Source of the DNA: Myxococcota bacterium
GTDB taxonomy: Bacteria; Myxococcota_A; Bradymonadia; UBA7976; UBA1532
DNA: 64,000 nucleotides
Reading direction: 5' to 3'
NCBI GenBank assembly: GCA_023150895.1
Contig: JAKLJY010000004.1
Coordinates: 43,605 to 107,604 of the forward strand
Shown: positions 1 to 64,000 of the stretch, piece after piece
How the letters are laid out: every line of letters starts with the position of its first letter
How positions within the stretch are numbered: position 1 is the stretch's first letter
Translations under genes and position numbers: made by a program
The notes under the pieces: generated by a model
What the model was told of the DNA's origin: nothing
What the model saw: only the letters and a program-made list of their open reading frames with translations
Databases searched by the model: none

Positions 1-31
1 GGCCGGCCGTGAGGAGCTGCGGACGCCGGCC

Positions 32-790
32 GTGCCGTGGACACTGACCATCGCCCCCGACACGCAGCACGTCCTCATCGACGTCCGCCCCGGCTTCACC
101 GAGGGCCTCGCGCTCTTCGGCCTCGCCGCCGCGGAGACCCGCATTGTCGAGCGGATCGTGCAGGTGTGTGCCCGGGACTTCGCCGGCCTCCGCGTCCACT
201 GCGGGACGACCCCGCCCCCGAACGTCCTGGAGTTCGTGACGGTCGAGCTCGGCGGTCAGGACCCCAACGGGCTCGGCCTCTTCGGGCTCGAGGCGTCGCC
301 CCGCAAGGACTCGGGGAACCGTCGCCTGGACGAGCGGATCGGCGGACACGACCCGGAAACCGACGCGCACGGCGGCGTGTTCGTCTCGTCGTTCCTCGCC
401 CTTTCGCCGGGTGCGAGCGCTCCGTCGACGCTCGCCGACCCCGCGTTCGACGACGTGTTCGCACCGTTCTCCCCCGCCCTGTCCGAAGACGCGCAGCCGT
501 ACGACCCCGAAACGGACCCGCCCGGCACGGAACGCGCAACCCGGGCGGACGGCGCCGTGCGAGCGCTCGGCGCCCTGGTCGGCAGTACCGTGACGCATGA
601 GCTCGGGCACGCCTTGGGGCTATCGGCGGCGTCGGACGCCGTGCACAATCCGGGGGACTGGCCGCTGGACCTGATGGATGCCGGCGAGCACCGGCCCTTC
701 GCCGAGCGTGCCGAACTCGGGGACCATCCCCCGGCCCGCTTCACCGGGCCCAACGCCGTCGCCCTCGCCCGCCTGCTCGGAGACCCGTGA
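32..790 (+). CDS. HExxH zinc-metallopeptidase-like protein; reading frame is open to the window start, so it may be 5'-partial
   Basis: The ORF has no in-frame stop back to position 2 and contains the motif HELGHALGL (HExxH). It is GC3-rich on this strand and is followed closely by the next gene (overlap 787-790). Confidence 0.5.
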   Translation: MPWTLTIAPDTQHVLIDVRPGFTEGLALFGLAAAETRIVERIVQVCARDFAGLRVHCGTTPPPNVLEFVTVELGGQDPNGLGLFGLEASPRKDSGNRRLDERIGGHDPETDAHGGVFVSSFLALSPGASAPSTLADPAFDDVFAPFSPALSEDAQPYDPETDPPGTERATRADGAVRALGALVGSTVTHELGHALGLSAASDAVHNPGDWPLDLMDAGEHRPFAERAELGDHPPARFTGPNAVALARLLGDP

Positions 791-1452
791 TGTCCGTCGT
801 GCCCCGCTGCCCGCCCGCCGCTCGTTTGGCCCTGGTCGTCGCCTGGGCCGTCCCCGGGCTCGCGGCTTGCGACGAGCCGACACGCGCCGGGCCGGTCGCA
901 CCGGTGACCGCCCCGGCCACCACGGCCCCGAGCGCCGCCTCGCGGCCCTGTGGGGACGACGCCGACTGCACCCGCCCGTGGCACCCTTCGATGGAAGGCT
1001 GCGGCAGCCTCGACCGCTGTTTCGATGGCACTTGTCTGCCGCCACCGGCCGCGACGGGCATTCCCAACGCCCAGACGGGCTCGCTGACCATCGAAACCCC
1101 CGCCGGTGAGCGCCGATATGCGGTGGAGGTTGCGGACGCACACTTCGAGACCCAACGCGGACTGATGTGCCGGACAAAGATGCGGCCGGACTGGGGCATG
1201 GTCTTCCTGCTCGACGAGACGCGGATCCAGTCCTTCTGGATGAAGAACACGCTGATCCCCCTCGACATGGTCTTCCTCACGGAGGACTGGACCATCGCGG
1301 GGGTCGTATCCGACGTGCCCCCGCGGACGCTCGAGCCGCGAGGCGTCCACACGCCGTCGCGATACGTACTCGAGCTCGTCGCAGGCGAAGCGCGTCGAGC
1401 GGGCCTGGCGGCCGGCCAACGCGCTCGTTTCTATCGGCCACGCGGCGAGTGA
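787..1452 (+). CDS. DUF192-family (COG1430-like) lipoprotein
   Basis: N-terminal lipoprotein signal (LAAC lipobox). The C-terminal region (AVEVADAHFETQRGLMCRTKMRPDWGMVFL...LDMVFL) matches the DUF192 pattern. GTG/ATG start overlaps the upstream stop. Confidence 0.55.
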   Translation: MMSVVPRCPPAARLALVVAWAVPGLAACDEPTRAGPVAPVTAPATTAPSAASRPCGDDADCTRPWHPSMEGCGSLDRCFDGTCLPPPAATGIPNAQTGSLTIETPAGERRYAVEVADAHFETQRGLMCRTKMRPDWGMVFLLDETRIQSFWMKNTLIPLDMVFLTEDWTIAGVVSDVPPRTLEPRGVHTPSRYVLELVAGEARRAGLAAGQRARFYRPRGE

Positions 1453-1484
1453 GCGCCGCTTCGACGCGCGCAGCCGACGACGGC

Positions 1485-1895
1485 TCAGCCGGCTTCGGAC
1501 GCCTTGCTCGACTCGACGAGTCGGCGAAACAGCGCCTCGCCGAGGTGCTCGACCATCAGCGCGTCGACGACGCGCTTGAGCGCGATCCGCTCCTGGTCGT
1601 CCTGAAACAGAAGTTCGACGCCCATCCCGGCTTCGACGCCGGGCGCCCCCGGGGAGACGACCCGCCGGACGACCCCCTTCAACGTGATCGGGGTCTCGAG
1701 CCGGGGGATGCTCAGCGTGAAGAGCGCCTCCGTGCCCGCCGGCAGGGGTTGGTCCGTTCGGACGAACAGACCGCCGCTGCTGATGTCCCGCGTGAAATCC
1801 GCGATGAACGCGTTGATGCGTTTGTATTCGACCTTGATCTCGATGGGCACGCGCGCCGACCGCCGTTGGTGAATGCCAGACATGCAACGGATCAT
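1485..1895 (-). CDS. PilZ-domain protein (putative c-di-GMP receptor)
   Basis: RxxxR motif (RRSAR) followed by DxSxxG (DISSGGLFV), diagnostic of PilZ. About 130 aa. Alternative start at the internal Met (about 1883). Confidence 0.6.
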   Translation of the reverse strand: MIRCMSGIHQRRSARVPIEIKVEYKRINAFIADFTRDISSGGLFVRTDQPLPAGTEALFTLSIPRLETPITLKGVVRRVVSPGAPGVEAGMGVELLFQDDQERIALKRVVDALMVEHLGEALFRRLVESSKASEAG

Positions 1896-1948
1896 GGCAC
1901 GTCACGTCCGATCGCGCCAAGGAATGCCGCGACGGCGCCGCGCGGGGC

Positions 1949-4177
1949 ATGCCGGTGAAGCGGATTCCCATCGCCCCGCTGCTGCTGCTCACCTGGAGCA
2001 CGGCGCTTTGTTTCATTCCCCTTCTGAACCTGCTCGCCTTCGAGTTCGCCGTCTTCACGACGCTCCCCGTGATGCTCGTCTCGGCGGGCCGCGGCATGCG
2101 GGCAGCGTCGGCGCACGGCTTCGTGCCCCATGCACGCGCGCTGCTCGGGACCCTCGGCCTGACGTTGCTGCCGCTCGGCCCCATCACCCTGAACGCACTC
2201 CGGGTCCAGAACTGCAACTTCACCGAGGGGCTGCTGTTCTATCTGCTTCTGCCCGGGGTGACGGCGCCGGTGGCGTACCTTTGGGGCTTCGCATGCGCGC
2301 GCCTGTCGCCGAACCGCCCACGCCTGGCTTTCGGCGCGGTCTTTGTGTTCTCCCTGCTCGCACCGCTGGGTTTCTTTGCTCTCGCGCCCCCGGTCGATGC
2401 GTTTCACTGGTTCGTGGGGTACTACCCGGGCTCGCTCTACGACGAGGTCATCCCACTCACGGGTCGACTGGTCGGCGCCCGCCTCGTCGACCTGAGCCTC
2501 GCGCTGGCGGCCGCGCTCGCTGCGGCGGGCCGGGGACGCGCTCGCCTCGTGGCGAGCGGGCTCGTCGCGGCAGGGCTCGCGGTCGGCGAACCCCTCGATC
2601 TGTATCGAACCTCGACCCATGTCCAGGCCGAGCTCGGTGGCCTCGCCGAGGCGCCGGGCTTCCGGATGCACTACCCCCGGGCGCTGCCCGCCGAGCGGGT
2701 GGCCGGGCTGATGACGGAACTGGCGTTCCGCCATGAAGAGCTCACGCAGTTCTTCGGGCGGGCGCCTGCGCTGCCCATCGAGGTCTGGTTCTACGCGGAC
2801 GTCCGCCAGAAGAAGCGCCTGATGGGGGCGGGCGCCGTGCGCATTGCCAAGCCGTGGCAGCGCGCGGTCCACCTTCAGGTGCCCGACATCGGTGACGGCA
2901 TCCTGGCGCACGAGCTCGCCCATGCGTTCTCCGCCGAGATCAGCGCCGCGCCGCACCATCTGAGCCTGACCCCCTGGGGGTTGCCGAACATGGGGCTGAT
3001 CGAGGGGGTCGCGGTCGCTGCGGCCTGGGATGACAGCCCGCTCGACGCGCATCAATGGACGATGGCCATGCGGCAGCTCGGCGTGGGCAAGGACCTACGC
3101 ACGCTCCTGAGCCCCCAGGGCTTCCTCACGGCCAACTCCCGGGCCGCGTACACGCAGTGTGGGTCCTACGTCCGCTGGCTCCGCGACACGGCCGGCACGA
3201 CGGCTGTCGAAGCGCTCTACCGACGAGGGACGCTCGAGGCCGTGTCGGACGAACGGTCCGATTCCGTCGCCGAGTGGCTCCGGTTCCTCGAAACCCGGAC
3301 GGTCGGTGACGCTGCGCTCGCCATTGCCCGGCTGCGGTTCGATCGACCCGCCATCTTCGGCAAGACCTGTGCCCACGAAATCGCCGCGCTCCGGGCGAAG
3401 CTCGACGACGTCTCGGGCGCCGATGTGCGCGAAGGGATCGAGCTCGTCGACGCCATCCTGGGGCACTTGCCGAACGACCCCGACGCGATGTTGACGCGCA
3501 TTGCCCTCCTCGCCCGCCGGGCGGCGGAGGATCCCACCGTAGCCGCGGAGACCCTCGAGGCGGCGGATGCGCTGGCCGCGCGACCGGACATCGGGCTCGT
3601 GCGGCGCGCCCGTGCCCGGGAGTGGCAAGCCGATCTGCGCGCGCGGCGTGGCACCCCCGCAGATGTCGCGCTGGCGCGGACCGTCTACGACGCCCTCGCC
3701 GGCGCACACTTCGACCGGGCCTGGACGCGACGCATCGCGGTCAAGCGCGCCGCGCTCGACGGTGGCTCATGGGGCCGCGCGGTGCTGGCTTTGCTCCTCG
3801 CGCCGGAGGATGCCGCCCCTTCGAGCGGCGACGCACGCCTCGACGAGGTGGTCGCCGCGGCGCCAGACCACCCGATCACCCACTATCTTCGAGGCCGACA
3901 GGCCGCACGCCGGGGCGAAACCGAAGCCGCGGTGGACCACAGCGTCGCGGCACTCGCCGCCGGGCTCCCGCACCCCGCGCTGACGTTCGAAGCGATGCGG
4001 CTGGTGGCGGCGACCCGCTTCCAGGCGGGGGACTACCGCGCCGCCGCCACCGCGTACGGCGACCTCGCCGCCCGCACCGATCTCGCCATCGAGGACGGCG
4101 AGCGTGCCGTGCTGGAGACCTGGGCGCGGCGTGCCCGCTTTTTCGCCGAGCACCCACCGGTCACGCCGGCAGATTGA
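1949..4177 (+). CDS. polytopic membrane protein with HExxH (MA-clan-like) metallopeptidase module and C-terminal TPR-like helical region
   Basis: About 7 predicted hydrophobic helices in the first 200 aa. Motif ILAHELAHAF with a downstream EGVA. C-terminal half is helical-repeat rich (TPR-like). ATG at 1949. Confidence 0.6.
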   Translation: MPVKRIPIAPLLLLTWSTALCFIPLLNLLAFEFAVFTTLPVMLVSAGRGMRAASAHGFVPHARALLGTLGLTLLPLGPITLNALRVQNCNFTEGLLFYLLLPGVTAPVAYLWGFACARLSPNRPRLAFGAVFVFSLLAPLGFFALAPPVDAFHWFVGYYPGSLYDEVIPLTGRLVGARLVDLSLALAAALAAAGRGRARLVASGLVAAGLAVGEPLDLYRTSTHVQAELGGLAEAPGFRMHYPRALPAERVAGLMTELAFRHEELTQFFGRAPALPIEVWFYADVRQKKRLMGAGAVRIAKPWQRAVHLQVPDIGDGILAHELAHAFSAEISAAPHHLSLTPWGLPNMGLIEGVAVAAAWDDSPLDAHQWTMAMRQLGVGKDLRTLLSPQGFLTANSRAAYTQCGSYVRWLRDTAGTTAVEALYRRGTLEAVSDERSDSVAEWLRFLETRTVGDAALAIARLRFDRPAIFGKTCAHEIAALRAKLDDVSGADVREGIELVDAILGHLPNDPDAMLTRIALLARRAAEDPTVAAETLEAADALAARPDIGLVRRARAREWQADLRARRGTPADVALARTVYDALAGAHFDRAWTRRIAVKRAALDGGSWGRAVLALLLAPEDAAPSSGDARLDEVVAAAPDHPITHYLRGRQAARRGETEAAVDHSVAALAAGLPHPALTFEAMRLVAATRFQAGDYRAAATAYGDLAARTDLAIEDGERAVLETWARRARFFAEHPPVTPAD

Positions 4178-4254
4178 CAGGGGGCAGGCGGTTGGGGAAT
4201 GCTCCCGCGTTCTCCGCCGGTTCGGCGGAGCAGAACGACCGCCCGGAGCCTCGG

Positions 4255-4743
4255 ATGCGCCTTCGCCGACTGATCCCCCTGTTCGCCGTTCCCCTGCTGT
4301 TCAGTCTCGCCGGCGCCGCCTGCGGCCCCCGCTACGTCACGGGCACGCAGGTCGAGTACTCCGACGAGCGCGAGGCGGTCGCCGCCGTCGTCGAGCGCTA
4401 TCGGGTGGCCCTGGAGCAGCGGGACGCCGATACCATCCGCAAGCTGACGAGCAAGTCGTACTACGAGAACGGCAGCACGACGGACGATCCCAACGACGAC
4501 TACGATGCGGCCGGGCTCGAAAAGGTCCTCGGCGCCCTCAAGGCCAACGTCAAGACGGTTCGCTACGCCATCGAGATCACGGCGATCGAGGTCGTCGAGA
4601 GCCTCGCCTCCGTCGACTACGACTACAAGGCCGAGTTCATGTACACGGTCGGCGAGCAGGACCGCTGGGGCACGACCAACGACAAGAACCGCATGACGCT
4701 TCGACTCGAAGACGGCCACTGGCGCATCTCGAGCGGCATGTGA
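4255..4743 (+). CDS. lipoprotein, SnoaL/DUF4440-like fold (hypothetical)
   Basis: Start chosen at MRLRRLIPLFAVPLLFSLAGAAC (lipobox). The longer upstream extension in the ORF track is an Arg/Pro-rich frame shadow. Ends with ...LEDGHWRISSG, typical of SnoaL-like proteins. Confidence 0.5.
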   Translation: MRLRRLIPLFAVPLLFSLAGAACGPRYVTGTQVEYSDEREAVAAVVERYRVALEQRDADTIRKLTSKSYYENGSTTDDPNDDYDAAGLEKVLGALKANVKTVRYAIEITAIEVVESLASVDYDYKAEFMYTVGEQDRWGTTNDKNRMTLRLEDGHWRISSGM

Positions 4744-4750
4744 GTCCCTG

Positions 4751-4763
4751 CCCGGTCGCCGGG
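4751..4763. terminator. candidate bidirectional hairpin between convergent genes
   Basis: cccgg-tcg-ccggg inverted repeat in the 28-nt gap between the stop at 4743 (+) and the stop at 4772 (-). No T-tract is expected in a high-GC genome. Confidence 0.25.
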
Positions 4764-4771
4764 CAACGGGG

Positions 4772-7700
4772 CTAACGCAGGGCGCCGAGCAGCGCGTGGA
4801 AGCGGGTCCCGAACGCGTATCGATACACGTCCGCGACCTCTGCGTTGGCCTCCATGAGCGCGACGAACCCGTCGGCGCCTTTGACGCGGAGGGTCCGGAC
4901 GGCTTCGTCCTCGCGCTGGAGCAGCGCAACGGCGCGCCCGAGGTCACCCGTCAGGACGAAGGCCGTCCGGTTCGCGAGCTTCCGGGTGGCCTGCGCCCAG
5001 AGTTCGAACGCGCGGGGACCGAGAGCCGAGACGGGGCCCGCACAGGCCGACAGCGCCTCGATCACCGACGCGTCGAGGTTCTCGACGAGAAAGTCTGCCC
5101 AGAACTCGATCCGCTCCGCCTCGGCGCCCGTCCGGATCGCGTACTCGGGACCGTCCTCGCCGAGGGCGACGGCCATCGCGGCGGCAAAGAGCGCACGCGC
5201 GTCCTCCCAGCCGAGGCCGTTGAGCAGCAGGTGATGGTCGCGCATGCCCTCGAGTGCCCTCGCGAACTGAAATCGGAGGTCCCGCGGGTTCGTGCCCTGC
5301 AGAAGCCCGGCGTCGACGACGAGCTCGAGCGGGAAGAGCTGCATGGCCTCGACACGTTGCGTCGGGGCGGCCCGCACCCACAGCGGGCAGCGGGGCATCT
5401 CGAGGGCATCGCAGAGTCCGACGACGAGTTCGACGACGTGGGGCGCCTGAACCTGCGCCGGCTCGACGGGCTCGACCTGCCCCGAGAGCAACGCGTCGAG
5501 GGGCTCCCCGACCGCGGCCCAGAGCGTCCGGAGGAAGACGGCCGTCGCATTCTTCCACTCCGGCTCGGCGATCAGTTCGCCGCGCGTCACGGCGTCGAGG
5601 ACGAGGCCTTGCCGATCATCGAGGGGCCCGCCCAACGACCGGGCGAGCTCAGCCTCTTCGCGCGTCGCCTCGCGAATCAGGTTCAGCAGGCGGAGCGGGG
5701 TCACCGCCCAGTGGCTGCGGCCCGCGCCCCGATAGAGCGCCACCAGATCGCGCAACGACCCCGGCTCGGCCGGGACGGCGCGCAGGTACGCGGTGCGGTG
5801 CCTGATCGCGCGCTCGAAGTGGCGCGAATCGTCCGGATCCGCCACGGCCTGCGTGGCGAGCCGCCCGTAGAGTTCCGCGAGCTGCCGCTGGGCACCGAGG
5901 TGATCCGGCAGGATGGCGTGCAGCTCCTCGAAGACCTCGAGCGCACCGGCCGTGTCTCCCCGCGAGACGAGCGCGGCGCCGAGGGCTTCCAGCGCCGGCC
6001 CGCGCTCGCGGCCACCGACCCCGGTGATGCCTTGCCAGAGCGACCGAAGCACGACCGCCGCCGTGTCGGCCTCGTCCGGTGCAGGCGGGGCGGCCGCAAG
6101 CGTCGCCAACGCGCCACGCACCGCCAGGGCGTGCAAGGGCGAGAGTTCGACGGCCGACCGGAACGCGAGGTGGGCCTCGTCCGCGCGTCCCGCGCGCTGT
6201 TTCAAGTCCCCGACCGCACAGAAGAGGTCCGCCCGGGCGTTCGGATCGGTCTCACGGACCAGGAGCCGTTGGGCAATGCCGAGCGCCTGTTCCGACCGCT
6301 GCTGCTCTCGGAAGATCGGGAGCAGCCGGGTCAGGAGCGCGTGGTCGTCGAGACCCTCCTGCAGCGCCCGCTCATAGAAGCCGACCGCACGCGCCGGCTT
6401 GCCCAGGCGAGATTCGGCGACGATCCCGGCGGCCAGCCAGGCCATCGCTCGGATCCGGGGGTCGTCGGCGTCGGCGGCGATGCGCTCGCGCAGGCGGATG
6501 GAGGCCTCCCAGTGCCCGGCCCGCTCCTGGAGGTTCGCCAGGGCCTCGAGTGCGTCGATGCGGGTCGACGGCTCCTGCGCCGCGGCCTCGAAGGCGCGAA
6601 TCGCCCGCTCGACGTCGCCCGCCGCCGAGAAGCACCGGGCGCGTCGCATGGACTCGCGAGCCTTGTGAAGACCCGGATCGACACCGTCGGGTACCGGCGG
6701 CAGGCCGGCGAGTCTCGCGTAGACGGTCGCAGCCTCGCTGAGTTCGGCCTCGCGATAGAGCGTTTCGGCGAGCAGATGCCCGACGTCTTCGCGGTCGGGC
6801 AGCCGTCGCCACGCATCCCGCAACAGGGTCAGCGCAGACGTCTCATCCCCGCCTTCGAGGGACTGACGGGCCCGAAAGAGCTGGAGCTGCACCAGCAGCG
6901 GCGTTGCCCGGGCCACGACGGGATCCGGCCCGCCTCCGGGAATCGGCGGGGGCCGGTGATCGAGTCGCCCCTGCAGGCGGTCTGCCAGCGCCGCGATCGC
7001 CGACGCGTCCCCACGCGCGAGGGCCAGCGCCGCAAGCCCCTCCGTCGCCTCGAGTGATTTGGGATCCGCGACCAGCGCCTCGGCGAATCGGTTCTCGGCC
7101 GCCTGTGGATCCTGTCGTTTGTCCCGGTGGAGGACCGCCAGTTCACACAGCAGTGCCCCGCGCTCCACGGGCGACACCGTCGCCTGGATGCGCTGTACGA
7201 GCTGACTCGCCAGGAGATCCCAATCGCGTCGACGCGCCGCATACTCGCGGACCGCGGCCTCGGCCGAGTCGTCGTGGGGGTCGAGCGCGAGGAGCTGCTG
7301 CCAGAGGCCGATGGCGAGTTCGGGTGCGTTGAGCGTCTCGAGCGCTCGGGCCCCCTTGCCGAGCAGCCCGAGCACCTGCATGGGCGTCGCGGCAGACCGG
7401 ACCTGTGCCTGAATCGCCGCCAGGAGCGACTCCGGCGCCTGCGCCCGGATCGCAACGGACTCGAGGCGGCTGAGGACGGCGGCGTCCCCGGGACAGGACT
7501 CGATGGCCGTTCGAAGCGTCTCCATCGCGGCCGCCAGGTCGCCTTGCCGCTCGGCCTGGACGTCGGACAACCGAAGCGCCCAGGCGGACGCGGCGGCTGC
7601 ATCGGTCATGTCCGGACCAGCCTCGATCGGCGGCCCGTGGCGCACGAGCAAGGCGACGACGTCCGTCCAGCGCTTCTCCGCGGCCGCCAGTTCGAGGACC

Positions 7701-10700
7701 TCCCGGGCGACGGCGACGTCCCCCGGACGGAGTTCCAGGGCGCGGGCCAACCAGCCACGCGCCTTCTTCCGGTTCTGAAAGCGGTCGCGGGCCACGCGAC
7801 CGGCGAGCAGCAGGAGCTCGAGTTCGCTCTCCCCCGCAGCGGCCCCGAGCGCGCGCTCGGCCGCGACCAGGAGTTCTTCGTGCTCGGCGTTGCCGTCCGC
7901 GAGCGCGGCCATCTCGCGGACGATGTCGATGGCTTCGTCCGGCGGAACGTCCAGCGCGAGCCGCGACAGCACGCGAAACGCTTCGCGGGGCTGATCGCGT
8001 CGGGTCCGCAACAGTTCGGCCTTGCGCCGGAGCACCGCGCCCCGTGCTTCGATGGGGAGGACACGGGCTCGTGCATCGAGCGCCTCGATGATCCCGGCGA
8101 CGTCATCTCTGGCCTCGAGGAGCTCGACGAGGAGTTCGTGCGCAGTGGCGTCCGATGGCCGCAGGGTCAGGATGCGGGCGCAGACCTGCTCGGCCTTTCG
8201 GGGGGCCGCCATCGGCGTGCGGTAGACCACGGCGAGCTCATGCATCACTGCGATGCGGGCGTCTTCGAGCCCGCGAACGGCGCGCAGCTCGAGGTGCGCG
8301 GCGAGCGCCTCCCAGTCCTCCGTCTGCCGCAGGAGCCGGGCGAGCGAGGTGGACGCGAGCTCGTCGTTGGGCTCGAGCTCGACGACATGGCGAAGGATCC
8401 GGGCCGCCCCCGCGTGATCACCGTTTTCCCCCAGGAGCGTCGACGCTTCGCGATAGAGCCTCAGGCGGGCATGGGGATCGTCCGACCACCCCGCCTCCTC
8501 TTCGAAAGCGGCGGCGAGTTCCTGCCAGCGACCGAGTTCACCGGCCAGGCGCCGCATGGCCGCGTGCGTCGTCTCGTTCCAGGTCTCGAGCGAAAACGCT
8601 CGGCGCAGGGTCTCCATCGCCTTCTCGGGCTGGCCGAGTTTCCGCTCCTGAATGCGGGCGACGTCGTGCAGCAGACTGATCTTGAGCCAGGTCTCCTCTG
8701 CGTCCCGGACCTTGAGTTCGAAGACCCGGATGATGAGGGCCCATGCCCCGTGGGCCTCGGCCAGGCGCCACGCCTCGGCGCGCGTGGTCTCGTCCTCCGG
8801 ATCGAGCTGAAGCGCGATGACGTACTGCTCGAAGGCACGTTCCCAATCACCGCAGCGCGTCTCGAGCAGCCGCGCGAGCTCGTGGATCGTCGCGAGGCGC
8901 GCCGTGAGCTGCGTCTGCTTCTGCCATCGCTCGCGGTACTGCTCCGTCAGCGCGTCCCAGTAGCCGTGCGTCTCGGCCATCCGCACCAGCTCGGGCAGCA
9001 CCGCGCCTTCGGACGCGCCGGACTTCAACGCCGCGGCATAGGTCTCGAATGCGCGCTCGGGGTCGGCGAGGTGACGCTCCAGGATGGCGGCGGACCGCAG
9101 CAGCAGCGCCGCCCGCACCTCGCGATCAATCACCCCGCGCATGAGCAGCGCGCACGCATCGAGGACTTCGGACCACGCGCCGCCTGCCTCACAGACGCGC
9201 ACGTACTCGTCGAAGACCCGTCCCTCGCGGGGCGCGATTTCGAACGCGGCCTTGAGCAGCTCGCGGGCCTTCTCGGGCGATCGCAGGCGCTCTTCGGCCA
9301 CGCGGCTCTGCTGAACGAGAACTTCGATCTGCTCCTCGCGGGTCGTCGCCCGTTGCCGCGCGACCTCGAGGACGCGGATGTAGCGATCCCAGAGCCCGGC
9401 GGCTTCGGCGAGCCGGCCCATTTCGCGCACCATCTCGGGATCGGCGTCGCCCGTCAGCTTGAAGGCCCGCCACCAGCACTCGAACGCCTCGGCGAGGTCG
9501 CGTCGATGCGTCTCGATGAGACGCGCGGCGTCGACGAGGCGCTCGATCCGTTCGTCGTCGTCCTCCGCGCGATCGAGCAGCGCGCGCAGGATCCGCACCA
9601 GATCCGCCGGTCGGTCGAGATCGGCATAAAGCGTCCGCAAAGCCATGAGCGCGTCGAGATCGGCCGGGGCGGCCGCGACGACCCGCTCCCAGACCACTGC
9701 GGCGTTGGCCTGCTCCCCGAGGCCCTCGTCGAGCCGGCGCGCGAGCGTCTTCTCGAGGTCGATGCGCTCCGGGCCGGGGGACACGAGCTGAAGCTCCGCC
9801 TCCAGGACACGGCACAGCGTCCAGTCGTCCTGGCGCAGACCGGCGAGGCGCCGCATCTCCTCCAGCGTCTCGCGGTCGTTCGGGAAGTCCTGATTGACCA
9901 GCCGCAGGGCGTCGAGCGCCGCCGACAGCTCACCGGCCGCCTCGTAGGCCCGGGCCTGCCGCTCGCGAAGGCTGCGGGCCTCGATGGGGTTGCGGGCGAG
10001 CGAGGCGAGGATCCCGAGCTGCGTCGCCGCGACCATGCGGTCTTGCAGCCGCTCCGCCTGACGCACCGCCCCGGTCGCCGCCTCCACGTCCGTCGGGGCG
10101 AAACGCTGAACCCGAAGCCACGCCTCGAGCGCGATCGCGGCGTCGCCGCCGTCCACCAGACGGGCCACCTGCTGTGCCAGCCCGAACGCCTCTCCCGCCT
10201 CCATGCCCGGCAGGCGACGCTCGGCGAGCGGGACGAACTCGGTCCACCGCTCGTCGGTCTCGTAGAGCCGCAACCGCTCGTCCATGACCTCCGGGTCGTC
10301 CGGAAGCACCTCGGCGATGCGTTCCCAGCACGTCGTGGCCCGCTGCGTATCGCCGAGCCGCAGCTCGATCTGCACGGCGGCTTCTCGCAGCAATGCGACG
10401 CGAACCTCCGGTGCGGTCGCGGCCGCGACGCGCCGCTCGATGACGGCGATCTGCGCTTCGTGCTCCTGCCGACTCGCGTAGATGCCCTGAAGGTACCGCA
10501 GCGCCTCGTCGTCGTCCGGGACCCGTTCGAGGACGGCATCCCAGTCGGCGATGGCAGCATCGAGATCGGCGCCGGCCCGCGTCCGCTCGAGGGCCCGCTC
10601 GCGGAGGAAAGGAACGGCCTCGAGCGCACCGGAGCGCGCGGCCCGGACCCCGAGCGCCTCGATGAGGTCCGCCGAACGAGCCTGCGCACGCAGCAGTACG

Positions 10701-13306
10701 AGGAGCGCATCGATCGGCGCCGGCTCCGTCGGGCGAAGCCTTGCAAGCCGGCGCAGCGCCACTTCCTCCAGATCGGATGCCGCCGGCGGCTCCGACGCGA
10801 CCGCCAGGAGCTCTTCGGCCCGCCGCGCTGCGTCCGGGTGCCCGTCGTCGACGTCTGCGAGTTCCTGCGCCAGGAGCGCCCGCTCGCCGGCGCGGTCGCC
10901 CGCGGTCCGGTACATACGCCGCAGCGCGTCCCGGGCATCGGGGTTGCGCGTCGCCGACCAGAGGCGATGCACGTAGGCCGCGGCCCCCACCACGTCGCCG
11001 AGTCGAGCCTCGGTCAGGGCGGCGAGGTCGACCCAGAGCTCGTGGAGGCGGTCGGTCTCGACTTCCCGCTCGCAGGCGGCGGCCGCGGCGTCGAGGACTG
11101 CCCTGAGCTCTCCCCATGCCTCGGCCCGCGTCAGCCGGTCCCGCATCCACGGCAGCGACACCGGATCGGCGGGTCGGTCGGCGAGCAGCGTCCGGTGGCA
11201 GTCCGCGGCCGATTCGACGTCGCCGAGGGCCCGCTCGTAAAGAAGCGCGAGTTCGCGCAGCGCCGCGTCGTGGTCGAGCTCCGGCAGGGGGGCCATCTGA
11301 CCCGCGGCAATCCGCGCGAGCACTTCGGCGAGCGGGAGCGGGTCGTGGGCAGCGCGGGCGGCGAGGACGAGCGCGCGGCAGACCTCCGCGTCCTGGGGGG
11401 CGAGGGCGGCCGCCGTGCGCAGGAGGTCGCGGGCACGGACGGGCCGCGCAAGAACGCCCGCTTCGAGGGCCGCGGCCCGTCGCAGCGCCGCGACTCGGAC
11501 CGGCGCAGAAAACGGACGGGTCGCCGCGCCGGCCAGCCACGCGGCCAAGTGTTCCGTCGCGCCGGGACCGGCTTCGGCTTCCAGCCGTTCGGTGACCCGG
11601 ACGAACAGCGCCTCGTCGTCCGGGGCGAGCTCGGACGCTTCCCGAAGAAGCGACAGACCCGCTTCCGTCTCGCCCCGAAGCTCCATGAGCAGCGCCGCGA
11701 GCTCCGTCAGCAGCCGCGCGGCCTCGGTCGCGCCTTCGCCCGCGGCGCGGGTTCGAAGACGGTCCGCGATCTCGGCGAAGCTGGTATCGTCACGAACGAG
11801 ATCCCTCAGGAGAGCCATCGCCGCGTCCGCCCCTCCCTCGGCGAGCGCGGCGCGCACGGACTCGTAGGCGCCGCAGGCATCACCGAGGTTGCGGTGTCGC
11901 ACTCGGCCCTGCTCGATCAGGAGCCGTCTCCGGATGGCGGCCTCGTCGGCGACCCGCACCTGCAGACCGAGGAGGCGGTCGACCATGGGCCAGTCTTCGC
12001 GGCGACGGTAGAGACGCTCGCCGGCCGCCATGTAGCGCATCTCGCGGGGCTGCAGCTTGAAAGCCTGCAGGAAGCGCTGCATCGCCCCCTCGAGGTCGTC
12101 GAGGTGCGTTTCGAGAATCTCCCCGGCGCGGAAGAGGTGCTCCGCACGGGGCGCGTCATCGACCGCCAGCGCGGCCTCGCCGTCGTGGACGTTGACGAGC
12201 GCCCGCCACAAGCCGAGGCGGCCGAAGTCGTCGATCATCGCCTCGGCGGCGCCCGCCACGCCCTCGGCGCCGACCCGGCGCATCCCCGCTGCGAACGCCG
12301 TCGGATCGCCCCCCTGCTCCTGCAGGCCGCGCCGGTAGAGTTCGAAGGCCCGCGCCGGATCCAGCAGTCGATACTCGGCCTGCTCCGCGAGGCGCAGCAG
12401 AAGCCCTGGTCGCTCACGCGCCGCGGCGACGTCGAGGCGAACGATCAAGACCTCGTGGACACGTTCGGGCTGACCGAGACGCTCGAAGATCTGCTCGAGC
12501 GTTGCGGACACGTCCGCGACGTGACCCCAGCGGGCGAGGGTCGCGTCGAGACGCGCCTCCACGGCGGCGGCGAGGCCCGGATCGAGGACGAGCGCCTCGT
12601 AGGCGTGCACCGCGGCTTCGAGCGGCATGCCTGCGCGGTCGCCGCAGAGCGTCGAGGCGTCGAGGAGGAGGCGGGCCTTCGCGCCGAGATCGCGCACGTG
12701 CGCCGCGCCCCGCGTCAACACGTGCACCGCCTCGAGCGGGCGGCCCGCCAGGACCTCCAGCCGGGCGGCCGCGGTGATCGCTTCGACGTCGTCGGGCGCG
12801 TGGGTCAGGTGCAGGTGCAGTTGCTCGAGGACCGCTTCGCACTGCGCCCGCTGCGCGTCGTGTGCCGCCGCGAGCAGGTAGGCGCGGGCGAGCTCGGGAT
12901 CGGCGAGGCGGGTTCGCGTGAGCTCGGCCGCCTCGAGAAAGAGGCCCGTCCGTTCACCGGGATCGGGCATGACCTCGGCCTGCTTCACCAGCACCGTGAC
13001 GACGTCGACCCAGCGCTCGGCCACGGACAGCGCCGCGACGAAGTGGGAGACGATGGTGGCGTCTCCATGTTCGCGCGCCAACGCCGCGAGGCGCGTGAGC
13101 GCCCCCTGGGAGGCCCCCGGTGCCTGACGCGCCGATTCGGCGTAGTGCCGCGACGCGGTCTGGGGATCACCGAGGTGATCCCGAAACACGTCGCCGATCT
13201 CGAGCAGCTTCGCGGCCTTCGCCGCCGGGTCACCGATACGGTCGACCTCGGCGAGCAGCACGCCTGCGACCTGCCGCCAACGCCCGCTCTCGCCGGTGGA
13301 AGCCAT
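4772..13306 (-). CDS. giant cytoplasmic TPR-like repeat protein (2844 aa), paralog of the AgmK/GltI-like gene at 34712..46423
   Basis: Single 8.5-kb ORF with strong GC3 bias on the minus strand. Quasi-periodic helical repeats (..AxxxYxxALxxDPxxxxALxxL..LYxxxxxWxxLxxV..). No signal peptide. Its C-terminal about 250 aa (..ANRTAFVLTGDLGRAVALLQ..YRYAFGTRFHALLGALR) aligns with the C-terminus of the 3903-aa protein. Monocistronic and divergent from 13392(+). Confidence 0.85.
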   Translation of the reverse strand: MASTGESGRWRQVAGVLLAEVDRIGDPAAKAAKLLEIGDVFRDHLGDPQTASRHYAESARQAPGASQGALTRLAALAREHGDATIVSHFVAALSVAERWVDVVTVLVKQAEVMPDPGERTGLFLEAAELTRTRLADPELARAYLLAAAHDAQRAQCEAVLEQLHLHLTHAPDDVEAITAAARLEVLAGRPLEAVHVLTRGAAHVRDLGAKARLLLDASTLCGDRAGMPLEAAVHAYEALVLDPGLAAAVEARLDATLARWGHVADVSATLEQIFERLGQPERVHEVLIVRLDVAAARERPGLLLRLAEQAEYRLLDPARAFELYRRGLQEQGGDPTAFAAGMRRVGAEGVAGAAEAMIDDFGRLGLWRALVNVHDGEAALAVDDAPRAEHLFRAGEILETHLDDLEGAMQRFLQAFKLQPREMRYMAAGERLYRRREDWPMVDRLLGLQVRVADEAAIRRRLLIEQGRVRHRNLGDACGAYESVRAALAEGGADAAMALLRDLVRDDTSFAEIADRLRTRAAGEGATEAARLLTELAALLMELRGETEAGLSLLREASELAPDDEALFVRVTERLEAEAGPGATEHLAAWLAGAATRPFSAPVRVAALRRAAALEAGVLARPVRARDLLRTAAALAPQDAEVCRALVLAARAAHDPLPLAEVLARIAAGQMAPLPELDHDAALRELALLYERALGDVESAADCHRTLLADRPADPVSLPWMRDRLTRAEAWGELRAVLDAAAAACEREVETDRLHELWVDLAALTEARLGDVVGAAAYVHRLWSATRNPDARDALRRMYRTAGDRAGERALLAQELADVDDGHPDAARRAEELLAVASEPPAASDLEEVALRRLARLRPTEPAPIDALLVLLRAQARSADLIEALGVRAARSGALEAVPFLRERALERTRAGADLDAAIADWDAVLERVPDDDEALRYLQGIYASRQEHEAQIAVIERRVAAATAPEVRVALLREAAVQIELRLGDTQRATTCWERIAEVLPDDPEVMDERLRLYETDERWTEFVPLAERRLPGMEAGEAFGLAQQVARLVDGGDAAIALEAWLRVQRFAPTDVEAATGAVRQAERLQDRMVAATQLGILASLARNPIEARSLRERQARAYEAAGELSAALDALRLVNQDFPNDRETLEEMRRLAGLRQDDWTLCRVLEAELQLVSPGPERIDLEKTLARRLDEGLGEQANAAVVWERVVAAAPADLDALMALRTLYADLDRPADLVRILRALLDRAEDDDERIERLVDAARLIETHRRDLAEAFECWWRAFKLTGDADPEMVREMGRLAEAAGLWDRYIRVLEVARQRATTREEQIEVLVQQSRVAEERLRSPEKARELLKAAFEIAPREGRVFDEYVRVCEAGGAWSEVLDACALLMRGVIDREVRAALLLRSAAILERHLADPERAFETYAAALKSGASEGAVLPELVRMAETHGYWDALTEQYRERWQKQTQLTARLATIHELARLLETRCGDWERAFEQYVIALQLDPEDETTRAEAWRLAEAHGAWALIIRVFELKVRDAEETWLKISLLHDVARIQERKLGQPEKAMETLRRAFSLETWNETTHAAMRRLAGELGRWQELAAAFEEEAGWSDDPHARLRLYREASTLLGENGDHAGAARILRHVVELEPNDELASTSLARLLRQTEDWEALAAHLELRAVRGLEDARIAVMHELAVVYRTPMAAPRKAEQVCARILTLRPSDATAHELLVELLEARDDVAGIIEALDARARVLPIEARGAVLRRKAELLRTRRDQPREAFRVLSRLALDVPPDEAIDIVREMAALADGNAEHEELLVAAERALGAAAGESELELLLLAGRVARDRFQNRKKARGWLARALELRPGDVAVAREVLELAAAEKRWTDVVALLVRHGPPIEAGPDMTDAAAASAWALRLSDVQAERQGDLAAAMETLRTAIESCPGDAAVLSRLESVAIRAQAPESLLAAIQAQVRSAATPMQVLGLLGKGARALETLNAPELAIGLWQQLLALDPHDDSAEAAVREYAARRRDWDLLASQLVQRIQATVSPVERGALLCELAVLHRDKRQDPQAAENRFAEALVADPKSLEATEGLAALALARGDASAIAALADRLQGRLDHRPPPIPGGGPDPVVARATPLLVQLQLFRARQSLEGGDETSALTLLRDAWRRLPDREDVGHLLAETLYREAELSEAATVYARLAGLPPVPDGVDPGLHKARESMRRARCFSAAGDVERAIRAFEAAAQEPSTRIDALEALANLQERAGHWEASIRLRERIAADADDPRIRAMAWLAAGIVAESRLGKPARAVGFYERALQEGLDDHALLTRLLPIFREQQRSEQALGIAQRLLVRETDPNARADLFCAVGDLKQRAGRADEAHLAFRSAVELSPLHALAVRGALATLAAAPPAPDEADTAAVVLRSLWQGITGVGGRERGPALEALGAALVSRGDTAGALEVFEELHAILPDHLGAQRQLAELYGRLATQAVADPDDSRHFERAIRHRTAYLRAVPAEPGSLRDLVALYRGAGRSHWAVTPLRLLNLIREATREEAELARSLGGPLDDRQGLVLDAVTRGELIAEPEWKNATAVFLRTLWAAVGEPLDALLSGQVEPVEPAQVQAPHVVELVVGLCDALEMPRCPLWVRAAPTQRVEAMQLFPLELVVDAGLLQGTNPRDLRFQFARALEGMRDHHLLLNGLGWEDARALFAAAMAVALGEDGPEYAIRTGAEAERIEFWADFLVENLDASVIEALSACAGPVSALGPRAFELWAQATRKLANRTAFVLTGDLGRAVALLQREDEAVRTLRVKGADGFVALMEANAEVADVYRYAFGTRFHALLGALR

Positions 13307-13391
13307 GGGGCGGTAATGTAAACGCGGTGCACGCCGGGGGCTGCAAGAAAATGGTGGAAACGCGGGGCCCGCCGGCTACCCTGCGACCCGC

Positions 13392-15839
13392 ATGGTCCGC
13401 CCGCCGCCGCTGCGCCTCGCCGCCCTCCGCCGGCCGCCCGCCCGCGGGTGTGCCGCCCTCGGCCTGTGGTTCTCGGTCGGCCTCGCGGGCTGCGGCGCGG
13501 GCCCGGCCCAATCGGGCGCCGCCGTGCACCCGGAGCCGGCCTCGAGCCCTGCTCGCTCGCGCAGCGTCGCGCACGCGTCCCACCTGGTCGACCTGACGGA
13601 GCGCCCCGGGGCGGCGATGGCGACCGTCCTGGTGGGCCTGCCCACGCGACCGGCGGACCGGGTCGAGGCCCGAGCGCGTCTTTCGGCCCTGCGGCCACGT
13701 CTCGCGAAGGCCCTGGCAGACGCGCGCCCCCGGGTCGAGACCGACAGCATCGGCGGGGTCCCCGTCCTGCGGCTCGAAGTTTCGATGCGGGCCTACGAGG
13801 CGGCCCTGGACGCGCTCGTGGCGACCTTCGACGACGCGACGCCCCCCTCGGCGGACGCGTCCCCGATGGCCACGCTCCCTGGAGACGCGCTCGATGCGCT
13901 GTCGTCCTCCGGCGGTTCGGCCGGCCGCCCGGCCATCGTCATCGTCCGCGGCCCGCTGCCCCCGGATCGGACCGCCCGCGAAGCAAAGGCGCTCGACGCG
14001 CTCGGAGCGCGGTTCGCCGGTGGCGAGCGCACCGCTGCGCCGTCGCCTTCGCCGCCACCCGGACCCGCCGTCCGGGTCCTTCGCCGCGGGGGTGGCGCGG
14101 CCCACCTCGCGCTCGCCGTCCGCCTGCCGGGTGGCGCCCGGACGCCCGACGCCGACCTGCTCGCCGCCCTGCTCTCCGGTGGACCCGAGTCGCGCCTCGA
14201 ACGCGCCGTCACCAGTGCCGGCCTCGAAGGCGCTTTCCCCGCCGCGGGCTTGCGGCCCGGACCCGGAGGGGCCGAACTCATCCTCGGTCTGACGCTGCGA
14301 CCCGACGACACGGAAACGGGCTGGCGCCTGCTGGCGGCCGTGCGGCGCGGACTCGGCGACAGCCCGCCGACGTCGGCGGAAGTCGCCCGAGCCCGCGCGC
14401 ACCTGGCCGACCGGGACGCGTTCGCCCGCGGAACGACGAGCGCGCTCGCGCACCATCGCGCCGCCCGCCTCTTCCGGACCGACGATGCCCTCCCGGACGA
14501 GGCCGAGTTCGCCGTGCAGCTCGATGCGGTCACGACCGGCGCACTCGGCCGCCTCGCCGCCGAAGTCGCCACGGCGGCCGTCCGCGGTGTCCTCGTGACC
14601 CCCGCGGTGGAGGCCTCCGTCGACGACGACCTCTGGGCCGAGTCGCTCGCCCTCGCCGCGCGGGCCGAAGCCCCCGCCGTGCTGTCCGCACCGGAGGTGC
14701 GACCGGGCGTCTTCCGGCTCTCCGAGGGTCTGTCGGCCGTCGTCCTCGTGCGCCCCGGCGACACCCTCGTCGCTTTTGCCGTGCGACTCGAAGGTGGCGC
14801 GAGCGTCGAGCCACCGGAGTTTCCCGGCGTCGGAGTGCTGTCGGCGGCGGTCGCCGGCCGTGCCGCCGAGCACGGCGCCTTCGAAATCGACGGTCGTTAC
14901 GAGCGCGACGCCGTCGTTCTGACGGTCACGGCGCCCGCCGAGCGCGTCTCCGAAGCCATCGAGCTGCTCGCCCGTCGCCTCTCCCGTTTTCCGCAGCGTG
15001 CGGATGTCCTGGAGTCTGCGCGCACCCGGCTCATCGCCAGGCGGGCCAACCGCCAGTCCGACCCCCTCGCGCTCGCCTTCGCACTCGCCGAACAGGGTTT
15101 CTCCGATCCACGGCTCGGCCGGGACCTGCTCGGCACGCCGGACGGACTCGCCGACCGGACCCCGATCGAGGTCCGCAGCTTCCTCGAGGCGCGGGTGGCC
15201 GGGCGACCGGCGACCGTGACCGTCGTCGGTCCCGTCGACCCGGCGCGCGTGCTGCCCATGATTCGCTCCGCGTTCAGCCCGCTCGCCGCCGAGGCGCCCG
15301 TGAGCGATGCCCCGTCCTCGGTCCCCGCACCGGCGCGGCTCGAGCGCCGTGTCGAGGCTGACCGGACCTGCGTCGCGGCGGCCTTCGCGCTCCCGCCGGC
15401 GACGGCCCGTGAAGAGGGTCCGGACGCCGCAGCCGAGGTGCTCGCGACCCTGCTCGCGCCCGCCCGACGCCTCTTCGGCCCCTCGGGCCCTGCCCTCGCC
15501 GTGGCCCGGTGTGCGGACGACGTTGCCGCCGCGCGGATTGCCCTGGCGACGGACGTCGGGCGCCTCGCGACGTCGGGTCCGACGCCGCCCGCCCTCGCCG
15601 CGGCACGCGAGACCGCCGCCGCGGAGTTCGCCCGGGTCGCAGACCCCCCCGCAGGCCTCGCGGTGCGCATTTCCGAGGCCGTTGCACGGGGACGCTCGGC
15701 GGCCGATCACGACCCCGTGGCACGGGCGGCCGATCGCCTCGAGGCCGTCACACCGACCGAAGTGCGTGCGCTCGCCAGCGCGCTGCCCCCCCTCGATGCG
15801 GCCGTCACGGGCGTCGCGGGACCAACCCCTTCGCCCTGA
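13392..15839 (+). CDS. lipoprotein with M16 (pitrilysin)-like two-domain architecture lacking the HxxEH motif (probable non-catalytic M16 homolog)
   Basis: Lipobox (LAGCGAG). Ala/Arg-rich two-lobed sequence resembling M16 inactive domains. No HxxEH zinc motif seen. Confidence 0.5.
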   Translation: MVRPPPLRLAALRRPPARGCAALGLWFSVGLAGCGAGPAQSGAAVHPEPASSPARSRSVAHASHLVDLTERPGAAMATVLVGLPTRPADRVEARARLSALRPRLAKALADARPRVETDSIGGVPVLRLEVSMRAYEAALDALVATFDDATPPSADASPMATLPGDALDALSSSGGSAGRPAIVIVRGPLPPDRTAREAKALDALGARFAGGERTAAPSPSPPPGPAVRVLRRGGGAAHLALAVRLPGGARTPDADLLAALLSGGPESRLERAVTSAGLEGAFPAAGLRPGPGGAELILGLTLRPDDTETGWRLLAAVRRGLGDSPPTSAEVARARAHLADRDAFARGTTSALAHHRAARLFRTDDALPDEAEFAVQLDAVTTGALGRLAAEVATAAVRGVLVTPAVEASVDDDLWAESLALAARAEAPAVLSAPEVRPGVFRLSEGLSAVVLVRPGDTLVAFAVRLEGGASVEPPEFPGVGVLSAAVAGRAAEHGAFEIDGRYERDAVVLTVTAPAERVSEAIELLARRLSRFPQRADVLESARTRLIARRANRQSDPLALAFALAEQGFSDPRLGRDLLGTPDGLADRTPIEVRSFLEARVAGRPATVTVVGPVDPARVLPMIRSAFSPLAAEAPVSDAPSSVPAPARLERRVEADRTCVAAAFALPPATAREEGPDAAAEVLATLLAPARRLFGPSGPALAVARCADDVAAARIALATDVGRLATSGPTPPALAAARETAAAEFARVADPPAGLAVRISEAVARGRSAADHDPVARAADRLEAVTPTEVRALASALPPLDAAVTGVAGPTPSP

Positions 15840-15898
15840 CGCCGAGCCTCCTCAAGACCGCCCGCGCCGCGGGCAATGACCCCCCGAAAAGAGATCCC

Positions 15899-16765
15899 AT
15901 GGTGTGGTGGCAAGTCCGGATTGATCTCCCCCAGGCCCTCGCTGAACCCGTGTCGTGGTTGATCGTCGAGGAGACGGGCGCCCCCGTCGAAGTGCAGGAC
16001 CACCAGACGATCACGCGCAGTGACGATCAGGCGAAGCTCCTGATCGGCCTGTCGGAGCCCCCGGCCGCGGACTTCCTGGGGACGATCGAGGACATCCTCT
16101 CCCGCTTCGATCTCCCCGCAGACGTCGTGACCGTGACCCGAAGCGAAGACGACTCGTGGCGCGAGAGCTGGAAACAGTTCCTCCGCGGCGGGCGCGTCTC
16201 CGACCGCGTCTGGGTCCGACCCCCGTGGGAGGCCCCCGATCCGGCCGCGTCCGTCACGGTGGTCATCGATCCCGGGATGGCGTTCGGAACTGGGCAACAT
16301 CAGACGACGCGGGGGTGCATCCGGATGCTGGACACCGTCCTCGCGGCGTCACCGGGCGCGCCGGTCCTGGACGTCGGGTGCGGGTCCGGCATTCTGTCCA
16401 TCGTCGCCGCATTGCTCGGGAGCGACGCCATCGGCGTCGAAATCGACCTGGAGTCCTTCGCAAACGCGCGCGAGAACGTCGCCGTCAACGCGGTCGAGCA
16501 CCGGGTCCGCCTGGTGGAAGGTTCCGCCGACGTCATCGAGGGGCGTTTTCCGGTGGTGGTGGCCAACATCCTGGCCGTGACCCTCATCGAGATTGCGGAT
16601 CAGATCCGCGCGCGTGCCGCCGGGGAGCTCGTGCTCGCGGGCCTGATGCTGCCGGACGTGGACCGCGTGGTGGCGGCCTATCCCGACTACACGCTCGTCG
16701 ATCGCCTCGACGACGGCGAGTGGGCCATTCTCCGGCTGCGCCGCCAGGCGAGCAGCACCCCGTGA
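15899..16765 (+). CDS. prmA: ribosomal protein L11 methyltransferase
   Basis: Class I SAM methyltransferase motifs (VLDVGCGSGILSIVAA, DIDL) and a PrmA-type N-terminal domain. ATG at 15899. Confidence 0.85.
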   Translation: MVWWQVRIDLPQALAEPVSWLIVEETGAPVEVQDHQTITRSDDQAKLLIGLSEPPAADFLGTIEDILSRFDLPADVVTVTRSEDDSWRESWKQFLRGGRVSDRVWVRPPWEAPDPAASVTVVIDPGMAFGTGQHQTTRGCIRMLDTVLAASPGAPVLDVGCGSGILSIVAALLGSDAIGVEIDLESFANARENVAVNAVEHRVRLVEGSADVIEGRFPVVVANILAVTLIEIADQIRARAAGELVLAGLMLPDVDRVVAAYPDYTLVDRLDDGEWAILRLRRQASSTP

Positions 16766-16806
16766 AGTCGCGGGGCGCGCCCTCCGGGGCAGGCGGACCG
16801 CCCGGA

Positions 16807-17541
16807 ATGCGGAGCGCACCGCTGCGCCTCCCCTGGCCCGGCCTGGACTGGACCGTTCCGCTCCACCCGCTCTCCGGGCCGGCCGCCCACTATCTGATCG
16901 CCGTGCGCCGGGTTTCGCCGGGCTCGACGATCATCGTCTTCGATGGTCAGGGTCGCGAGGGCCCGGCCACTCTGGAGTCGATGGCCGACGGCACGCCGGC
17001 CCTTCGAATCGCGGCCCCCCCGTCCCTCGGGCGCCGGGGCGCGGCGGCCCGGCTGGCGTACGGGCTGCCGAAGGGCGACAAGCTCGATGACGTTCTGCGG
17101 CAGGCGACCGAGCTGGGCATCGGCGGGCTCGTCCTCTTCGTGGGCGAGCGCAGCGTTTCCCGCCCGGACGATACGGACCGTGTCGGGCGCAAGCGAGAAC
17201 GCTGGCAACGCATCATCGAGGAGGCCGCCCGACAGTCCGGTCGGGCCGATCTGCCGAGCCTCGTGGGTCCGGTCTCGCTCGCCGAAGCGATCGCCGAGAC
17301 GACGATGGACGCCACGCGCGTGCTCTTGCATCCGGAAGCGACACGGCGCTTCGACGCGGTCGTCTTCGAGGCGCCGGCGACCGTTTTCGTGGGACCCGAG
17401 GGGGGCTTTTCGCCGGGCGAGGTGGCCGCGTGCACGGAGGCCGGGGTCGTCGCCGCCCGCCTGGAGACGCCCGTCCTGCGCACGGAGACGGCCGCGGTCG
17501 TCGGCGCCGCGCTCGCGCTCTTTCGGCTGGGCGCCGCATGA
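16807..17541 (+). CDS. rsmE: 16S rRNA (uracil1498-N3)-methyltransferase
   Basis: RsmE/SPOUT-like sequence (..LAYGLPKGDKLDDVLRQATELGI..RWQRIIEEAARQSGR..VFVGPEGGFSPGEV..). Alternative GTG start at 16762 immediately after the prmA stop. Confidence 0.8.
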   Translation: MRSAPLRLPWPGLDWTVPLHPLSGPAAHYLIAVRRVSPGSTIIVFDGQGREGPATLESMADGTPALRIAAPPSLGRRGAAARLAYGLPKGDKLDDVLRQATELGIGGLVLFVGERSVSRPDDTDRVGRKRERWQRIIEEAARQSGRADLPSLVGPVSLAEAIAETTMDATRVLLHPEATRRFDAVVFEAPATVFVGPEGGFSPGEVAACTEAGVVAARLETPVLRTETAAVVGAALALFRLGAA

Positions 17542-18068
17542 GGGGCGCCCCCCCGAGCCGGCGCTGGGCCATCGCCGCAGCGTCGTTCCGTCGACGATTG
17601 CTGGCCGATCTCCTCGACGGGCTGCTCTGGGTGAGCTTCGTCGTCGTGACCTGGCGTTCGGGCCTCGTCTCCGAGCCCATGCCGTCGACCCGGGGCGACC
17701 TTCTCGACCGGCTCGCAGATCTCGCCGCGACCGATCTGGTCGTTCTCACCCCGGCCGTGACCGCCGCCCTGACGGCCGCCCTTTGCTATGCGGTCGCGAC
17801 GCGGGCCTGGCTCGGGGGCACCTTCGGCGAGCGGGCCCTGGGGCTGCGCCTCATCGGACCCGACGGGGGGCCCTGCGGGCCGTTCCGGGCGCTCGTGCAC
17901 GCCCTGTGCGCGCTCCTCGGCTGCGCCGTGTTCGGCATCGGCTACACCTGGGCGCTCGTGGACCGGGAGCGACGCACGCTCGCCGAGCATCTCAGCGGCG
18001 CGCGGCTGATTCGCGGGCGTCCCCGACCGGCCGCGTCCCCGCGCGCCGCCGCCCCCGGCGCCCCATGA
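17538..18068 (+). CDS. RDD-family membrane protein
   Basis: ATG overlaps the rsmE stop (ATGA). Two or three TM helices with an RDD-like pattern (..RRLLADLLDGLL.. ..RAWLGGTFGERALGLRLI..). Confidence 0.5.
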   Translation: MRGAPPSRRWAIAAASFRRRLLADLLDGLLWVSFVVVTWRSGLVSEPMPSTRGDLLDRLADLAATDLVVLTPAVTAALTAALCYAVATRAWLGGTFGERALGLRLIGPDGGPCGPFRALVHALCALLGCAVFGIGYTWALVDRERRTLAEHLSGARLIRGRPRPAASPRAAAPGAP

Positions 18069-18082
18069 TCCCGGCCCACGGG

Positions 18083-18487
18083 TTACGCCGGTGGTCGCGG
18101 GATCTGGAAGAGCCCCCAGCCTGTGCCGGCCAGCGCCGCCACCAGCCCCAGCTGCGCGACGGCACCGAGCCACAAGGCGCCCCGGGGGATCGTCTCGCAG
18201 CGGCCGAGCGCCCGCGCGACGCGCCAGAACCCCACGAGGCTCAGGAGCGCGCACGGCACGGCGAGCCATCCGAAATAGGCCGGCGTACGCAGCAGCGCCG
18301 TGAAGAGCCAGTTCGACGACGCCTGCGCCACCAGCGCCGGCAGCATCTGCACGCCCACCCCGGCAACGGCGACCCACGCGAGGCGAACGTCTCGCGCCCG
18401 CAGACCGGCGGCGATTGCCCAGGTCGGGAACGCGAGGAGCAGCGCCAGCCCCGCCACGCCGACGACGACCCACGCCTGGAAACTCAT
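18083..18487 (-). CDS. small integral membrane protein (hypothetical)
   Basis: Start placed at MSFQAWVVVGVAGLALLLAF.. (4 predicted TM helices). The upstream part of the ORF is Arg/Pro-rich and unlikely to be coding. Confidence 0.4.
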   Translation of the reverse strand: MSFQAWVVVGVAGLALLLAFPTWAIAAGLRARDVRLAWVAVAGVGVQMLPALVAQASSNWLFTALLRTPAYFGWLAVPCALLSLVGFWRVARALGRCETIPRGALWLGAVAQLGLVAALAGTGWGLFQIPRPPA

Positions 18488-18745
18488 GTCCGCCCGGGCC
18501 TCTCCCCGGAGAGCGGGGTCCGCGTCTTCGTTCTGCGCATGAGGCGATCGTCGCATGTCCCCCGTCGGCGGTAAAGCCGCGGCGGCACGGAGCGGGGCGC
18601 CCTGTGCGACGAAGACTGCGGGGCGGGTTCCCGGCGGTGATGATCTTCCGGGGCTCCGCACGCGGTGTTAGATTCCCGAGGCTGGAGTCGGGGAGGTCCG
18701 GGGGGCCGCCCCTCCGGCGAACCCGCCCGCTCCGCCCGAGGGTCG

Positions 18746-21700
18746 ATGGAAGATCAGCTCTGGCACCGCCTTGAAACCGACGGACTGCTGACCCGAGGCG
18801 AGATTGGTCTCGCCCGTGCCCGCCATGCGGCGGCGGGGGGCGCGCCGGACACGGCCATCATCGAGGTGCGGCCGCTTTCGAGCGAGGAGCGCGCGCACCT
18901 GCGTCGACTGCTCGCGCGGGTCATCGACCAGCCAGTCGCGCCGCCCGCTTTCCTCGACGCGCCGGAGGCCGACGCGCTCGCATTCGTCCCGCGGGAGCTC
19001 GCCGACCGCTTCTCCGTGCTCGCCGTGCGCCTGACGCCTCAACTGCTGACGGTCGTCGCCCCGGCCGTCCCCTCGCGCGTGCTCGCCGAGCTCTCCTTCG
19101 TGGCGGGCCGCAAGGTCCAGCCTTACGTGGCGCTCGAGAGCGACATCCGGCATGCCCTTGCTCGCCACCTCGGTCTGCCGATGCCCCCCCGCTTTCAGGC
19201 CCTCGGTGCGCCGCAGCCGACGCCGCCGCCGCAGTCCCCGGCCGCGAAGCCCGCGCCCGAGGCGCTGCGCGAAGTCGACCGGGGCTGGGGCCAGAACACG
19301 CCCGTCCCGGGCGCCGTGCAGCTCAAGGCCTTGCGCGGCCCGGAGGGCGCCACGCCCCTCCCCGGACTCGGACAGCGCGACTGGGTGGCCCGCGCCCTCG
19401 AGACGCTTCGGGCGGCGCCGGATACGACGGCGCTCAACGCCGAACTCGGACACCTGGCCATCCCCGGCATGCACCTCGCGGTGTTCCTGCGTGTCGTCGG
19501 AGACCGACTCGAGTGCGTCGCCGCAGCCAAGGGGGCCTCGCCGGTGTCCGACGCGACCTCGGTGTGGCTCGAACCCGAAGTCGACTCGATCATCGGGCGG
19601 GCGATTCACCGCTCCGCCACCCGCTGCGGCCCATATCGGGAGGATCCGGCCTTTGCCCGCCTGTATCGGGGCCTGAGCCTGCCGGATCCCGGCGATGTGC
19701 TCGTCGTGCCGCTGAAGCGGGGTGACCGCGTCCTCGGCGTCTTCATCGGCGACAACGGGGCCCAGACGATCGCGCCCCTCACCGCCAGCGCCGTGCGTCG
19801 ACTCCTGGGCGGACTCGTCGAGTTCTGGCCGGTCGACGGCCCGGCGACCGTCGCGGTGCCCGTGGTCGAACCGGGGGCGGCTGCCCCGACCCCGGCGGCC
19901 GCGACGCCCGGCCCGGACGCACCGAGCGCACCCAACGCACCGACCCCCGGGACGCTCCTCGGTCACCCGGCATTGCGGCCGGAGGTGAGTGTTCCGCTCG
20001 GGACCCCGTCCGCACCGCCAGCGGAGGCCGCCGCCGTCGCCCCCGCCGCGAGGGTCGTTCACCGACCGACGGCCGAGCTCGTGTCACTGCCACCACACGA
20101 GACGCCGCCCGTCGAATTCGAGAGCGAGCCCGACGCCGGCCTCCCGGAGTGGGAACTCCCGGGCGAACCGACGGCGACGGCACCGCCGAGGGTGGCCGAG
20201 GGCCCCGAGGAGCCCGCCCTGGTCGACCTTTTCACCTCCGCCGACGTCGCGGAGCTCGCGCTCCTCGACGACCCCCCGCCGGCGGAGTCCGCGACGGCGA
20301 CTCGTCCGGGCGTTCCAGTGCTCGAGACCCGCCCCCTGCTCCCCGCGATCACGACGACGACGGCGGGCACCCCGTCCATCGCCGACACCGTCGTCGAGAT
20401 GCGCCCGATGGCGCTCGCCGAGCTCGTCGACGCGATGGTCGCCGAGACACGGCCGACGCAGACGCTCGCGGCCGTCTCCGCGCTCAAAGAGCCCGCCCCG
20501 ACCGCGCCGCGCCCTCAGCTCCTCGACCTCGATGACATGGCCACGGTGCCGGCGATGGCCCGGTTGCGACCGCGCGCTGCTCCCGACGAGCCGCCGCCTC
20601 CCCCGGCCTCCCCCCCATCCGTCCAGGCCGACGCACCTCCGTCCGCGTCCGCCGACCCGGAGCCGGAACCGGCCCCCCGGGGCTTGCCCTTTCCGACGCC
20701 GGGCTGGACCGACGAACTGCCCGTGCCCGTCGTGACGGCCATTCGCTCCGTACGGGCCGACGCAGAGCCGTCGACGGAGGTCGAAGCGCCGGCGGTGCGC
20801 TTCCAGGCCATCGCCGCGGGCCCTTCGCCCACGGGCGAGACGCCCCGTCCGACGGGATTCCGACCGGGTTTCGCGCCGACGCCGTTCGATCCGCCCTCCG
20901 GGCCGATGCCCCGCGTGACCGTGACGCTCACGCCGCGGCCGGTCGATCCCGAGGCCACGCCCCCACCGGCGCCGGCAGCCGCGCCCGTGCCCGCCGCGCC
21001 CGAGGGGCCCACGACGGCCGAACTCGCGACGGCGCTGCTCGAAGCCTTCGCGCCGGCGCCCGCCCGGGTCGAGGATCCGGGTCGCCCGCAACCGCCCGAG
21101 GCACCGCAGCCGGCGGCCCTCCCGACCGACGCCCCGCGCCGGCGTGTGACGGACGCGGACGTCCGGGTCGCGATCCAGGACCTGAGCCGGCCGGACGCGT
21201 CGGTCCGTCAACAGGCCGAGGATCTGCTCCTCTCGGTGGGCGAACCTGCGCTCGGGCCGATCTTCGACGCCTTCCCCGGCCACCTCGTCGTCGACCGGTT
21301 CGCGCAGCCGGCCGGAGCCATCGCGGTCGAGCAGCACAGCGCCCTCCTCCGGGTCATCGTTCGCCTCGGGCCGCTGGCGACGGGGGCCCTCGAGGGGCTC
21401 TGCGCCCACCTGTCGCCCGAGATCCGGTATTATGCCGTTTACGCGTTCAGCACCCTGCGCAGCCAGGCATCCCTGCCCGTCATCGCCACGCGGCTGACGG
21501 ACAGCGACGCGAGCGTACGAGACGTCGCCGTCCACGTCCTCGAGCAGTATCGCGGCCAGACCGCGTTCAAGCAGTTCGTCGCGCAGGTGCGCGAAGAGCT
21601 CAAGGCCGCGCCGGCCCGCCGGCGACGCGCGCTCGTCGAGGCCGCCGGCCGTTTGCACCTGGCGGAGACCATCCCCGAGCTGGTCCTGCTGCTCGGCGAC

Positions 21701-22018
21701 CTCGGCAGCGGTCTTCAGGAGCCGGCCCACCGCGCCCTTCAGGAGATCGCGCGTGCCGATTTCGGCCTCGACGCCTGGAAGTGGCAGAAGTGGCTCGAGC
21801 GCAACGGACATCGGCCGCGGGTCGAGTGGCTGCTCGACGGCCTCCTGAGCGACCACCGAGCCATCCGGGCCGGCGCGTTTCAGGAGCTCCGCCGCCTGAC
21901 GCACCAGAACTACGGCTATCTGGTCGATGCGCCGCCCGCCGAACGACGCAGCGGGCACGAGCGCTGGCTCAAGTGGTGGCGTGACGTGGGCATGACCCGC
22001 TTCGCCGGATACCGCTGA
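18746..22018 (+). CDS. multidomain protein: T2SSE_N (MshEN-like) domain, GAF-like domain, about 600-aa Pro/Ala-rich disordered linker, C-terminal HEAT (PBS-lyase-like) repeats
   Basis: N-terminus (..LLTRGEIGLARARHA...FVPRELADRFSVLAVRL..LLTVVAPAV..RVLAELSFVAGRKVQPYVALESDIRHAL) fits the T2SS-E N-terminal fold. GAF-like block (..VLVVPLKRGDRVLGVFIGDN..). C-terminus has HEAT-like repeats (..IRYYAVYAFSTLR..ASVRDVAVHVLE..). Start at ATG 18746 (MEDQLWHRL). Confidence 0.7.
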   Translation: MEDQLWHRLETDGLLTRGEIGLARARHAAAGGAPDTAIIEVRPLSSEERAHLRRLLARVIDQPVAPPAFLDAPEADALAFVPRELADRFSVLAVRLTPQLLTVVAPAVPSRVLAELSFVAGRKVQPYVALESDIRHALARHLGLPMPPRFQALGAPQPTPPPQSPAAKPAPEALREVDRGWGQNTPVPGAVQLKALRGPEGATPLPGLGQRDWVARALETLRAAPDTTALNAELGHLAIPGMHLAVFLRVVGDRLECVAAAKGASPVSDATSVWLEPEVDSIIGRAIHRSATRCGPYREDPAFARLYRGLSLPDPGDVLVVPLKRGDRVLGVFIGDNGAQTIAPLTASAVRRLLGGLVEFWPVDGPATVAVPVVEPGAAAPTPAAATPGPDAPSAPNAPTPGTLLGHPALRPEVSVPLGTPSAPPAEAAAVAPAARVVHRPTAELVSLPPHETPPVEFESEPDAGLPEWELPGEPTATAPPRVAEGPEEPALVDLFTSADVAELALLDDPPPAESATATRPGVPVLETRPLLPAITTTTAGTPSIADTVVEMRPMALAELVDAMVAETRPTQTLAAVSALKEPAPTAPRPQLLDLDDMATVPAMARLRPRAAPDEPPPPPASPPSVQADAPPSASADPEPEPAPRGLPFPTPGWTDELPVPVVTAIRSVRADAEPSTEVEAPAVRFQAIAAGPSPTGETPRPTGFRPGFAPTPFDPPSGPMPRVTVTLTPRPVDPEATPPPAPAAAPVPAAPEGPTTAELATALLEAFAPAPARVEDPGRPQPPEAPQPAALPTDAPRRRVTDADVRVAIQDLSRPDASVRQQAEDLLLSVGEPALGPIFDAFPGHLVVDRFAQPAGAIAVEQHSALLRVIVRLGPLATGALEGLCAHLSPEIRYYAVYAFSTLRSQASLPVIATRLTDSDASVRDVAVHVLEQYRGQTAFKQFVAQVREELKAAPARRRRALVEAAGRLHLAETIPELVLLLGDLGSGLQEPAHRALQEIARADFGLDAWKWQKWLERNGHRPRVEWLLDGLLSDHRAIRAGAFQELRRLTHQNYGYLVDAPPAERRSGHERWLKWWRDVGMTRFAGYR

Positions 22019-22071
22019 GGCCCCGGGGCGCCTTGACGCGGAGGGCGGGCCAAGGCTAGAACGCCGGCCCG

Positions 22072-22962
22072 ATGTCCAAGAACCTGCCCGGGCCCCTGCG
22101 GTACCTTCCGGAACTGGTGGCGCTGGCCAAACCCGGCGTGACGCTCCTCGTGATCATCACGACGGTCGGCGGTCTTTGGCTCGCCCCCGGGCAGCTCTCC
22201 CTGACCACGTTGGCGGCTGCGCTGGTGGGGACGGTGCTCGTGGTCGCCTCGGCGAACACGTTCAACTGCTACCTCGAACGCGAGTCCGACAAGTACATGC
22301 AGCGGACCCGGAACCGGCCGCTGCCCGCGGGGCGCATTCCGCCGCACATCGCCCTCATTCATGGCTTCGTGCTGGCTGCCATCTCGTTGCCGGCGCTGTT
22401 CGTCGGGGTCAACGTTACGACAGGTCTCCTGGCGCTGCTCGCGCTCGTCTCCTATGTGGCCGTCTACACCCCGTTGAAACGAATCGGCCCCGTCGCCCTG
22501 CTCGTCGGCTCGGTGCCCGGGGCCATGCCACCCCTGATGGGGTGGTCGGCGGTCACGGGTGGCCTGGAACTGCCCGGGCTGGTGCTCTTCGGCATCCTCT
22601 ACGTCTGGCAGATTCCGCACTTCCTCGCGATCAGCATCTATCGCGCGACGGAGTACCAGCGCGCCGGCCTGCGCACCCTGCCCCTCGTCCGAGGCGTCCG
22701 CGTCGCCAAATGGCACGCCCTCTTCTGGTCACTCGTGCTCCTGCCGGTCACGTTGGCCCTCTTTCCGCTCGGGCTCGCCGGGCCCATCTACCTGACCGTC
22801 TCCGCCGCGCTCGGGCTCGGATTCGTCATCTACGCCCTCGCTGGCCTGCGGAGCACGGCCGACGAGGTCTGGGCCCGGAAGTACTTTCTCTACACGCTGG
22901 TGTACCTGATGACGCTGTTCGCCGCCCTGGTGGTCGACGCGGGCCCCGCCCATGCCCACTGA
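22072..22962 (+). CDS. ctaB: protoheme IX farnesyltransferase (heme O synthase)
   Basis: UbiA-superfamily polytopic protein with a CyoE/CtaB signature (..NCYLERESDKYMQRTRNRPLPAGRI..). Confidence 0.9.
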   Translation: MSKNLPGPLRYLPELVALAKPGVTLLVIITTVGGLWLAPGQLSLTTLAAALVGTVLVVASANTFNCYLERESDKYMQRTRNRPLPAGRIPPHIALIHGFVLAAISLPALFVGVNVTTGLLALLALVSYVAVYTPLKRIGPVALLVGSVPGAMPPLMGWSAVTGGLELPGLVLFGILYVWQIPHFLAISIYRATEYQRAGLRTLPLVRGVRVAKWHALFWSLVLLPVTLALFPLGLAGPIYLTVSAALGLGFVIYALAGLRSTADEVWARKYFLYTLVYLMTLFAALVVDAGPAHAH

Positions 22963-23905
22963 AACGACGCCGCTGCTCGAGGTCCGGCACCTCTCCGTGA
23001 ACTTCAAGACCCGGAGCGTCCTCGACGACGTTTCGTTTTCGGTCGCGCGCGGGGAGATCTTCGGGCTGCTCGGACCCAACGGCTCGGGCAAGAGCACGAC
23101 GTTTCACGTGCTCACGGGGGTCCTCCGACCGCGGGCCGGCGAACTCGTCTTCCGCGGCACACGCATCGACCCCGGCGAACGGGACATGCGACGCCGAATG
23201 GGGGTCGTCTTTCAGGCGCCCTCCGTCGACATCAATCTCAGTTGCCGGGAGAACCTGCTCCTGGCCGCCCGCCTTCATCGAGTCCCGCGCTCGGCGCGCG
23301 ACGCGCGAGTGCGTGATCTTCTCGGCCTCGCCGATCTCACCGACCGTGCGGACGACCGCGTCAAGACGCTCTCGGGCGGGATGAAACGACGTCTCGAGCT
23401 GGCGCGCAGCCTCGTCCACGAACCGGAGTTCCTGATCCTCGACGAGCCGACGGTCGGTCTCGACGAGGCCAGCTTCGAGCGCACCTGGCAGCGCCTCACG
23501 CGGCTCCGGGCCGAACGAGGGCTGACGCTTCTGCTCTCGACCCACCGACCGGAAGAGGCCGCACGCTGTGACCGCCTCGCCGTCCTCGACGGCGGCCGAG
23601 TGGTGACCGTGGACACGCCGGCGGCACTCCAGGCGCGCGTCTCCGGCGACGTCGTTCGCCTGATGGGTCCCGATCCGGAAGAGATCGCCGCGACGCTCGC
23701 GGCGCGGTTCCCCCACGCGGTGACGGTCGAGGCGCAGGGCGTCGCGCTCGTCGTCGAGCGGGGTCACGAGTGGATCCCACGGTTCGTCGAGGCGTTTCCC
23801 GCGGGGCGCCTGAGCGCCGTGGAGATGCACCGGCCCTCCCTCGCCGACGTGTTCCTTTCGTTGACGGGCCACGCGCTCTCGGATGCTGGAGGTCTTGCCC
23901 CGTGA
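22952..23905 (+). CDS. ABC transporter ATP-binding protein (ABC-2 type)
   Basis: Walker A (GPNGSGKST), ABC signature (LSGGMKRRLELA) and Walker B (ILDEPT). Overlaps the ctaB end by 11 nt. Confidence 0.85.
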   Translation: MPTETTPLLEVRHLSVNFKTRSVLDDVSFSVARGEIFGLLGPNGSGKSTTFHVLTGVLRPRAGELVFRGTRIDPGERDMRRRMGVVFQAPSVDINLSCRENLLLAARLHRVPRSARDARVRDLLGLADLTDRADDRVKTLSGGMKRRLELARSLVHEPEFLILDEPTVGLDEASFERTWQRLTRLRAERGLTLLLSTHRPEEAARCDRLAVLDGGRVVTVDTPAALQARVSGDVVRLMGPDPEEIAATLAARFPHAVTVEAQGVALVVERGHEWIPRFVEAFPAGRLSAVEMHRPSLADVFLSLTGHALSDAGGLAP

Positions 23906-24726
23906 CACCCGGCTCGAATCAGCCCTCCGCCGTCGCCGGCGCGTCGGCGCTCCGCGACGATCTCGCCACGATCGGGGTGCTCTGGTCCCGCGATCTCGTC
24001 CGATTTCTTCGCCAGCCGACCCGCATCATCGGCGCGCTCGCCCAGCCCATCGTGTTCTGGCTGCTCATCGGGGGCGGCATGGCCTCGACGTTCCGGTACG
24101 GGGCCGCGCCCGAGGTCGGGTACATGCAGTATTTCTACCCCGGCATCCTCGTCATGATGGTCCTGTTCGCCAGCATCTTCGGCACCATCACCGTGATCGA
24201 AGATCGCCACGCGGGCTTCCTGCAAAGCGTCCTGGTGGGACCGGGGTCGCGCGCGGCCGTCGTCATCGGCAAGTCCATCGGCGTCGGCAGCGTCGGCCTC
24301 GTCCAGGCGGCCGTCTTCCTTTGCCTCGCCCCGGCGGCAGGCTTCGGTCTCGGCGACATCGACTGGCTCACGCTCGTCTACGCGCTCGGCGTCGGTGCCT
24401 TGGGGCTCTCGGCGTTCGGCTTCTCGCTGGCCTGGCTTACGGACTCGACCCAGGCCTACCACGCCGTCATGAGCATCGTGCTGCTCCCCGCGTGGGTCCT
24501 GAGCGGCGCCATGTTTCCCCCTTCGGACGATCACGCGGTCCTCGCCGCCCTCATGCGCGCCAATCCGATGAGCTACCTCGTGGCCGGCGTTCGGCACGCG
24601 CTGCACGTCACCGGCGAAACACCGGCCGCGGCCGGGGCATCTCTGGGCACGAGCCTGGCCGTCCTGACGGCGTTCGCCGCGGCTTCCGTCGCGCTCGCCA
24701 CCTTCGCCATCTACCGGAAGCGTTGA
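23902..24726 (+). CDS. ABC-2 family transporter permease
   Basis: 6-TM ABC-2 permease pattern. GTG start overlapping the ATPase stop (GTGA). The longer upstream extension is less likely. Confidence 0.65.
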   Translation: MTPGSNQPSAVAGASALRDDLATIGVLWSRDLVRFLRQPTRIIGALAQPIVFWLLIGGGMASTFRYGAAPEVGYMQYFYPGILVMMVLFASIFGTITVIEDRHAGFLQSVLVGPGSRAAVVIGKSIGVGSVGLVQAAVFLCLAPAAGFGLGDIDWLTLVYALGVGALGLSAFGFSLAWLTDSTQAYHAVMSIVLLPAWVLSGAMFPPSDDHAVLAALMRANPMSYLVAGVRHALHVTGETPAAAGASLGTSLAVLTAFAAASVALATFAIYRKR

Positions 24727-24734
24727 GGTTCAAC

Positions 24735-25154
24735 GTGAGTGACGCCACCCTTGCAGCCGTCAGCGCCTGCCTCAACGTCGCCGCCACGGTCGGACTCCTG
24801 GCCGGCCGGGCGGCTGCTCGCGCCGGCCGCGTCGACCGCCACCGGGTCCTCATGGTCGCGACGATCGCCCTCAGCGGGCTCTTTCTGCTCGCGTACGGGA
24901 GCCGCTGGGTCCTCTACGAGCCCCGTCGCTTCGGCGGCGAAGGGATCGCACGCGCCGTGTATCTGGCCATCCTCTTTCCCCACATGATCCTGGCGATGAC
25001 GGTCCCATACATCGCCCTCCGCGCGGCCTTCCTCGGCCGCGCAGGTCGCATCGACGCACACCGCGCGCTCGTCCGCTGGGGCTGGCCCGTGTGGCTCTTC
25101 GTCTCGATCACCGGTGTCGTCGTGTACGCGATGCTCTATCACTGGCCCGCGTGA
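24735..25154 (+). CDS. DUF420-family membrane protein
   Basis: About 139 aa with 4 TM helices and a DUF420-like sequence (..YLAILFPHMILAMTVPYIALRAAFL..). This family is often found with heme-copper oxidase biogenesis genes. GTG start. Confidence 0.5.
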   Translation: MSDATLAAVSACLNVAATVGLLAGRAAARAGRVDRHRVLMVATIALSGLFLLAYGSRWVLYEPRRFGGEGIARAVYLAILFPHMILAMTVPYIALRAAFLGRAGRIDAHRALVRWGWPVWLFVSITGVVVYAMLYHWPA

Positions 25155-25170
25155 CACGCCGCCGGCGTGC
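25155..25170. terminator. candidate bidirectional hairpin
   Basis: Palindrome cacgccg/cggcgtg between the convergent DUF420 gene (+) and the OMP gene (-). Confidence 0.25.
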
Positions 25171-25184
25171 CGGTCATCGCCGAC

Positions 25185-26564
25185 TCAGAACTGCCCGCCG
25201 AGCCCGAGCGCGAGCGTGAAGACGGTCGTCTCCTCGAAGCGCAGTCGGCGCCCCGCCGCGTCAATCGCGGCGACATAGGTCGGATTCTGCTCGTCGGCGT
25301 TGAAACTGGGGTCATCCCGATTCTCGACGAGACCGGTGCCGTCGAGGTCCTTGCCGACGTCTGCGCTGCTCGCAAAGTGCTCCGTCTCGTGGGCAAGCGA
25401 CAGGTCGACCATGAACTTCACGTACTGGCTGAAATACGCTCCGAGACCGAGGTGCCCGCGGACGACACCGAACTGCTCGACGGTCGTGATGCCGTCGAAC
25501 GCCTGCCCGTGGAGCTCCGAGTTGCTATCGGGATTGTAACAGCCGACGTTGCGCGGGGCCGCGGCGCCGAGGGCGCAGGTGCGACCCCCGAAGGCGAAGG
25601 CATCGAACAGGTCCGTATAGTCCCGCCCTTCGCCGTGATACTCCGCGCCGAGCCCGAGATCGATGAACACCTTCACGTATCGCCGTCCGACCTGTTCGAA
25701 CGGCACGATCTCGGCGCCGACGTCGAACTTGGCGACGCCGCCGGGGCCAATCTCCTCCTGAGCGAACTTGTAGTCCTTGAACATCGAGCTCGACGACGGC
25801 ACGAAAAGCGAGCCGCTGACGGAGAAGTAGGGGTCCACATGCTCGAAGCGGCGCGACATCGCCGTGCCGAGGGTCAGCGCGTGAACGCCGCGCCCGACGC
25901 CGTCGTTGCCGGGGCGCATGATCTTGCCGGTCGGCAAACCCCAGGTGAAAAAGAGCGTCCACGTCGCACGAGCCTCGTCTCGCTCCTGATTGAACGGGGA
26001 CCAGCGCAGCGACAGCGACATGTCCCCGAAACCGGCCCGGGTCGGCAGCTTCGGGGGAACCGGGAAGAGGTCCGGCGGATCCTCCGTTTCGCCCGGTGCG
26101 GCATCGGGTGCGATCGTGCTGATCTGCCCGTCGACCGCGACGCCATCCGGATCGCCGCCGTCGCCGGCAAAGCGCACTTCCTGCGTATCGTCGAGGACGA
26201 TGGGCATCTCGATCTGCAGCGCGAGGTCATGCCACAGGCCGAGCTGCGCCCGGGGCGTGAGGCTGTGCGTCCAGCGCTGCACCCGGAGCTCTTTCGCGTA
26301 AACCAGCTCGCCGATGCCGTTCGGGGCCGACGGGCAGGTGTCGGGGGAGGCCTCCTGGGTGCAGTTGAACTCCCGCGTGACCTTCGCGCGGCGCAGCGTC
26401 CGGCTGTAGGTCAGCTCGATGGTCGCGTCGTACGGATCGTCTCCGTCCGCGGCGTCCGCGACGGAGGTGATCTCCGCGCCGTTTACCGAGGCCGCGGGGC
26501 ACAGTACGAGAAGCAGGGCGGCACCCCGGAGGCGGGGCGAGATTCGACGGGCGAAGGTCGGCAT
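25185..26564 (-). CDS. outer-membrane beta-barrel protein (MetA/'transporter'-family-like)
   Basis: Start at MPTFARRISPRLRGAALLLVLCPAASVNG (Sec signal). Alternating amphipathic beta-strand pattern. C-terminal ..TLALGLGGQF with terminal Phe, typical of OM barrels. The upstream extension is a frame shadow. Confidence 0.6.
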   Translation of the reverse strand: MPTFARRISPRLRGAALLLVLCPAASVNGAEITSVADAADGDDPYDATIELTYSRTLRRAKVTREFNCTQEASPDTCPSAPNGIGELVYAKELRVQRWTHSLTPRAQLGLWHDLALQIEMPIVLDDTQEVRFAGDGGDPDGVAVDGQISTIAPDAAPGETEDPPDLFPVPPKLPTRAGFGDMSLSLRWSPFNQERDEARATWTLFFTWGLPTGKIMRPGNDGVGRGVHALTLGTAMSRRFEHVDPYFSVSGSLFVPSSSSMFKDYKFAQEEIGPGGVAKFDVGAEIVPFEQVGRRYVKVFIDLGLGAEYHGEGRDYTDLFDAFAFGGRTCALGAAAPRNVGCYNPDSNSELHGQAFDGITTVEQFGVVRGHLGLGAYFSQYVKFMVDLSLAHETEHFASSADVGKDLDGTGLVENRDDPSFNADEQNPTYVAAIDAAGRRLRFEETTVFTLALGLGGQF

Positions 26565-26620
26565 CGGGCGTACGGGCTCCCCGGTGGGCTGCGGGCGACG
26601 ACGAATCGGCAGATTACCGT

Positions 26621-28006
26621 TCAAGTCTCGCGCAACCCAAGTTCCTTCATCTTGATCTGCAGGCTCTTGCGCGAGATTTCGAGTCGGCGGGCGGCCTGCG
26701 TCACATTGCCCCGCGTCTCGGCGAGGGCGCGTTCGATCATCTCCCGCTCGACGGCCTGCGTCGTCAGGCGCACGGCGTCCTTCAGCCCGACCCCGGCGGG
26801 CGGAATCGGGGCCAGCGGCGTCGCCGCTCCGATGCGCCCGGTGAGTTCCGCCGGAAGGTCCGCGACCCGCACGACCGGACCGTCGCAGAACAGCAGCGTT
26901 CGCTCGACGACGTTCTCGAGCTCGCGGATGTTGCCGGGCCACGGGTAGCGCGAGAGAAGCTCGAGGGCCTCGTCTGCGACGCGCTCGATCCCGGCCTTGC
27001 CGAGGCGGACCATGTACTTCTGAAGCATGTGCCCGACGAGGGCCGGGATGTCCTGCGTGCGCTCGCGCAGCGGCGGCAGCGGGATGGGGACGACGTTGAG
27101 CCGATAATAGAGGTCGTCCCGGAACTTGCCGTCGGCGACGTCGCGCGCGAGGTCGCGGTTCGTGGCGGTGATCAGGCGAACGTCGACGCGGCGCGTCGTC
27201 ACGCCGCCGACGCGCTCGAACTCGCTCTCCTGAATGGCCCGCAGCAGTTTCACCTGCATTTCGGTCGAGATCTCACCGATCTCGTCGAGGAAGAGCGTCC
27301 CGGTGTGCGCGAGCTCGAAGCGCCCCGGCTTGCTCGTGACGGCGCCGGTGAAGGCGCCCTTCTCGTACCCGAAGAGTTCCGACTCGATCAGCGTATCGGG
27401 GATCGCTGCGCAGTTGACCCGGATGAAGGGCTTGCTCGCACGCGGGGAGTGTTCGTGGACGGCCTTGGCGATGAGCTCCTTGCCCGTCCCGCTCTCGCCC
27501 GTAATCAGGAGGGTGGACGGCGTCGCGGCGACCTTCTCGACGATCTCGAACACCCGCTGCATGGCCGGGCTCTGCCCGATGATGCCGAACCGCCCCTGCC
27601 CTTCCCGGGCGGGCAACGACGTCGTCTCGCGCGCGTTCAGGCGGCTGGTGCTGACGGCCTTGGCGACGACCTTCGCGAGTTCCTGCAGATCGAACGGTTT
27701 GGTGATGAAGTCGAAGGCACCGAGCTTGACCGCCTCGACGGCAGCGTCGATCGTCCCGTGCGCCGTCACGACGATGACGGGCAGGTCGGGCGCGCGGGCC
27801 GCGACGCGCTTCAGCAGTGCCATGCCATCGAGATTCGGCATCCGGAGATCCGTCAGGATGGACGCGTAATCCTCCTCCTGAACCATCTCCCAGGCCTCGG
27901 CGCCGTCCTCCGCCGTGTCGACCTCGTAGCCCTCCCGGCGGAGCAGGCCCGCGAGGACTTTGCGCAGATTGCTCTCGTCGTCGACGACCAGGATCCGGTC
28001 GCTCAT
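26621..28006 (-). CDS. sigma54-dependent response regulator (NtrC family)
   Basis: Receiver domain (ILVVDDE..LTDLRMPNLDG), AAA+ sigma54-activator domain with GESGTGKE and a GAFTGA motif (EKGAFTGA), and a C-terminal HTH. Start at MSDRILVVDD (ATG 28006). Confidence 0.85.
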   Translation of the reverse strand: MSDRILVVDDESNLRKVLAGLLRREGYEVDTAEDGAEAWEMVQEEDYASILTDLRMPNLDGMALLKRVAARAPDLPVIVVTAHGTIDAAVEAVKLGAFDFITKPFDLQELAKVVAKAVSTSRLNARETTSLPAREGQGRFGIIGQSPAMQRVFEIVEKVAATPSTLLITGESGTGKELIAKAVHEHSPRASKPFIRVNCAAIPDTLIESELFGYEKGAFTGAVTSKPGRFELAHTGTLFLDEIGEISTEMQVKLLRAIQESEFERVGGVTTRRVDVRLITATNRDLARDVADGKFRDDLYYRLNVVPIPLPPLRERTQDIPALVGHMLQKYMVRLGKAGIERVADEALELLSRYPWPGNIRELENVVERTLLFCDGPVVRVADLPAELTGRIGAATPLAPIPPAGVGLKDAVRLTTQAVEREMIERALAETRGNVTQAARRLEISRKSLQIKMKELGLRET

Positions 28007-28100
28007 GGACGCCTCCACGGCATGGCGCCGCGGGCGGCATCGTAGCAGGGCGACGCGGCGCTGGGAACCGACCGGGGCATCCTGTGTTAGAGTCCGCCCC

Positions 28101-31031
28101 ATGCGAGCGACGGCCGCGGGCCTCCGGACGATGGTGTTGTGGGCCGTGTGTGCGCTGGCGCTCGGCGGACTCGCCGGCCTCGTTTTGCCTGGAGTCGCCT
28201 GCGCGGGCGTCCCGTTGCCGGAGTGGCGCACCCTCGAGACACCCCATTTCCGGGTCAACTACCCGAGGGGTCTCGAGGCCGTCGCTTTCCGGGCGGCTCG
28301 CATCTGCGAGGAGGCGCATTCGGCGCTCGTGCCCATGCTGCACCACCGACCGACGGAGCGGACCGAGGTCTCCATCTCCGACTTCGGCGACGCGGCGAAC
28401 GGCTCGGCGACGGCGCTGCCGTCGAACCGCATGAACCTCCTCGCCGCCCCCCCGGGGCCCGACGGCAACCTGGGGGACTTCGACGACTGGCTGCGCCAGC
28501 TCATCTACCACGAGTACACGCACATCCTTCACCTGGACACCATTCATGGCGTCCCGAGGGCGCTCAATCACTTCTTCGGGAAGCGGTTCGCCCCCAATCA
28601 GAACATGCCGTCGTTTCTGATCGAAGGGGTCGCGGTCTACGTCGAGAGCCGAACCTCCGGTCGCGGGCGCGTCCGGTCGGCGATGTTCCGCGGCTGGCTG
28701 CGGACGGCCGCCCTCGAAGGCGCGCTCCACGACCTCGATGCCGCGACGCATTTCCCGCAGACGTTCCCCGGACCCAACGTCTGGTACATGTACGGCGGGC
28801 ATTTCATGGACTGGGTCGCCTCGCGCCATGGCGCCGACGCCCTCGCGCGCATGTTCGCCGTCTACGGCCACGACGTCGTTCCGTTCGCCGTGAATCGAGC
28901 GGCCGTCGCGGCGACGGGAGAGACCGTGACCGCGCTCTGGGCGGCCTGGCAGGCCGACGTCCGGGCGGAGGCCGAGTCCTGGCGGGACTACCGGGGCGTC
29001 TCGCCCGCCGAGGTCGGCAAGACGGCCCCCGCGCTGGTGACGACCTCCGGCGAGCGTCACGAGAACCCCCGTTTCCTGCCCGATGGCACGCTGCTCTCCA
29101 TCGAAGGCGACCCGGAAACGGAGACCGATGTCTACGATCGCGGCCCCGACGGGCGCCGCGCGCCGCGGGTCCGCCTTCATCTCGAGGCGACGGAGCGCTT
29201 CGACGTCTGCCGGCGGTCCGGCGTCCTGGTCTTCGATCAGGTCAACACGCACGCGGGCGGCTACTCGTTCACGGACCTCTTCGTGCTCGAGGGCGACCGG
29301 GTCCGCCGCCTGACCCGTGGCGCCCGCATCCGGGACCCCGCCTGCGACCCTGCGGGGCGCTTTGCGATCGGGGTGCAGATCGTCGCCGGTCGGACCCGCC
29401 TCGTGCGCGTCGAAATCGACACGGGAGAGGTCAGCGTCCTGTACGACCCAGGGCGCCTCGACCTCGTCGCGCACCCTGCCGTCTCGCCGGACGGGCGACG
29501 CGTCGCCTTCATCCGCATCGAAGCCGGCCGACGCGACGTGGGGCTGCTCGAGCTTGCAGGCGCCGGCGCCGCACCGACGTGGTTGACGCGGGACGATGCA
29601 TTGGAGCTGCGCCCCCGGTTCACGCCGGACGGTGCGGACCTTCTGTACGCCAGTGACCGGACGGGGACGTTCGAGCTCTATCTGCACCGCCTCGCCGGGG
29701 GCCCGCCGCGGCGGCTGACCAACACCGTCGGCGGGGTCGTGGAGGGCGAGATCTCGCCCGACGGACGACAGATGGCGACCATCTCCGTCACGGCGGGCGG
29801 GCTCGATCTCGGCATGCTGGCGTTCCACCCCGAGACCGACCTCGGTCACGCGCTCGACCTGCCGGCGGGCCGTACGCCGAGGCCGGATCCGGGAGACGCG
29901 CCGCTGCCGAATCGCCCGTACGAACCCACGGAGACGCTGTGGCCGACCGTCTGGGCACCCAAGATCGCGCTCTCGAGCCCGGAGTCGAACACGCAGCAGG
30001 TCGGGTTGCTGCTCGAATCGACCGACGCGCTGGCCCACCATGCGCTGCTCGGCGACTTCACGACCCAACCGGACGCCGGCGGATACGCGGCGCGGCTGGC
30101 ATGGGGCTATCGGCGGCACGTCCCCAACTTCGCGTTCTCGGCATCACACGAGACCCGGGTGCGCGACGGCGGGCAGTTCTATGCCAACGAACGGCACCCG
30201 CTGCGAGAGGACGTCTCGACGCTGGCAGGCAGCGTCGGGCTCTTCGTCAGTCGCAGCGGCCACGCCGGCAGTCTCTCGGCACGTCTGACCGGCGCGTGGT
30301 TTCGCCCCGTGGAAAACGTCACGCCCGAGTTCGACCCGCTCGACCCTGTTCCCGTGCTACCCGAGGCCTCGCGGACGACGGATCTCTCCATCGGCCTGTC
30401 CTATCGGCACACCGGCCGGACGCTCCGGGCCATCAGTGACGAATCCGGGCTCGCACTCTCGACCTCCCTGCGACTCCGGGACGACCTCATCGGGAGCGAC
30501 AGCCAGACGGCCGAGGTCTTCTTCGACTACCGACACTACCTCGACCTCTGGTTTCGCCACGTGCTCGCGTTCCGGCTGAGCAGCGCGTTCGGCGCCGGAG
30601 ACGACCGCCGAGGCATCAACTACGCGCTCGGACCCGCACCGGAGCGCAACCTCCTGCTCGATGCCCTCGACCAGATCATCTACGGGTCGACGTTCTTCCG
30701 GGGTTTTCCGTCCGGGACGGCGACGGGCAGCCGATATGCCCTCGTGACGGCGGAGTACCGCCTGCCACTCTTCGAACTGTACCGCGGCTTTTCGATGGTG
30801 CCGGCGTTCTTCCGGCATGTGAAGCTCGCGGTCTTCACGGACTGGGCGCAAGCCCGCCGTGATCAGCTCCGCGTCTATCCGAGCTCGTTTCGCAAGTCGG
30901 CCGGGGCCGAGCTCTCGGCGCACGCCCTGCTCGGGTGGCGGCTGCCGCTGGACGGCCGCATCGGCTACGCGCGGGGGTTCGGGGCTGATGGGGAACACCA
31001 GACCTACTTCTTCCTGGGCAACTGGTTCTGA
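28101..31031 (+). CDS. secreted tripartite protein: MA-clan-like HExxH module, TolB-like beta-propeller repeats, C-terminal OM beta-barrel-like domain
   Basis: Sec signal (MRATAAGLRTMVLWAVCALALGGLAGLVLPGVACA). HEYTHILH motif. Repeated PDG..(S/T)PDG.. blades (..FLPDGTLLS.., ..VSPDGRRVAFIR.., ..FTPDGADLLYASDRTGTFELY.., ..ISPDGRQMA..). C-terminal 350 aa has an alternating-strand pattern ending ..YFFLGNWF. Confidence 0.7.
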   Translation: MRATAAGLRTMVLWAVCALALGGLAGLVLPGVACAGVPLPEWRTLETPHFRVNYPRGLEAVAFRAARICEEAHSALVPMLHHRPTERTEVSISDFGDAANGSATALPSNRMNLLAAPPGPDGNLGDFDDWLRQLIYHEYTHILHLDTIHGVPRALNHFFGKRFAPNQNMPSFLIEGVAVYVESRTSGRGRVRSAMFRGWLRTAALEGALHDLDAATHFPQTFPGPNVWYMYGGHFMDWVASRHGADALARMFAVYGHDVVPFAVNRAAVAATGETVTALWAAWQADVRAEAESWRDYRGVSPAEVGKTAPALVTTSGERHENPRFLPDGTLLSIEGDPETETDVYDRGPDGRRAPRVRLHLEATERFDVCRRSGVLVFDQVNTHAGGYSFTDLFVLEGDRVRRLTRGARIRDPACDPAGRFAIGVQIVAGRTRLVRVEIDTGEVSVLYDPGRLDLVAHPAVSPDGRRVAFIRIEAGRRDVGLLELAGAGAAPTWLTRDDALELRPRFTPDGADLLYASDRTGTFELYLHRLAGGPPRRLTNTVGGVVEGEISPDGRQMATISVTAGGLDLGMLAFHPETDLGHALDLPAGRTPRPDPGDAPLPNRPYEPTETLWPTVWAPKIALSSPESNTQQVGLLLESTDALAHHALLGDFTTQPDAGGYAARLAWGYRRHVPNFAFSASHETRVRDGGQFYANERHPLREDVSTLAGSVGLFVSRSGHAGSLSARLTGAWFRPVENVTPEFDPLDPVPVLPEASRTTDLSIGLSYRHTGRTLRAISDESGLALSTSLRLRDDLIGSDSQTAEVFFDYRHYLDLWFRHVLAFRLSSAFGAGDDRRGINYALGPAPERNLLLDALDQIIYGSTFFRGFPSGTATGSRYALVTAEYRLPLFELYRGFSMVPAFFRHVKLAVFTDWAQARRDQLRVYPSSFRKSAGAELSAHALLGWRLPLDGRIGYARGFGADGEHQTYFFLGNWF

Positions 31032-31033
31032 GC

Positions 31034-31651
31034 ATGAACATGGAGACCGCGCCGCCCTCGCCCTCCGCACGCGCGACGCTGTTCTGGTCGCTGGCGCCCT
31101 TGGCGGTCTTCTACCTCGTCGAGAACGCGTATGGACTGACCGCCGCACTGATCGCGTCGATGGCCTTCACGCTCGGTGACCTGGCGTTCACCTGGTGGCG
31201 TCAACGCACACTGGACCGCGTCGCGCTCCTGACCGGCGGCCTCGTGCTGCTGCTCGGCGGACTCTCGCTCATCTCGGACGACGAGCGGTTCATGCTGTAC
31301 ACACCGGTCGTCGGCGATGCCCTCTTCTCCGGTCTCCTGGCCGGAAGCGTCATGCGTGGCCGACCGGTCCTGGTGGTGCTCGCCCTGAAGCAGGACCCGA
31401 CGCTCGTCGACGACGGGCCCCGCCGCGCATTTCTCGGCGGCATGACGCTGCGCCTCGCCGTCAACCTGGCGCTTCACGGCGTGGCGACGGCCCTCGCGGC
31501 GGGTGCGAGCCGCGAGACGTGGCTGTTCGTCTCCGGCCCGCTCCAGTACATCCAACTGGGGCTTCAGTTCGTCGTCGAGATCGTGTGGGGCCGGTACACG
31601 CTGCCGCCCGAGGAGCCGCCGCCCCCGGGCGATTCTCGCGACGATCGGTGA
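31034..31651 (+). CDS. inner-membrane protein, YciB/intracellular-septation-protein-A-like
   Basis: 5 TM helices. Pattern ..LAPLAVFYLVENAYG..FTWWRQRTLDRVALLTGGLVLLLGGLSLISDDERFM.. resembles the YciB family. Confidence 0.45.
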   Translation: MNMETAPPSPSARATLFWSLAPLAVFYLVENAYGLTAALIASMAFTLGDLAFTWWRQRTLDRVALLTGGLVLLLGGLSLISDDERFMLYTPVVGDALFSGLLAGSVMRGRPVLVVLALKQDPTLVDDGPRRAFLGGMTLRLAVNLALHGVATALAAGASRETWLFVSGPLQYIQLGLQFVVEIVWGRYTLPPEEPPPPGDSRDDR

Positions 31652-31749
31652 TCCGCCCCCCCTCGCCCGCCGGTGCGCGAGTGTGCGTTGCCGCAAACCG
31701 TTCCGCGTGGGCATACTGCGCCCGATCCTGCGAGGGGAGATCGCATCCG

Positions 31750-33819
31750 ATGAACGTCTCGAAGGGCCGGCTGCTCGCCGGCGTCTGGTTGGTCACGTCG
31801 ACCCTCGCCGCCTGCGGCGGTGAAGGCGTCACCCGAGCTGTCGTGGCCGATGCCGGCGGGGGCGACGCCGCACGCCCGGTCTCCGACGCCACACCGATTC
31901 TGCCCGACGCCGATCCGGACGCGACCCCGGCCGAGATCGGACTCACGATTGAGGCCCCGCTCGAGGGTCAATGGGTGAACACACGTCGATTCGAGGTCCG
32001 CGGCCGCTTCACGGGCCCGGCCAACGCGGTCGACGTCAACGGCGTCGCGGCCGTCCTCGACGCGGACACCTTCCGCGCGTTCGTCACGCTGGCACCAGGA
32101 CCGGGCGTCATCACCGTGACGGCCGGGGCGACTACGGCCACCGTCAACGTCACAGTCGATCCGGCGCCTCCGCGGATCGACATCACCGCACCGCTCCGCG
32201 GAACGTGGGTGGAAGACCTCACCGCCCCGCTGGCCTTCCGGGTGGCGGACGACAACGGCTTGACCGGGGTGTATCTGAATGAGCGCCGCCTGCCGGGGGC
32301 CGGCCCGGAGTTCTCCCTCGACGCCCCGCTCGCGCGCGGGTTGAACGTCCTCACGGCACGGGCCGACGACGTCGCCGGCAACATCTCGCGCGAGTCGGTG
32401 GCAATCCTCGCCGGTCCGACCCGCGATCCCGCATTGCCCATCGGCGGCGCCTTTCGCGTGCATCTCGGCCCCCGCGGCCTGCAGGGTGTCGGCGCCGAAG
32501 CCGCCCGTTACCTCGACGACCTGGACCTGCGCGGTTTTCTGCCGGCCGAACCGTTCGACGTCGGCGGCGTCCTCATCGAGGTGGCCGACGTCCGACACGC
32601 CCACCGCAGTACGGTTTCGCTCATTCCCGACGCGTTCGAGCTCGCCGTCGACGTTCACGTCGAGGCCGTGGAGATCGACGTCGAAATCACCATCAACGAA
32701 ACGCCCTACGGCGCGACCATTTCGGCAGCCGGGCTCGACCTGACGGGCATCCTGGCGCCCAACGTCGTCGAGGGCGAGATCCAGACCGGCGTGCGCGATC
32801 TCGCCTTGGACCTCGTGGACTTCGGCGTCGACCTCTCGGGCATTCCGGCGTTCGGCAACGACCCGGCCGGCGAGGAGAACCTGCTCGAACAGCTCGTCGA
32901 GGAGTTGGCGCGCTCGCTGGCGAACGAACGCGTCCCCGGCCTGCTGGATCAGGCCCTTGCCGACTTCGACCGGGTCTTCGATACGACGGTCCTCGGCGTC
33001 CCGCTCCGCGTGACGGTGGTCCCCGAGGAGCTTCTCGTCCGCGGCGATGGCCTCGCGCTCAAGGCCGGTGCCGGGGTGGAGCTCATCAGCCCGCCCGTCA
33101 ACGCGCCCGCCGCCCCCGGCTACCCGGGGCGCGTCTCCGGCTGGGACGGGGTCCCCGAAGGCGACGACCTCTCCGTCGCCGTCGACGACGACCTCATCAA
33201 TCTCGTGCTCTTCCAGTTCTGGCGCGCGGGCATCGCCTTGCCCGTCATCGATCGGGCTTTCCTCGCGGCGAACCCGGGTGCGGCCGAGCAGGTCCAGAGC
33301 GTGCTGGCCGTGTTGCTGTCGAGCGCCTACCCCGAGTTGGGTCCCAACGCGCCCGTCCGCCTGTCGACCGCCTTCACGCTCCCGCCGGTCGTCCATGTCG
33401 TCGGGTCGGACGGGGGGGCCGGCCTCACCATCGGCCTGGGCGACCTTGGCGTCAACGTCGACTCCGACGACGGTCAGCGCCGCCGCCTGATCGACGGCGT
33501 CGCTTCGATCGTCCTGGAGGGCGCGCTCTCCGTCGACACACCCGCCGGAGGCGCCCCGGCGCTGTCGGCGCGTGTCACGCGAACGACCGCCGTCTTCGAC
33601 GTCCTGACCGAGGCCCTGCGAGGCGAGGTCGAGGCGGGCATCGAGGGCCCGATGAACGTCCTCCTCGGCAGTCTCGGCGGCATCGTGACGGACCTTCTGA
33701 GCGGCCTGCCCCTCCCCTCGCTCGGCAGCCTCCCCGTCTCCGGACTGCAAGTCCGGGTCGAACCGAACTCGAGCGATTTCCTGCGGATCGACGCGGAGAT
33801 CACCCGTCGGGCGGACTGA
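31750..33819 (+). CDS. large lipoprotein with Ig-like/beta-sandwich repeats (hypothetical)
   Basis: Start at MNVSKGRLLAGVWLVTSTLAACGG (lipobox). The 31195 extension in the ORF track overlaps the previous gene and is Arg/Pro-rich. Asp/Val/Gly-rich beta-rich extracellular-type sequence. Confidence 0.6.
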   Translation: MNVSKGRLLAGVWLVTSTLAACGGEGVTRAVVADAGGGDAARPVSDATPILPDADPDATPAEIGLTIEAPLEGQWVNTRRFEVRGRFTGPANAVDVNGVAAVLDADTFRAFVTLAPGPGVITVTAGATTATVNVTVDPAPPRIDITAPLRGTWVEDLTAPLAFRVADDNGLTGVYLNERRLPGAGPEFSLDAPLARGLNVLTARADDVAGNISRESVAILAGPTRDPALPIGGAFRVHLGPRGLQGVGAEAARYLDDLDLRGFLPAEPFDVGGVLIEVADVRHAHRSTVSLIPDAFELAVDVHVEAVEIDVEITINETPYGATISAAGLDLTGILAPNVVEGEIQTGVRDLALDLVDFGVDLSGIPAFGNDPAGEENLLEQLVEELARSLANERVPGLLDQALADFDRVFDTTVLGVPLRVTVVPEELLVRGDGLALKAGAGVELISPPVNAPAAPGYPGRVSGWDGVPEGDDLSVAVDDDLINLVLFQFWRAGIALPVIDRAFLAANPGAAEQVQSVLAVLLSSAYPELGPNAPVRLSTAFTLPPVVHVVGSDGGAGLTIGLGDLGVNVDSDDGQRRRLIDGVASIVLEGALSVDTPAGGAPALSARVTRTTAVFDVLTEALRGEVEAGIEGPMNVLLGSLGGIVTDLLSGLPLPSLGSLPVSGLQVRVEPNSSDFLRIDAEITRRAD

Positions 33820-33821
33820 AA

Positions 33822-33836
33822 CGGGCGCGGGCCGTC
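33822..33836. terminator. candidate hairpin between convergent genes
   Basis: acggg-cgcgg-cccgt inverted repeat in the 15-nt gap between the lipoprotein stop (33819) and the rsmI stop (33835). Confidence 0.2.
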
Positions 33837-34710
33837 AGTCGTCCGAAGGCTCGCCAGCCTCCGGTGACGCACCGTGCCGCGCCGACAGGATGGCGCGATA
33901 GGCCGTGTCGCGGTCGACCCCGGTGCGCCGCACCAGCTCCTTCGCCGCGCGGGCGCCAGTGAACCCTTCCGCAAGGACCGCGCGGGCCGCGGATTCGACC
34001 GCCCCATCGTCGGGTGCCCCCTCCGGCGCAGCCCCCCCGACCAGGACGACCACCTCGCCGCGCACGACGCCGGGCGTTTTGGCCAGGTGCCCCAGCGTGC
34101 CGCGCTCGAAGGTCTCGTACATCTTGGTCAGCTCGCGGGCGATCACGGCCGGCCTCTCCGATCCGAGTACCGCCGCGGCCTCCTCGAGGAACGTCTCGAG
34201 ATCGTGGGGCGGCACGTAGAAGACCAACGTGTCCGGCGCGCCCGCGAAGGTCTCGAGCCAGGCCCTTCGGGCGTCTCGGCGAGCAGGCGGGAATCCGACG
34301 AATCGGAAACGATCCGTCGCGAGACCGGAAGCGCAGAGCGCGGCGATGGCGGCGCACGGGCCGGGGATGGGAACGACCGCCAGTCCCGCCTCGGCGACGG
34401 CCTTGACGACGGGGTAGCCGGGATCGCTGATGGCCGGGGTCCCGGCGTCCGAGACCAGGACGACCCGGCGCCCGGCCTGCACCCACTCGAGCACGCGCGC
34501 CGCAGTGCGGTCCTCGTTGTGGTCGTGCACCGCCACGAGAGTTGGACGGGGCAGGCCGAGCAGCTCGAGCAGCTGCGACGTCCGACGCGTGTCCTCGCAG
34601 GCGATGATCTCCGCCTCCCGCAGGCTGCGGAGCGCACGGAGGGTGATGTCCTCCAGGTTGCCGATGGGGACGGCGACGACGGACAGGCGGCCGCCCGTCG
34701 CCGCGTTCAC
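33835..34710 (-). CDS. rsmI: 16S rRNA (cytidine1402-2'-O)-methyltransferase
   Basis: RsmI signature (..LSVVAVPIGNLEDITLRALRSLREAEIIACEDTRRT..), tetrapyrrole-methylase fold. GTG start lies 1 nt after the stop of the giant gene (34712-34714), so it is probably co-transcribed. Confidence 0.85.
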   Translation of the reverse strand: MNAATGGRLSVVAVPIGNLEDITLRALRSLREAEIIACEDTRRTSQLLELLGLPRPTLVAVHDHNEDRTAARVLEWVQAGRRVVLVSDAGTPAISDPGYPVVKAVAEAGLAVVPIPGPCAAIAALCASGLATDRFRFVGFPPARRDARRAWLETFAGAPDTLVFYVPPHDLETFLEEAAAVLGSERPAVIARELTKMYETFERGTLGHLAKTPGVVRGEVVVLVGGAAPEGAPDDGAVESAARAVLAEGFTGARAAKELVRRTGVDRDTAYRAILSARHGASPEAGEPSDD

Positions 34711-34711
34711 C

Positions 34712-37700
34712 TCAGCCAATCGCGAGCCCGAGGGCCTTGCGGAGCTTGAAGTAGTTCTCCGAGAGCCCGTACAGGACGAGTTCGCGGACGCGATCCTGCA
34801 CCGGTGCCTTGCTGAACTGACCGGGCTCATTCTTGATGCAACGAACGGCCGCGCCGAGGTCGTTGCTCAGGACGAATCCGAGTCGATTCGACGAGTGCTC
34901 GATCATCTCGAGCCACTTCGACAGGTTCAGGTGCTGCTGCTGGTTCTCGCTCATCTTGGCGATCAGCTTGCTGATCTCCTGGAGGTCCGCCGCCGGAATG
35001 CCGCGGAAGCTCTCGAGCAGGTCGTCGTCCTTGAACGGAACCTCGGCCGCCGGGTTCACGAGCTTCATCACCGTGTAGACGATGGTGAAGAGGCGTGCCT
35101 TGCGACGCTCGTACGTCGGATCGATGGTGGCCGTGTAGAAGTGCTGGCCCATCATCATCAGCTGTTTCGAGCAGATGAACGCCAGTTCCTGCATGGATCG
35201 ACCGCTGAGCACGTCGCCCCCGACCATCATCGCGGGCGGGTTGAGGTTCGCGGACAGAATCCCATTCCCCGCGTCGGGGATGCGGAAGACCTCGACGCGA
35301 TGCAGACGGGTGACCTGAGTGACGTAGTTCAGCACGTTGTTGAAGGGGGTCTGCTCGGTCGGTTCGACCACGTCCTTCTTCTTGTGCAGCTTGAGGTCCT
35401 TGTGCTGCTGCGCCATCAGCGGGACGGTGTACTGATACAGCCGCTGGAAGAACTGCGCGAGCAGCAGGCTGAGCTCGGGGTGGTAGATCAGGCCCCACTG
35501 CTCGTTGTCGAGGGGCTTGCGGGCCTGCGCCAGCGTCTTGGACCGGTACTTCTCGAAGAAGGCGCGCTCGTCGGCGTTGGCATGACCGAGGTACGAGAGG
35601 ACCTGGCAAACGCACCAAGCCTCATCGTAACGGCCGCTCTCCATGAAGAGGCGTCGGACCTGCTGGTAGCTCTCCACGTTGCGCGGGTTGAGCTCGATCA
35701 TCTTGTAGTGCTCGGCGATCGCCTTGTCGGGCTGCTCGTTGAGTTCGAACAGCTCTGCGACGATCGTGTGCACCTGCAGGTCTTCCGGCGACTTCGTCAG
35801 CGCGATCTTGTAGGCCTTGATGGCCTCATCGTACTTCTTCAGTCGCGTCCGGTTGATCTCGCCGAGACCCTTCGCCAGCGTGATGACCAGCTTGTCGTCG
35901 AGCTTGGACTCCATCGCCCGCTTGAGCATCTTGCGGTAGTAGCGGTCCTGCCGCTCGTAGTCCCGCTCGTTGGTCAGGATCTGGTCGATGGCCTGGAACG
36001 CCTTGAGCATCGCGGCGTCGGCGTCGAGCGCCTTGTCGAGCGTGCGGACGGCCAGGAAGTTGTCCTTCAGCTCGTCTCGCTGAATGACACCGATGGTGTA
36101 GTAGTACTTCGACTGCCGCGCGGGATCCCGCTCGAGCTCCGCGAGGCGCGTGAGGATCTCGACGGCTTCGTTCCACTGTCGGGCCTCCTGGTAGAGGTCG
36201 AGCAGCTTGCTCAGCACGAGGCGGCTGTCCGACTGGACCGTGAGGGCCTCTTTGTAGGCGTCGACGGCCTTCGGCACGTTGCGCAGGTGCTCGCGCAGGA
36301 TGTCGCCGATCGTCACGAGCGACTGGAATCGATCGTTGGCGTCGAGGTCCAGCGCCAGCAACTGCCGGCGGTGATGGATGACGTCCTCCCAGTCGCCCTG
36401 CTTCTCGTGGAGATCCACGACGGCGCGCAGCACGCCCTCGTTGCGGGGCTCGAGGTCCAGCGCCTTCTTGAAGAAGTCGAGCGCCTTGCGCCGTTCGCCG
36501 ACCTTCAGCTTGATCTGACCCTGTCGATAGAAGATCTCGACGACGTCCGCCTCGCTGAGGTTCTCGCGATGGTGGACGAGGATCGTCTGGTAGATCTTGA
36601 AGGCGCGGTCCCAGTCTTCGCGACGGAACAGCAGGTTGCCCATGCCCTGCAGGGTGGGCAGGTGGGTGCTGTCGAGCTCGTACGCGGCCTTGTAATGGGT
36701 CAGGGCCTTCTCGTCCTTGTGGAGCTGCTCCGCGACGAAACCGACCCGGTAGTTGAGCGTCTGCAGCTCTCGAACGTCGGCGCTGGTGTTCGTCTTGTGC
36801 TGGACGATCAGGTCGAGCAGAGGCTCAGCGCGCTCCCACCGACGATCCTCCCAGTACACCTCGACGAGCGGCACCGCCGCCTCGACGTTGTCGTGCATGT
36901 CCCGCGACTGCTCGTAGTAGTCGATGGCCGCGCCCCGATCGCCGAGGAACTTCTCGTAGACCTGACCAATCTCGAAGAGGCACTTCGCCTTCTCCGGGAA
37001 GCTCTTCGTCGCCGCCTCGATCATCTTGAGGGTCCGGACGACGTCGCCCCACTCCGCGCGCTGCTCGTGGACACCCTTGAGGGCCTGCAGGGCGGGGAGG
37101 TAGGCCGGATCGTGTTCGAGCGCGCTCTTGTACCAGCGCTCGGCCTGGTCCAGGTCGCCGACCTTCTCCTCGTAGACCTTGCCGACCCGGTACTGCCGAT
37201 CGAGGACCAGGGGGCGCTCGTTGAGCAGATGCGCTTCGCGGCTCAGCGCGTCGATGCAGTTGGGCCAGTCCTCGACCTGAGCGTAGAGCTCGCCGAGGGC
37301 GGTCAGCGTCGCGAGGTGGCGAGAATCGATCTCGAGGACGGGCGTGAGCGTCTCGATGGCCGCATAGGCATCCGCCAGCGGACCCCGGTAGAGCGCTGCA
37401 AGCTGCGTGTACGTCGCCACGCGCGCCCGATCGTCCGTCAGGGCCTCGAGGTGGAGCCGGTACACGTCCGCGAGGTCGTGCCAGAGGCCCGCATCGCGAT
37501 ACAAACGTTCCAGGGCCCGGACGGCCTGGACGTTGGCGGCGTCGACCATGAGCATCTTGCGATACGTGTCGATCGTCGACGTCCGGTCACCGAGCTCTTC
37601 CTCCTGGATGAGCGCGATGCGTGCATAGATCGCGAGCTGCTGGGTCGGCTCCGTCTTGACGTTGAGCATCATCTCGAAGACGTCGAGGAGATCGCGCCAA

Positions 37701-40700
37701 CGGTCCTGTCCCGTGTACAGCTTCTCGAGCGCGGTCATCGCGTCGAGGCAACGGTCGTCGACGGAGAGCGCCTGCCGGTATGCGTCGATGGCGCGCTCCG
37801 GATTCCCGAGGCGGCCTTCGTAGAGTTCACCGATGCGGAGGTGGTTTTCGACGATCTGTGCCGCGTCGTAGATCACCTGCGTCTGGCGAACCAGGACGTT
37901 GATGAGGTCCTGCCAGCGTTCGCGGACGGCATACAGGCGTTCGAGCGCCTGCAGCGTACCGAGTTCGGTGTCGTCAATCGCCTGAACCTGCCGCCAGGCG
38001 TCGATGGCGGCGTCGGGACGCTCGAGGCGCTCTTCGAGGATCCGGGCCATCCGCTCGAGCGCGGCCTTGCGCTCGTCGGGCTCCGTGGAGAGCTCGGCGC
38101 GACGCTGCAGCACCGTCACGACCTCGGGCCACTTGTTGTAGCGCTCGAGGAGATTCTGGAGCGCATCGAGGGCCTTGAGATTGTCGGGCTCGATGGCCAG
38201 AACGTACTGATAGTGCGTCCCGGCGTGCTCCGGCGTCTTCAGGTAGCGATCGTAGATGCCCGCGACCCGCAGATGCAGACCGACCGAGGCCGGGACGTGC
38301 CCCATCCCGTGCAGGACGTTCTCGTAGAGGTGGACGAGGTCGGACCACTTGTCCCCGAGCCCCGCAAGCCGCTCGAGATCCCCACCGAGACGTTCATCGT
38401 CCTTGATCTCTTCGAACGCGTTGGAAAGCACGAGGAACGCGTTGTCGACGCTGTCGAGACGGGTCTCGAAGACACCCGCCGTCCGCCGGTAGAGCTCCTC
38501 GCGGTCGAACGGATCCGTCGTCGTCTCGAGGCGCTGCAGCAGCAGGCCGACGAGCTCCTCCCACTGCATGTCGGCGGCGTACAACCGCTCGAGTTCCTGG
38601 GACGCGTCGAGGTTGGTCGGCTGCAGCTCGAGGATCTGAGCGTAGGCCCGCTTCGCGCCATCGGCCTCACCGATGCGCTTCTCCCACATCTCGGCGACGC
38701 TGAAGAGGATGCTGACCTTGTCGAACGCGTCGACGGTGATGTCGGCCTTGCGATCGAGGACCTCGACACACGCGCGCCAGTTCTCCGAAGCAGTGTGAAG
38801 CGCCTCGAGCGCATCGATGGCGTCTGCATCCTGGGGGGCGAGAGAGAGCACGCTCGACCACGCGCGGACGGCGTCCTCCGGGCTCTCGAGCGCGGTCTGG
38901 TAGAGTTCGCCGAGCTGACGGTAGAGGTCGACGCGCCGCGCGTCGCTCCCCGGCAGCAGGTCGAGCAGTCGGTGATCGGCGCGCGCGAGGTCGGCAAACT
39001 CCGCCGTGCGCTCGTGCAGGCCCCGAATGGCCCACAGGGCCGCTTCATGACCGGCGTCGCGGTCGAGGACCTTGTTCCAGTTCTCCAGGGCGTTGCGCTC
39101 GCGATCGAGGTAGTCGCCCCACACGCGACCGAGCTTCGAGAACAGCTCGATCTCGCGCTCGACACCGTTGTCCGGGAGGTTGACCTGACGGTCGCAGACG
39201 TCGACGAGCTCGCGCCAGCGCTCCTGCCCCTCGTAGAGGCCCTCGAGCGCGCGCAGTGCGGTCGGGTCCTCCCCTTCCAGATCGAGGACCTTGCTCCACA
39301 GATCGATGGCGTCGTCGGGACGCTGCAGCATCTGAGACGCGATGTCGGCCATCCGGGCGAAGAGGCGCGCCTTCTCCGCGTCGCGCTCGGCGACCTCGGA
39401 CTGCCGGTTCAGAACGTCGAAGAGCGGCTCCCACTCTTCCCGTGCCTGGTAGATCTGCTCGAGGCGGGCCAACGCACCGGCATGGTGCGGTTCCTGCTCC
39501 AGGATGCCCCGGTACTGTTCGACCGCGAGGTCGAGCTCGGTCAGCCACGTCTCGTAGACCTGTCCGAGCCGGTACATGAACGCGAGCAGCAGCGGCTCGT
39601 CGTAGGTGGCACCGATCTCCCGGCGCAGAACCTCGACGAGTTCCGCCCAGCGGTGCTGCTGCACGTACAGTTCGTCGAGACCGGTGAGCGCGGCGGCATC
39701 GACCGGGTCGATCTCCAGAATGTACCGGTACATCCGCTCGGCCGACTCGTCGTCCGAGAGCCGCGTGCGGTAAAGCACGGCCATCTCGTGCGCGAGGGAC
39801 TTCAGCAGCTCCGCGTCCTGCGTCCGGTGCATGCCCTCGGTGAACGTCCGGACGAGATCGCCGTAGCGTTCCGTCGCGGCCGCAAGCCGAGAGAGTTCCT
39901 TGCGGCCCGTCTCGTCCTCCGGCGTTTCCTTGAACGAGATCGCGTACCAGTCGAAGGCGCGCTCCGGCTCGGCGAGATGCTCGATGCAGAGTTCGGCGAG
40001 ACGGTGCAGGTGCCGCGTGCGGTCATCGCCCGGCTCTTTGAACGGAAGAAGCGCCTCGAGCACGCCGTGCAGGCGGATCCAGTCCTGGCGCTCCAGGTAC
40101 AGGGGCTCGAGGATCTCGCCGATCTGCGGGCGCTCGTGTCCCGCGTCGAAGAGGCGCACCAACGCGCCGACCGCGTCCGGTTGCTCCGCCTGCTCGACCA
40201 GCACGTCCTTGAACGTATTGATCGCCGTCGGGACGTCGTCGAGCGCCGTCTCGTAGAGGCTCCCCAGGCGGAGCAGCAGCGCGATCCGCTGCGGCACCTC
40301 CGTCGCCCCCTCGACCTCGACCCGGAGGATGTCGGCCAGATCGGCCCACATGCCCTCCTTCTGATAGAGGCGGTCGAGGGCGAGGATCGCCCCCTGATGG
40401 TCGGGCTCGACCTCGCGGACGCGGCGATAGCGCTCCACGGCATCGACGTTCGACCCGAGCTCTTCCTCGTAGATCCGGGCCACCCGGAGATACAGGTCGC
40501 GAGCAATGGCGTCCGTCTGCACGTGGCCGAGGAGCTGCTCGATCAGACCGGCGAGCCGGTCGAAAGCCCCGGAGGTCCGTGCGACGCGCTCGAGCGCGGC
40601 AAAGGCCTCGAGGTGAGCGCCATCCTCTTTCACCGCTTCCGCATAGGCATCGAACGCCTGATCGGAGTCGGCGAGCATGTCCTCGAACGCTGCGCCCACC

Positions 40701-43700
40701 TGCAGATGGAGCGCGGTCCGGGCGTCCACCTCCGAGGTGACCTCGAGCAGTGAGCGCCAGCCGGCGATCAGGCGATCCCAGGCCCCGGCCTTCTCCAGAA
40801 CGGGCTGGAGGACCGCCATCGCGGCCACCGACTCGCGGTCCGTGCGAATGAGTCCTTCGAGCGCCTGCAGGCTCGGCTCGTGCCCCGGCCACTGGGCCAG
40901 AATGTCGCGATACCCTTCGATGGCGGTCGGGACCTGCTCGAGCGCCGTCTCGTACAGGTTCGCGATCCGGAAGTGCAGCGCGACCTGCGCTTCGGGCTCG
41001 CTGACCACGGCGACTTCGCGAACGAGAATGCCGCGCAGCTCTTCCCACTTCTCGAGGCGGTGATAGAGGCTGTCGAGGCACTGCAGGGCCGTGAGGTCCT
41101 GCGCGTCCCAGCCGAGGACCGTCTGGTACGTCTCGACGGCCCGGGTCAGGTCGTCGAGTTCGCGGTCGTACGCCGCGCCGATGACGTAGTAGATGTCCTT
41201 CCGGGCTGCCAGGTCCTCGGTGAGTTCGGCCTTGCGGTGCAGGATCTCGAGCAGGTCCTCCCAGCGCGCGAGCGACAGGAAGATGCGCTCCAGAGCATCG
41301 AGCGCTTTGGCATCGACCGCATCGACCTCCAGGACGGCCCGGTAGATCTCCACCGCGCGGTGCGGATCGCTGAGCATCTCCTCGAAGATGGCGCTGACCC
41401 GGAAGAGGAGATCCTTCTTCGGGAACGCCTCCTCCGTCAGCTCGGCCTTCCGCAACAGGACAGCGACGAGTTCGTTCCACTGTTCCGTCTGGAAGTAGAT
41501 GTCCTCGAGGGCGGCAATGCACTCGAGGTCGGTGTCTTCCGCGGCGTAGGCGGCCTCGTAGTGGCGCCGTGCGCCGGCAAGGTCCCGCAGGTTCCCCAGT
41601 TGTACACGCGCAACACGCTTGTGAATATCGGTCGCGACCGCCGGCTCGGAGATGTCGTCGACGAGCCCTTCGTAGACCGCGACGAGCTCGCCCCAGATCT
41701 CCAGCGCCTCCGCAATCCGGGTCAGCTCCGCCAGCGTCCGGCCGTTGCCGGGCTCGACCGCGAAGGCCCGGGCATAGCTGCGGAACGCCTCGTCCGGTGC
41801 GCCGCCCCGGTTCTGATGGAGCTCGGCGATCCGATGGAGCAACTCCACCTGCCGCTCGGCGGTGTCGGCGTGCTCACGCTGGATCTCGTAGACACCGACC
41901 AGCTTCTCCCAATCGTCGCGGCCCCGGTAGATGGGCTCGAGAATGTCGGCGATCGTCGCCTGATACTCGGGCTCTCCCAGCAGCCGTTCGAGCGCCCCGA
42001 GGGCATCGGCGTTGTCCGGCGTCTGCGTCACCACCGTCCGATAGGTCTCGATGGCCTGCGCCGCGTTCCCGAGTTCGCCCTCCTGCAAGGCACCGAGGCG
42101 GACCTGCAGGCTGATCTTCTCGGCGTCGTCGGTCGCGAGGGCCAGCTGGCGTTCGATGACCTCGCCGAGCTCGGTGAACTGGCCGAGTGCCCCGTACAGA
42201 CGATCGAGTGCTCGGAGGGCCCGGACGTTGTGCTCGTCGGCCTCGAGGATCTCGCGGTACGTAACGATGGCCTCGTTCGGATCCTCGAGCATCTCCTCGA
42301 GGAGTTGACCGATCTGGAACTGCAGCGCTTCGCGGACGTCCGGGAGCTCCGTCAGCTCGAGCTTGCGCCGATAGATCGCGAGCAGCTCCGGCCACATCTG
42401 GGCCCGGGCGTACAGGCGTTCGAGGCTCTCGATCGACGTTCGGTTGTCCGCCTCGAGATTGAGCACCCGGGTGTGCGCATCGATGGCTCGGGGCACGTCG
42501 CCGAGCCGCTCCTCGTAGACGACGGCCAGGCGGGCGAGCAGTGCCCGGGCGAGCGCGTCGTCCTTCGCGTCGGGAGTGACCTCTTCGAGCAGCGCGGCGA
42601 AATCCTGGAACTTCTGACCGACCTCGGCGAGCTCCGAGAGCCGGCCCACCGCGACGTGACTCGACGGCACCTCGCGAAGAGCGCGAGCGAATGCGTCGAA
42701 CGCTCGGTCCACGTCCGCCGTCCGCGCGGTGTGCAAGGCACCAATCCGCTCGAGGAGCTCGAAGCGCTTGACGGTCTCCGCCGTGTCCTCGAGCTCGATT
42801 TCGAGCACTCGGACGAGGGCCTCCCATTCACCCTGATCGTGGTAGATCGGCTCGAGGATCTTGGCGACCGGACCGCGGAACTCGGGGTCGATCAACAAGC
42901 CTTCGAGGGCGCTGCGCGCCTCGGCGTGTGTCGGGTTGGCCTCGAGAATGTCCCGGAACGCACCGATGGCATCGGCCGTGCGACCGAGCGCGTGCAGCTC
43001 GATGAACCCGAGCTGAAGCTTGAGGGGCAGCGGGTCCCCTTCACCGGTCACGGCGATGAGCTGCAGTTCCCGCTGCAGGACGTCATGGAGTTCCTCGAAA
43101 CGCTCGCCCTGCTGGAAGAGGCGGTGCAGCGCCGCAAGGGCGTCACGGTCGCCCTCGTCCTCGGCGACGATCGCTCGGTACTTCTCGACGGCAGAGTCCG
43201 CGTCGTCGAGTTGCTCTTCGAAGATGACCCCCTGCTTTCGCAGCAGGGCCTTGCGCGCCTCGATCCCATCCGCGAGAGCGAGCTTGCGATCGATGACGCC
43301 GAGCAGGTCATGCCAGCTCGCGAGCCGGGTATACAGGCCCTCGACCGCGTCGAGCGCCACGAGATTCTCGGGTTCGATCGAAAGGGCGTCGTGGTAGCGG
43401 GCGAGCGCGTCGTGCGTCTGCCCCATGTTCTGATCGAGAATCCGGGCCAACGCCAGCGTGATGTGCAGCTGAGCGGCGGTATCACCGGCGGCGTTCGCGA
43501 GCGCCGAGACGAGGTCGTCGTGGACGGTGGACCACTGGTGCGTCAGTCCGCCGAGGCGTTCGAGCTCGCCCTGCACCTCGACGTCCGTCGGGTGTTCCTG
43601 GAGGGCGCGTCGAACCCACTCGAACGCGGAATCGGGATTGCGAAGGTGCTGCTCGTAGATGCGCGCGCTGCGCATCATCAGCTGGCGTCGCTCCGTCGGG

Positions 43701-46423
43701 TCGGTCTCGTGCTCGAGCAGCACGTCGAGCACCGTGGCGAGTTTGCGGTACTCGTGGGCGGCTTCGTAGATGGGCTCGAGCGCGCGTGCGCCGACGACGT
43801 TCCGCGGTTCGATCTGCAGAATGCGTTCCAGCGCACGGACGGCGCGGTCCTTCTGCTCGAGCCGGGCTTCGAAGATGGTCGCCGTCCGGAAAAGGAGGTC
43901 GATCTTCGTCGCATCGTCCTTCTGAACGCCGACCTGCCCGTCGAGGAGCCGGACGAGCTCGTCCCACTTCTCCCGGACGCCGAAGTATTCGGTCAGGGCG
44001 TCCCAATCGCCGAGCTCGATGAGCGCCTTCTTGAGGCTCTCGCCGGCGCGCCGGTGCTCGGGTTCGATCGAGATGAGCTTCTGCCAGACGGCCACGCATC
44101 CTTCGCGATCGGCGAGGCGATCCTGGAGGACCATGCCGGCTTTCTGCAGCAGGTCGACACGCTCGGCCACGTCGGACACGTTGTCGACGAGGGCACCGGC
44201 GGTCTCGACCATCTTCTCCCAGTGCTTCTCCGACTCGTAGAGCCCGACGAGGGCGCGAAGGGCGTCGATGTCGCCGGGTTGAATCGCGAGAACCTGCTCC
44301 CACAGTTCGAGCGAGATCGAGGGCCGCCGGATCTTCTTGGTGGCGTTGTCCGCAATCTCCTTGTACTTGGCGGCTCGCGCCGAAGGCTCCGTTTCCGTGT
44401 CGGCCAGCTGCCGCTGCACCGCGACGAGCTTCTCCCACTCGCGGCGCTTCTCATACATGTCCTGCAGGTTCTCGATCGCCGTCCGATTGCCGGGGTCGTC
44501 GCCGAGCACCGCTTCGTACGCCTTGATCGCCTCCGCCTGGTTCCGGAACTTGTCGAGATACAGGTGGGCGATCCGGAGGTTGAGTCCGATCCGCTCGTCC
44601 GTCTCGACGGCCCCATCGACCTGCTTCTGCAAGAGCGCGACGAGATCCGGCCAGCGGCGCATCGCCTCGTACTTGTCCGCGAGGACACGAACCGCCTCGC
44701 CGTCCGACGGATCGAGCTGGAGCACCTGCCCGTACAGGTTGACGACCATCGCGTCGAGATTGAGATGCTGCGTGTAGACCGCGATCAGGGTCTTGAGCGC
44801 CTCCACCTTGCGGGCCCGATCCGAGTCGGGAATCTCCTCGACCTCGAGCTTGAGGATCTCCACATAGGCGTTCCACTTCTCGCCGGCCCGGTAGAGGCGC
44901 GCGAGCGCCTGCCGCGCGTCGCGGTCGGTCTTGTCCGCGAGGTGGACCTGGCGCCAGAACTCCGTCGCCTTGTCGGGCTCACCCGCGCGCTCCTCGGCAA
45001 GGACCGCCATTCGACGGAGGGCGTCGGTGCGGTTCGCCGGCGTATCGCCGCCGGCGGCGTCCGTGAACATCTGCTGGATGTTGCGCCACTTGCCCGTCTC
45101 GATGAGCCGCTGGATCTGCCACTCGCGGGCGCCGTGGTCGTCGCCGGCGACCTTGGCGAGTTCGCGGAGCTTCAGATCGACGAGCTTCCCTTCGTCGAGG
45201 TGAAGGCCTCCGAAGAGAATGCGTTCGCCCTGCAGCGCGTGGGCCGCAGCCGGGAACTCGGCCGCGAGCGCCTCGAGCCCTTGGGCGATGGCCGCGGCCA
45301 CCTCCCTCGGCGCCTTGAGCTTTCGGGCAACGCGCGCGTAGACCCGAACGTCCCCGGGCTGCTCGCGTACCGCCGCCAGGTAGTTCGCGGCAAACTCCGG
45401 AAATGCCCCCGCCTCGGGGGCCATGACTTCGAGCGTCGCGACCGGATCACGACCGTCCGCGGCCCGAAGGCGTGCTGTGAGGGCTGCCACATCGACGGCC
45501 GGCGTGGGGGCTGCGGGCTGCGCCGCTTCGACCGCCGGCTCGGCCGCAGGCTCGCTCGCCGCTTCGACCACCGGCTCGGCCGCAGGCTCGCTCGCCGCTT
45601 CGACCACCGGCTCGGCCGCAGCCTCGCTCGCCGCTTCGACCACCGGCTCGGCCGCAGGCTCGCTCGCCGCTTCGCCTGCTGCGGGCCCTCCGAGTTCCTC
45701 GAGCTGTTGACGCATTTCAGCGTCATCGGGACGCAGGGCGAGGTAGCGCTCGAAACACTGCCGCGCCATGTCCGTCTGGTCGAGGTCGTACAGGAGCACG
45801 TTGCCGAGTTCCTGGAAGATCTCCGCCTGACGATCGGCGTCCTCCACCGACTGGAGTTCCAGGTCGAGGAGTTGTGCGACCATCTCCCAGTTGCCGACCT
45901 GCCGGTAGATTCGACGGGCCGCATACAGGGCGCGCAGGCACCGGTGGTCGGCCTGGAACGCCGCCTGGTAACAGACCATGGCGCGTTCCTGGTCGCCGAT
46001 CTTCTCCTCGAGCACCTCTCCGAGTTCGTAGATGAGTTCCGCCCGCGCACCGACATCTTCGGTGCGCTCGACCTCGGCCTCGCCGACCTGAACCCACCCT
46101 TCCCAGTCCTCGAGCTGCCGCAGAAGGACGCGCATGCGACCGAGCACGATGAGCGGCTCGGGATCGGCACCGAGCCCCGCGTTGTAGATCTCGATCGCTC
46201 GTCGGGCGTCGCCCAGATTGCGCTCGGCGACCTCGCCGGCACGGCGCAGGAAACCCGCAGCCCGACTCGGCTCTGCCGTGTTCTGGGCGAGGTGGACATA
46301 AAGATCCACCAGCGGGGCCCACTGCTCCTCGGACGTCAGCAACGCCTCGAGCTCACGGGCCGCCGCCTCGTTTCCCGGATCCTGGACCACCACATCGAAG
46401 AGCTCGCGAACACGCTCGTTCAT
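34712..46423 (-). CDS. agmK: giant cytoplasmic TPR-repeat protein, 3903 aa (AgmK/GltI-like, gliding-motility cluster)
   Basis: Uninterrupted 11.7-kb ORF, start at MNERVRELFD (ATG 46423, preceded by a GGAAAAAGG RBS-like stretch). No signal peptide. About 45 copies of a roughly 73-aa TPR-like double repeat. In-frame 36-bp x4 tandem repeat near the N-terminus. Non-TPR C-terminal about 330 aa (K/N/Y-rich). Sits at the gltI position of a G1-like gene order. The symbol is assigned by architecture and synteny only. Confidence 0.8.
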   Translation of the reverse strand: MNERVRELFDVVVQDPGNEAAARELEALLTSEEQWAPLVDLYVHLAQNTAEPSRAAGFLRRAGEVAERNLGDARRAIEIYNAGLGADPEPLIVLGRMRVLLRQLEDWEGWVQVGEAEVERTEDVGARAELIYELGEVLEEKIGDQERAMVCYQAAFQADHRCLRALYAARRIYRQVGNWEMVAQLLDLELQSVEDADRQAEIFQELGNVLLYDLDQTDMARQCFERYLALRPDDAEMRQQLEELGGPAAGEAASEPAAEPVVEAASEAAAEPVVEAASEPAAEPVVEAASEPAAEPAVEAAQPAAPTPAVDVAALTARLRAADGRDPVATLEVMAPEAGAFPEFAANYLAAVREQPGDVRVYARVARKLKAPREVAAAIAQGLEALAAEFPAAAHALQGERILFGGLHLDEGKLVDLKLRELAKVAGDDHGAREWQIQRLIETGKWRNIQQMFTDAAGGDTPANRTDALRRMAVLAEERAGEPDKATEFWRQVHLADKTDRDARQALARLYRAGEKWNAYVEILKLEVEEIPDSDRARKVEALKTLIAVYTQHLNLDAMVVNLYGQVLQLDPSDGEAVRVLADKYEAMRRWPDLVALLQKQVDGAVETDERIGLNLRIAHLYLDKFRNQAEAIKAYEAVLGDDPGNRTAIENLQDMYEKRREWEKLVAVQRQLADTETEPSARAAKYKEIADNATKKIRRPSISLELWEQVLAIQPGDIDALRALVGLYESEKHWEKMVETAGALVDNVSDVAERVDLLQKAGMVLQDRLADREGCVAVWQKLISIEPEHRRAGESLKKALIELGDWDALTEYFGVREKWDELVRLLDGQVGVQKDDATKIDLLFRTATIFEARLEQKDRAVRALERILQIEPRNVVGARALEPIYEAAHEYRKLATVLDVLLEHETDPTERRQLMMRSARIYEQHLRNPDSAFEWVRRALQEHPTDVEVQGELERLGGLTHQWSTVHDDLVSALANAAGDTAAQLHITLALARILDQNMGQTHDALARYHDALSIEPENLVALDAVEGLYTRLASWHDLLGVIDRKLALADGIEARKALLRKQGVIFEEQLDDADSAVEKYRAIVAEDEGDRDALAALHRLFQQGERFEELHDVLQRELQLIAVTGEGDPLPLKLQLGFIELHALGRTADAIGAFRDILEANPTHAEARSALEGLLIDPEFRGPVAKILEPIYHDQGEWEALVRVLEIELEDTAETVKRFELLERIGALHTARTADVDRAFDAFARALREVPSSHVAVGRLSELAEVGQKFQDFAALLEEVTPDAKDDALARALLARLAVVYEERLGDVPRAIDAHTRVLNLEADNRTSIESLERLYARAQMWPELLAIYRRKLELTELPDVREALQFQIGQLLEEMLEDPNEAIVTYREILEADEHNVRALRALDRLYGALGQFTELGEVIERQLALATDDAEKISLQVRLGALQEGELGNAAQAIETYRTVVTQTPDNADALGALERLLGEPEYQATIADILEPIYRGRDDWEKLVGVYEIQREHADTAERQVELLHRIAELHQNRGGAPDEAFRSYARAFAVEPGNGRTLAELTRIAEALEIWGELVAVYEGLVDDISEPAVATDIHKRVARVQLGNLRDLAGARRHYEAAYAAEDTDLECIAALEDIYFQTEQWNELVAVLLRKAELTEEAFPKKDLLFRVSAIFEEMLSDPHRAVEIYRAVLEVDAVDAKALDALERIFLSLARWEDLLEILHRKAELTEDLAARKDIYYVIGAAYDRELDDLTRAVETYQTVLGWDAQDLTALQCLDSLYHRLEKWEELRGILVREVAVVSEPEAQVALHFRIANLYETALEQVPTAIEGYRDILAQWPGHEPSLQALEGLIRTDRESVAAMAVLQPVLEKAGAWDRLIAGWRSLLEVTSEVDARTALHLQVGAAFEDMLADSDQAFDAYAEAVKEDGAHLEAFAALERVARTSGAFDRLAGLIEQLLGHVQTDAIARDLYLRVARIYEEELGSNVDAVERYRRVREVEPDHQGAILALDRLYQKEGMWADLADILRVEVEGATEVPQRIALLLRLGSLYETALDDVPTAINTFKDVLVEQAEQPDAVGALVRLFDAGHERPQIGEILEPLYLERQDWIRLHGVLEALLPFKEPGDDRTRHLHRLAELCIEHLAEPERAFDWYAISFKETPEDETGRKELSRLAAATERYGDLVRTFTEGMHRTQDAELLKSLAHEMAVLYRTRLSDDESAERMYRYILEIDPVDAAALTGLDELYVQQHRWAELVEVLRREIGATYDEPLLLAFMYRLGQVYETWLTELDLAVEQYRGILEQEPHHAGALARLEQIYQAREEWEPLFDVLNRQSEVAERDAEKARLFARMADIASQMLQRPDDAIDLWSKVLDLEGEDPTALRALEGLYEGQERWRELVDVCDRQVNLPDNGVEREIELFSKLGRVWGDYLDRERNALENWNKVLDRDAGHEAALWAIRGLHERTAEFADLARADHRLLDLLPGSDARRVDLYRQLGELYQTALESPEDAVRAWSSVLSLAPQDADAIDALEALHTASENWRACVEVLDRKADITVDAFDKVSILFSVAEMWEKRIGEADGAKRAYAQILELQPTNLDASQELERLYAADMQWEELVGLLLQRLETTTDPFDREELYRRTAGVFETRLDSVDNAFLVLSNAFEEIKDDERLGGDLERLAGLGDKWSDLVHLYENVLHGMGHVPASVGLHLRVAGIYDRYLKTPEHAGTHYQYVLAIEPDNLKALDALQNLLERYNKWPEVVTVLQRRAELSTEPDERKAALERMARILEERLERPDAAIDAWRQVQAIDDTELGTLQALERLYAVRERWQDLINVLVRQTQVIYDAAQIVENHLRIGELYEGRLGNPERAIDAYRQALSVDDRCLDAMTALEKLYTGQDRWRDLLDVFEMMLNVKTEPTQQLAIYARIALIQEEELGDRTSTIDTYRKMLMVDAANVQAVRALERLYRDAGLWHDLADVYRLHLEALTDDRARVATYTQLAALYRGPLADAYAAIETLTPVLEIDSRHLATLTALGELYAQVEDWPNCIDALSREAHLLNERPLVLDRQYRVGKVYEEKVGDLDQAERWYKSALEHDPAYLPALQALKGVHEQRAEWGDVVRTLKMIEAATKSFPEKAKCLFEIGQVYEKFLGDRGAAIDYYEQSRDMHDNVEAAVPLVEVYWEDRRWERAEPLLDLIVQHKTNTSADVRELQTLNYRVGFVAEQLHKDEKALTHYKAAYELDSTHLPTLQGMGNLLFRREDWDRAFKIYQTILVHHRENLSEADVVEIFYRQGQIKLKVGERRKALDFFKKALDLEPRNEGVLRAVVDLHEKQGDWEDVIHHRRQLLALDLDANDRFQSLVTIGDILREHLRNVPKAVDAYKEALTVQSDSRLVLSKLLDLYQEARQWNEAVEILTRLAELERDPARQSKYYYTIGVIQRDELKDNFLAVRTLDKALDADAAMLKAFQAIDQILTNERDYERQDRYYRKMLKRAMESKLDDKLVITLAKGLGEINRTRLKKYDEAIKAYKIALTKSPEDLQVHTIVAELFELNEQPDKAIAEHYKMIELNPRNVESYQQVRRLFMESGRYDEAWCVCQVLSYLGHANADERAFFEKYRSKTLAQARKPLDNEQWGLIYHPELSLLLAQFFQRLYQYTVPLMAQQHKDLKLHKKKDVVEPTEQTPFNNVLNYVTQVTRLHRVEVFRIPDAGNGILSANLNPPAMMVGGDVLSGRSMQELAFICSKQLMMMGQHFYTATIDPTYERRKARLFTIVYTVMKLVNPAAEVPFKDDDLLESFRGIPAADLQEISKLIAKMSENQQQHLNLSKWLEMIEHSSNRLGFVLSNDLGAAVRCIKNEPGQFSKAPVQDRVRELVLYGLSENYFKLRKALGLAIG
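45521..45676 (-). repeat. perfect 36-bp tandem repeat x4.3 (unit cgccgcttcgaccaccggctcggccgcaggctcgct on + strand), in-frame within the giant gene
   Basis: Four near-identical copies (one with a G to C variant, first copy cac to cgc) plus a partial fifth. They encode (AASEPAAEPVVE)n in the N-terminal region of the 3903-aa protein. Confidence 0.9.
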
Positions 46424-46579
46424 CAAAGTCGCCTTTTTCCGGACGTCGCTGGATGGTCGTGGCGCTGCCACGATGATCGAATGAACCTGCACCGTTCGCC
46501 CGCCCCCGGGGGCCGAGCGCGACTCTTATAGCATCGGGCGCCCGGGCCGACAACGACCACGGGCCGGCCGGCGCGGGAC

Positions 46580-47452
46580 TCAGGGCGCCGACGGAGGCGT
46601 CGGGTTCTCTGCCCTGTATTCCAGCTTGGCGATCGTCTCTTCGGCCGTGCGAACCCGGAGGGGTTCCTCGTCGTTGGCACGTCGGGCCAGGAAGAGACGG
46701 AGGTGGTGGATCGCCTGCTCCGCGTTGTCGTTCTCGAAGTAGGCGATGCCGAGGTTGAACAGCGCGTTCGTGAACGTGGGCTTCAGCTTGATGGCCGCCT
46801 GGAACGCTGCAATCGCGTCGTCGTAGCGTTGCTGGTTCTTGTAGATGACGGCCAGGTCGTGATGAAGCTCCGGAAACTCCGGATTGTTCTCAATGCCGTT
46901 CTTGAAGACCTGAATCGCCTGCGCGTACTTCTCGAACCGCGCGTACAGGTTGCCGAGCGCCTGGTACGGCTGGCCGAAGCGGGGCTTCAGCTTGATGGCC
47001 TGGATGAACTCCTCCTGGGCCCGGTCGAACTGCGCCTGGTTCTGAAGCGCGACGCCGAGTTCGAAGTGGCTCTCTCCCATGGCCGGGTTCTTCTCGATGG
47101 CCTTGCTGAACGCGTTGATGGCCTGCGGCCAGCGCTTGAGACGACCGTGAACCTTCCCGAGGTGGTAGTGGTACTGGGCCACTTCGGGATTCAGCTCGAT
47201 CGCTTTCTCGAAGTCGCGAACCGCCTCTTCGGGCTGGGAGGCCCGTTCAGCCCGGAGCAACCCGCGCTGGTAGAATGCGGCGTCGTTCGTCGGGTCGATC
47301 GTGACCGCCTCGTTGAACTGCACGATGGCGCCGGCAGTGTCACCCGCCTTGAAAGTCCGAACCGCCTCGTTCACCAGCTTGTCGGACTTGTTGCGCTCCA
47401 GATTGCAGCCGAGCGCAACGACCGCGCACGTGGCGATCCACCATCGCTTCAT
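46580..47452 (-). CDS. TPR-repeat lipoprotein (occupies the gltH position of a G1-like cluster)
   Basis: Start at MKRWWIATCAVVALGCN (lipobox). About 7 canonical TPRs (..AFYQRGLLRAERASQPEEAVRDFEKAIELNP..). Confidence 0.7.
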   Translation of the reverse strand: MKRWWIATCAVVALGCNLERNKSDKLVNEAVRTFKAGDTAGAIVQFNEAVTIDPTNDAAFYQRGLLRAERASQPEEAVRDFEKAIELNPEVAQYHYHLGKVHGRLKRWPQAINAFSKAIEKNPAMGESHFELGVALQNQAQFDRAQEEFIQAIKLKPRFGQPYQALGNLYARFEKYAQAIQVFKNGIENNPEFPELHHDLAVIYKNQQRYDDAIAAFQAAIKLKPTFTNALFNLGIAYFENDNAEQAIHHLRLFLARRANDEEPLRVRTAEETIAKLEYRAENPTPPSAP

Positions 47453-47925
47453 CGACGACCTCCGACCTTCGGGCATTCGCCGGTTCTGGTAACAGAGGGG
47501 ATCGCTCAGGTCAAGCGAGGGGTGCGGGCGACCGGCGTTTCGAGTCGGAAGCCCCGCTTCCATGTTCTGCAAGGTGACTGGCGACCGAATCGTCTACCGA
47601 CGCTCGCGCCGGAAACCTGTCGCCCCGGCGGCCGCCAGCGCTTGCCGCGCGCATCGGACGCGCGCATCCGGTCGGTCGTCCCCCCCTCCGTCGCGCGCCG
47701 TTGCGAACGGAATGACGCTCGCTCGACCGTTGCAGGCGCACCGCCGTCGTCTCGACGCCAGTTGGGCGGCGGTTGTGGCGAAACGCCCCGCGCGGCGGGC
47801 CGCGGCCGGGGCGAAACAGCCACTGGACTGAAGACGGGAGCGCGAAACCGGTGGGATCGAGGGAACGACCGTGCGCCAGAAACAGGCGCGACGTCAGCCT
47901 GTGAAGGGAGCGGGAGACCGGAGGA

Positions 47926-49746
47926 CTAGTTCGAGGCCTTGAACACGAACGGGTATTTGACGGTCACGATGCCGCCGCCCTTCGGCTCCGGAAAGACCCA
48001 GCGCTTGATCTTGTCGACGAGGCAGCTCTCGACGTCGCGGTCTCCCATGGTCGACTCTTCGATGACGGCCGCAATCACGCTGCCATTGCCCGAAATGGTG
48101 AACTTGACCGTGACCTTGCCGGCAAGGTCGCGCTTCACGTTGAGCTGCTTCTCGTAGCAGTACTTGTACTCCGCCGCATGCTGACGAATGATCCGACGGA
48201 TGGTCTCCATGTCGAGCGCGCCGCTGACGATGGGCTTGCCGGGGATGACCTGCGGGATCTTGCCGGAGCGTTCCCCGTAGCGCGACACTCCGCGGCCGTA
48301 ACCCGAGCCGCCTTCGCCACCCCCGCGTCCCATCGTGCCGATGTTCCCGACACCGATGGAGGAATCGCTGAAGCCGCCGCCGCCACGACCGGCACCGGCA
48401 ACGCCGAGTCCGCCGTAACCAGCCGCTTCACCCGTACGGTCGCCGAACATGTTGCCGAGCGCGCTGACGGCGTCCTCGCCGAGCGCCCGCTCCTGCGTGC
48501 CCCACACCGCGCTCAGCTCGCCCTCGAGCTGGTTGAAGGCAGCATTGGCCGTGTTGAGGGCCTCCATCTTGGCGCGTTCCTTGGCAAGCTGGATCTTCTC
48601 GGTGTCGGGCGGACCTTTGATCGCGAACCGCTGGTTCTTCTGATCGGAGTCCTTCTTGCCCATCTTGCCTTCTTCGTCACGCGCCTTGGCGGCTGCCTCG
48701 CCCTCATCCTCCTTGAGGCCCTTGAAGAGGTCCTCGATCTTGTCTTCTTTCTCGGTCTCCGGCTTGAGCATGAACTCGACGTAGCGCTCCTGCACGTCGA
48801 AGGCGTCGAGTTCGAGCCGCTCTGCGTCTTCCGGGACGGAAAGGATGATGGCTGCGAAGAGCGCATGAAGCGCCGCCGCCGCAAGGAAGTAGCGGCCGAA
48901 GTGTCCGTCGAACGAGGAGAAGATGCCGACCGGCGGCAGCGGACGGACCGCCGCGACATGATTCACGAGGAACGTGGCGCCACCGAAGTGGAGGCGCGCG
49001 CGGGCCTTCGGCGGGAGTCGCAGCGCGTGGCTCCGGGTCACGCTGCTGCTCTTCCCCAGCTTGCCGGCGGCCTTCAACTCGTCGAGCGAGTACACCTGCC
49101 CGTCGAGCATGACGTCGCCCTGCACGCTTTCGGGCACGTTCACGACCATGTCCGCGCCGTTGGTCGAAGCGAGGGGGTACGGGTCTTCCGGTACGAGGTC
49201 ACCCCGGACGAAGTGATTCACCTCGTTCGCCTGACCGATCGTATAGGTGCCCTGCTCACGCAGATGGCTGATGTCGACCACGGCGTCGCCGAACATCGCG
49301 ACGACCTCGAGTGCGCGGCCGCCGTCCGAATCCGACTCGTCTTCCTCGAACGTCGGCGCGCGGCGCGCGACCTCCTGGGGACGAACGATGGCCGTCGCCA
49401 TCGCATTGACGTCCGGTCGTGCCGAGGCAGCGCTCTGGCCCGAGATCGTCACGACGATGCGGTGTCGGCCGAGCGTCAACGCGTCTCCGCTCCGGAGCCG
49501 CTGCTTGGTCACCGGTTGCCCGTTGACCAGCGTGCCTTTGGTGCTCCCGAGGTCGAGCACGACAACGTCGTCCGCACTGCCGACCTCGATGACGGCGTGC
49601 ATGCGCGAGACGTCGTCATCGTCGATCCGAAGGTGCGACGACGAGAGCTTTCCGATCTTGATCGTCGGCTCGGCGAGCACCTCGGTTCGCACGAGGCGAT
49701 CACCGTCGTAGATCTCGAACTGAATGGGAACTTTGGGCGTGTCCAT
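47926..49746 (-). CDS. FHA-domain / single-TM / Gly-rich / TonB-C-like protein (GltG/PglI(AgmV)-like)
   Basis: N-terminal FHA (..IGKLSSSHLRIDDDDVSRMHAVIEV...LDLGSTKGTLVNGQPV..). TM helix (YFLAAAALHALFAAIILSV). Gly-rich linker. C-terminal TonB_C-like fold (..GKVTVKFTISGNGSVIAAVIEEST..VKYPFVFK). Confidence 0.8.
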   Translation of the reverse strand: MDTPKVPIQFEIYDGDRLVRTEVLAEPTIKIGKLSSSHLRIDDDDVSRMHAVIEVGSADDVVVLDLGSTKGTLVNGQPVTKQRLRSGDALTLGRHRIVVTISGQSAASARPDVNAMATAIVRPQEVARRAPTFEEDESDSDGGRALEVVAMFGDAVVDISHLREQGTYTIGQANEVNHFVRGDLVPEDPYPLASTNGADMVVNVPESVQGDVMLDGQVYSLDELKAAGKLGKSSSVTRSHALRLPPKARARLHFGGATFLVNHVAAVRPLPPVGIFSSFDGHFGRYFLAAAALHALFAAIILSVPEDAERLELDAFDVQERYVEFMLKPETEKEDKIEDLFKGLKEDEGEAAAKARDEEGKMGKKDSDQKNQRFAIKGPPDTEKIQLAKERAKMEALNTANAAFNQLEGELSAVWGTQERALGEDAVSALGNMFGDRTGEAAGYGGLGVAGAGRGGGGFSDSSIGVGNIGTMGRGGGEGGSGYGRGVSRYGERSGKIPQVIPGKPIVSGALDMETIRRIIRQHAAEYKYCYEKQLNVKRDLAGKVTVKFTISGNGSVIAAVIEESTMGDRDVESCLVDKIKRWVFPEPKGGGIVTVKYPFVFKASN

Positions 49747-49754
49747 GGGCTCTC

Positions 49755-50039
49755 TCAGATGTCCTCGGCCGACTTGAGCATCTCCGGCACGAAAGATTCG
49801 CGAATGCGAATCAAACTGCTGTGCCGGGCCGCGCGGCGCGCGTCCAGGTATTCACCTTCAGGGCGGATGAACGAACCTTCCACCACGTCGTCCTCGAAGT
49901 CGTAGACGGTCTCCTTCTTGTAGACGACACCGGGATCATTCGGATCCTGGACCACGTCGTCTCCGGCCGCCTGGGCCATTGCCGAGGCCGGCGCGACGGC
50001 GACGATGGAGAGAAGAAGGACCACGAACTTCGAGCGCAT
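49755..50039 (-). CDS. small secreted protein, 94 aa (GltF-like position)
   Basis: Start at MRSKFVVLLLSIVAVAPASAMA with a strong SD (AAGGAG 6 nt upstream). Begins 8 nt upstream of the FHA gene start. Confidence 0.5.
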   Translation of the reverse strand: MRSKFVVLLLSIVAVAPASAMAQAAGDDVVQDPNDPGVVYKKETVYDFEDDVVEGSFIRPEGEYLDARRAARHSSLIRIRESFVPEMLKSAEDI

Positions 50040-50155
50040 GCAGAACTCCTTTCGGACGGCGGACACGCCGGCCGAGATGATAGCCGCGTTTGACGGAGGT
50101 GGAAAGCTCGCTCAACGGGTGAGACACGGGCCCGAGAGCGAAGTTCCCGAGAAAA

Positions 50156-51418
50156 TCACGGCTGGACGTTTTCCGGGGGCGCCGCGGAGGGAGGCGCGGC
50201 TGCGGCATCCCGCTTCTCCTGCTCGGCCTGCTGCCGCATCATCTCCTCCGCCTCCTTGAGGTTCTGGAGTTGAATCTGCGCCTGCTTGATGCGCTCGGAA
50301 GCGTCCTTGCGGAGTTCGGCGTTGCTCCCCTCGTACCGCAGCGCGTTCTCGTAGGACTTCATGGCATCGGGGAGCTTCTGCTGAAACTCCTGCTGCAGAA
50401 CACCGAGATTGAACCACGCAGCACCGTTCTTCTCGTCGGCGGCGATGACGGCCCGGTAGCCGCGCTCGGCCTCTTCGTAGTTCCCCATGCCGCGCGCGGC
50501 GACGGCTCGAGAGAGAAGCGCCTGCGTATTCTTCGGTTCGACCTGCGTCACCGTGTCGAAAGAACGGAAGCTCCGTTCGTAGTCCTTGTAGCTGAACGTA
50601 ATGGACCCGATGTTCATCAGGCTCGGCACATACTTGGGATCGGCTTCCACGGCCTTTTCGAACGAGGCCATCGCCTTCGTCACATCGGCCATGCGCAGGT
50701 GAACGAGGCCGAGGAGATTGTGCACCGCCGCGTTCTTCTCGGAGATGTTCAGCGCCTGAACGCAAACGAGTTTCGCGAGCTCGTACTTGCCCATGTCGAA
50801 ATAGGTCCACGCGAGAACGACATAGGCGTCGACGTTCTGGCTGTCTTCCTTCAAGGCCGTCCGCACGCGCTTGACCGCATCCGGATAGTCCCGACGGTTC
50901 TTCGACGACATCGCGAGATTCAGGTGTGCGTACCCGTTCAGAGGTTCGACCTGAATGGCCTGTTGGTAGGCCGCCTCGGCCTCCCCTCGCCGGCCCTCGG
51001 CCTGATACATCGCGGCCAGATTGACCAGGCCGTCCCCATTCTTGGGGTCCTTCTCCTGGACCTTCTTGTACCAGTCGCGAGCCTCGTCCTTCTTCCCCTG
51101 CGCCTCGGCGACGACGCCGAGGTTGAAGTAGCCGGCCCCGAACTTCTCATCCTCGCCGACGGCGTCCTTCAGCGCATTCTCGGCTGCCGCGAGGTTGCCG
51201 CTCCGGTAGGCATTGGACGCGTCGCGGAAGTTCTCCACGGCGGCTCGTTTGACCTTGGGCTTGGGTGCCGACTCCTCGGTGCCGTCGGCGTTGGGGCCAC
51301 CCGGTGCCTCCTCATCGGAGGGCGCGGTCGGTTTGGGAGCGCTGCCGCCGCAAGCGGAGAGCAGAAGAGTGGCGAACGCCGGCATCCAAGCGGCGCGCAA
51401 TGACCGGCGGACCATCAC
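50156..51418 (-). CDS. TPR-repeat lipoprotein (GltE/AglT-like)
   Basis: GTG-ATG start overlapping the upstream stop (GTGATG). Lipobox LLSAC. About 8 TPRs. Lys/Asn-rich. Confidence 0.75.
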   Translation of the reverse strand: MMVRRSLRAAWMPAFATLLLSACGGSAPKPTAPSDEEAPGGPNADGTEESAPKPKVKRAAVENFRDASNAYRSGNLAAAENALKDAVGEDEKFGAGYFNLGVVAEAQGKKDEARDWYKKVQEKDPKNGDGLVNLAAMYQAEGRRGEAEAAYQQAIQVEPLNGYAHLNLAMSSKNRRDYPDAVKRVRTALKEDSQNVDAYVVLAWTYFDMGKYELAKLVCVQALNISEKNAAVHNLLGLVHLRMADVTKAMASFEKAVEADPKYVPSLMNIGSITFSYKDYERSFRSFDTVTQVEPKNTQALLSRAVAARGMGNYEEAERGYRAVIAADEKNGAAWFNLGVLQQEFQQKLPDAMKSYENALRYEGSNAELRKDASERIKQAQIQLQNLKEAEEMMRQQAEQEKRDAAAAPPSAAPPENVQP

Positions 51419-54400
51419 TGCTCCTCCTGAACGTGCAGATCGGTGATGTACGGCTGTCGGAACGTGGCGTCACCGAAGTGCTCGGGCTTCGCGCGGACCT
51501 CACCGTCGTAGCGGTACTCCTTGGGACTCAGGCGAGCGAGCTCTTTCGCCGCCTTGTCCGAGTACTCGTTGAACCAGCGCAGCTCCTGTGCCTTCTTGAC
51601 TGCCGTGACGTAGGCTTCGATGGCCTTGGCCTCGACCGGCTGCGCACGCTCTGCCATCGACCCCTTATAGGTCTCCACCTGCTCCTCGTTGAAGGAGCCC
51701 GGCGCCGGCGCGTCGTAGATGTCGTTGGCGAGCTGCTGGAACATCTCGCCGATGCGAGTCAGCGCAGCGATCGCCCAGTTGGCGGAGCGGAACTCGATGA
51801 CCTCGAGGTAGACCGCGCGAGCGGAGGCGATCAGCTCCGACTTCTTGACGATGACCTTGGTCATCTCCTCGATGAACTTCTTCACGTTCTGGTACGGGTG
51901 AATCTTCAGTTTCACCGCGTCGAACTCCCGTCGGATGGCTTCGCCCATCTGGAATCGGGCTTCCGCGACCGCCGTCAGTCCGGTCGTCAGGTCCTTCTTC
52001 TCGGCATCGCCGAGCTTCGTGAAGGCGGCGTACGAGGTTGCGTAGGCCTTCTGCGCGTTCGTGACGTCCTTCTTCTTCTCGTAGGCGTTTCCGATGTGGA
52101 CGTAGGCCTCGAGGGTGAGGTCGATCTTGCCGGCCTTCCCGTGCTTGCGCAGGTACTCATTGAAGTGGCGAATCACGTCGTCCCACTTCTCCTGCTTCTT
52201 GTACGTGAGACCCATCGAGAAGAAGACCTCTGCCGCCTCGTCGGGCTTCGACCCGATGAGCTTCATGTACGCGACGGAGTCGGCGAGCGCCTGATCGTAG
52301 TCTCCGAGGCCCTGTCGGAAGACGGCGGCGTTGCGCAGCGCGTCGCGGGCGTTCTCCTCCTTCGGGAACTTCTCGGCGTAGGCCTCGTAGATCTTCGCCG
52401 CCTGGCTGTAGATCGCAAGTGCGTGCAGGTTGCCCGCGATCTGGAAGAGCGCCTTCGGGACGAGTTCGCTCTGCGGCACCTCGTTGACGATCTTGAGCTT
52501 CATCTCGATCGACTGCTCGAGCATCTTCTCGCGCTCGTAGTTCAGAGCAGCGTTGTAGAACGCCTTGTCGACGAACTCCGAGGTCGGGTAGTTGGCGGCG
52601 TACTGCTTGAAGCACGTTGCGGCCTTCACGTACTCCTTCGTTCGCTCGATGCCCTGGCACTTCTTGAAGGAGCTCTGCTGCTTGAGCTTCAGGAGCAGCG
52701 CGTAGAACTCCGGGTCCCGTTGCGCGGTGTAGATCTTCAGGAAGATGTCCACCTGCTTCTCGAGGGTGACCATGTCGCCCGTGATGTTGTAGGCGTCGAG
52801 GAGCAGATTGGCGGCAAAGACCGCGAGTCGGTGCTCGGGGTGCTTCTCGGAGATGCTCTTGAAGCGAGGCATGGCCTCGTTGAATTGATTGAAGTCGTAG
52901 TAGATGCGGGCCGCGTCGTACTCGATGTCGACGAGGTATTCGCTCTCTTTCACGAACTTCGAGTAGATGTCGCACGCCTTGATGAACTTGACGTGGCTCT
53001 CGGGCAGGGGCTTCGGGGGCGGCACGCCGCCGTCACCCTTCGACTCGACGTTGGCGACATCGCCCGTGCCCTGGTCCTGCTTGATGTCGATGAGCTTCTT
53101 GTACGAGAGGACCTGCCCCTGGGCGGCATCGGGGGTGAACTCGCCATCCGCCTTGATGTTCAGCGTCGCTTCGTAGGCCTTGGCGGCCTCGAGCCACTTC
53201 TGGCCAGCGTAGGCCAGTTCGGCGAAGTAGAACTGGATCGTGTAGATGTTCGGCCCTTGGGGGAACACCTCGATGTAGTCCTTATAGAGTTCGTACGAGA
53301 TCGCGTAGTCGTCGTTGTTCTTGGTCTTCGTCCACTGGATGTGCATCTGGACCGAGAGCGACCGGACGAGCTCTTCAATCTTCTCGCCGTCGGCGGCGAC
53401 CTTCTTCGGGTCGGCGTCTTTGGCTTCACGGACCTTGCGCCACAGGTCGACGAGGCGCTTGACCTCGCGCACGATCTCGGTCGCGTCGCGGCTCATGTTC
53501 CGCGTGTTGAAGGCGACCTGCATCTCGTAGTGCACGACCTTGTAGCTGTTGGGAGACTGTGCGATCAGGTCGCGATAGAGCCGGTTCGACTTCTCGAACT
53601 GACCGGTCAGCGAGTAGAGGTCGGCGAGGTTCTCGGCGAGGGTCAGGTAGTCGTCCGGGGCCGCTTTGCGGAAAAACGGGATGGCCTGATTCGGGTTGGC
53701 GTCCTCGATGTTGACGTAGGCGCGGACGAGGTCGCGGAGTGCTTCCTTCTTGAGCGAGAGCCGGTTCGGGGACGGCCGGCCGGTTTGCTCGTTGGTGAAC
53801 TTGACCACCATCAGGAACTGCGCGAGCGCCTGCTTGTAGTCGGCGATGTTCATGAAACACCAGCCGAGCTTGTAGAGCGCGTAGCCGTAGGTCTGAGCGT
53901 CTTTGTAGTTGGTGACGACCTTCTGGTAGGCCTTGAGCGCCTGCTCGACCTCGCCCGCGTCGAAATAGATCTCACCGATGTTCGTCAACGTGTCCGCGAC
54001 GTGCGGGGACTTCGGGTAGCGCTTGATGAGCTCGATGTAGATCTTCTTGGCCTTCTCGGGCTCCTGCTTCTGCTGGTAGTTGTAGCCGAGGGCGAAGAGC
54101 ACACCGTCGAGGCGGGGGTACTGCGGGAAGTTCTTGACGATGTCGACGTAGACCTTGATCGCGTCGTCCCGGTACTTCTGAGAAGACTGCAGGAGCTTGT
54201 CCCGCTCGACCTCGCAACCCTTCTCGGCGCCCTTGTTGCCGCCCGCCTTCTTCAGGCACTCCCCTTCGCGGTCATACGCCCGGATGAAGAGGTCCGAGGA
54301 CCGCTGCCAGTACATCTCGGAAAGGCGGTCATAGAGGTCGGGCTTCGCCGGGTCGTTGTCGGGCGTCGAGGCGATGAGCTTCCGCAGCAGTTCGAGCGCC

Positions 54401-54651
54401 TCGCGGAACTTGTCCTCCGACTGAGCCTCGGCGGACTTCCGGCTCCGGGCCTGCTCCATGTTCATGCGGGGGCCCTTCTTCTCGGCCTCCGCTTTCTTCT
54501 TCGGGTCGACCTGACCGAGGTCGGCCTGACCCTGGGCCTTGATCTCCACCTGGCGCTTGCTGCCCTGGGCCCAGGCGCTCGAAGCGCCGCACAGGAGGGA
54601 CAGGGCCAGGGCGCCGCGCAGCGCGAGGCTCTTGCACGTCATCGACCGCAC
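51415..54651 (-). CDS. large secreted TPR-repeat protein, about 1075 aa (GltD/AgmU-like)
   Basis: Sec signal (..LSLLCGASSAWA/QG). TPR and helical repeats throughout. Lys/Tyr-rich. Likely ATG at 54642 overlapping the upstream stop (ATGA); the track start is GTG 54651. Confidence 0.8.
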   Translation of the reverse strand: MRSMTCKSLALRGALALSLLCGASSAWAQGSKRQVEIKAQGQADLGQVDPKKKAEAEKKGPRMNMEQARSRKSAEAQSEDKFREALELLRKLIASTPDNDPAKPDLYDRLSEMYWQRSSDLFIRAYDREGECLKKAGGNKGAEKGCEVERDKLLQSSQKYRDDAIKVYVDIVKNFPQYPRLDGVLFALGYNYQQKQEPEKAKKIYIELIKRYPKSPHVADTLTNIGEIYFDAGEVEQALKAYQKVVTNYKDAQTYGYALYKLGWCFMNIADYKQALAQFLMVVKFTNEQTGRPSPNRLSLKKEALRDLVRAYVNIEDANPNQAIPFFRKAAPDDYLTLAENLADLYSLTGQFEKSNRLYRDLIAQSPNSYKVVHYEMQVAFNTRNMSRDATEIVREVKRLVDLWRKVREAKDADPKKVAADGEKIEELVRSLSVQMHIQWTKTKNNDDYAISYELYKDYIEVFPQGPNIYTIQFYFAELAYAGQKWLEAAKAYEATLNIKADGEFTPDAAQGQVLSYKKLIDIKQDQGTGDVANVESKGDGGVPPPKPLPESHVKFIKACDIYSKFVKESEYLVDIEYDAARIYYDFNQFNEAMPRFKSISEKHPEHRLAVFAANLLLDAYNITGDMVTLEKQVDIFLKIYTAQRDPEFYALLLKLKQQSSFKKCQGIERTKEYVKAATCFKQYAANYPTSEFVDKAFYNAALNYEREKMLEQSIEMKLKIVNEVPQSELVPKALFQIAGNLHALAIYSQAAKIYEAYAEKFPKEENARDALRNAAVFRQGLGDYDQALADSVAYMKLIGSKPDEAAEVFFSMGLTYKKQEKWDDVIRHFNEYLRKHGKAGKIDLTLEAYVHIGNAYEKKKDVTNAQKAYATSYAAFTKLGDAEKKDLTTGLTAVAEARFQMGEAIRREFDAVKLKIHPYQNVKKFIEEMTKVIVKKSELIASARAVYLEVIEFRSANWAIAALTRIGEMFQQLANDIYDAPAPGSFNEEQVETYKGSMAERAQPVEAKAIEAYVTAVKKAQELRWFNEYSDKAAKELARLSPKEYRYDGEVRAKPEHFGDATFRQPYITDLHVQEEQ

Positions 54652-56204
54652 TCCGACTTGATGGTGTACAGGTAGTAGCCGAGTTCGTCGCGCCAGTACT
54701 CACCCGTGAAGGGCCAGTAGATGTGCTCGTCGTCCGTCGCGTAGAGCGGCCCCTTCTGGGTCGAGCGATTCTCGAATCCGGCGCCTTGCAGGCGGTTCTC
54801 GAGGACGCCCTTCTCGGCCGACGCCACCTCGAACTCGATCTTCAACGACTGGCTGATGAGGTCCCCGAGTTCGTCGACGACGCGCTTGAGGCGCGACTTG
54901 GCGAGCGCCCCGGCCTCGTGCTCGGCGAGCGACTTGATGACCTCGATCTCCTGGATGATGAGCTTCGCGAGCTCGCTCTGCGCCCAGCTGGACTTCGAAC
55001 GACGAATGAGATCCACCTCGCGATCGAGCTCCCGGACATAAGCGGCGATTCGCTTCAACTGCTGGTCCTGGAAGGCCGCGTTCAGGATCTGCTGTACGCG
55101 GGCGGACATGGACTTCCCCTCGGACTGCAAACGGCTGAGGAAGCCGTAGAGCTCCGCCGGGTCCGAGTAGTTCTCGAGGTAACCCTTGATCTCGTCGCGC
55201 AGCGGCTCGTAGGTCAGCCGGAACTCGTTGATGGCGTCCCGCGTCTTCGAATAGTTGCAGTTCGAGTAGAAGATCACGGACGTCAGAATCCCTGCCTCCG
55301 GGTAGTACTCGTCACCGAAGAACGGGGAGTTCAGGGTGTGGAGATTGCCGAGGGCCTTCTCGTGGTTGTTGAGCCGGAAGAACGCCCAGCTCGCCTCGAA
55401 GAGCCCGTCGAGCCAGAGGACGCTGTCGAGGGGCACCTGGTCGTAGTACTTCACGGCCTGGCGGAACTGCCCCGTGCTGTAGAACACGCGCGCCATGCTC
55501 AGGATGGCGAGCTGATTGAAGTACTTGAGGTCTTCGCTGGGGTTGTCGCTGCTCGCCGTCGCCTTGAGGAGGTCCTTGAAGGCCTCGACGGCCGGTTTCG
55601 GCTGCTCGAGCCGGACATACGCGATGCCCTGGAGAAACTTCGCTTTCGGGAAGTAGCGGCTCTCCGGGGTCACCAGGGTCAGCGCCTGGAGCGCCTGTTC
55701 CATCGCGCCCTTCTTGTAATGGAACTGACCGAGCAGGTAGGCCATCTCGGCCCGGAACTCGGTCGGGCAGTCTTCCGCCTTGTATTTGGCGATCTTCTCG
55801 AGCAGCCCGGGGTCACCGGAGAGTTTGCGCGAGAGGTAGTAGAGCCACTTGCACGTCGCCTTGAAGTAGCGGTGTTCCGGTCCCGCCTGGACGACGTGGT
55901 CGAAGAAATTGAGCGAGGCCTGATAGAGGCCGAGCCGGTAGAGCGTCTTGCCGAGCGTGTACTCGGCCTTCTGCTCGACCGGCGTCACGGCGACCTCGTT
56001 GCGCGCAACGATGCGATGGAGGATCAGGCTCGCCCGAAGCCAATCCCGCTTCTTGTAAGCGGCGAGGGCTTCATCGAGTTCGCCGGCGGACTCCTTGTCG
56101 CCCTCCACGCTGACCGGCGCGAAGTCCATGTCGTCGGCGCCGAAGGCCGGCAGCGAAGAAAGGAGCACCAGTGAGAAGGCCAGCAAAGGCAAACGCACGC
56201 GCAT
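54639..56204 (-). CDS. secreted TPR-like protein, 521 aa, first gene of the operon
   Basis: ATG 56204 preceded by GGAGGA. Sec signal (..LPAFG/ADD). TPR-like helical repeats and a C-terminal coiled-coil-like region. Confidence 0.7.
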   Translation of the reverse strand: MRVRLPLLAFSLVLLSSLPAFGADDMDFAPVSVEGDKESAGELDEALAAYKKRDWLRASLILHRIVARNEVAVTPVEQKAEYTLGKTLYRLGLYQASLNFFDHVVQAGPEHRYFKATCKWLYYLSRKLSGDPGLLEKIAKYKAEDCPTEFRAEMAYLLGQFHYKKGAMEQALQALTLVTPESRYFPKAKFLQGIAYVRLEQPKPAVEAFKDLLKATASSDNPSEDLKYFNQLAILSMARVFYSTGQFRQAVKYYDQVPLDSVLWLDGLFEASWAFFRLNNHEKALGNLHTLNSPFFGDEYYPEAGILTSVIFYSNCNYSKTRDAINEFRLTYEPLRDEIKGYLENYSDPAELYGFLSRLQSEGKSMSARVQQILNAAFQDQQLKRIAAYVRELDREVDLIRRSKSSWAQSELAKLIIQEIEVIKSLAEHEAGALAKSRLKRVVDELGDLISQSLKIEFEVASAEKGVLENRLQGAGFENRSTQKGPLYATDDEHIYWPFTGEYWRDELGYYLYTIKSECGR

Positions 56205-56476
56205 GCAGTTCCTCCGAATCCCGTTCCGCAGACGCCGGGCGCACCACCGCGGGCGGGCGGCGACCGGGCGTCGATCATCGACGGGTTATAAAGGCGGCCC
56301 CAAGCGAAAGCAAAGGAAATCCCGGACGGTGGACGGGCCCCGGCCCCCCCGCGACCCGTCGGCGTCACGGGCGGAAATGCGGTACCGCTGGACTCAACGT
56401 GATTGACTTCGGGAGAATGGCCAATACGATTGCCGTGCTCTCGAACAGAACCATCCGCGACTTTCCCCGAGGCGAC

Positions 56477-56983
56477 ATGCGTTCCACTCTCACGCGCTTG
56501 CCCACCCTTCTGCTCATCGGCGCCGTCGCCGTCGGCACGCTCGCTTGCGAGACGGGCTTTGGCAAACCGTGCAAACTCCCCAAGAGCCCGGCGTTCCGCG
56601 AAGCCTGCGAGCAATCCGCGGCCAATGCGGATCCGGCCGCCGAGGGCGACGGCGAAGGCGAAATCACCCAGGAGTCCGCGTCCTCGTGTGCCGTGAAGGA
56701 CTACGCGGGTTGCGAGACGCGCGTCTGCCTCGTCTACCAGGGCTCGAGCCCGTTCTGCAGCGAGACCTGCCAGGAAGACGACGATTGCGAAGGCAGCGCG
56801 AAGTGCCGATCGCTGACCGGCGGGTCGGGCGCAGACTGCCAAATCGTTCCGGGTGCTCCAATCCCCGAGTGCTACTGCGTTCGCAAGGGGGACGTTGCCG
56901 AGGAGATTCAGCCCCCGACACAGGCGACGCCGACCCCGTCCGCCGGCGGTTCGAGCGGCGCCGGGGGCGCGGCCGCGCCCTGA
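56477..56983 (+). CDS. Cys-rich secreted lipoprotein (hypothetical)
   Basis: Start at MRSTLTRLPTLLLIGAVAVGTLAC (lipobox), alternative ATG at 56417. 12 Cys in about 110 residues. Gly/Ser-rich tail. Confidence 0.5.
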   Translation: MRSTLTRLPTLLLIGAVAVGTLACETGFGKPCKLPKSPAFREACEQSAANADPAAEGDGEGEITQESASSCAVKDYAGCETRVCLVYQGSSPFCSETCQEDDDCEGSAKCRSLTGGSGADCQIVPGAPIPECYCVRKGDVAEEIQPPTQATPTPSAGGSSGAGGAAAP

Positions 56984-56991
56984 GGGTCGCG

Positions 56992-57375
56992 TCAGAAGGC
57001 CGATCGAGGAACGAACGCGTTTTCATAGTAGTCGATGTTCGCTCGCCCATCGGGCCAGGTCACCGCGGCCACGTCGAAGCGGATGCGAGCGGGCACCGTG
57101 CCTCGCGCCCGGAGATAAGCGTCGGCGGCTCGAGCAACCCTGACCTGCTTCATCGTGAGGACGGTGTTCGCAGGGCTCTCCAGGAAGTCCGTCGTCGCAC
57201 TCCGCACCTCGACGAAGGCGATGAGGTCATCACGCACCGCCACGATGTCGAGTTCGCCGGTGGCACATCGCCAGTTGCGTGCCTCGATTGTGTACCCGTC
57301 CGCCGCGAGCCGCTCCGCGACGGCCGCCTCGGCAGCCGCGCCCGTCTCGCGCCGGCGGTCGTGCGCGGTCGTCAT
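56992..57375 (-). CDS. yraN: YraN-family (UPF0102) endonuclease-like protein
   Basis: ..GELDIVAVRDDLIAFVEVRS.. PD-(D/E)xK-like YraN signature. ATG overlaps the upstream stop (ATGA). Confidence 0.75.
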   Translation of the reverse strand: MTTAHDRRRETGAAAEAAVAERLAADGYTIEARNWRCATGELDIVAVRDDLIAFVEVRSATTDFLESPANTVLTMKQVRVARAADAYLRARGTVPARIRFDVAAVTWPDGRANIDYYENAFVPRSAF

Positions 57376-58574
57376 GTCTCGACGCCGGTATCGGGACCGG
57401 GTTCGAGCGCAGCGGTGTGCATGCCCTCACCCGCCGTCCGCCGGAAGACCACGAGCGGGATGACATTGCCGGCGAACTCAAACACCCGGCGCCAGGTGAT
57501 GCCCGTGTCCCCTGCCCCGTCGGCCACCCAGAACAAGGGGGCGGGGCGCGGACCGCGCGCAGCCATCGCCGCCAGGACGAGGCCCGCCGAGGCAGTCGCC
57601 ACGCAGTCGACGCCGAACGCCGCAACGGCGGCTTCGACCTTGTGTGCCTCCGGAAGGCCTCCGGCGTAGACGTCCACGTGATCCACGACCTCCGAATGGG
57701 GTCGTTTGGCGCCGAGGTCGCGGAGCGCGGCCTCGATGGCCTCCGGGCGCCTCGAGCCGGTCAATCGCTCGAGCGACGCCATGAACCCTTCGAGCTCGTC
57801 GAGTTGCCGAGAGCGCGCCCGGAGCGCGGCCTCGGCCTCGTCCAGTGCGCGTAGGCGTTCACTGCGGCGTTCGGCGTCATCGACCCAGCCCAGTGCACGC
57901 CAGGCGGCGAGGCCGAACAGCGGCGGGCCGGCGAGTCCGGTGAAACGAATCCCGCTGTCGCTCGCCCACCCGACACAGAGAGCGAGGAGACCCGCGGAGA
58001 AACCTCCGACCGCGACGGGGTCACGCCACGGCGTCGTGCCGCCCGAGGATGCCCCTGCTCGACGCGCGGCTTCGACCCGTTGACGCGCGGCCGCGACCTC
58101 GGCTGGAAGGACCGTCGGCTCCGTGGCGTGCGCCAGCAGCGCACGACGGATTCCGTCCTGGATCTGCGGTTCCGCCTGAGTCGGAAAATCGACGGACGAG
58201 AGCGTGAGAGAACGAAAGACCAACGCGCTCGGGAGATTGAGCAAAGCCGTCGTCATCTGATTGACCGCACCCGGAGAGTCCGCGACGGGCTCGGCCCGCG
58301 ATCCCTGGAGGTGCAAGAGGGCGCGGCGCCCGGTGGTCAGGTCGATCTCGACGCGATACCGGAGGCCGTTGACCTCAAAAGTCAACCCTGCTCCCCGAAG
58401 CCCGCCACGGGCGCCACCCGGAAAGAACTCGGCGCCATAAAGCGCCGCACAGAGTGCATCCCGGAGCGGACGCAGGGGCAATTCGGCCGGGGCAACGACC
58501 ACCGTCGCCGTGCCCTTCAGCGTGGCCCGGTACGTGTTGGGGCCCCAACGGAAGTCGAGTCGGTGGAGCATCAC
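57372..58574 (-). CDS. hypothetical protein (400 aa, central coiled-coil), between rplS and yraN
   Basis: Coherent GC3 bias. No recognisable motifs. Coiled-coil segment (..RSERLRALDEAEAALRARSRQLDELEGFMASLERL..). Confidence 0.5.
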   Translation of the reverse strand: MMLHRLDFRWGPNTYRATLKGTATVVVAPAELPLRPLRDALCAALYGAEFFPGGARGGLRGAGLTFEVNGLRYRVEIDLTTGRRALLHLQGSRAEPVADSPGAVNQMTTALLNLPSALVFRSLTLSSVDFPTQAEPQIQDGIRRALLAHATEPTVLPAEVAAARQRVEAARRAGASSGGTTPWRDPVAVGGFSAGLLALCVGWASDSGIRFTGLAGPPLFGLAAWRALGWVDDAERRSERLRALDEAEAALRARSRQLDELEGFMASLERLTGSRRPEAIEAALRDLGAKRPHSEVVDHVDVYAGGLPEAHKVEAAVAAFGVDCVATASAGLVLAAMAARGPRPAPLFWVADGAGDTGITWRRVFEFAGNVIPLVVFRRTAGEGMHTAALEPGPDTGVET

Positions 58575-58671
58575 GGCAGGCGCAAGAAAACGACGCCACC
58601 GGGCTCATGTCCAGCGGAGACGGTTCTCGGCAGTAATTGTGGGTCGAGAGAACGCCAACCGACGCCCGGGC

Positions 58672-59013
58672 TCACGTCCGCGGGCGGATGCGGGCGGCCT
58701 TGCCGGCCAGGTCGCGCAGGTAGTAGATGCGCGCCTGACGGACACGCCCGGCCTGGATGACCTCGATCTTGTCGATGGTCGGGCTGTTGAGCGCGAAGAT
58801 GCGCTCGACCCCGATGCCGAAGCTGACCTTCCGCACGGTGAACGAGGCCCGGGTGCCGTCCCCGTGGCGGCGGATGCAGACGCCCTCGAACGCCTGGACG
58901 CGCTCCTTCTCGCCTTCTTTGATCTTCACATGCACCCGCACGGTGTCCCCCGTCCGGAACTCGGGAAGGTCACTCCGCAACAGGCGGTTCTCCACCATGC
59001 TCAACGCGTTCAT
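58672..59013 (-). CDS. rplS: 50S ribosomal protein L19
   Basis: ..[57 protein letters not shown].. Confidence 0.9.
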
Positions 59014-59744
59014 TTTTCGCTCTCCTCATGGACCATCAGCGCGTCGACGAATCGGCGCTCTTCGGGTGTCATCTCGACGGTCTGCAACATCTCAGGGCGT
59101 CGGAGCGCAGTCCTGCGCAAGGACTCGCGCCGTCGCCAACGATCGATCTCGGCATGGTGGCCGCTGAGCAGGACCTCGGGCACCGCCACGCCCCGCCAGG
59201 TTGCGGGGCGCGTGTAGTGCGGATGTTCGAGAAGGCCCTGGCTGAAGGACTCGTGCGCCGCGGACTCGGCATTGCCGAGGGCGCCGGGGATGAGCCGGAC
59301 GACCGCATCGATCACGCAGAGCGCTGCCAGTTCCCCCCCGCTCAGCACGAAGTCTCCCAATGAGAGTTCTTCGTCGACGAACTCGGAAAGGACACGCTCG
59401 TCGATGCCTTCGTACCGGCCACAGAGCAGGAGCACCGAGTCCAGGCCGGCGAGTGAAGTCGCGTCCCGCTGCGTGAACGTCCGCCCGCCGGGGGTCAACA
59501 TGACCCGGCGCCCGACGGGACCTGCCGACTCGATCGCAAGCGCGACGGGCTCGGCCTTCATCACCATGCCCGCGCCGCCACCGAACGGCACATCGTCCAC
59601 CGTGCGGTGGCGGTCCGTCGTGAAGGACCGGGGGTCGATGCACGCCGCCTCGAAGAGGCCGCGCGCCCGTGCGCGCCCGACGATCCCCTCGTTCAGATAG
59701 GCGTCGACGATGCCCGGGAAGAGGGTGACGACCGAGAAGCGCAC
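59010..59744 (-). CDS. trmD: tRNA (guanine37-N1)-methyltransferase
   Basis: [13 protein letters not shown]... TrmD/SPOUT signature. Overlaps the rplS start (ATGA). Confidence 0.9.
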
Positions 59745-59751
59745 GTTCGAA

Positions 59752-60282
59752 TCACCGCGCGCCCGAATCGGAATCCGGAGGGAGAAGGCCCGCCGTGTTC
59801 GTCAGGTGGACCACGCGTGCCTCGGGGTCGACCCTGGCCACGTAGGTCTCGACGAACGGGACCAGAATCTCTCCTGCACCGCGGATGACCAAGACGTCTG
59901 AGGCGGGCATGGACCAGACATCGGCGACGCGTCCCAAGGCGTCGCCGTTTTCGGTTTGCGCAAGCATCCCGATGAGGTCGACGTGGTAGTACTCGCCGTC
60001 GCTGGTCGCTGGAAAGTTCTCCCGCGCCTCGAACCACACCATACCGTTCAAAGAACTGGCCACCTCTCGGGTCGCCACGCCTTTCAGGCGAACGACGAAC
60101 CCGCTCGGTTCGCGCCGGACCTCTTCGACTTCGTAGGCCCGGGTTTCCTCCGGCCCCACCCCCACCTGAAGGACCCGGCCGGGCTTCAGAAGGTCGCTGG
60201 ACTCATTGTGCGGCCAGAACCACACCGCGCCCCGTACCCCGTGGGGTCGACCGAAGCGGCCGAGCGCGATGCTCGAACTCAC
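59752..60282 (-). CDS. rimM: ribosome maturation factor RimM
   Basis: ..GRFGRPHGVRGAV.. RimM N-terminal motif plus PRC barrel. GTG start. Confidence 0.85.
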   Translation of the reverse strand: MSSSIALGRFGRPHGVRGAVWFWPHNESSDLLKPGRVLQVGVGPEETRAYEVEEVRREPSGFVVRLKGVATREVASSLNGMVWFEARENFPATSDGEYYHVDLIGMLAQTENGDALGRVADVWSMPASDVLVIRGAGEILVPFVETYVARVDPEARVVHLTNTAGLLPPDSDSGAR

Positions 60283-60536
60283 CCGTCCGCCACTTCGAGG
60301 ACGGGGACCGGACCGCCACCGGCCGCGGCGCGGACGACAGCCTCGATGGCTTTGATCGTCCGACCCTGACGGCCGATGACCGCGCCCCGATCTTCGTCTT
60401 CGACCTCGATCACGATGACGGGCTGACCTTCGTCTTCCGTCTGAGTCACCGTCACGGCCTCGGGCTCATCGACGAGGTGCTCGACGATGTACCGCGTCAG
60501 GTCGACGAGCGGCTCGTCGCTCGAAGTGCGCCGCAT
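60279..60536 (-). CDS. KH-domain RNA-binding protein (YlqC/UPF0109)
   Basis: 85 aa. ..VIGRQGRTIKAIEAVV.. is the KH GxxG loop. The long N-terminal extension in the ORF track is rejected. Confidence 0.75.
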   Translation of the reverse strand: MRRTSSDEPLVDLTRYIVEHLVDEPEAVTVTQTEDEGQPVIVIEVEDEDRGAVIGRQGRTIKAIEAVVRAAAGGGPVPVLEVADG

Positions 60537-60541
60537 GGTGC

Positions 60542-60802
60542 TCAGGCCTGGACGGCCGGCTGCTCGCGCCGGAAGCGGCGGATCAGGCTGGCGGTCGTGT
60601 CGGTGGCCTTGGCGCCATTCTTGACCCAGTGATCGACCCGCGCGAGGTCGAGTTTGATCGACCCGGGATCGCTCATCGGGTCGTACGTGCCCACCTGCTC
60701 GAGGAAGGCGCCATCGCGCTTGGAGCGCGAGTCGGCGACGACGATGCGGTAGAAAGGATTCTTCTTGGCGCCGAAACGCTGGAGGCGAATGTGAACGGCC
60801 AT
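60542..60802 (-). CDS. rpsP: 30S ribosomal protein S16
   Basis: [42 protein letters not shown]... Start at the internal Met of the ORF. Confidence 0.9.
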
Positions 60803-60836
60803 TTCCGGAGCTACCCCTCGGTTTGCGAGACGCCGC

Positions 60837-60865
60837 ACGGTAGAGATGTCGATCGACGATGTCAA
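60837..60865 (-). promoter_or_regulatory. candidate sigma70-type promoter of the rpsP operon
   Basis: On the minus strand: TTGACA-17 nt-TACCGT, located about 35-60 nt upstream of the rpsP ATG. Confidence 0.3.
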
Positions 60866-60886
60866 GAGGTCTCGTTTCGACCGACG

Positions 60887-63187
60887 TCACGGGGCCCGCG
60901 GACGAACGTCGCGCTCGGGCGGTGGAGCGAGGCGCCCTTCGTCCTGCATCGCGTCCCGAATGAGGCGCAAGGCGATCGGACGCACGGCCGACAGGTCCAC
61001 TCGCGCCATCGGATCCTCGGCGAGATTCCAGAGCTGAAGTCCCCGGGCGGCGCTCCCGCGCAGCCACCAGTCGCCGAGGCGTGCGGCGACCTGTCCTCCG
61101 ACGGCCGCGGCGTCCGCCCTCGGCGGGAGCGCTGCACCGAAGAGCAATGCGGCCGTCAGTCCCCGCCCGCGCCACGACGTCGGGCGCTCTACGGCCGCGA
61201 GTTCGAGCACCGTGGCGGCCGCGTCGCCGAGGTCCCCGCCACGCATCAGGTCATGGGGCCGTTCTCCCAACATGCTCGGGTGCCAGACGACGAGCGGCAC
61301 CCGAAGGACGTCGGGTGTCAACGACGGGCCGTCTGACCGCCCGAGCCTCAGGACCTGTCCGGTCGTCCCGACGATCACGACCGCGGTGTCCCGAAGCACG
61401 CCGTGGCTCTGAAGCAGCGCGAAGAGCTGCCCGATCCAGAAGTCGGCGGCGCTGACCTGCGCGTCGTAGCGGGCAGTGAGCGCCGCCAGCGCTGCACGCG
61501 TTTCTTCGGCTTCGAGTTCGGCGCGCGAAGGGGCCGGCGCGGCCTCGTCGCCCGGACCCGGGGTCTCGTCCGGTTCGGCGTCCGCACGGTGCCGGTGGGC
61601 GTAGAGGCGCACGTACCCGGGCGCATCTTCTCCCGCCTGGCGCGGCTCCGTCGTCGTGACGTACGCAAAAAAGGGTGTTCGCTTGCGGACGTCGATCCAC
61701 TCGCCGAGTTCGCGAAGGAGGACCCTCGTCTCCGGCGCTTCCGCCGTCCGCCTCAGGTCGAACTGCGTCGTGAACTCGGCGACGAGTGCAGGGTCGATCT
61801 CGGCCGACGCGCCGAAATAGCCCGAGAAGCGCCCCGAGCCCGTCATCAGGGCCGGGAGCGACGGCGCGGTCGGATCGGGCCGGAGCAGGCGCCTGTGACC
61901 CTCGTCGGCGGTCGCGGCGCCGGACCAGACGTCGTCGCCCGCGCCTCCGGCTCTGAAGAGAAGATCGAGGTTGGGCGTCGCGGCCCGCTCCCCGCCGCGA
62001 CCGAGGGCAACGCGATCGGCGCGGAGGCCGTCGATGGCCCAGACGACGACGTTGCGCGCGCCGGGGACGTGGACGTCCGGCAACGGAGGCATACGCAGGG
62101 CCGGGTTGACCCAGCCGGCCGCGTTGAAGGCGCTCGCCGTGCCGGCCGCCGTCGCGCGGGTTTCGAGGACGAGGCGAACGGGCTGCCGTGCGAACCGCGA
62201 GAGGTCGAGATCCACCGTCCGCCGCGTCCGGGGCTCGACTCGCAAGCGCCCGACGTCGACCGGGTCGGAGGCGTCCCCCTGCAAGACGACGCGAAACTCG
62301 ACCGCCGTCTCTCCGGCGACCGCCTCGGCCGTGAAGTGTGCCTGCTCCGGAAGCCACACGTAGAACGTCCACGCGCTCGGCGGCCCCGCGAAAAGGGCCG
62401 GCATGGGCTGCCCGTCGACGGCGAGTGTTCCCGTCCAGGCCTTCGGCGCCTCACCCGGTCGCGCATCGGCGCTGAGGACCACCGGTCCGAGCCCGCCGGG
62501 CGTCCGCTGCTTTCCCACGAAACGTGTGAACCGGAACCAGAGCCGCAGTCGGTGCTCACCCGGCGAGAGACCCCCCTCGGGCAGGCTGAACGTGACGCTG
62601 CGCCCCTGCGTCGGCACGGCCACCGTGCCGAGGCTGGCGTCGTCGAGGAAGAGCGTGACCCGCTGATTCGGCGCGATCGCCTTCAAGTAGATCGATCCCG
62701 TGCGCAATGCCGGCCCTTCGGGTCCGACGGGGAACGCGAGCGTCGTCCCGATCCCTTCGGGCCAAGCAAGACGTCCCGTCTCCCCGCGCGGTGGGGCGAG
62801 CCAGCTCTTCCGATCGCCGAGCTGAGCGACCCGCTCCCACCCGGGGCCCGCCGGGTCGAGGACCGGACCGTCCCGGCGAACGTGGGCCCGGCGCGCCTGC
62901 TGAACGAGGTCGACGAAAGTGCGGGCGTCGTCCGGCGTCGGGACGCCGGCTTCGAGGGGCAACTCGTCTTCCTGCGGGACGGCACTCGGCGCCGCGCTCG
63001 GCGTCGGTGGGACCCCCGTCTCGAGGGCCGACCGGGCGGGCGGTCGCCCCCCGGCGTCTGCGATCGTGGGTTCGACGGAAGGCGGCGCCTCGCAGGCCGT
63101 CAGACCCGCCCCCGCGACGAGGCACATCCGAAGCCAGTGGCTGAAATGTGCGCGTGCGCGCGCTCGGGGATCGGGTGGGGGCAGCAT
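60887..63187 (-). CDS. alkaline-phosphatase-superfamily (sulfatase/phosphodiesterase-like) lipoprotein
   Basis: Start at MLPPPDPRARARAHFSHWLRMCLVAGAGLTAC (lipobox). ..NVVVWAIDGLRADRV.. is a metal-binding motif typical of the AP/sulfatase superfamily. No CxPxR sulfatase motif seen. Confidence 0.5.
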   Translation of the reverse strand: MLPPPDPRARARAHFSHWLRMCLVAGAGLTACEAPPSVEPTIADAGGRPPARSALETGVPPTPSAAPSAVPQEDELPLEAGVPTPDDARTFVDLVQQARRAHVRRDGPVLDPAGPGWERVAQLGDRKSWLAPPRGETGRLAWPEGIGTTLAFPVGPEGPALRTGSIYLKAIAPNQRVTLFLDDASLGTVAVPTQGRSVTFSLPEGGLSPGEHRLRLWFRFTRFVGKQRTPGGLGPVVLSADARPGEAPKAWTGTLAVDGQPMPALFAGPPSAWTFYVWLPEQAHFTAEAVAGETAVEFRVVLQGDASDPVDVGRLRVEPRTRRTVDLDLSRFARQPVRLVLETRATAAGTASAFNAAGWVNPALRMPPLPDVHVPGARNVVVWAIDGLRADRVALGRGGERAATPNLDLLFRAGGAGDDVWSGAATADEGHRRLLRPDPTAPSLPALMTGSGRFSGYFGASAEIDPALVAEFTTQFDLRRTAEAPETRVLLRELGEWIDVRKRTPFFAYVTTTEPRQAGEDAPGYVRLYAHRHRADAEPDETPGPGDEAAPAPSRAELEAEETRAALAALTARYDAQVSAADFWIGQLFALLQSHGVLRDTAVVIVGTTGQVLRLGRSDGPSLTPDVLRVPLVVWHPSMLGERPHDLMRGGDLGDAAATVLELAAVERPTSWRGRGLTAALLFGAALPPRADAAAVGGQVAARLGDWWLRGSAARGLQLWNLAEDPMARVDLSAVRPIALRLIRDAMQDEGRLAPPPERDVRPRAP

Positions 63188-63335
63188 GGGCGCCGCATGG
63201 TGCCCGGGCCCGCGTCGCGGTTCAAGCGCGTCCCCGGGGTTGCCGCCCGCGGAACCGGGGCGCACGCATCGCCGGGCCCCACCCGCGTCGACACGCGTTG
63301 ACAGCGCCGGCGAGCGTCTCTAGAAACGGCGCCCC

Positions 63336-64000
63336 ATGGCCGACCCCACTCGAATCGAGGCGTCCGACGCCCCCGCTCCCCTTCGTCGCCGCACCATCGC
63401 GGCTCTCGCCGCGACCGGCTTTCTGCTGCTCGGGATCGTGGAGGGCGTCGCGTTGCCCGGCAACGACCGCGCGGCGCTCGTCTTTGCAGCCGGCGGGATG
63501 ACGGGGCTCGCCGGCCTGCTCGTCGGAGCCGTCGCCGCCTTGCTCCTTCCGGCCTGGCTCCACCGCTGGCGTGCCGGCGGCAGGCACCTGTTTCTGCCGG
63601 GCGCACCGCCGGATGTTGCGAGTGAGGCGCGGCTCGGGGTCGCCGCCGACCTGATTGCCTTCGCAATCGGCCTTCTGCCGCTCGTCCTCGCGACGGGAGC
63701 CGCCGGGCGGGTCGCGCACGGATTCGTCCAGGGCGGGTTCGCAGGGCCCTTCGTCGCGATTGGAGCGCTCGGCGGGGTGAGCGTCGGCGTGCTCGCCTTC
63801 CCCGCCGTCCGCGACGCCGCCCGGGTCGTGTTGCGTCGCCTCGTCCCCGCCGCACACGTCGGCGGCCTGCCGCTGCCCGGGCTCATGGTCGCGCTGGCCG
63901 TGCTCGCCGGAACGCTCGGCGGTGCGTGGCTCCTCTCGCGGATCGACGTAGGCGCGTGGCGCCTCGGATGGCTGGGCGCCGTTGCGCTGACGGCGGCGGC
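63336..64000 (+). CDS. integral membrane protein (3'-partial, runs off the window)
   Basis: ATG 63336. GC3-rich open frame to the window end. Multiple hydrophobic helices. Not in the supplied ORF track because it has no stop in the window. Confidence 0.45.
   Translation, partial: MADPTRIEASDAPAPLRRRTIAALAATGFLLLGIVEGVALPGNDRAALVFAAGGMTGLAGLLVGAVAALLLPAWLHRWRAGGRHLFLPGAPPDVASEARLGVAADLIAFAIGLLPLVLATGAAGRVAHGFVQGGFAGPFVAIGALGGVSVGVLAFPAVRDAARVVLRRLVPAAHVGGLPLPGLMVALAVLAGTLGGAWLLSRIDVGAWRLGWLGAVALTAA

Follow-up and report, generated by a model that had tools for sequence, protein, structure and literature searches.

A giant TPR protein outside the glt-like cluster of an uncultured Myxococcota bacterium is a probable ancient paralog of the GltI-like giant, with a C-terminal domain that looks like an inactive M48-type protease

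To our knowledge, no large component of the myxobacterial focal-adhesion motor is less well understood than GltI/AgmK, and we know of no function assigned to its C-terminal domain. In M. xanthus, GltI is a giant cytoplasmic protein whose TPR solenoid leads into a large, helical domain at the C-terminus (PMC11761067). Here we analysed a stretch of 64,000 nucleotides (the window) from an uncultured Myxococcota bacterium, an organism known only from metagenome assemblies. The window contains two genes for TPR-solenoid giants, A and B, which lie 21 kb apart in one genome (Table 1). Gene B is the last gene of a glt-like cluster, in which the NCBIfam AgmX/PglI C-terminal domain is also recognised (114 bits); its length of 3903 aa in a previous reading made from the sequence alone (the sequence-only reading) is that from the in-frame ATG. 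Gene A lies outside this cluster. The analysis agrees with the sequence-only reading that the window encodes two such giants, one inside and one outside a gliding-like cluster, and the two are true paralogs with a common architecture.

Table 1. Features of the gene A and gene B loci (window coordinates)
Feature	Position	Strand	Basis or remark
Gene A, 2844-aa giant TPR protein, predicted cytoplasmic, paralog of the GltI/AgmK-like giant	4772..13306	(-)	ORF intact
TPR solenoid of A, residues about 10-2460	5927..13279	(-)	72-residue autocorrelation peak, repeat HMMs, Pfam TPR
C-terminal domain of A, residues about 2545-2844	4775..5674	(-)	Homologous to that of the GltI-like giant; predicted M48-peptidase-like fold without HExxH
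Three-stranded sheet and following helix of A, residues 2642-2687	5246..5383	(-)	Model secondary structure; columns P185, F205
Most conserved domain motif, W-x9-(A/S)NRxGFVLxGDLxxA, residues 2770-2799	4910..4999	(-)	Invariant or nearly invariant columns
Divergent 815-aa M16-like protein, putative lipoprotein signal	13392..15839	(+)	Pfam Peptidase_M16_C; LAGC lipobox-like N-terminus
Conserved downstream block	787..4743	mixed	Four genes
DUF4440-like lipoprotein, 162 aa	4255-4743	(+)	Converges on the 3′ end of A
742-aa membrane protein	1949-4177	(+)	Roughly 760 aa across loci
PilZ protein	1485-1901	(-)	
DUF192 lipoprotein	787-1452	(+)	
Gene B, GltI/AgmK-like giant	34712..46492	(-)	3926 aa from GTG; 3903 aa from in-frame ATG at 46423
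C-terminal domain of B	34715..35542	(-)	Homologous to that of A
glt-like (G1-type) cluster upstream of B	46580..56204	(-)	NCBIfam, Pfam
GltC-like protein	54639-56204	(-)	NCBIfam GltC 418 bits
TPR protein in GltD position	51415-54651	(-)	
GltE-like protein	50156-51418	(-)	NCBIfam GltE 157 bits
Small signal-peptide ORF in GltF position	49755-50066	(-)	
GltG-like FHA and TonB_C protein	47926-49746	(-)	NCBIfam GltG 403 bits; Pfam FHA, TonB_C
TPR protein	46580-47572	(-)	Member of the glt-like cluster

Gene A is present exactly as the sequence-only reading described it, an 8.5-kb open reading frame of 2844 codons for amino acids that starts with ATG and runs uninterrupted. Its GC3 is 0.86, and an identical gene call was found on a Logan contig. 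The orthologs are full-length and share 43-84% identity with it, and dN/dS is 0.10 against the ortholog in contig L002 and 0.22 against that in L001, which holds for the TPR and C-terminal parts alike; gene A is thus under purifying selection (dN/dS 0.1-0.2). The intact frame and the low dN/dS ruled out a pseudogene. The 162-aa gene converges on the 3′ end of gene A and the 815-aa gene diverges from its 5′ end across a gap of 85 bp; since both neighbours are oppositely oriented, gene A is monocistronic, which bears out the corresponding claim of the sequence-only reading. A consensus scan of the 3′ end of gene A, uninformative at 72% G+C, returned no promoter or terminator. The product has no signal peptide, no membrane segment, and not one 19-residue hydrophobic window, showing it to be cytoplasmic as far as sequence can tell.

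The solenoids of the two giants are built from the same repeat. Autocorrelation gave 72 residues as the strongest lag in A and B alike, and a repeat HMM built from B alone scored A at 193.7 bits, compared with at most 12 bits for all other window proteins tested, including the four TPR proteins of the glt-like cluster; the "same repeat style" noticed earlier is therefore real. In A, the consensus of this double-TPR unit is WdELvavLe....dpeaRaaLLlelArllEtrLgDperAfevlrrA. The B-derived HMM found 19 units in A, and an HMM refined on A gave 30 hits, or about 27-30 recognisable copies; B has 45. Several Pfam TPR families also matched A above their cut-offs, namely TPR_14 (53.8 bits), TPR_2 (39.3), TPR_11 (34.5), TPR_6 (34.5), TPR_8 (32.7), and TPR_1 (31.0).

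The relationship extends to the C-termini. BLASTP of the full-length proteins gave an E value of 2e-41, and composition-adjusted BLASTP of the last 350 residues gave 1e-4, with 24% identity over 151 residues. Smith-Waterman alignment restricted to the domain, without the terminal TPR, scored 69 compared with 31.5 ± 4.7 for shuffled sequences (z = 8.1; Gumbel p 1.5e-5), and not one shuffle out of 2000 scored as high. When the domain profiles of the A and B families were compared with hhalign, the probability was 99.0% and the E value 2.7e-18 over 321 aligned columns. In addition, four sequences (P0029, P0032, P0033, and P0035) bridge the two families: they match the A and B domains from end to end, with E values of 1e-8 to 1e-29. 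The claim that the C-termini align, put forward with sequence strings that occur in both proteins, is upheld by these four lines of evidence, which place the alignment well clear of the E > 0.01 at which the sequence-only reading was prepared to abandon it. The homology stands but the proposed length of about 250 aa does not, as the domain spans about 300 aa. Both proteins are helical and rich in Ala, Leu, Arg, and Glu, and their pairwise identity is low, as would be expected if the resemblance were an artefact of composition or helical repeats and A merely another TPR protein. However, the composition correction, the shuffles, the profile alignment, and the bridging sequences all contradict this explanation, as do the sheet-plus-helix order common to both domain models and the specificity of the repeat HMM to A and B; we regard it as refuted, with a negligible chance of being right.

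The A family comprises proteins of 2783-3034 aa and was found only in uncultured Myxococcota/Bradymonadia assemblies. It was visible only by exhaustive HMMER search: among 1.84 billion proteins, 28 representative clusters had E ≤ 1e-3, 14 of them below 1e-26. By contrast, a word-indexed search with the A C-terminus returned a single fragment, 98% identical, and one with an alignment of five A orthologs again returned just one 98%-identical fragment; the B C-terminus gave seven matches, mostly fragmentary. In a neighbour-joining tree, the A clade stands apart from the B clade, with intermediate lineages in between. The same C-terminal domain occurs in at least three other lineages, all outside glt clusters. 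P0029 (2285 aa) and P0033 (1949 aa) are giant TPR proteins. In P0008 (491 aa), which is encoded on a 26-kb contig next to genes for VWA and OmpA proteins, just a short N-terminal stretch precedes the domain. We used P0008 as evidence for a stand-alone domain and left out P0035 (354 aa, on a 1.3-kb contig), which is probably a fragment. The C-terminal domain thus defines a wider family with at least five lineages, the majority of which are encoded away from gliding clusters. The C-terminal domains of A and B are only about 17-18% identical. This low identity, the depth of the A family, which has its own synteny, and the further lineages indicate that GltI is one member of the wider family and not the parent of A. 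The suggestion of a duplicated AgmK lineage consequently fails if a recent or lineage-specific duplication is meant; by its sequence relationships, the A family is a separate, deeply branching one, an ancient paralog of the GltI-like giant rather than a recent duplicate.

Two independent models of the C-terminal domain were of high confidence (pLDDT 90.9 and 92.0), and in them the domain has the appearance of an M48-type protease that has lost its catalytic function. The element at residues 2642-2687 carries two invariant columns, a Pro and a Phe (P185 and F205 in the numbering of the 370-aa query), together with a conserved RFxLARxLELxR helix, and would correspond to the edge strand and active-site helix of zincins; the match to the HExxH helix was drawn from the order of the elements, not from a residue-level alignment. 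The most conserved motif lies further downstream, with W296, R306, and D314 invariant or nearly so in 20-23 sequences of the A and B families. This motif is the one quoted in the sequence-only reading. The link to M48 is a purely structural one, because sequence searches gave no tie: a search of PDB sequences with the domain profile returned TPR matches only, within the first 65 or so profile positions, and hhalign against E. coli BepA gave a probability of 0.6%. Pfam and NCBIfam offered no family for the domain and no peptidase family, even at E values up to 10, and a Foldseek search of the PDB with the domain model gave no significant match. Were the domain an active protease, A would be a TPR-guided peptidase in the style of BepA. 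We rejected this reading because HExxH is absent: neither HExxH nor HxxEH occurs in any of the 23 domain-family members, the alignment has no conserved His, Glu, or Cys column (the invariant or near-invariant residues are Pro, Phe, Trp, Arg, Asp, Ala, and Leu), and Pfam Peptidase_M48 does not match. Protease activity is accordingly very improbable.

The A family has a conserved neighbourhood of its own, which recurs in eight related contigs (L001-L005 and L009-L011), making nine with the window. A is flanked by the divergent M16-like gene on one side and on the other by the genes for the DUF4440-like lipoprotein, the membrane protein, in most cases PilZ, and the DUF192 lipoprotein, in that order; PrmA is also found in the flanks. 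The M16-like gene holds the same position in L001, L002, L005, L010, and L011, and L009 has an unannotated 842-aa gene there. The DUF4440-like lipoprotein and the membrane protein adjoin every A-family giant examined, the DUF192 lipoprotein is kept in all A loci whose flank reaches that far, and PilZ is encoded in seven of the nine contigs, missing from L010 and L011. A gene for an MshEN-domain protein lies 5 kb away. Since the neighbourhood also includes the housekeeping genes PrmA, RsmE, and UbiA, its conservation may stem from slow rearrangement and not from function. Among the neighbours of the A-family genes in the nine contigs, no glt family was seen; in particular, no gltD-E-F-G run lies upstream, so that A is without the context of a G1 glt cluster.

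This separate neighbourhood argues against a pair of alternative gliding scaffolds, a possibility raised in the sequence-only reading, in which A would replace or supplement the GltI-like protein in the same Agl-Glt machine, for example under different conditions. The two giants share a repeat subtype and a C-terminal domain, their genes are 21 kb apart in one genome, and the single FHA protein of the glt-like cluster could in principle bind either scaffold. Against this, the two domains have diverged widely, no glt family is seen near A, P0029 and P0033 show the same architecture and are likewise outside glt clusters, and A has roughly 27-30 units to the 45 of B; we consider a shared machine unlikely.

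The neighbours themselves suggest another role, that of platform for a distinct, undescribed envelope-spanning assembly made up of the M16-like, DUF4440-like, and DUF192 lipoproteins and the membrane protein of roughly 760 aa, with PilZ as the c-di-GMP receptor that regulates it. The block stands beside A in every long-enough locus, even where identity in the C-terminal domain has fallen to 33-35%, and its products have lipobox-like or transmembrane N-termini; the frequency of PilZ, the nearby MshEN-domain gene, and the analogy to GltI with its partners in the envelope (PMC11761067) point the same way. However, the case is one of guilt by association, the block is interspersed with housekeeping genes, PilZ is not universal, and A is transcribed apart from all the block genes. 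Such an assembly is possible, though we would not expect it. Somewhat less likely again is its fuller form, in which the A family would be the platform of a second envelope machine of this uncultured Myxococcota/Bradymonadia clade, built with the M16-like and DUF4440-like lipoproteins and the membrane protein, tuned by c-di-GMP through PilZ, and docking an extended peptide of a membrane partner in the M48-derived pseudoprotease.

The reading we favour, and think probable, is that A is a cytoplasmic scaffold made of a solenoid and an M48-like pseudoprotease, an ancient paralog of GltI that acts in parallel to it in a separate process. About 2,460 residues of double-TPR units would form a super-helical scaffold, and the end domain of roughly 300 residues would have descended from, or converged on, the M48 fold and lost the metal-binding HExxH. 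Like GltI, A would provide a long platform on whose solenoid several copies of partner proteins come together, and the pseudoprotease domain would hold an extended peptide of a partner in its vestigial substrate groove, thereby anchoring one end. The process served would be other than that of the linked Glt machine, and may involve the envelope proteins and PilZ encoded always or nearly always beside A.

The breadth of the family, the conserved giant lineage of A with its own synteny, and the dead-M48 appearance of the domain all bear on GltI, which could be recast as one recruited representative of a general class of cytoplasmic scaffolds consisting of a TPR solenoid and a pseudoprotease. They also raise the concrete question of whether the vestigial substrate groove binds peptides. 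If true, a second machine with a pseudoprotease that docks peptides would for the first time offer a mechanistic way into the C-terminal domain of GltI, which is uncharacterised. As the organism is uncultured, the immediate value of these results is comparative and structural rather than genetic.

Compared with known systems, the domain of A differs from the M48 zinc metallopeptidases (BepA/YfgC, 6sar; Geobacter Q74D82, 3c37; Ste24p/ZMPSTE24) in that it has no HExxH, no conserved metal ligand, and no sequence-level similarity to them, and Foldseek scores against M48 structures fall below significance. These peptidases are periplasmic or membrane-bound, whereas A is predicted to be cytoplasmic, and the TPRs of BepA follow the protease domain whereas those of A precede it. 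P0029, P0033, and P0008 have the C-terminal domain of A, matched over its full length, but differ from A in length and context and branch between the A and B clades. Relative to the GltI-like protein B, A is about 1,000 residues shorter, lacks a Pro/Ala/Glu-rich tandem-repeat insert, and belongs to a separate clade. The closest described counterpart is GltI/AgmK of Myxococcus xanthus (MXAN_4863), whose likeness to A runs through B, the bearer of the same 72-residue repeat subtype and C-terminal domain: like A, it joins a giant cytoplasmic TPR solenoid to a large helical C-terminal domain.

The gene for the giant TPR protein A (2844 aa) has the GC3 expected of a real gene (0.86, in surrounding DNA of 70–75% G+C), and an independent 17-kb assembly carries a gene call whose product is identical to A. 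On its 5′ side A faces a divergent 815-aa gene across 85 bp, and on its 3′ side a convergent 162-aa gene; A is therefore monocistronic by orientation, as the sequence-only reading had it. A scan of the whole protein revealed no hydrophobic window of 19 residues and no signal peptide; thus, A is predicted to be cytoplasmic. Relative to orthologs of 84% and 72% identity, its dN/dS was 0.10 and 0.22, respectively (rough values, with dS near saturation), and was alike in the TPR and C-terminal parts; selection thus maintains the gene. Antisense to A and to B, the GltI/AgmK-like giant of the window, run very long ORFs (753–2107 aa) in DNA of ~70% G+C. Two of them pass a simple GC3 filter, and such ORFs are easy to mis-annotate; these ORFs overlap A and B, and shadow ORFs are the best interpretation of them.

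Full-length BLASTP aligned A with B at an E value of 2e-41. The strongest autocorrelation lag was 72 residues in both proteins, with a second peak at 144. A repeat HMM built from B alone detected 45 units in B and 19 in A (domain E < 0.01), the latter often spaced by exactly 72 residues, and it scored A at 193.7 bits versus ≤12 bits for every other window protein tested, including all four TPR proteins encoded in the glt-like cluster. Since only A, besides B, scores high, the repeat is a special subtype rather than generic TPR, which bears out the earlier impression of a common repeat style. After refinement on A, the HMM gave 30 hits, equivalent to 27–30 units, over residues 10–2460. These alignments indicate that A and B are related along their whole length.

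The two giants had also been said to share a C-terminal domain, and this claim held: composition-adjusted BLASTP of their last 350 residues gave an E value of 1e-4, below the 0.01 beyond which the sequence-only reading would have counted as refuted. Given that the first ~65 positions of the 370-aa segment are the last canonical TPR, the shared domain proper is ~300 aa. With this terminal TPR removed, the Smith-Waterman score was 69 versus 31.5 ± 4.7 for 2000 shuffles (z = 8.1), none of which scored as high, and when a profile of the 15 A-family sequences was aligned with one of the 7 B-family sequences, the probability was 99.0% and the E value 2.7e-18 over 321 columns. Among database proteins, several have full-length matches to the domains of both A and B, P0029 being one, with E values of 4e-29 to B and 2e-13 to A. 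The domain matched no Pfam or NCBIfam family. Its invariant or near-invariant residues are Ala73, Pro185, Phe205, Trp296, Arg306, Asp314, and three Leu; HExxH or HxxEH occurs in no family member, and the family has no conserved His, Glu, or Cys column.

AlphaFold2 models of the A and B C-termini, built on small alignments, were confident, with pLDDT values of 90.9 and 92.0, respectively, and a pTM of 0.90 each. The elements run in the same order in the two models: first helices, next a small three-stranded sheet, then a long helix with the conserved RFxLARxLELxR motif, and last a helical bundle ending with a W...NRxGFVLxGDL motif. Structure-comparison alignments span 144–167 residues, with minigluzincins and BlaR1 lower in the ranking. 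Foldseek against the PDB gave no significant hit, and no sequence-level signal to the M48 zinc metallopeptidases was detected from the domain. On these grounds we read the domain, with moderate confidence, as an M48-like pseudoprotease, in which the RFxLARxLELxR helix would, by element order, be the former active-site helix. As far as we found, this reading is apparently new and is not mentioned in the GltI literature consulted.

An exhaustive HMMER search with the A C-terminus against 1.84 billion representative proteins returned just 28 clusters at E ≤ 1e-3, with full-length members of 2783–3034 aa, all from metagenome assemblies and named at most as generic TPR proteins. Four orthologs (84, 72, 43, and 43% identity) were found in the genome collection, in assemblies labelled Bradymonadia (Lake Mendota), 'uncultured Myxococcales' (Loclat), 'bacterium', and 'Myxococcales'. 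A is a GltI-type giant outside the glt cluster, from an unnamed family so far restricted to uncultured Myxococcota/Bradymonadia. On a neighbour-joining tree of the domain, the A and B clades are separate, and P0033 (1949 aa), P0029 (2285 aa), P0032/P0035, and P0008 branch between them, so the domain defines a wider family of which the GltI type is one branch. The giant genes for P0029 and P0033 are both complete, and neither lies in a glt cluster. In P0008, a short, partly coiled N-terminal stretch precedes the domain and the giant TPR array is missing, which shows that the domain can be separated from the array as a module. Downstream of P0033, and so beside a giant with a pseudoprotease-like domain, lies a protease-family TPR protein.

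Coordinates of the features discussed (window positions unless a locus is named)
Feature	Coordinates	Strand	Remark
PilZ gene	1485-1901		
A	4772-13306	-	uninterrupted ORF, 2844 codons, ATG start
Antisense ORF	4796-7057	+	overlaps real gene
Antisense ORF	7127-13321	+	2064 aa; overlaps real gene
MshEN + HEAT protein	18665-22018	+	5 kb from A
Sigma-54 activator response regulator	26621-28258	-	between A and B
PD40/TolB-like beta-propeller protein	27960-31031	+	1023 aa; between A and B
rsmI	33835-34830		listed ORF
Antisense ORF	34430-40753	+	overlaps real gene
B	34712-46492	-	3926 aa from GTG; 3903 aa from ATG at 46423
Antisense ORF	40880-46531	+	overlaps real gene
36-bp tandem repeat	45521-45674		inside B; 4.3 copies, 97% match
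glt-like cluster upstream of B	46580-56204		
P0008	L006 10001-11476 (GCA_009612915.1)		complete 491-aa gene; adjoins VWA(-like) and OmpA genes
MshEN + receiver + TPR protein	L007 6632-8095		same strand as P0029, two genes upstream
DUF4175-like protein; TPR protein with Peptidase_MA_2	L013 9848-14528		downstream of P0033, same strand

B is the final gene of a glt-like cluster that encodes a GltC-like protein (NCBIfam, 418 bits), a GltE-like lipoprotein (157 bits), and a GltG-like protein (403 bits) that also has FHA and TonB_C domains and an AgmX/PglI C-terminal domain scoring above cut-off (114 bits). A 1078-aa TPR protein occupies the GltD position and a small signal-peptide ORF that of gltF. 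All Glt equivalog scores fall below the curated NCBIfam cut-offs, which marks the system as diverged. It is also rearranged: the GltC-like gene lies directly upstream of the GltD-position gene, whereas gltC of M. xanthus is in the separate G2 cluster, and gltJ is absent after B, where the next gene is rsmI. The listed rsmI ORF overlaps the B 3′ end by 118 nt (34712-34830); rsmI thus probably begins downstream of the listed start. An ATG 23 codons into the B ORF (MNERVRELF..., 46423-46492 region) may be the true start instead of GTG, and the length of 3903 aa given earlier matches a count from this ATG. Between TPR units 3 and 4 of B lies a Pro/Ala/Glu/Val-rich insert, (PAAEPVVEAASE)n, the product of the 36-bp tandem repeat; A has no counterpart of this insert, which may be a disordered linker or hypervariable site.

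The neighbourhood of A is kept in every locus long enough (the window, L001-L005, and L009-L011), including loci at 33–43% identity. On one side, a divergent M16-like gene is followed by prmA, in many cases rsmE and an RDD gene, the gene of an MshEN/HEAT protein, and ubiA; on the other are a ~160-aa DUF4440-like gene, a 740–790-aa gene, PilZ (absent in L010 and L011), and DUF192. The M16-like, DUF4440-like, and DUF192 proteins begin with lipobox-like sequences, and hydrophobic segments occur near the N-terminus of the 742-aa neighbour. This block could be a functional unit, or it may merely be stable, as housekeeping genes are among its members. No glt families were seen among the neighbours in these loci. 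That A is a second scaffold of the same gliding machine is disfavoured by this independent gene context and by the deep divergence between A and B. MshEN is a c-di-GMP-binding module, and MshEN-domain proteins lie near two different giants of the family, A and P0029; together with the PilZ gene they hint at c-di-GMP control, which may be coincidence. Tricorn/PD40 proteins, one of which is encoded between A and B, also occur near the giants in L007 and L010.

Collectively, the sequence comparisons show A to be a full-length paralog of the GltI-like giant that is under selection and predicted to be cytoplasmic, that belongs to a family and synteny of its own, and whose C-terminal domain is non-catalytic. 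The partner system of this paralog would not be the linked Glt machine and may be the conserved block of envelope proteins with PilZ, and its putative pseudoprotease domain would probably grip an extended peptide of a partner. Drawn from sequence and models of an uncultured organism, the result recasts the origin of GltI, and the M48-like reading offers a testable idea for the GltI C-terminal domain. In GltI, several GltG-FHA sites are predicted along the solenoid (PMC11761067), and on that model A would likewise act as a long multivalent platform.

Follow-up and report, generated by a model that had tools for sequence, protein, structure and literature searches.

The closest described relatives of the protein considered here form the WD40-like (WD40-Omp85) subfamily of the Omp85/TpsB superfamily, defined by Heinz & Lithgow in 2014 (Front Microbiol 5:370; PMC4104836), for which domain profiles of the form PF01103+PF07676xN (their Table S2) and Phyre2 matches to BamA/TamA, TolB and M1-type aminopeptidases (1z5h, 4kxd, 3qnf and 4fgm; their Table S3) are recorded. 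The main text of that study treats the propeller alone, proposing an analogy to a BamA-BamB fusion; neither the peptidase and the conservation of its active site nor the promoter and the genomic contexts are taken up there, and no experiment is reported. A search of the literature found no biochemical or genetic experiments on WD40-like Omp85 proteins.

We have shown that a 976-aa protein encoded in the window (the whole 64,000-nucleotide stretch of Myxococcota DNA that was analysed; Table 1) is a Sec-exported outer-membrane protein of this subfamily. A single chain really does carry a zinc peptidase, a propeller like that of TolB and an outer-membrane barrel like that of BamA; its AF2 model gave a pLDDT of 90.1 and a pTM of 0.88. 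The three-part architecture proposed in the first-pass annotation holds on both points by which it was to be judged: the HExxH region is structurally similar to the MA clan, and the C-terminal part folds as a membrane barrel. The protein has a PD40/TolB-like propeller ahead of an Omp85 barrel, no POTRA domain and an M1-aminopeptidase-like N-terminal region, as has the WD40-like subfamily; there is no architectural difference, and it is a further member. The earlier view that such a fusion is uncharacterised is therefore correct as regards experiment, but the architecture itself had been catalogued in 2014.

Table 1. Features of the locus, with positions in the window.
Feature	Position	Strand	Remarks
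459-aa secreted protein of no recognised family, possibly an outer-membrane protein	25185..26564	-	3' of the activator gene
NtrC-type sigma-54 enhancer-binding response regulator, 461 aa	26621..28006	-	Pfam domains, GAFTGA
Divergent spacer, activator / 976-aa gene	28007-28100		exactly 94 nt
Shine-Dalgarno GGAGG of activator gene	28010-28016	-	after the TGCTACGAT box
Extended -10-like box TGCTACGAT for activator gene	28039..28047	-	
String TGGGAACCGACCGGGGCA, earlier called a -24/-12-like element	28062..28079	+	no sigma-54 promoter
Extended -10-like box TGtTAGAGT	28085..28093	+	7 nt before ATG 28101
976-aa secreted peptidase-propeller-Omp85 protein	28101..31031	+	ORF, AF2 model, homologues
Signal peptide, aa 1-35	28101..28205	+	SPase I site ACA/G (...VACA/GVPLPEW)
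Gluzincin (MA-clan) metallopeptidase domain, aa 36-300	28206..29000	+	
ANGSA motif, aa 99-103	28395..28409	+	about 35 residues upstream of HExxH
HEYTH zinc-binding/catalytic motif, aa 137-141	28509..28523	+	H137, E138, H141
E175 in (I/L)EGxA motif	28623..28625	+	candidate third zinc ligand (HExxH-x33-E)
Six-bladed TolB/PD40-type beta-propeller, aa 310-575	29028..29825	+	
Pro-rich linker, aa 576-616	29826..29948	+	DSSP of model, conservation
16-strand Omp85-type beta-barrel, aa 617-976	29949..31028	+	ends in F
L6-loop RGF motif, Omp85 hallmark (V/L)RG(Y/F)	30699..30707	+	
beta13 FTDWA	30834..30848	+	counterpart of Omp85 (F/G)xDxG motif
IspA/YciB-like inner-membrane protein gene	31034..31651	+	Pfam IspA E 5.5e-15

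The family is large, with 518 homologues at E<=0.001 among 8,000 candidates scored and at least 593 genome loci, and an N-domain profile retrieved 2,521 representatives at E<=1e-30. Proteins with the N-domain are mostly full length (~950-1040 aa); of 140 newly fetched representatives, 101 reach 900 aa or more, 96 of them with RG[YF] close to the C-terminal end. Labels among the homologues include Polyangiaceae, Kofleriaceae and Sandaracinus. The subfamily accessions A9FGN9, B4UC98, A7HC17 and J1SNQ0 we take to be myxobacterial, some of the entries being presumably from Sorangium and Anaeromyxobacter.

The N-terminal domain combines HExxH and a downstream glutamate with a thermolysin-like fold, as gluzincins (MA(E)) do. 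The MA-clan-like character previously ascribed to the HExxH region is upheld by clear structural similarity to the clan but not by Pfam, in which Peptidase_MA_2 (PF13485) reaches 12.1 bits against a gathering threshold of 32.4, and no peptidase family matches the 976-aa protein at threshold; sub-threshold matches to Peptidase_MA_2 occur in 9 of 28 family N-domains, at a best E of 1e-4. H137, E138 and H141 are each invariant (62/62), as is E175 (62/62), a candidate for the third zinc ligand; E182 is invariant too. The ANGSA motif (A 59/62, N 61/62, G 62/62, A 60/62) sits on a beta-strand of the model (residues 101-104) and, by analogy with the M1 GxMEN motif and the thermolysin edge strand, may provide the substrate-binding edge strand. 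The domain is not of the M1 family, however, having DxANGSA upstream of HExxH where M1 has GxMEN, no HExxH-x18-E and no Peptidase_M1 match in Pfam. When the domains are compared, conservation is highest in the peptidase domain, above that of the barrel.

Orthologues have a signal peptide ending in AxA/GD at the equivalent place, and no lipobox is conserved among these signal peptides. The propeller, previously credited with four or more TolB-type blades, is present and is refined to six blades by the model; Pfam detects PD40 repeats in four stretches (E 7e-13) and the profile search also touches tricorn and S9 propellers. The linker has no regular secondary structure in the DSSP assignment of the model and retains conserved Y607 and P615; no POTRA domain appears at aa 576-616 of the model, and none is listed in the Pfam scans. 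The expected barrel ending in GNWF is indeed present, and is specifically of the 16-stranded BamA/TamA type characteristic of Omp85 proteins, with no soluble beta-sandwich. Its L6 motif (R867 61/62, G868 62/62, Y/F869 62/62) and beta13 motif (F912 54/62, D914 62/62, G/A916 61/62) are strongly conserved, the C-terminal residue is aromatic family-wide, and the loop pattern, as read from the model DSSP, is Omp85-like, with long L4 and L6 and periplasmic turns of 2-9 residues. PF01103 scores 16.4 bits with the full protein and 19.3 bits with the barrel alone, below the gathering cut-off of 24; a number of listed homologues carry this domain in precomputed annotation.

The first-pass gene calls were correct in placing an activator with GAFTGA divergently from the 976-aa secreted protein across 94 nt. 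This activator is a sigma-54 enhancer-binding protein (EBP) with a receiver (REC) domain, an AAA+ domain and HTH_8 (Pfam Response_reg, Sigma54_activat at E 1e-73, AAA_lid_14 and HTH_8; Walker A at aa 170, GAFTGA at aa 217), and no NCBIfam equivalog matched it above cut-off. The co-directional gene that the first-pass annotation read as an outer-membrane beta-barrel gene encodes the 459-aa protein, a barrel at most putatively. This protein has a signal peptide and a C-terminus of ...GGQF, found no match in Pfam, NCBIfam or PDB sequences, and has just 56 homologues, each of which is either a hypothetical protein with no name or carries no label; its gene co-occurs with the activator in six of the orthologous loci. 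On the other side, the yciB-like gene starts 2 nt past the stop codon of the 976-aa gene (TGAgcATG), an order kept in three loci, and is probably co-transcribed with it.

In all nine orthologous spacers a TA(G/A)nnT element precedes the start codon by 6-8 nt, with TGn ahead of it in seven, the shared form being TGnTAGnnT, within flanking sequence that does not align. Such a position implies a leaderless sigma-70-type transcript. A strict sigma-70 scan requiring a -35 element found nothing in the spacer, and it is thus conservation that carries the promoter call. On the activator side, TAC(C/G)AT, TAGGAT or TAGACT is seen by eye at the equivalent place in six loci, and the spacer is accounted for, as far as sequence can tell, by two putative back-to-back extended -10 boxes, both conserved. 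The previously proposed -24/-12-like element fares badly: its GG-to-GC spacing is 12-13 where 11 is required, off by 1-2 nt, and a scan for TGGCAC-N5-TTGCW with up to 3 mismatches found no match in the spacer, none in the 250 nt that precede the start in nine orthologous loci, and 140 matches across the window against 152 expected by chance. Control of the 976-aa gene by the divergent activator through a degenerate sigma-54 promoter, for which the GG...GC string itself could be cited, is accordingly unsupported and, in our estimation, very improbable. The divergent arrangement is kept in 8 of 11 loci at 44-85% identity, but in none of 69 more distant loci; the string persists in part in the two nearest relatives and not beyond, the conserved elements being the TAnnnT boxes. 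Myxobacteria encode dozens of EBPs, so that a chance adjacency is not rare. Elsewhere the genomic contexts of the family differ from the activator-paired locus. In another lineage, the orthologue closes an rpoN-hpf-ptsN-hprK-rapZ-ptsH-ptsI cluster, translationally coupled to ptsI. In proteobacteria, the lpt envelope genes lie next to the rpoN-PTS cluster. As the family has sigma-54-related neighbours in two lineages independently, here an EBP and there the rpoN operon, some regulatory link may exist.

Taken together, these findings are best explained, with a probability of about 0.55, by an outer-membrane-anchored periplasmic peptidase-propeller under sigma-70-type expression, beside which the activator is merely a lineage-specific neighbour and not a regulator. 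The barrel would insert in the outer membrane, mainly as an anchor. Strand beta1 would begin on the periplasmic side, as it does throughout the Omp85 proteins, and so leave the peptidase-propeller module hanging into the periplasm. There, H137, H141 and E175 would coordinate the zinc and E138 would serve as general base, and the propeller may pack on the peptidase and act as a substrate-recruiting or gating platform comparable to those of TolB, tricorn and S9 peptidases; gating of this kind would admit only unfolded segments of envelope proteins to the cleft. Its likely task would be to process envelope proteins, or to control their quality, on the inner side of the outer membrane. The predicted extended -10 promoter would produce a leaderless mRNA, probably running on into the yciB-like gene.

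It is tempting to speculate that the barrel instead moves its own peptidase-propeller to the cell surface in a type V-like manner, just as the patatin of PlpD is exported (type Vd), and so supplies the myxobacterium with a protease, anchored at the surface or released, for acquiring nutrients or for predation. PlpD likewise has its enzyme ahead of an Omp85 barrel, Heinz & Lithgow (PMC4104836) discussed this option for enzyme-Omp85 fusions, and the conserved, unstructured 41-residue Pro-rich linker before beta1 has the length needed to pass through a barrel lumen. The passenger would, however, be a folded two-domain module of 570 residues; the L6 RG(Y/F)/FxDxG lock is intact, as is typical of closed BamA/TamA barrels; many patatin-Omp85 domain profiles include PF07244 whereas no POTRA domain is found here; and the family is found at housekeeping loci, the rpoN-PTS operon among them, and not in predation loci. 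We consider self-export unlikely. Less likely again is the suggestion of the same authors of a BamA-BamB-like assembly factor, in which the barrel would be an OMP insertase, the propeller a built-in BamB-like partner scaffold and the peptidase either an accessory domain or, in the manner of BepA, an internal editor of stalled substrates. The fusion analogy of their main text (PMC4104836), the conserved BamA/TamA hallmarks of the barrel and the position of the gene at the end of the rpoN-PTS cluster in another lineage speak for it; against it, the most conserved part of the protein is the peptidase domain and not the barrel, and a POTRA domain, on which BamA and TamA normally rely for substrate handling, is missing. 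A bolder proposal, which we also doubt, joins a sigma-54 tie to either a POTRA-less self-exporting peptidase-propeller, a new type V subclass, or a self-contained editing protease of outer-membrane biogenesis. The editing protease would fuse the functions of BepA and BamB to a BamA-like barrel, and the repeated sigma-54 adjacency would then be a real regulatory tie from envelope proteolysis to the sigma-54/PTS-Ntr network.

The protein shares parts with several known systems. Its catalytic fold is the thermolysin-like fold of the gluzincins (M30 lugdulysin; M1 ERAP1, APN, F3 and LTA4H; M9 collagenases; M61; M4 thermolysin), and its (I/L)EGxA helix with the glutamate resembles the M1 NEGFA motif; unlike M1 enzymes, which have flanking domains, it has an x33 in place of an x18 spacing, no GxMEN and no flanking domains of M1 type. 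TolB has an N-terminal alpha/beta domain, absent here, and is soluble, whereas this propeller is fused; TIGR02800 (TolB) reaches 72.6 bits, its cut-off being 343.15, the match being limited to profile positions 182-352, which correspond to the propeller. In contrast to BamA and TamA, enzyme and propeller occupy the N-terminus in place of POTRA domains, and the Pfam and TIGR03303 scores lie far under their cut-offs. PlpD (patatin-POTRA-Omp85) likewise places a hydrolase N-terminal to an Omp85-type barrel in one polypeptide, but the hydrolase is a patatin in place of a metallopeptidase with propeller, and a POTRA domain intervenes. As functional analogies only, BepA, the BAM-associated periplasmic M48 metalloprotease, is a zinc protease at the outer-membrane assembly site, and in tricorn and the S9 POP/acylaminoacyl peptidases a propeller restricts access to the peptidase.

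Our findings establish the 976-aa protein as a three-part outer-membrane protein, in line with the first-pass annotation, which had read an HExxH module, a TolB-like propeller and a C-terminal barrel from the sequence. An AlphaFold2 model, for which 62 homologues served as input, was confident (pLDDT 90.1, pTM 0.88) and agrees with our structure comparisons. Since the C-terminal region forms a barrel rather than a soluble beta-sandwich, and the HExxH domain does show similarity to the MA clan, the tripartite reading is correct. The genes described for the region are likewise all present. It was structure comparison alone that resolved the identity of the N-terminal domain; single-sequence and profile searches with this domain against the PDB returned only noise, and neither Pfam nor NCBIfam assigned an above-threshold family to it or to the barrel. 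Across the whole protein, Pfam recognized PD40 repeats and a sub-threshold Omp85 match spanning profile positions 112-322 of 325, and NCBIfam gave partial TolB-propeller and weak BamA matches. When 28 N-domains of the family were compared with Pfam, sub-threshold matches fell to Peptidase_MA_2 (9/28), BSP (9/28), M9 (5/28) and M61 (4/28); the families matched by most N-domains, all below threshold, were metallopeptidase families without exception. Two precomputed Pfam accessions, PF26549 and PF26550, which may be tricorn-type propeller families, are attached to nearly all homologues and are absent from local Pfam scans.

Features of the locus (window positions) and segments of the 976-aa protein (residues)
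Feature	Position	Strand	Description
459-aa secreted protein	25185-26564	-	co-directional with activator and downstream of it
Activator, 461 aa, response-regulator type	26621-28006	-	Response_reg, Sigma54_activat (E 1e-73), AAA_lid_14, HTH_8; Walker A at residue 170, GAFTGA at residue 217
Spacer	28007-28100		94 nt, separates activator from divergent 976-aa protein gene
Second box, TGCTACGAT	28039-28047	opposite strand	upstream of activator, followed by normal GGAGG ribosome-binding site
TGtTAGAGT box	28085-28093		976-aa protein side, followed by 7 nt, then ATG
976-aa protein ORF	28101-31031	+	
Signal peptide	N-terminus		AlphaFold2 model
Alpha/beta plus helical domain	aa ~40-297		AlphaFold2 model
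Propeller	aa ~310-575		six four-stranded blades, AlphaFold2 model
Pro-rich linker	between propeller and barrel		41 residues, unstructured, AlphaFold2 model
Barrel	aa 617 to C-terminus		16 long strands, AlphaFold2 model
IspA/YciB-like (intracellular septation protein A) membrane protein gene	31034-31651	+	

Conservation is highest in the peptidase domain, with a mean identity to the query of 50%, as against 38% for the propeller and 37% for the barrel. In the 62-sequence alignment H137, E138, H141, E175 and E182 are invariant, E175 lying 33 residues past the second His of HExxH within an (I/L)EGxA motif reminiscent of the NEGFA helix in M1 enzymes. A nearly invariant DxANGSA strand, some 35 residues upstream of HExxH, is likely to form the substrate-binding edge strand. 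The barrel bears both Omp85 hallmarks, namely the L6 (L)RG(Y/F) motif (R in 61/62, G in 62/62, Y/F in 62/62) and the beta13 FxDx(G/A) motif (D in 62/62), and a terminal Phe is found in 50/62 of the aligned sequences.

Because, to our knowledge, beta1 starts at the periplasmic face in all Omp85 barrels, and because, as we read the model, the register is the expected one, with turns of 2-9 residues between the long loops (L4 of ~20 residues and L6, with RGF, of 44 residues), the model would by default place the peptidase-propeller module in the periplasm, tethered under the barrel. The protein would then act as an outer-membrane-anchored zinc endo- or exopeptidase, with the TolB-like propeller screening the peptidase cleft and with unfolded envelope proteins as substrates. 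The linker is modelled as unstructured, and its passage through the barrel lumen to give a type V-like surface display is an unlikely alternative to the periplasmic placement. More doubtful still is a role as a BamA-BamB-like assembly factor; the main text of Heinz & Lithgow 2014 (PMC4104836) raises a likeness to a BamA-BamB fusion as speculation only, with the peptidase undiscussed and no test.

Control of the 976-aa protein gene by the divergent enhancer-binding activator and sigma-54 is the least probable of these alternatives, and very improbable in itself. The divergent activator is indeed found in 8/11 of the closest loci (44-85% identity to the 976-aa protein; at least one of the three without it lacks upstream sequence), and in 0/69 of the more distant ones (30-34% identity). 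The -24/-12-like element that had been proposed in the spacer, TGGGAAccgaccgGGGCA at 28062-28079, is mis-spaced, with 12-13 nt from GG to GC against 11 expected. A search for TGGCAC-N5-TTGCW allowing up to three mismatches gave no match in the spacer, nor in the 250 nt preceding the start at any of nine orthologous loci; over the window it gave 140 matches against 152 expected, which is chance level. When the nine orthologous spacers were aligned at the start codon, the sole element common to them was TA(G/A)nnT, positioned 6-8 nt before ATG or GTG (9/9 loci) and directly preceded by TGn in seven of the nine. The box leaves no space for a Shine-Dalgarno sequence ahead of the start codon, at which the signal peptides begin; the simplest reading of these sequences is an extended -10 promoter of sigma-70 type giving a leaderless mRNA. 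A strict sigma-70 scan, requiring a -35 element, found nothing in the spacer. A perfect 8-nt inverted repeat, GCGCCGCG/CGCGGCGC (28025-28032 and 28054-28061), flanks the -10 box of the activator and could be an operator; it is probably due to chance, being a GC-only repeat of 8 nt in DNA of ~70% GC, the content of the window.

On the far side of the activator, the 459-aa protein has the OMP-like ending LGLGGQF and is plausibly an outer-membrane barrel. Comparison with Pfam, NCBIfam and PDB sequences gave no match, and each of its only 56 homologues is either an unnamed hypothetical protein or carries no label. Six related loci have it together with the activator. A sigma-70-like promoter, (G)TTTAC(T/C) followed after ~17 nt by TATG(C/T/G)T or TATCGT, is conserved upstream of its orthologues in five loci (L004, L005, L009, L010 and L011). 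This promoter is missing in the window and in L001, the gap after the activator being only 56 nt, and the gene is therefore likely, as judged from sequence, to be co-transcribed with the activator in both. A candidate sigma-54 site upstream of the gene, AGGAACTTGGGTTGCG at 26631-26646 (-), was rejected because it falls within activator coding sequence (KELGLR) and is changed to AGGAGCTCGGGCTCCG and similar in orthologues. L010 (5723-8798) is anomalous in that the activator and the downstream gene stand ~700 nt further apart, owing to an extra stretch, and that its orthologue of the 976-aa protein appears frameshifted at the N-terminus, the signal peptide being lost in translation; the probable cause is either an error in the assembly or an insertion specific to this lineage.

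Downstream, the IspA/YciB-like gene starts 2 nt after the stop of the 976-aa protein gene, in an order shared by L001-L003, and the two may form an operon of envelope proteins. The remaining surroundings in the window consist of housekeeping genes. The window also holds a single 3,926-aa ORF (34712-46492, -), TPR-rich in the N-terminal 1,164 residues that were scanned (Pfam TPR_14, TPR_6, TPR_8 and others), and a 1,117-aa ORF (18665-22018, +) in which an MshEN domain near the N-terminus is followed by a very long low-complexity stretch rich in Pro and Ala and, at the C-terminus, by HEAT repeats. We found no neighbour conserved family-wide, the best neighbour cluster occurring in 18/80 loci. 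By Pfam and gene order, MAGs of Kofleriaceae and Haliangiales type have the orthologue at the end of an rpoN-hpf-ptsN-hprK-rapZ-ptsH-ptsI cluster (L029, L036, L039, L047, L062, L065 and L073; for example L062 7947, L073 7941 and L029 5097). In at least three of these loci, L029, L062 and L073, the start codon of the orthologue and the ptsI stop overlap (ATGA or GTGA), ahead of a normal signal peptide; this is suggestive of translational coupling between the orthologue and the PTS(Ntr)/sigma-54 operon in this distant lineage. In loci of Sandaracinaceae and Polyangiales type, the divergent neighbour of the orthologue is an FHA+DUF4388 gene. The occurrence of two unrelated sigma-54-flavoured neighbourhoods is a curiosity, not evidence for sigma-54-dependent transcription.

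The family is large. A first search yielded 518 homologues at E<=0.001 among 8,000 candidates scored, and at least 593 loci in species-representative genomes carry a homologue; the 80 kept for inspection are labelled almost entirely as myxobacterial or deltaproteobacterial MAGs. Presumably, Sorangium, Anaeromyxobacter and Myxococcus entries are among the accessions in Table S3 of the 2014 superfamily survey. A profile of the N-domain recovered 2,521 50%-identity representatives at E<=1e-30. HExxH was present in 140/140 newly fetched representatives, 101 of which have at least 900 residues, and 96 of these 101 contain RG[YF] within the last 200 residues; the shorter ones, of arbitrary length, look like truncated metagenomic ORFs.

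The architecture has been recognised before. Heinz & Lithgow 2014 (PMC4104836) distinguished ten subfamilies in the Omp85/TpsB superfamily, among them 'WD40-like' (WD40-Omp85), with N-terminal PD40 repeats and an Omp85 barrel and without POTRA domains. For each member tested, their Table S3 gives three Phyre2 matches, to a barrel (best 4k3b or 4c00), to a WD40 protein (TolB, 2w8b or 2ivz) and, as 'best aminopeptidase hit', to 1z5h, 4kxd, 3qnf or 4fgm at confidence 98.7-99.4. Since the same architecture is already listed there, the 976-aa protein is an ordinary further member of this subfamily, catalogued but uncharacterised; our literature search, extending beyond that survey, found no experiment on any peptidase-propeller-Omp85 protein, so in this respect the first-pass annotation stands. 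Its observation was largely right, its novelty claim and sigma-54 link were not; the locus in the window offers nothing new in kind, the sigma-54 angle behind its special look having failed. Taken together, the size of the WD40-like family, its invariant active site and its fixed architecture make it an attractive target; given a confident model and defined catalytic residues, mutagenesis and topology tests on it are straightforward. It is a candidate for a new activity within the Omp85 superfamily, that of a protease permanently joined to a BamA-like barrel.

Follow-up and report, generated by a model that had tools for sequence, protein, structure and literature searches.

The window analysed here is a stretch of DNA of 64,000 nucleotides, in which a block of seven genes (g1 to g7) occupies the minus strand (Table 1). 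All seven co-directional open reading frames described in the initial annotation were found with the coordinates and sizes given there, and gene calls made independently on public contigs of identical sequence returned products of 521, 1075, 419, 94, 606 and 290 aa, followed by the giant. The seven genes showed GC3 values of 0.83-0.91 and GC2 values of 0.35-0.43, the coding signature of a ~70% GC genome, and since the GC3 codon usage of the cluster is like that of its flanks, the cluster is native and not a recent acquisition. The source is an uncultured Myxococcota bacterium, whose closest relatives with a label are MAGs named Bradymonadia. The architectures that had been deduced from the sequence agreed with our signal-peptide, lipobox, transmembrane and domain searches, with signal peptides in g1, g2 and g4 and lipoboxes in g3 (LSAC) and g6 (ALGC).

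Table 1. Coordinates of the genes and non-coding regions of the cluster within the window.
Feature	Coordinates	Strand	Description
Upstream intergenic region	56205..56416		212 nt without ORF, between g1 and a divergent small ORF
g1, gltC-like	54639..56204	-	521-aa secreted TPR protein; NF033756
g2, gltD-like	51415..54642	-	1075-aa secreted TPR/YbgF-repeat protein; blastp to GltD
g3, gltE-like	50156..51415	-	419-aa TPR lipoprotein, lipobox LLLSAC; NF033758
g4, gltF (cglF)-like	49755..50039	-	94-aa secreted protein; NF033764
g5, gltG-like	47926..49746	-	606 aa; FHA, TM, linker, TonB_C-like AgmX/PglI C-terminal domain
g5-g6 gap	47453..47925		473 nt, non-coding
g6, T	46580..47452	-	290-aa TPR lipoprotein, lipobox VVALGC; family match by homologues between gltG and giant
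g7, gltI (agmK)-like	34712..46423	-	3903-aa cytoplasmic TPR solenoid; GltI profile and super-repeat

Translational coupling had been suggested for the cluster, and this held for three of the six junctions, g1/g2 (ATGA, a 4-nt overlap), g2/g3 (GTGATG) and g4/g5 (an 8-nt gap), whereas g3/g4 (116 nt), g5/g6 (473 nt) and g6/g7 (156 nt) are loose. With coupling at only half of the junctions, a single operon is putative. The promoter of the cluster probably lies in the upstream intergenic region, whose sole consensus match was a 9/12 promoter-like site on the plus strand (56403-56430), and one weak promoter-like match was found in the g3/g4 gap, upstream of g4. The g5-g6 gap matched no Rfam family, and its minus strand lacked terminator-like sites. 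At this position a related locus (L007) encodes a 486-aa GltG paralogue without FHA domain, no remnant of which was detectable in the window by tblastn (best E 0.17).

For g1, g3, g4 and g5, the best or sole specific family among the curated HMMs was GltC, GltE, CglF/GltF and GltG, respectively, with near full-length coverage. The first gene, which had been regarded as an extra member of the cluster, turned out to encode GltC, a core component whose gene belongs to the G2 cluster in M. xanthus: residues 18-519 of g1 matched positions 96-619 of the 622 of NCBIfam model NF033756 (gliding_GltC; E 5.5e-125, 418.5 bits, cut-off 450). Its identity to the counterparts was 69% in L007, 62% in a second relative (L008) and 32-41% in metagenome loci, and no match was found in any of the Myxococcaceae G1 loci. 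The g3 product matched positions 4-395 of the 411 of NF033758 (gliding_GltE; E 5.6e-46, 157 bits, cut-off 225), and g4 the full NF033764 model (gliding_CglF; positions 4-88 of 88, E 1.1e-25, 89.5 bits, cut-off 90), with a conserved C-terminal motif, DFEDD..EG...P.GEY..AR....HS.LIRIRE.F. For g5 the score against NF033760 (gliding_GltG) was 403 bits (cut-off 650). As these four scores lie below the NCBI equivalog cut-offs, they indicate Glt-family homology, short of orthology to the gliding copy, and the genes may be co-orthologous to Glt, Nfs and other paralogues. NCBIfam has no GltD model, and canonical GltD and g2 match the same YbgF, CpoB and BamD models.

As a reference we used the locus of Myxococcus sp. 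Y35 (L015), a verified canonical G1 locus in which GltE (745 bits), CglF (144), GltG (1095) and CglE/GltH (176) all scored above cut-off. The resemblance of the 1075-, 419-, 94-, 606- and 3903-aa products to GltD/AgmU, GltE/AglT, GltF, GltG/PglI and GltI/AgmK proposed in the initial annotation was significant against this locus. By blastp, g2 was 27.8% identical to Y35 GltD over 1128 aa (E 1.5e-98), g3 28.6% identical to GltE over 371 aa (E 7e-38), g4 41% identical to GltF (E 1e-21) and g5 32.6% identical to GltG over 672 aa (E 3e-60). Conversely, the best window matches of Y35 GltD, GltE, GltF, GltG and GltI were g2 (353 bits by tblastn), g3, g4, g5 and g7, with E values of 1e-103, 1e-38, 1e-16, 3e-60 and 5e-91, and the same best matches were obtained with queries from ~70 Myxococcaceae/Archangiaceae loci.

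The predicted layout of g5 comprises a cytoplasmic FHA domain (Pfam, E 1e-15), one TM helix (residues 283-306), a Gly/Glu/Lys-rich periplasmic linker and a TonB_C-like AgmX/PglI domain, the latter matching NF033768 (113.8 bits, cut-off 40) and TIGR01352 tonB_Cterm (34.9 bits, cut-off 27.1). In g7, TPRs extend throughout, with neither signal peptide nor TM helix, and about ten super-repeats of ~306 aa each run roughly from residue 450 to 3400. Self-repeat offsets were 305-308 and 610 aa in g7, and 306-307, 605-608 and 913 in Y35 GltI; this super-repeat, common to g7 and Myxococcus GltI, was absent from the other giant TPR protein of the window. A profile built from 16 Myxococcaceae GltI N-termini gave 853 bits for g7 versus 166 for that other giant, in agreement with the AgmK/GltI-like nature claimed for the 3903-aa product. 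No single register fits the alignment of g7 with GltI (blastp/tblastn against Y35 GltI, 25% identity over 1800-2200 aa, E 1e-72 to 5e-91, in several registers), and the match to the GltI profile leaves out about 430 residues at the start of g7. With the giants that follow C-D-E-F-G(T) in metagenome loci, g7 was collinear (34-37% over 2300-2990 aa), as it was with the L007 giant (55% identity); g7-related giants also occur away from glt genes (L006).

A TPR lipoprotein had been noted at the gltH position, and g6 is indeed located there; it is, however, a conserved component of the cluster and not a GltH homologue. Pfam/NCBIfam scans of g6 returned generic TPR matches only, and GltH/CglE gave no match, ruling out its identification as GltH by homology; in Myxococcaceae loci, only TPR-level matches of ~50 bits, to GltE, were found. 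Homologues of g6, the T family, occupy the place between gltG and the gene for the giant in L007 (47% identity), L088 (56%), L105, L136, L141 and the L137/L145 group (27-35%), and at least five environmental lineages have T there. All those checked carry a signal peptide and a Cys at the lipobox position, and g6 and five of the six T lineages checked contain the motif C-N-x-x-R-x-x-S, replaced by PAC-DAFVC in the L137/L145 group. T would probably be a further envelope component.

The order C-D-E-F-G-T-I was found in ~20 metagenome loci. Of 25 metagenome loci with at least 8 kb upstream, 24 contain C-D-E-F; the giant gene follows downstream in 22 loci and T is present in 16. Gene order is also maintained between genomes in which RplS and TrmD share only 62-70% identity. 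The relative L008, with the same synteny, has C-D-E-F-G, but T and the giant gene are not nearby. What had been taken for local differences from a canonical layout is the ordinary layout outside Myxococcaceae/Archangiaceae, seen in these environmental loci and in Sorangium cellulosum (sce2914-2921). There, GltC, D, E, F and G have been matched to sce2914-2918 and GltI to sce2920/2921, again in this order (Luciano et al. 2011, PLoS Genet 7:e1002268, PMC3169522, Table S3). As this gene order was already on record for Sorangium, the locus, gltC-gltD-gltE-gltF-gltG-T-gltI, is a further member of the Glt family.

Taken together, we consider it likely that the products of the cluster are the middle and inner portions of a gliding force transducer that spans the envelope. 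By analogy with the Agl-Glt machine of M. xanthus, GltG, as an inner-membrane protein, would be powered by a TolQR-like AglRQS proton motor encoded elsewhere, and its cytoplasmic FHA domain may dock on GltI, the giant scaffold, at the repeated modules of ~306 aa. The TonB_C-like domain of GltG would form a periplasmic relay together with GltD, GltE and GltF, which GltC may join to an outer-membrane platform (GltA/B-type barrels and an adhesin), also encoded elsewhere. Repeated-site docking of FHA on GltI, GltF as a bridge between GltC and GltG, and GltC as the connector of the periplasmic parts to the outer-membrane platform are features of the M. xanthus model (PMC11761067), and gliding has been reported for cultured Bradymonadales (PMC7188933). 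Among the window ORFs scanned, no gene was found for AglRQS, GltA/B/K/H, GltJ (whose absence from the cluster had been anticipated), CglB or MglA/B; with the motor, the platform, GltJ and MglA/B outside the window, we infer the gliding function from the parts encoded here.

These parts could also belong to a Glt-like paralogous machine driven by the same motor type with an output other than motility, as in Nfs, which moves spore-coat polymer in M. xanthus. M. xanthus harbours three further C/D/E/F/G-type clusters (nfs, G4 and G5), mutation of which leaves motility unaffected, and each resembles the window in its contiguous C-D-E-F-G block (nfsC-G in nfsA-H, MXAN_3371-3378) and its homologous FHA/TonB_C, TPR and small secreted proteins. 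The sub-cut-off HMM scores fit such a machine, as do the retention of only C-D-E-F-G in L008 and the absence from the cluster of GltH, GltJ and GltK, each of which M. xanthus needs in order to glide. Nfs, however, has the barrels NfsA/B ahead of the block, NfsH behind it and no GltI, whereas here there are no barrels and no H, and a conserved GltI-type giant with the ~306-aa super-repeat is linked; G4 and G5 have no listed GltI homologue either, and the layout is that of the Sorangium cluster assigned to G1/G2 homologues (PMC3169522, Table S3). We therefore regard a non-motility paralogue as rather unlikely.

Far less probable is the ancestral non-motility core complex (GltC/D/E/G with AglRQS) of many non-gliding Proteobacteria and Fibrobacter. 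GltC, D, E and G are exactly its non-motor Group B genes, and the aglRQS-gltCDEG operons of Gammaproteobacteria, Geobacter and Fibrobacter combine gltC with gltD, E and G, as does the window. Those operons, however, include the motor genes and an extra gene without homologue in Myxococcales and Bdellovibrionales, whereas no MotA/ExbB or ExbD/TolR gene was found in the window, and they lack GltF and GltI, which are present here and belong to the Group A genes that set the motility machine apart from this widespread complex. Finally, a chance assembly of common TPR, FHA and TonB_C domains forming no system, for which one could invoke the four widely cross-matching TPR proteins among the seven products and the sliding g7-GltI registers, is refuted by the family-specific full-length HMM matches (E 1e-25 to 1e-125), the reciprocal best matches of five genes with Y35, the conserved order and the far lower scores of TPR-only controls (the other giant; g6 versus GltE, 50 bits).

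The gliding transducer that we favour shares with Tol-Pal and TonB-ExbBD systems the TonB_C-type end of GltG (TIGR01352, 34.9 bits), the YbgF/CpoB-type TPR repeats of GltD (TIGR02795, 133 bits) and a presumed TolQR-like motor; the cluster nevertheless contains no TolQ/R, ExbB/D, TolA/B or Pal genes, and features specific to Glt are the FHA domain, the giant scaffold in the cytoplasm and GltC/E/F. The Agl-Glt system of M. xanthus comprises G1 (gltD-E-F-G-H-I-J, MXAN_4870-4862), G2 (gltK-B-A-C, MXAN_2538-2541) and M1 (aglRQS). Of its components, GltC, D, E, F, G and I have homologues in the window that agree with them in predicted topology, in the D-E-F-G...I order and in the ~306-aa super-repeat of the giant, at identities of only 25-41%. 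In contrast to M. xanthus, with gltC in the separate G2, gltC heads the cluster here, GltH (CglE) and GltJ are missing from it, and T, between gltG and gltI, has no counterpart in the ~70 Myxococcaceae/Archangiaceae G1 loci. Compared by published assignments and lengths, Sorangium So ce56 sce2914-sce2921 is like the window in both order and gene sizes (GltC, 568 vs 521 aa in the window; GltD, 1289 vs 1075; GltE, 497 vs 419; GltF, 90 vs 94; GltG, 681 vs 606; GltI, 1774+2081 vs 3903). One unassigned gene, sce2919, corresponds to g6 by its place, and aglRQS is unlinked in both, although the window comes from a different, uncultured lineage (Myxococcota, with Bradymonadia-labelled relatives).

The initial annotation had read positions 34712-56204, from the sequence alone, as an Agl-Glt G1-type gliding-motility cluster of seven co-directional minus-strand genes. 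All seven ORFs were present with the proposed sizes, and gene calls on public contigs encoding an identical 606-aa protein agreed, giving products of 521, 1075, 419, 94, 606 and 290 aa followed by the giant (coordinates in the table are from the likely ATG starts). The translational coupling read from the start/stop overlaps stood in part: the g1/g2 (ATGA), g2/g3 (GTGATG) and g4/g5 (8 nt) junctions exist as described, but gaps of 116 nt (g3/g4), 473 nt (g5/g6) and 156 nt (g6/g7) separate the other genes, so that coupling is plausible only within g1-g3 and g4-g5. No structured RNA was found in these gaps, an Rfam search of the whole window having returned zero matches, and a promoter/terminator scan of the gaps performed no better than on shuffled sequence. 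That the 473-nt gap might hold a degenerate gltH or gltJ was rejected, since no remnant was detected (best E 0.17). The window has a GC content of about 70%, which fell to 0.61-0.68 over the cluster (34000-56000), the flanks having 0.69-0.76. Second codon positions account for this dip (GC2 0.35-0.43), whereas GC3 (0.83-0.91) equals that of the flanks; with these GC2 and GC3 values the seven ORFs bear the coding signature of this genome. This argues against recent horizontal transfer, which was rejected as the cause of the dip; the lower GC instead reflects the Lys/Glu/Ala-rich composition of TPR proteins, not a foreign origin. The GltG of the window matched a protein with the label 'Myxococcota bacterium' at 100% identity, and its nearest labelled relatives (50-61% identity) came from MAGs labelled Bradymonadia.

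Genes of the glt-like cluster and other features of the window
Feature	Position	Strand	Description
g1	54639-56204	-	gltC-like, 521 aa, signal peptide
g2	51415-54642	-	gltD-like, 1075 aa, signal peptide
g3	50156-51415	-	gltE-like, 419 aa, lipobox
g4	49755-50039	-	gltF/CglF-like, 94 aa, signal peptide
g5	47926-49746	-	gltG-like, 606 aa; N-terminal FHA, one TM helix (283-306), TonB_C-like C-terminal domain
g6	46580-47452	-	T, 290-aa TPR lipoprotein, lipobox
g7	34712-46423	-	gltI-like, 3903 aa, without export signal
Divergent gene	56417-56983	+	188-aa Cys-rich putative lipoprotein, lipobox GTLAC, divergent from gltC
399-aa ORF	57372-58574	-	at the place of RNase HII in related loci
Second giant	4772-13306	-	TPR protein, 2844 aa, 21 kb from the cluster
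Barrel-like ORF	25185-26573	-	~460 aa, signal-peptide-like start, ends ...GLGGQF, no Pfam family
Flank gene	1485-1895	-	PilZ-domain protein, myxobacterial TIGR02266 family; possible signalling gene
Flank gene	18665-22018	+	1117-aa protein with MshEN (c-di-GMP-binding) domain; possible signalling gene
Flank gene	26621-28258	-	sigma-54-dependent response regulator; possible signalling gene

NCBIfam models placed g1, g3, g4 and g5 in Glt families. The product of g1, regarded in the initial annotation as an extra first gene, turned out to be a putative GltC (NF033756, 418.5 bits, E 5.5e-125, model positions 96-619 of 622; cut-off 450). The GltE model (NF033758) matched g3 near full length with 157 bits (E 5.6e-46; equivalog cut-off 225), and the CglF (= GltF) model (NF033764) matched g4 over its full length with 89.5 bits, 0.5 bit under the cut-off of 90. 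For g5, we obtained 403 bits with the GltG model (NF033760; equivalog cut-off 650) and, in its tail, 114 bits with the AgmX/PglI model (NF033768), above the cut-off of 40. All three elements of GltG, namely the FHA domain, the TM helix and the AgmX/PglI (TonB_C-like) tail, were found in g5, whose membership of the GltG family we consider established at the sequence level, short of strict equivalog status. All four whole-protein scores fell under their equivalog cut-offs, as would be expected of a distant lineage, and NCBI's pipeline would consequently not give these genes Glt names. NCBIfam holds no GltD or GltI model, and canonical GltD matches YbgF, CpoB and BamD only, the same as g2.

Comparators were obtained by searching g5 against 1.84 billion cluster representatives and choosing one representative (P0288) that scored 1041 bits on the NCBIfam GltG equivalog model (cut-off 650), from which 79 loci were fetched from genome assemblies. 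Among them, Myxococcus sp. Y35 offers a canonical G1 cluster, in which GltE (745 bits), CglF (144), GltG (1095) and CglE = GltH (176) all exceed their cut-offs. Homology to GltD, GltE, GltF and GltG was borne out by the Y35 proteins: g2 was 27.8% identical to GltD over 1128 aa (E 1.5e-98, reciprocal within the window), g3 28.6% to GltE over 371 aa (blastp, E 7e-38), g4 41% to GltF over 87 aa (E 1e-21), the C-terminal half of g4 being its best-conserved stretch, and g5 32.6% to GltG over 672 aa (E 3e-60). In reverse searches, the top window match of every Myxococcus protein was its proposed gene, and the same best-match pattern was seen in about 70 Myxococcaceae/Archangiaceae loci. The 1075-, 419-, 606- and 3903-aa products thus all have significant matches to the Y35 counterparts GltD, GltE, GltG and GltI. 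Two side observations concern the comparators. Stand-alone GltG-like genes, 50-83% identical to P0288 and with gltD/E/F/H/I not nearby, occur in Myxococcaceae/Archangiaceae loci (L031, L044, L048, L050, L055, L058 and L062); because the closest match of P0288 (83%) is one of these copies, the NCBIfam GltG model may be naming a paralogue. In addition, a record titled 'Comamonas sp. KCTC 72670' (L025, BNCN01000006.1) contains a complete Myxococcus-type G1 locus, with a GltG 74% identical to P0288 and a GltD scoring 2420 bits against that of Y35, and this assembly looks mislabelled or contaminated.

The giant gene g7 required a different treatment. Against the N-terminal 2459 aa of Myxococcus GltI, the part covered by the comparison, g7 was about 25% identical over 1800-2200 aa (E 1e-72 to 5e-91), in several registers. 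With a profile of 16 Myxococcaceae GltI N-termini, g7 obtained 853 bits, more than any other of 100 large TPR proteins, vs 166 bits for the second giant of the window, used as a control, and no match for g2, g3 or g6; the domain matches on g7 are not collinear and its first ~430 residues are unmatched. The registers slide because g7 is built of super-repeats of about 306 residues, revealed by self-matches (30-35% identity) at offsets of 305-308, 610, 1116 and 1421. The period is the same in Myxococcus GltI (306-307, 605-608 and 913), vs 72/145 residues in the control giant. Owing to this shared super-repeat, to its position after gltG and to its size and cytoplasmic prediction, g7 is accepted as a GltI-family protein with residue-level orthology not fixed, in agreement with the proposed AgmK/GltI-like identity. 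Its collinear relatives are giants of metagenome loci, aligned in a single stretch at 34-37% identity over 2300-2990 aa. A search with the N-terminal 1500 aa returned only proteins of up to 2625 aa, g7 itself being absent, so the word-indexed database seems to be devoid of giant proteins; of the two best matches, one (L006) is a giant that sits apart from glt genes and the other (L005) belongs to a locus cut by a contig end. A relationship between the second giant and g7 was rejected, given the out-of-register matches (22-23% identity, 97 bits) and the different repeat period, and by these features it is not GltI-like.

Layout conservation was surveyed by scanning JGI metagenome contigs with a five-sequence GltG alignment (a nine-sequence one was too diverse) and mapping the loci by tblastn. 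Genes C-D-E-F preceded G in 24 of the 25 metagenome loci having at least 8 kb upstream, with a giant downstream in 22 and T, the TPR lipoprotein family of g6, in 16, and GltH in none of these C-D-E-F-G loci; many of these loci are close kin, representing perhaps five or six independent lineages. The complete same-strand order C, D, E, F, G, short gene, giant TPR gene was shared by the window, L007, L088 and about 20 metagenome loci. Since this order recurs there and in Sorangium cellulosum (sce2914-2921), what the initial annotation had called local differences from the canonical layout is the usual arrangement outside Myxococcaceae/Archangiaceae. Sequence comparison shows that the common arrangement in environmental Myxococcota has gltC linked to gltD, lacks gltH and places a TPR lipoprotein gene ahead of gltI.

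The chromosomal neighbourhood was conserved as well. The window and two related loci (L007 and L008, with RplS and TrmD 62-70% identical to those of the window) share the synteny rimM-trmD-rplS-rnhB-yraN-(small divergent ORF)-gltC-D-E-F-G. Besides these three, 19 metagenome loci have yraN at 1-1.5 kb upstream of gltC, mostly on the strand opposite to the cluster (yraN lies about 0.5-2 kb from the locus start in L095, L099, L102, L121, L136, L137 and L145-L164), which suggests that the chromosomal site is old and that the gltC-yraN linkage appears to be ancient. The divergent Cys-rich gene, to which no family could be assigned, has counterparts at the same place in L007 and L008 (38-40% identity) and is absent from more distant C-D-E-F-G-T-I loci. 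Where L007 and L008 carry RNase HII (220-225 aa) in rplS-rnhB-yraN, the window has the 399-aa ORF, with no Pfam or NCBIfam match and no RNase HII similarity. Two independent public assemblies (L001 and L002) contain this ORF at 94-100% identity. After gltG, L008 has neither T nor a giant, and L007, whose label is Bradymonadia, has a 486-aa FHA-less GltG paralogue (12018-13478; 38% identical to g5, 212 bits with the GltG model, AgmX/PglI tail 112 bits), then T and a 3997-aa giant. Identity of this paralogue with GltJ was rejected by its sequence, which has no Zn-ribbon or GYF-like N-terminus. A second G-like gene is also found in L098, and at the corresponding site (47453-47925) the window has the 473-nt gap without remnant.

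The initial annotation had placed the g6 TPR lipoprotein at the gltH position. It is not GltH: Y35 GltH (176 bits to NF033755) matched nothing in the window and nothing in any of the C-D-E-F-G-T-I loci, and g6 belongs to the conserved T lipoproteins. Between gltG and the giant gene, homologues of T were present in L007 (47% identity), L088 (56%), L105, L136, L141 and the L137/L145 group (27-35%), all with a signal peptide and a Cys at the lipobox position. A C-N-x-x-R-x-x-S motif is shared by g6 and five of six T lineages checked, the L137/L145 group having PAC-DAFVC instead. In Myxococcaceae loci, g6 found nothing except TPR-level matches of about 50 bits to GltE. A duplicate of GltE was rejected because the similarity is of TPR level (50-65 bits), as was Tgl (86 bits vs a cut-off of 225). 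From these comparisons g6 is best described as a conserved cluster member, T, and no stand-in for GltH.

The absence of gltJ from the cluster was confirmed. No protein with the GltJ/AgmX architecture (ZnR-GYF, TM helix, AgmX/PglI tail) was found in the window, where g5 alone carries the tail domain; NF033761 matched only this shared tail (18 bits), and rsmI follows g7. Pfam and NCBIfam scans of the window ORFs revealed no GltA/GltB/GltK platform or CglB adhesin, and there were zero matches in the window to MotA/ExbB, ExbD/TolR or small GTPases, hence no AglRQS or MglA was seen there. The platform and CglB genes are unlinked to the cluster in M. xanthus as well, and those for AglRQS and MglA/AglZ are unlinked in Myxococcus, Sorangium and Haliangium (PMC3169522). 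The product of the barrel-like ORF has a C-terminal Phe, as outer-membrane beta-barrels have, and exceeds GltA/B (250-275 aa) in size.

By homology with M. xanthus, the inner-membrane GltG would contact the AglRQS TolQR-type proton motor (PMC3169522, PMC11761067), and its cytoplasmic FHA domain would bind repeated sites on the GltI scaffold (PMC11761067), for which the ~306-aa modules are obvious candidates. On the periplasmic side, GltD would be bound by the TonB_C-like domain of GltG and joined by GltE, and GltF would bridge GltG and GltC, the latter docking on the GltA/B(H,K)-CglB platform of the outer membrane. Contacts of GltF with GltG and GltC are predicted for its C-terminal half (PMC11761067). 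Besides T, the window would thus encode the modules of the inner part, the periplasm and the cytoplasm, with no motor, outer-membrane platform, GltJ or MglA/AglZ control among its ORFs.

Gliding is the most likely output of the cluster by analogy, because the Group A genes, which mark the motility machine, include GltF and GltI, M. xanthus Nfs, G4 and G5 have no recorded GltI homologue (PMC3169522), and cultured Bradymonadales, which are predatory bacteria, are reported to glide (PMC7188933); the literature searched gave no description of their gliding genes. Gliding stays a prediction since GltH, GltJ and GltK, essential in M. xanthus (PMC3169522), were not seen in the window. The sole serious rival is a Glt-like paralogue with a non-motility output, similar to Nfs, G4 or G5, which we consider rather unlikely: Nfs lacks GltI and has the nfsA/B barrels on its upstream side and nfsH on its downstream side, whereas upstream of g1 lie the small Cys-rich lipoprotein gene and yraN, nothing of GltH/NfsH type was matched, and the cluster has a GltI-type giant. 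A bare core complex, comprising Group B genes only, fails as an explanation. The gltC gene, located in the G2 cluster of M. xanthus, counts among the seven core (Group B) genes (PMC3169522), but the core complex has aglRQS in an operon with gltCDEG and neither gltF nor gltI, whereas the window links no motor genes and does have gltF-like and gltI-like genes. Chance resemblance of common domains is excluded by the family-specific HMM matches, the reciprocal best matches and the conserved gene order. Overall, the Agl-Glt reading is supported with three corrections (gltC, the T lipoprotein and the typical layout), gliding itself being predicted.

We tentatively propose, with rather more doubt than confidence, that a contiguous gltC-D-E-F-G-T-I cluster beside yraN could represent the ancestral form of the gliding machine of myxobacteria, and T a conserved component, unnamed as a Glt protein, in most Myxococcota outside Myxococcaceae/Archangiaceae, lineages that would dispense with GltH and, in the case of this genome, apparently with a cluster-encoded GltJ as well. 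In M. xanthus, GltJ serves as the MglA-controlled assembly switch. If the proposal is true, the M. xanthus machine represents a rearranged, derived form, and a simpler variant occurs in nature. The comparison of layouts also helps in choosing a minimal natural variant of the Glt machine for study, and for annotation its value lies in the finding that NCBI equivalog cut-offs miss all these Glt proteins.

The cluster reveals no new kind of system, its kind being already known, and three points are of modest interest: the lineage, a cluster that encodes neither GltH nor GltJ, and a conserved lipoprotein that has no name. In Anaeromyxobacter, the homologues of G1 and G2 are grouped together (PMC3169522). 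In Table S3 of Luciano et al. 2011, Sorangium cellulosum sce2914-2918 correspond to GltC, D, E, F and G, sce2920/2921 to GltI, and sce2919 has no Glt assignment (PMC3169522). By these published assignments, the Sorangium genes follow the window order, including a one-gene slot at the place of g6, and the Sorangium-type, GltI-containing Glt cluster is now extended to an uncultured, very high-GC Myxococcota lineage.

Follow-up and report, generated by a model that had tools for sequence, protein, structure and literature searches.

A 3903-residue TPR protein encoded beside glt-type genes in a Bradymonadia-like myxobacterial relative is a probable GltI/AgmK-type scaffold

The reading frame at 34712..46423 (minus strand) of the window, the 64,000-nucleotide stretch of Myxococcota DNA analysed here, probably encodes a giant scaffold of the GltI/AgmK type, part of an envelope-spanning gliding machine ("bacterial focal adhesion") of the Agl-Glt type, in an uncultured freshwater, Bradymonadia-like member of the Myxococcota. 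The identification follows from the gliding-motility gene context of the protein: the likeness to GltI rests on gene context, size and architecture, with MXAN_4863 and the Anaeromyxobacter GltI compared by description rather than by alignment. The giant is a known kind of protein, and none of the findings changes its category. Within the myxobacterial gliding machine, GltI is nevertheless the component understood least, and the results should be useful to specialists rather than surprising. What is new here is a predicted protease-like fold, devoid of a metal-binding site, in the tail of the protein.

The gene is a single open reading frame with an ATG start, 3903 codons, no internal stops and a stop codon at 34712-34714; an alternative first start, GTG at 46492, would give a frame of 34712..46492. 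The call was based on the frame itself, Pfam matches, codon GC and collinear orthologs. The GC content at third and second codon positions (GC3 0.87, GC2 0.38) is like that of the other probable genes in the window. Long plus-strand reading frames overlapping the gene were rejected as high-GC antisense artefacts. Neither a signal peptide nor a transmembrane segment was found in the protein; its maximal Kyte-Doolittle hydropathy over 19 residues was 1.2 and its N-terminus was not hydrophobic, in agreement with the cytoplasmic location given in the original prediction.

The giant gene is the last of a same-strand row, gltC-gltD-gltE-gltF-gltG-(TPR lipoprotein)-giant, all on the minus strand. The NCBIfam models for GltC, GltE, GltF and GltG were the best matches to the respective genes, all below their equivalog cutoffs. 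Specifically, the gltC/agnA-like gene (54639..56204) matched gliding_GltC with an E-value of 5.5e-125 (418 bits, cutoff 450); the gltE-like TPR lipoprotein gene (50156..51418) matched gliding_GltE over its full length (E 5.6e-46; 157 bits, cutoff 225); and the gltF/cglF-like gene (49755..50066), which encodes a small exported protein with a signal peptide, matched gliding_CglF (E 1.1e-25; 89.5 bits, cutoff 90). The gltG/pglI-like product (47926..49746) combines a cytoplasmic FHA domain, a transmembrane helix and an AgmX/PglI TonB_C-like tail according to NCBIfam and Pfam: its score for gliding_GltG (E 1.9e-120, 403 bits) was below the cutoff of 650, and that for the tail model myxo_SS_tail (114 bits) was above the cutoff of 40. 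In the gltD/agmU position, an exported TPR protein of 1078 residues (51415..54651) was assigned on the basis of TPR and YbgF-like matches, a signal peptide, size and position; GltD is 1162-1193 residues long in M. xanthus and Anaeromyxobacter.

Directly upstream of the giant gene lies a gene for a TPR lipoprotein of approximately 290 residues (46580..47572), a conserved neighbour of giants, whose probable start is the ATG at 47452, giving MKRWWIATCAVVALGC. A TPR gene of the same size directly precedes the giant in loci L083, L084 and L085; in L086 this place is taken by a 303-residue gene with no Pfam or NCBIfam match. On the other side, the GTG start of rsmI (33835..34710, minus strand; 16S rRNA C1402 2'-O-methyltransferase, TIGR00096 218 bits, cutoff 168) comes right after the stop codon of the giant. 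The glt row is conserved in Lujinxingia litoralis and in another Bradymonadia MAG (L083 and L084). In relatives, a GltJ/GltG-tail gene is found between gltG and the TPR lipoprotein. A search of the window's reading frames for the AgmX/PglI tail returned gltG only and no gltJ downstream of the giant, and none of 80 loci contained a gltJ-like gene downstream of a giant. The window lacks gltJ, gltH, gltA/B/K and aglRQS.

These features correspond closely to those described for GltI/AgmK (MXAN_4863, Adeh_3311; 3822-4104 residues vs 3903 here): both are cytoplasmic and composed mainly of TPRs, both carry a large non-TPR C-terminal domain (304 residues after the TPR array here), and both stand at the end of a gltC/D-E-F-G row. 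Indeed, the giant lies downstream of gltD-E-F-G in G1-type order, and the order C-D-E-F-G...I agrees with Anaeromyxobacter Adeh_3323..3311 and the M. xanthus G1 cluster. The described GltI/AgmK proteins are from Myxococcia, whereas the giant is from a Bradymonadia-like lineage; GltI homologues have been reported across the Myxococcales lineages Sorangium, Plesiocystis and Haliangium. Two differences concern the locus. In M. xanthus, gltJ (AgmX) lies downstream of gltI, whereas rsmI follows the giant here, the presence of gltJ at this site being a trait of Myxococcia synteny rather than of the protein. Further, a TPR lipoprotein gene, and no gltH, separates gltG from the giant. Word-indexed protein searches with the tail domain, the family profile and the N-terminal 600 residues retrieved short metagenomic fragments only and no named Myxococcus protein. 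The descriptions of GltI consulted here contain no 72-residue unit structure, zincin-like tail fold or wider tail family.

In M. xanthus, genetic evidence shows that gliding requires the giant TPR protein of the cluster, which is located at focal adhesions and, as GltI, is needed for AglZ/MglA clusters; in a 2025 structural model of the gliding machine, the cytoplasmic platform was not resolved. By analogy with the M. xanthus work, the solenoid of the giant would act as a multivalent platform, specific units of which would bind the cytoplasmic FHA domain of GltG. In the GltI/AgmK model, this domain binds multiple sites; here, gltG with its FHA domain stands two genes upstream of the giant. In this way, a single giant could bring together several inner-membrane motor/transducer units, and the platform might link them to the AglZ/MglA/MreB polarity and cytoskeleton module. 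From its N-terminus, the chain presents a short block of units, an acidic linker, the long main array and then a globular tail as cap.

The evidence from gene order can also be read differently. The giant might be the general scaffold of a module consisting of the TPR lipoprotein, the giant and rsmI, with a housekeeping or envelope role and a merely secondary adjacency to glt genes, instead of a dedicated gliding part. We consider this unlikely, albeit with several observations in its favour. Of 80 genome loci, 46 have rsmI downstream of the giant, down to 27% identity in the tail domain. Giants of the same family occur away from any glt gene (L002, L085, L086), two of them still preceded by a gene for approximately 300 residues (the TPR gene in L085, the unannotated one in L086). 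Other giants adjoin YceG/RuvX or RNase Y, and the genes downstream of the giants in Polyangia include those for RNase Y and a sigma-54 activator, among others. A 2844-residue paralog within the window lies near PrmA, and the tail family is large and architecturally diverse. However, three Bradymonadia genomes have five glt-type genes directly upstream of the giant in the same orientation, and the giant of the M. xanthus cluster has its established gliding requirement and focal-adhesion location. The linkage to rsmI can, moreover, be inherited gene order: in this region of the window, the glt cluster is embedded in the housekeeping block rpsP-rimM-trmD-rplS-yraN.

A role of the cluster and giant in a non-motility, Glt/Nfs-like surface-transport machine, for example in polymer or spore-coat transport, is improbable. 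Myxococcus does possess Glt-like paralogous clusters with other functions (Nfs, G4, G5), all NCBIfam Glt matches fell under the equivalog cutoffs, and the window holds no adhesin or outer-membrane Glt genes. Nevertheless, the Glt models were the best matches, the gene order is that of the Anaeromyxobacter glt locus, and predation by Bradymonadales is believed to involve surface motility. The Nfs cluster contains no homologues of GltI, GltJ or GltK; since a GltI homologue is missing from Nfs, the presence of a GltI-type giant favours a machine of the Glt type.

The repeat structure of the giant was evaluated using autocorrelation, profile and model-based methods. With BLOSUM62 scoring, autocorrelation of the protein peaked at a lag of 72 residues (z = 27.8 vs shuffles), with harmonics at 144 and 216 and side peaks at 89, 233 and 305, that is, 72n+17. 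The periodicity that had been predicted is thus borne out, with a period of 72 rather than 73 residues. An iterated unit HMM produced 51 matches, 45 of them near full length, with four units in aa 5-247 and approximately 42 in aa 468-3610; at five places, the spacing was 89 residues. The unit consensus, Ll.R.g.iyE..Lgd.d.Ai..Yr.vL..dP.dl.Al.ALerLy...e.W..Lv.vL, agrees with the motif noted originally. Four 72-residue double-TPR units form the N-terminal block, aa 1-247 (45683..46423, minus strand; HMM matches at aa 5-47, 58-119, 130-191 and 202-247), and the main solenoid, aa 468-3599 (35627..45022, minus strand), contains approximately 42 units of 72 residues plus five 89-residue units. In the last ~400 residues of the main solenoid, the TPRs are more canonical and less acidic.

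An AF2 model of aa 1672-2126 (pLDDT 93.1), run with segments of the retrieved related proteins, contained four helices per 72-residue unit and five per 89-residue unit. Each 72-residue unit therefore amounts to two TPR hairpins, and the five 89-residue units add one helix. Foldseek matched the model to the TPR superhelices of OGT, CTR9, SKI3 and APC with a probability of 1.0 and E-values down to 1.5e-10, and also to CTPR structures. In Pfam, the protein matched TPR_7 (E 5.4e-51) and eight other TPR families, with few and weak matches to helical-repeat families; TPR matches in Pfam and NCBIfam stop at about aa 3610. In TPR profiles, tandem helical hairpins and superhelix-like matches, the protein thus agrees with the definition of a TPR protein, and the unit HMM, AF2 and Foldseek together uphold the predicted solenoid of approximately 45 diverged double-hairpin units. 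Like OGT, CTR9 (Paf1C), SKI3 and the TPR subunits of APC/C, which are right-handed continuous arrays serving as multivalent binding platforms, the giant is a continuous, all-helical array in its modelled stretch. Unlike them, it has a strict two-TPR super-repeat with occasional five-helix units, and it carries approximately 90 TPR-like hairpins per chain vs 10-30. The global TM-scores to these proteins, 0.2-0.35, indicate that the superhelical geometry differs.

The array is followed by a globular domain of 304 residues, aa 3600-3903 (34715..35626, minus strand), which starts with DEAWCVCQVL and ends in a conserved LRKALGLAIG-COOH. A separate non-TPR domain had been predicted at this end; it is well folded in the AF2 model (pLDDT 95.2) and somewhat shorter than the 330 residues proposed. 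According to AF2 and Foldseek, the domain is a zincin-like (M48-like) alpha/beta fold. The best structural matches were M48 zincin proteases, including BepA, and we judged the zincin core to be present in the model; against the PDB, Foldseek gave no significant match (best E 0.32). The secondary-structure order is helix, three strands, helix, helix, which we take to be that of the minigluzincin core. About half of the 304 residues form additional helices beyond the likeness to M48 proteins and minigluzincins. The invariant residues, in domain numbering, are DxAWC, W250, R260, D268, S301, Y304 and R308. The fold assignment, as a probably dead M48-like zincin, and these residues as targets for mutation are the contribution of this part of the work.

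The M48 zincins (ZMPSTE24/Ste24p, HtpX, BepA) and minigluzincins (proabylysin, selecase) carry HExxH, whereas the tail domains carry [R/Q/K]ELAF. Across 143 relatives, the position inferred for HExxH, placed by topology and not by superposition, reads [R46 Q45 K17..]-E77-L113-A104-F133. The five commonest residues at the first of these positions did not include His, which occurred in one of the 143 relatives at the last, where 133 had Phe; the consensus of the following helix contained no conserved Glu. Based on the [R/Q/K]ELAF motif, the modelled domain has probably lost protease activity and serves in binding instead. We infer that it may retain the peptide-binding groove and serve as a docking or capping module, and that the tail would act as an interaction domain.

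An active M48-type metalloprotease tethered to a substrate-recruiting TPR arm, as in BepA, is very improbable. The top structural matches are M48 proteins, including BepA, which itself combines M48 with TPRs, and 77 of the 143 relatives have Glu at the position of the catalytic Glu. Against this reading stand the missing histidines, the lack of a conserved Glu in the next helix, and the sequence searches: Pfam gave no Peptidase_M48 signal for 25 members even at E ≤1, and the family profile matched no PDB sequence at E ≤10. A search for HExxH in the relatives' loci yielded only five reading frames, too few for a profile-profile comparison. The arrangement also differs: BepA is a periplasmic protein in which the TPRs follow the protease, whereas in the cytoplasmic giant the zincin-like domain follows the TPRs.

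The tail domain, for which Pfam has no model, matched 1640 protein clusters and was almost always located at the extreme C-terminus. Of the 150 best representatives of the family, 36 are giants (median length 3857 residues); the domain also ends Ser/Thr-kinase fusions of approximately 1775 residues and the 2844-residue paralog in the window, and short forms without TPR units occur. A genome scan, which used a 9-sequence alignment and was biased to DEAWC-type relatives, located the family in Polyangia, Nannocystaceae, Labilithrix, Bradymonadia and unclassified MAGs labelled Myxococcota or Myxococcales. One candidate, the 4957-residue P0117 with its 18 matching segments, was set aside as an artefact of low complexity. 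The Myxococcota kinases resemble the giant in their 72-residue TPR units and extreme C-terminal domain. Unlike the giant, they have an N-terminal Pkinase domain (aa 98-360), only approximately 12 units and, in the one locus seen, no link to glt. The TPR-plus-tail module thus caps kinases and other scaffolds, and its presence on Ser/Thr kinases and a second giant indicates that it is not specific to gliding.

Speculatively, the tail could define an unrecognised Myxococcota-wide superfamily of M48-like "pseudo-zincins" that lack the metal site and always end 72-residue double-TPR scaffolds (giants, kinases, the second giant and short TPR-less forms). As a clamp docking an extended peptide from one shared partner, for example a cytoskeletal, polarity or membrane protein, it might be the missing anchor of the cytoplasmic platform of the focal adhesion. 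This proposal is tentative; if it is true, the kinase fusions and the phosphothreonine-binding FHA domain of GltG hint at phospho-regulated scaffold assembly.

The composition of the tail had been described as rich in Lys, Asn and Tyr. Lys (6.2 vs 3.0%) and Asn (4.9 vs 1.8%) are indeed enriched, and Tyr is not (3.6 vs 3.4%). Similarly, the lower GC content proposed for the tail is real (0.62 vs 0.66-0.68) but extends over the last ~700 codons, including the canonical TPRs of aa 3201-3599. Because these TPRs share it, the dip is no evidence of special constraint on the tail. It is confined to codon positions 1 and 2, GC3 there being 0.90-0.92; it is thus an effect of amino-acid composition and not of foreign DNA, and a foreign origin of the 3' end is ruled out by a GC3 that holds at 0.90.

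Orthologous units are 55-94% identical, as compared with a mean of 21% between units within the giant. Alignments of giants that share 32-60% identity are collinear, with similar absolute positions throughout, also across the 89-residue units. Each of the approximately 45 units is thus kept at its own position in the Bradymonadia orthologs and the length of the array is fixed, an arrangement more in keeping with an address-coded scaffold or ruler than with generic sticky repeats. The closest ortholog pair gave omega values of 0.048 (body) and 0.027 (tail domain); dN/dS is limited to the two closest pairs, more distant ones being unreliable because dS was saturated at ~0.8-1.0. The tail domain is 97% identical in a Lake Mendota MAG, and in the L084 ortholog the body is 55-62% identical vs 54% for the tail. 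The tail is thus conserved as predicted, but not uniquely so, as the approximately 2-fold gap to the body is gone at distance. Judged from these alignments, the whole giant protein is under strong purifying selection.

As predicted, exact DNA repeats were limited to one array: the sole tandem repeat of the gene, 36 bp in 4.3 copies (97% matching, 45521-45674), encodes the 12-residue repeat AAEPVVEAASEP, and the remaining direct repeats are at most 54 nt long and 60-90% identical to the reference copy. That collapsed or chimeric repeats produced a falsely long frame, a known risk for repetitive proteins in metagenome assemblies, can be practically dismissed, given the absence of long or near-identical DNA repeats, the divergence of the units, the number and median length of the giants in the family, and the presence, in at least ten independent assemblies, of equally long collinear orthologs that show almost no indels. 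The frame is thus uninterrupted, with ~400 of 400 positions aligned per block in independent MAGs. The 36-bp array lies within an acidic, Ala/Glu/Pro-rich low-complexity linker, aa 248-330 (45434..45682, minus strand). Its length and sequence vary greatly among orthologs, and it is probably flexible. The linker and the non-repeat region that follows, aa 331-467 (45023..45433, minus strand), are the least conserved stretches among orthologs; the latter had no unit-HMM match, and its identity to orthologs ranged from 82% down to 20%, below that of the body in every comparison.

The giant ORF on the minus strand was uninterrupted, as originally predicted, extending from 34712 to 46423 when counted from the predicted ATG (3903 aa) or to 46492 when counted from the first GTG. 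Its codon-position GC (GC2 0.38, GC3 0.87) is the same as that of the other probable genes in the window; long plus-strand ORFs across the same DNA were rejected as the usual antisense frames of high-GC sequence. Autocorrelation of the protein using BLOSUM62 revealed a single dominant peak at a lag of 72 aa (z = 27.8 vs shuffles), together with harmonics (144 and 216) and side peaks (72n+17). The predicted periodicity is therefore strong, but its value is 72 and not 73 aa. Using an iterated unit HMM, four units were mapped to aa 5-247 and ~42 to a main array at aa 468-3610, in which the spacing was 89 aa at five places; aa 248-467 between them are unit-free. In total, 45 units were near full-length, with a mean identity of 21% within the protein, in agreement with the ~45 divergent copies anticipated, and their consensus reproduced the predicted repeat motif. 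Up to ~aa 3610, matches were almost solely to TPR families; beyond it, there was no Pfam or NCBIfam match. A non-TPR C-terminus thus exists, although it spans aa 3600-3903 rather than the last 330 aa.

The first four units are followed by an acidic, low-complexity linker rich in Ala, Glu and Pro (aa 248-330; 45434-45682, minus strand). The linker holds a 36-bp tandem array of 4.3 copies (45521-45674) encoding AAEPVVEAASEP. This array had been proposed as the sole exact DNA repeat, and the other direct repeats were indeed short and 60-90% identical to their respective reference copies. Conservation among orthologs is lowest in the linker and in aa 331-467. The linker is hypervariable in length and sequence among orthologs that are otherwise 80-97% identical, and is much longer in the giant of Lujinxingia. 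Such variability would fit slippage of the repeats within a disordered spacer.

Outside the linker, orthologs from ten independent assemblies aligned to the giant almost gap-free, with body identity falling from 94% to 33% in step with that of the tail domain (97% to 35%). Distant giants (32-60% identity) were collinear, with units at similar absolute positions, the five-helix units included. Based on these alignments, the array is ancient and of fixed length, each position being conserved separately. Values of ω were limited to the two closest pairs, as dS was saturated beyond them. In the closest pair, the body had an ω of 0.048, the last TPRs 0.028, and the tail domain 0.027; in the next-closest pair, the body reached 0.133 and the tail domain 0.061. 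The idea of a strongly constrained interaction domain on a long scaffold is partly supported. The lower GC of the C-terminus is real, but covers the last ~700 aa rather than the tail domain alone. The dip is confined to codon positions 1 and 2, GC3 remaining at 0.90-0.92, and coincides with a shift in residue usage: the body is highly acidic and rich in Ala, and the end has more Lys, Asn, Phe, Met and Ser. It therefore reflects a change in composition, and foreign DNA at the 3′ end was ruled out.

Residues 1672-2126 were modeled by AlphaFold2 together with 12 homologous segments, which gave an all-helical structure (pLDDT 93.1). In this model, the 72-aa unit comprises four helices forming two TPR-like hairpins, and the 89-aa unit comprises five. 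Foldseek grouped the model with the TPR superhelices of OGT, CTR9, SKI3 and APC. The tail domain, modeled with 24 relatives, was folded as expected of a globular domain: α/β, with a pLDDT of 95.2 and a pTM of 0.92. Its core is a three-stranded sheet with one helix before it and two long helices after it. The domain had no match in Pfam, nor in sequence or profile searches of the PDB; the top Foldseek match was Ste24p, without significance. Across 143 family members, the post-sheet helix, where zincins carry HExxH, reads [R/Q/K]-E-L-A-F, and His is essentially absent at both His positions. We read the domain as a predicted zincin-like protease fold whose metal site has been lost, the site being equated with HExxH by topology.

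An exhaustive phmmer search of 1.84 billion representatives yielded 1640 clusters of tail-domain relatives at E ≤ 1e-3 (130 at ≤ 1e-30). Among the best 150 of the 1640, the domain ended ≤10 residues from the protein end in 141 of 142 and was usually preceded by the same kind of 72-aa unit. The same 150 included 36 giants (median 3857 aa, 37 units), 25 proteins of 1500-2999 aa, and 47 of <700 aa, 25 of which had no unit. Four of five sampled members of ~1775 aa had an N-terminal Ser/Thr kinase domain. In this conserved size class (P0101, P0156, P0127 and P0087; also locus L087), the kinase (aa 98-360) is followed by ~12 units and the tail domain. Unit-free proteins of 300-500 aa include P0006 (L001, 7102-8601), whose neighbours are Band_7 and BatD-like proteins and a TPR protein of 976 aa. 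The window itself encodes a distant paralog (4772-13306, minus strand, 2844 aa) with ~24 unit-HMM matches and a tail-domain match (E 2e-19) over its last ~300 aa, including LRFQFARALEGMRDHH and NRTAFVLTGDLGRAV motifs. Next to it are genes for PilZ and DUF192 proteins, for PrmA, and for an MshEN/HEAT protein of 1117 aa. At locus L088, from a single MAG, the giant is seemingly two adjoining ORFs, 935-7978 (2347 aa) and 8001-13481 (1826 aa), which could be a true split or the product of a frameshift or faulty assembly. What these results add is modest and testable: a pseudo-zincin assignment for the tail domain, and a family of this breadth.

The same-strand genes upstream of the giant all encode exported TPR proteins, with signal peptides, or a membrane FHA protein. 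NCBIfam matches on the minus strand were to GltC (E 5.5e-125), GltE (5.6e-46), CglF/GltF (1.1e-25) and GltG (1.9e-120), all short of the Glt equivalog cutoffs; the AgmX/PglI tail domain of GltG passed its own. The gene between those for GltC and GltE encodes an exported TPR protein of GltD size. The window contains no gltJ, gltH, gltA/B/K or aglRQS. The Anaeromyxobacter glt locus and the Myxococcus xanthus G1 cluster share the order C-D-E-F-G...giant, and in each of them gltI/agmK (3822-4104 aa) is the giant TPR gene. A glt row ending in the giant also occurs in Lujinxingia litoralis and another Bradymonadia MAG; the closest genome match was a Lake Mendota Bradymonadia MAG (tail domain 97% identical). 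According to the literature, GltI is cytosolic and recruited to focal adhesions, and MglA and AglZ clusters require it. Based on gene order, the published properties of GltI, and the row conserved in Bradymonadia, we identify the giant, with the caveats of the subthreshold Glt matches and the glt and agl genes absent from the window, as a probable GltI-type scaffold, a protein of an already known kind.

Directly upstream of the giant is a TPR gene (46580-47572, minus strand) with a lipoprotein-type signal, its lipobox-type start being MKRWWIATCAVVALGC; in Myxococcus, this slot is occupied by gltH. Two relatives have an extra AgmX/PglI-tail (GltG/GltJ-type) gene between gltG and the lipoprotein gene (L083, 7664-8479; L084, 7384-8844), where the window has a gap of ~350 bp and no gltJ-like gene elsewhere.

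The main alternative, a general scaffold linked to gliding only secondarily, is unlikely given the glt row but draws on several observations. These are the size of the tail-domain family, with its kinase fusions, unit-free short forms and window paralog, and the position of several giants far from any glt gene. In addition, rsmI (16S rRNA C1402 methyltransferase; 33835-34710, minus strand), which starts immediately past the giant's stop codon, directly followed the giant in 46 of 80 genome loci (L003-L082), across Bradymonadia and other Myxococcota and down to 27% tail-domain identity. Finally, a ~300-aa gene directly preceded the giant in five of six loci with a visible upstream side. This gene encodes ~290-310 aa (46580-47572 in the window; L083, 8793-9722; L084, 8950-9843; L085, 9041-9916; L086, 8973-9884); it is a TPR gene in four loci (the window, L083, L084 and L085), has no family match in L086, and is present even without nearby glt genes (L085, L086).

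The giant is a cytoplasmic protein whose modeled stretch is an all-helical TPR array of conserved, address-like units. By analogy with M. xanthus, these units would be docking sites for the GltG FHA domain and perhaps for GltJ, clustering several motor/transducer complexes that the giant may couple to AglZ, MglA and MreB. The folded cap, zincin-like without the metal-binding histidines, could be a pseudo-protease with a retained peptide-binding groove, serving to dock a partner or to end the solenoid.

Downstream of the giant, gene order (26621-34710; L084, 21991-27946) is syntenic with another Bradymonadia MAG and includes RsmI, IspA, a ~950-1020-aa PD40/Tricorn-like protein and a sigma-54 response regulator. 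The region upstream of gltC is a housekeeping block with YraN/UPF0102, rplS, trmD, rimM and rpsP. Two plus-strand ORFs without Pfam matches, 32-790 and 1949-4177, contain the HExxH motifs HELGHALG and HELAHAF and may encode unannotated metalloproteases.
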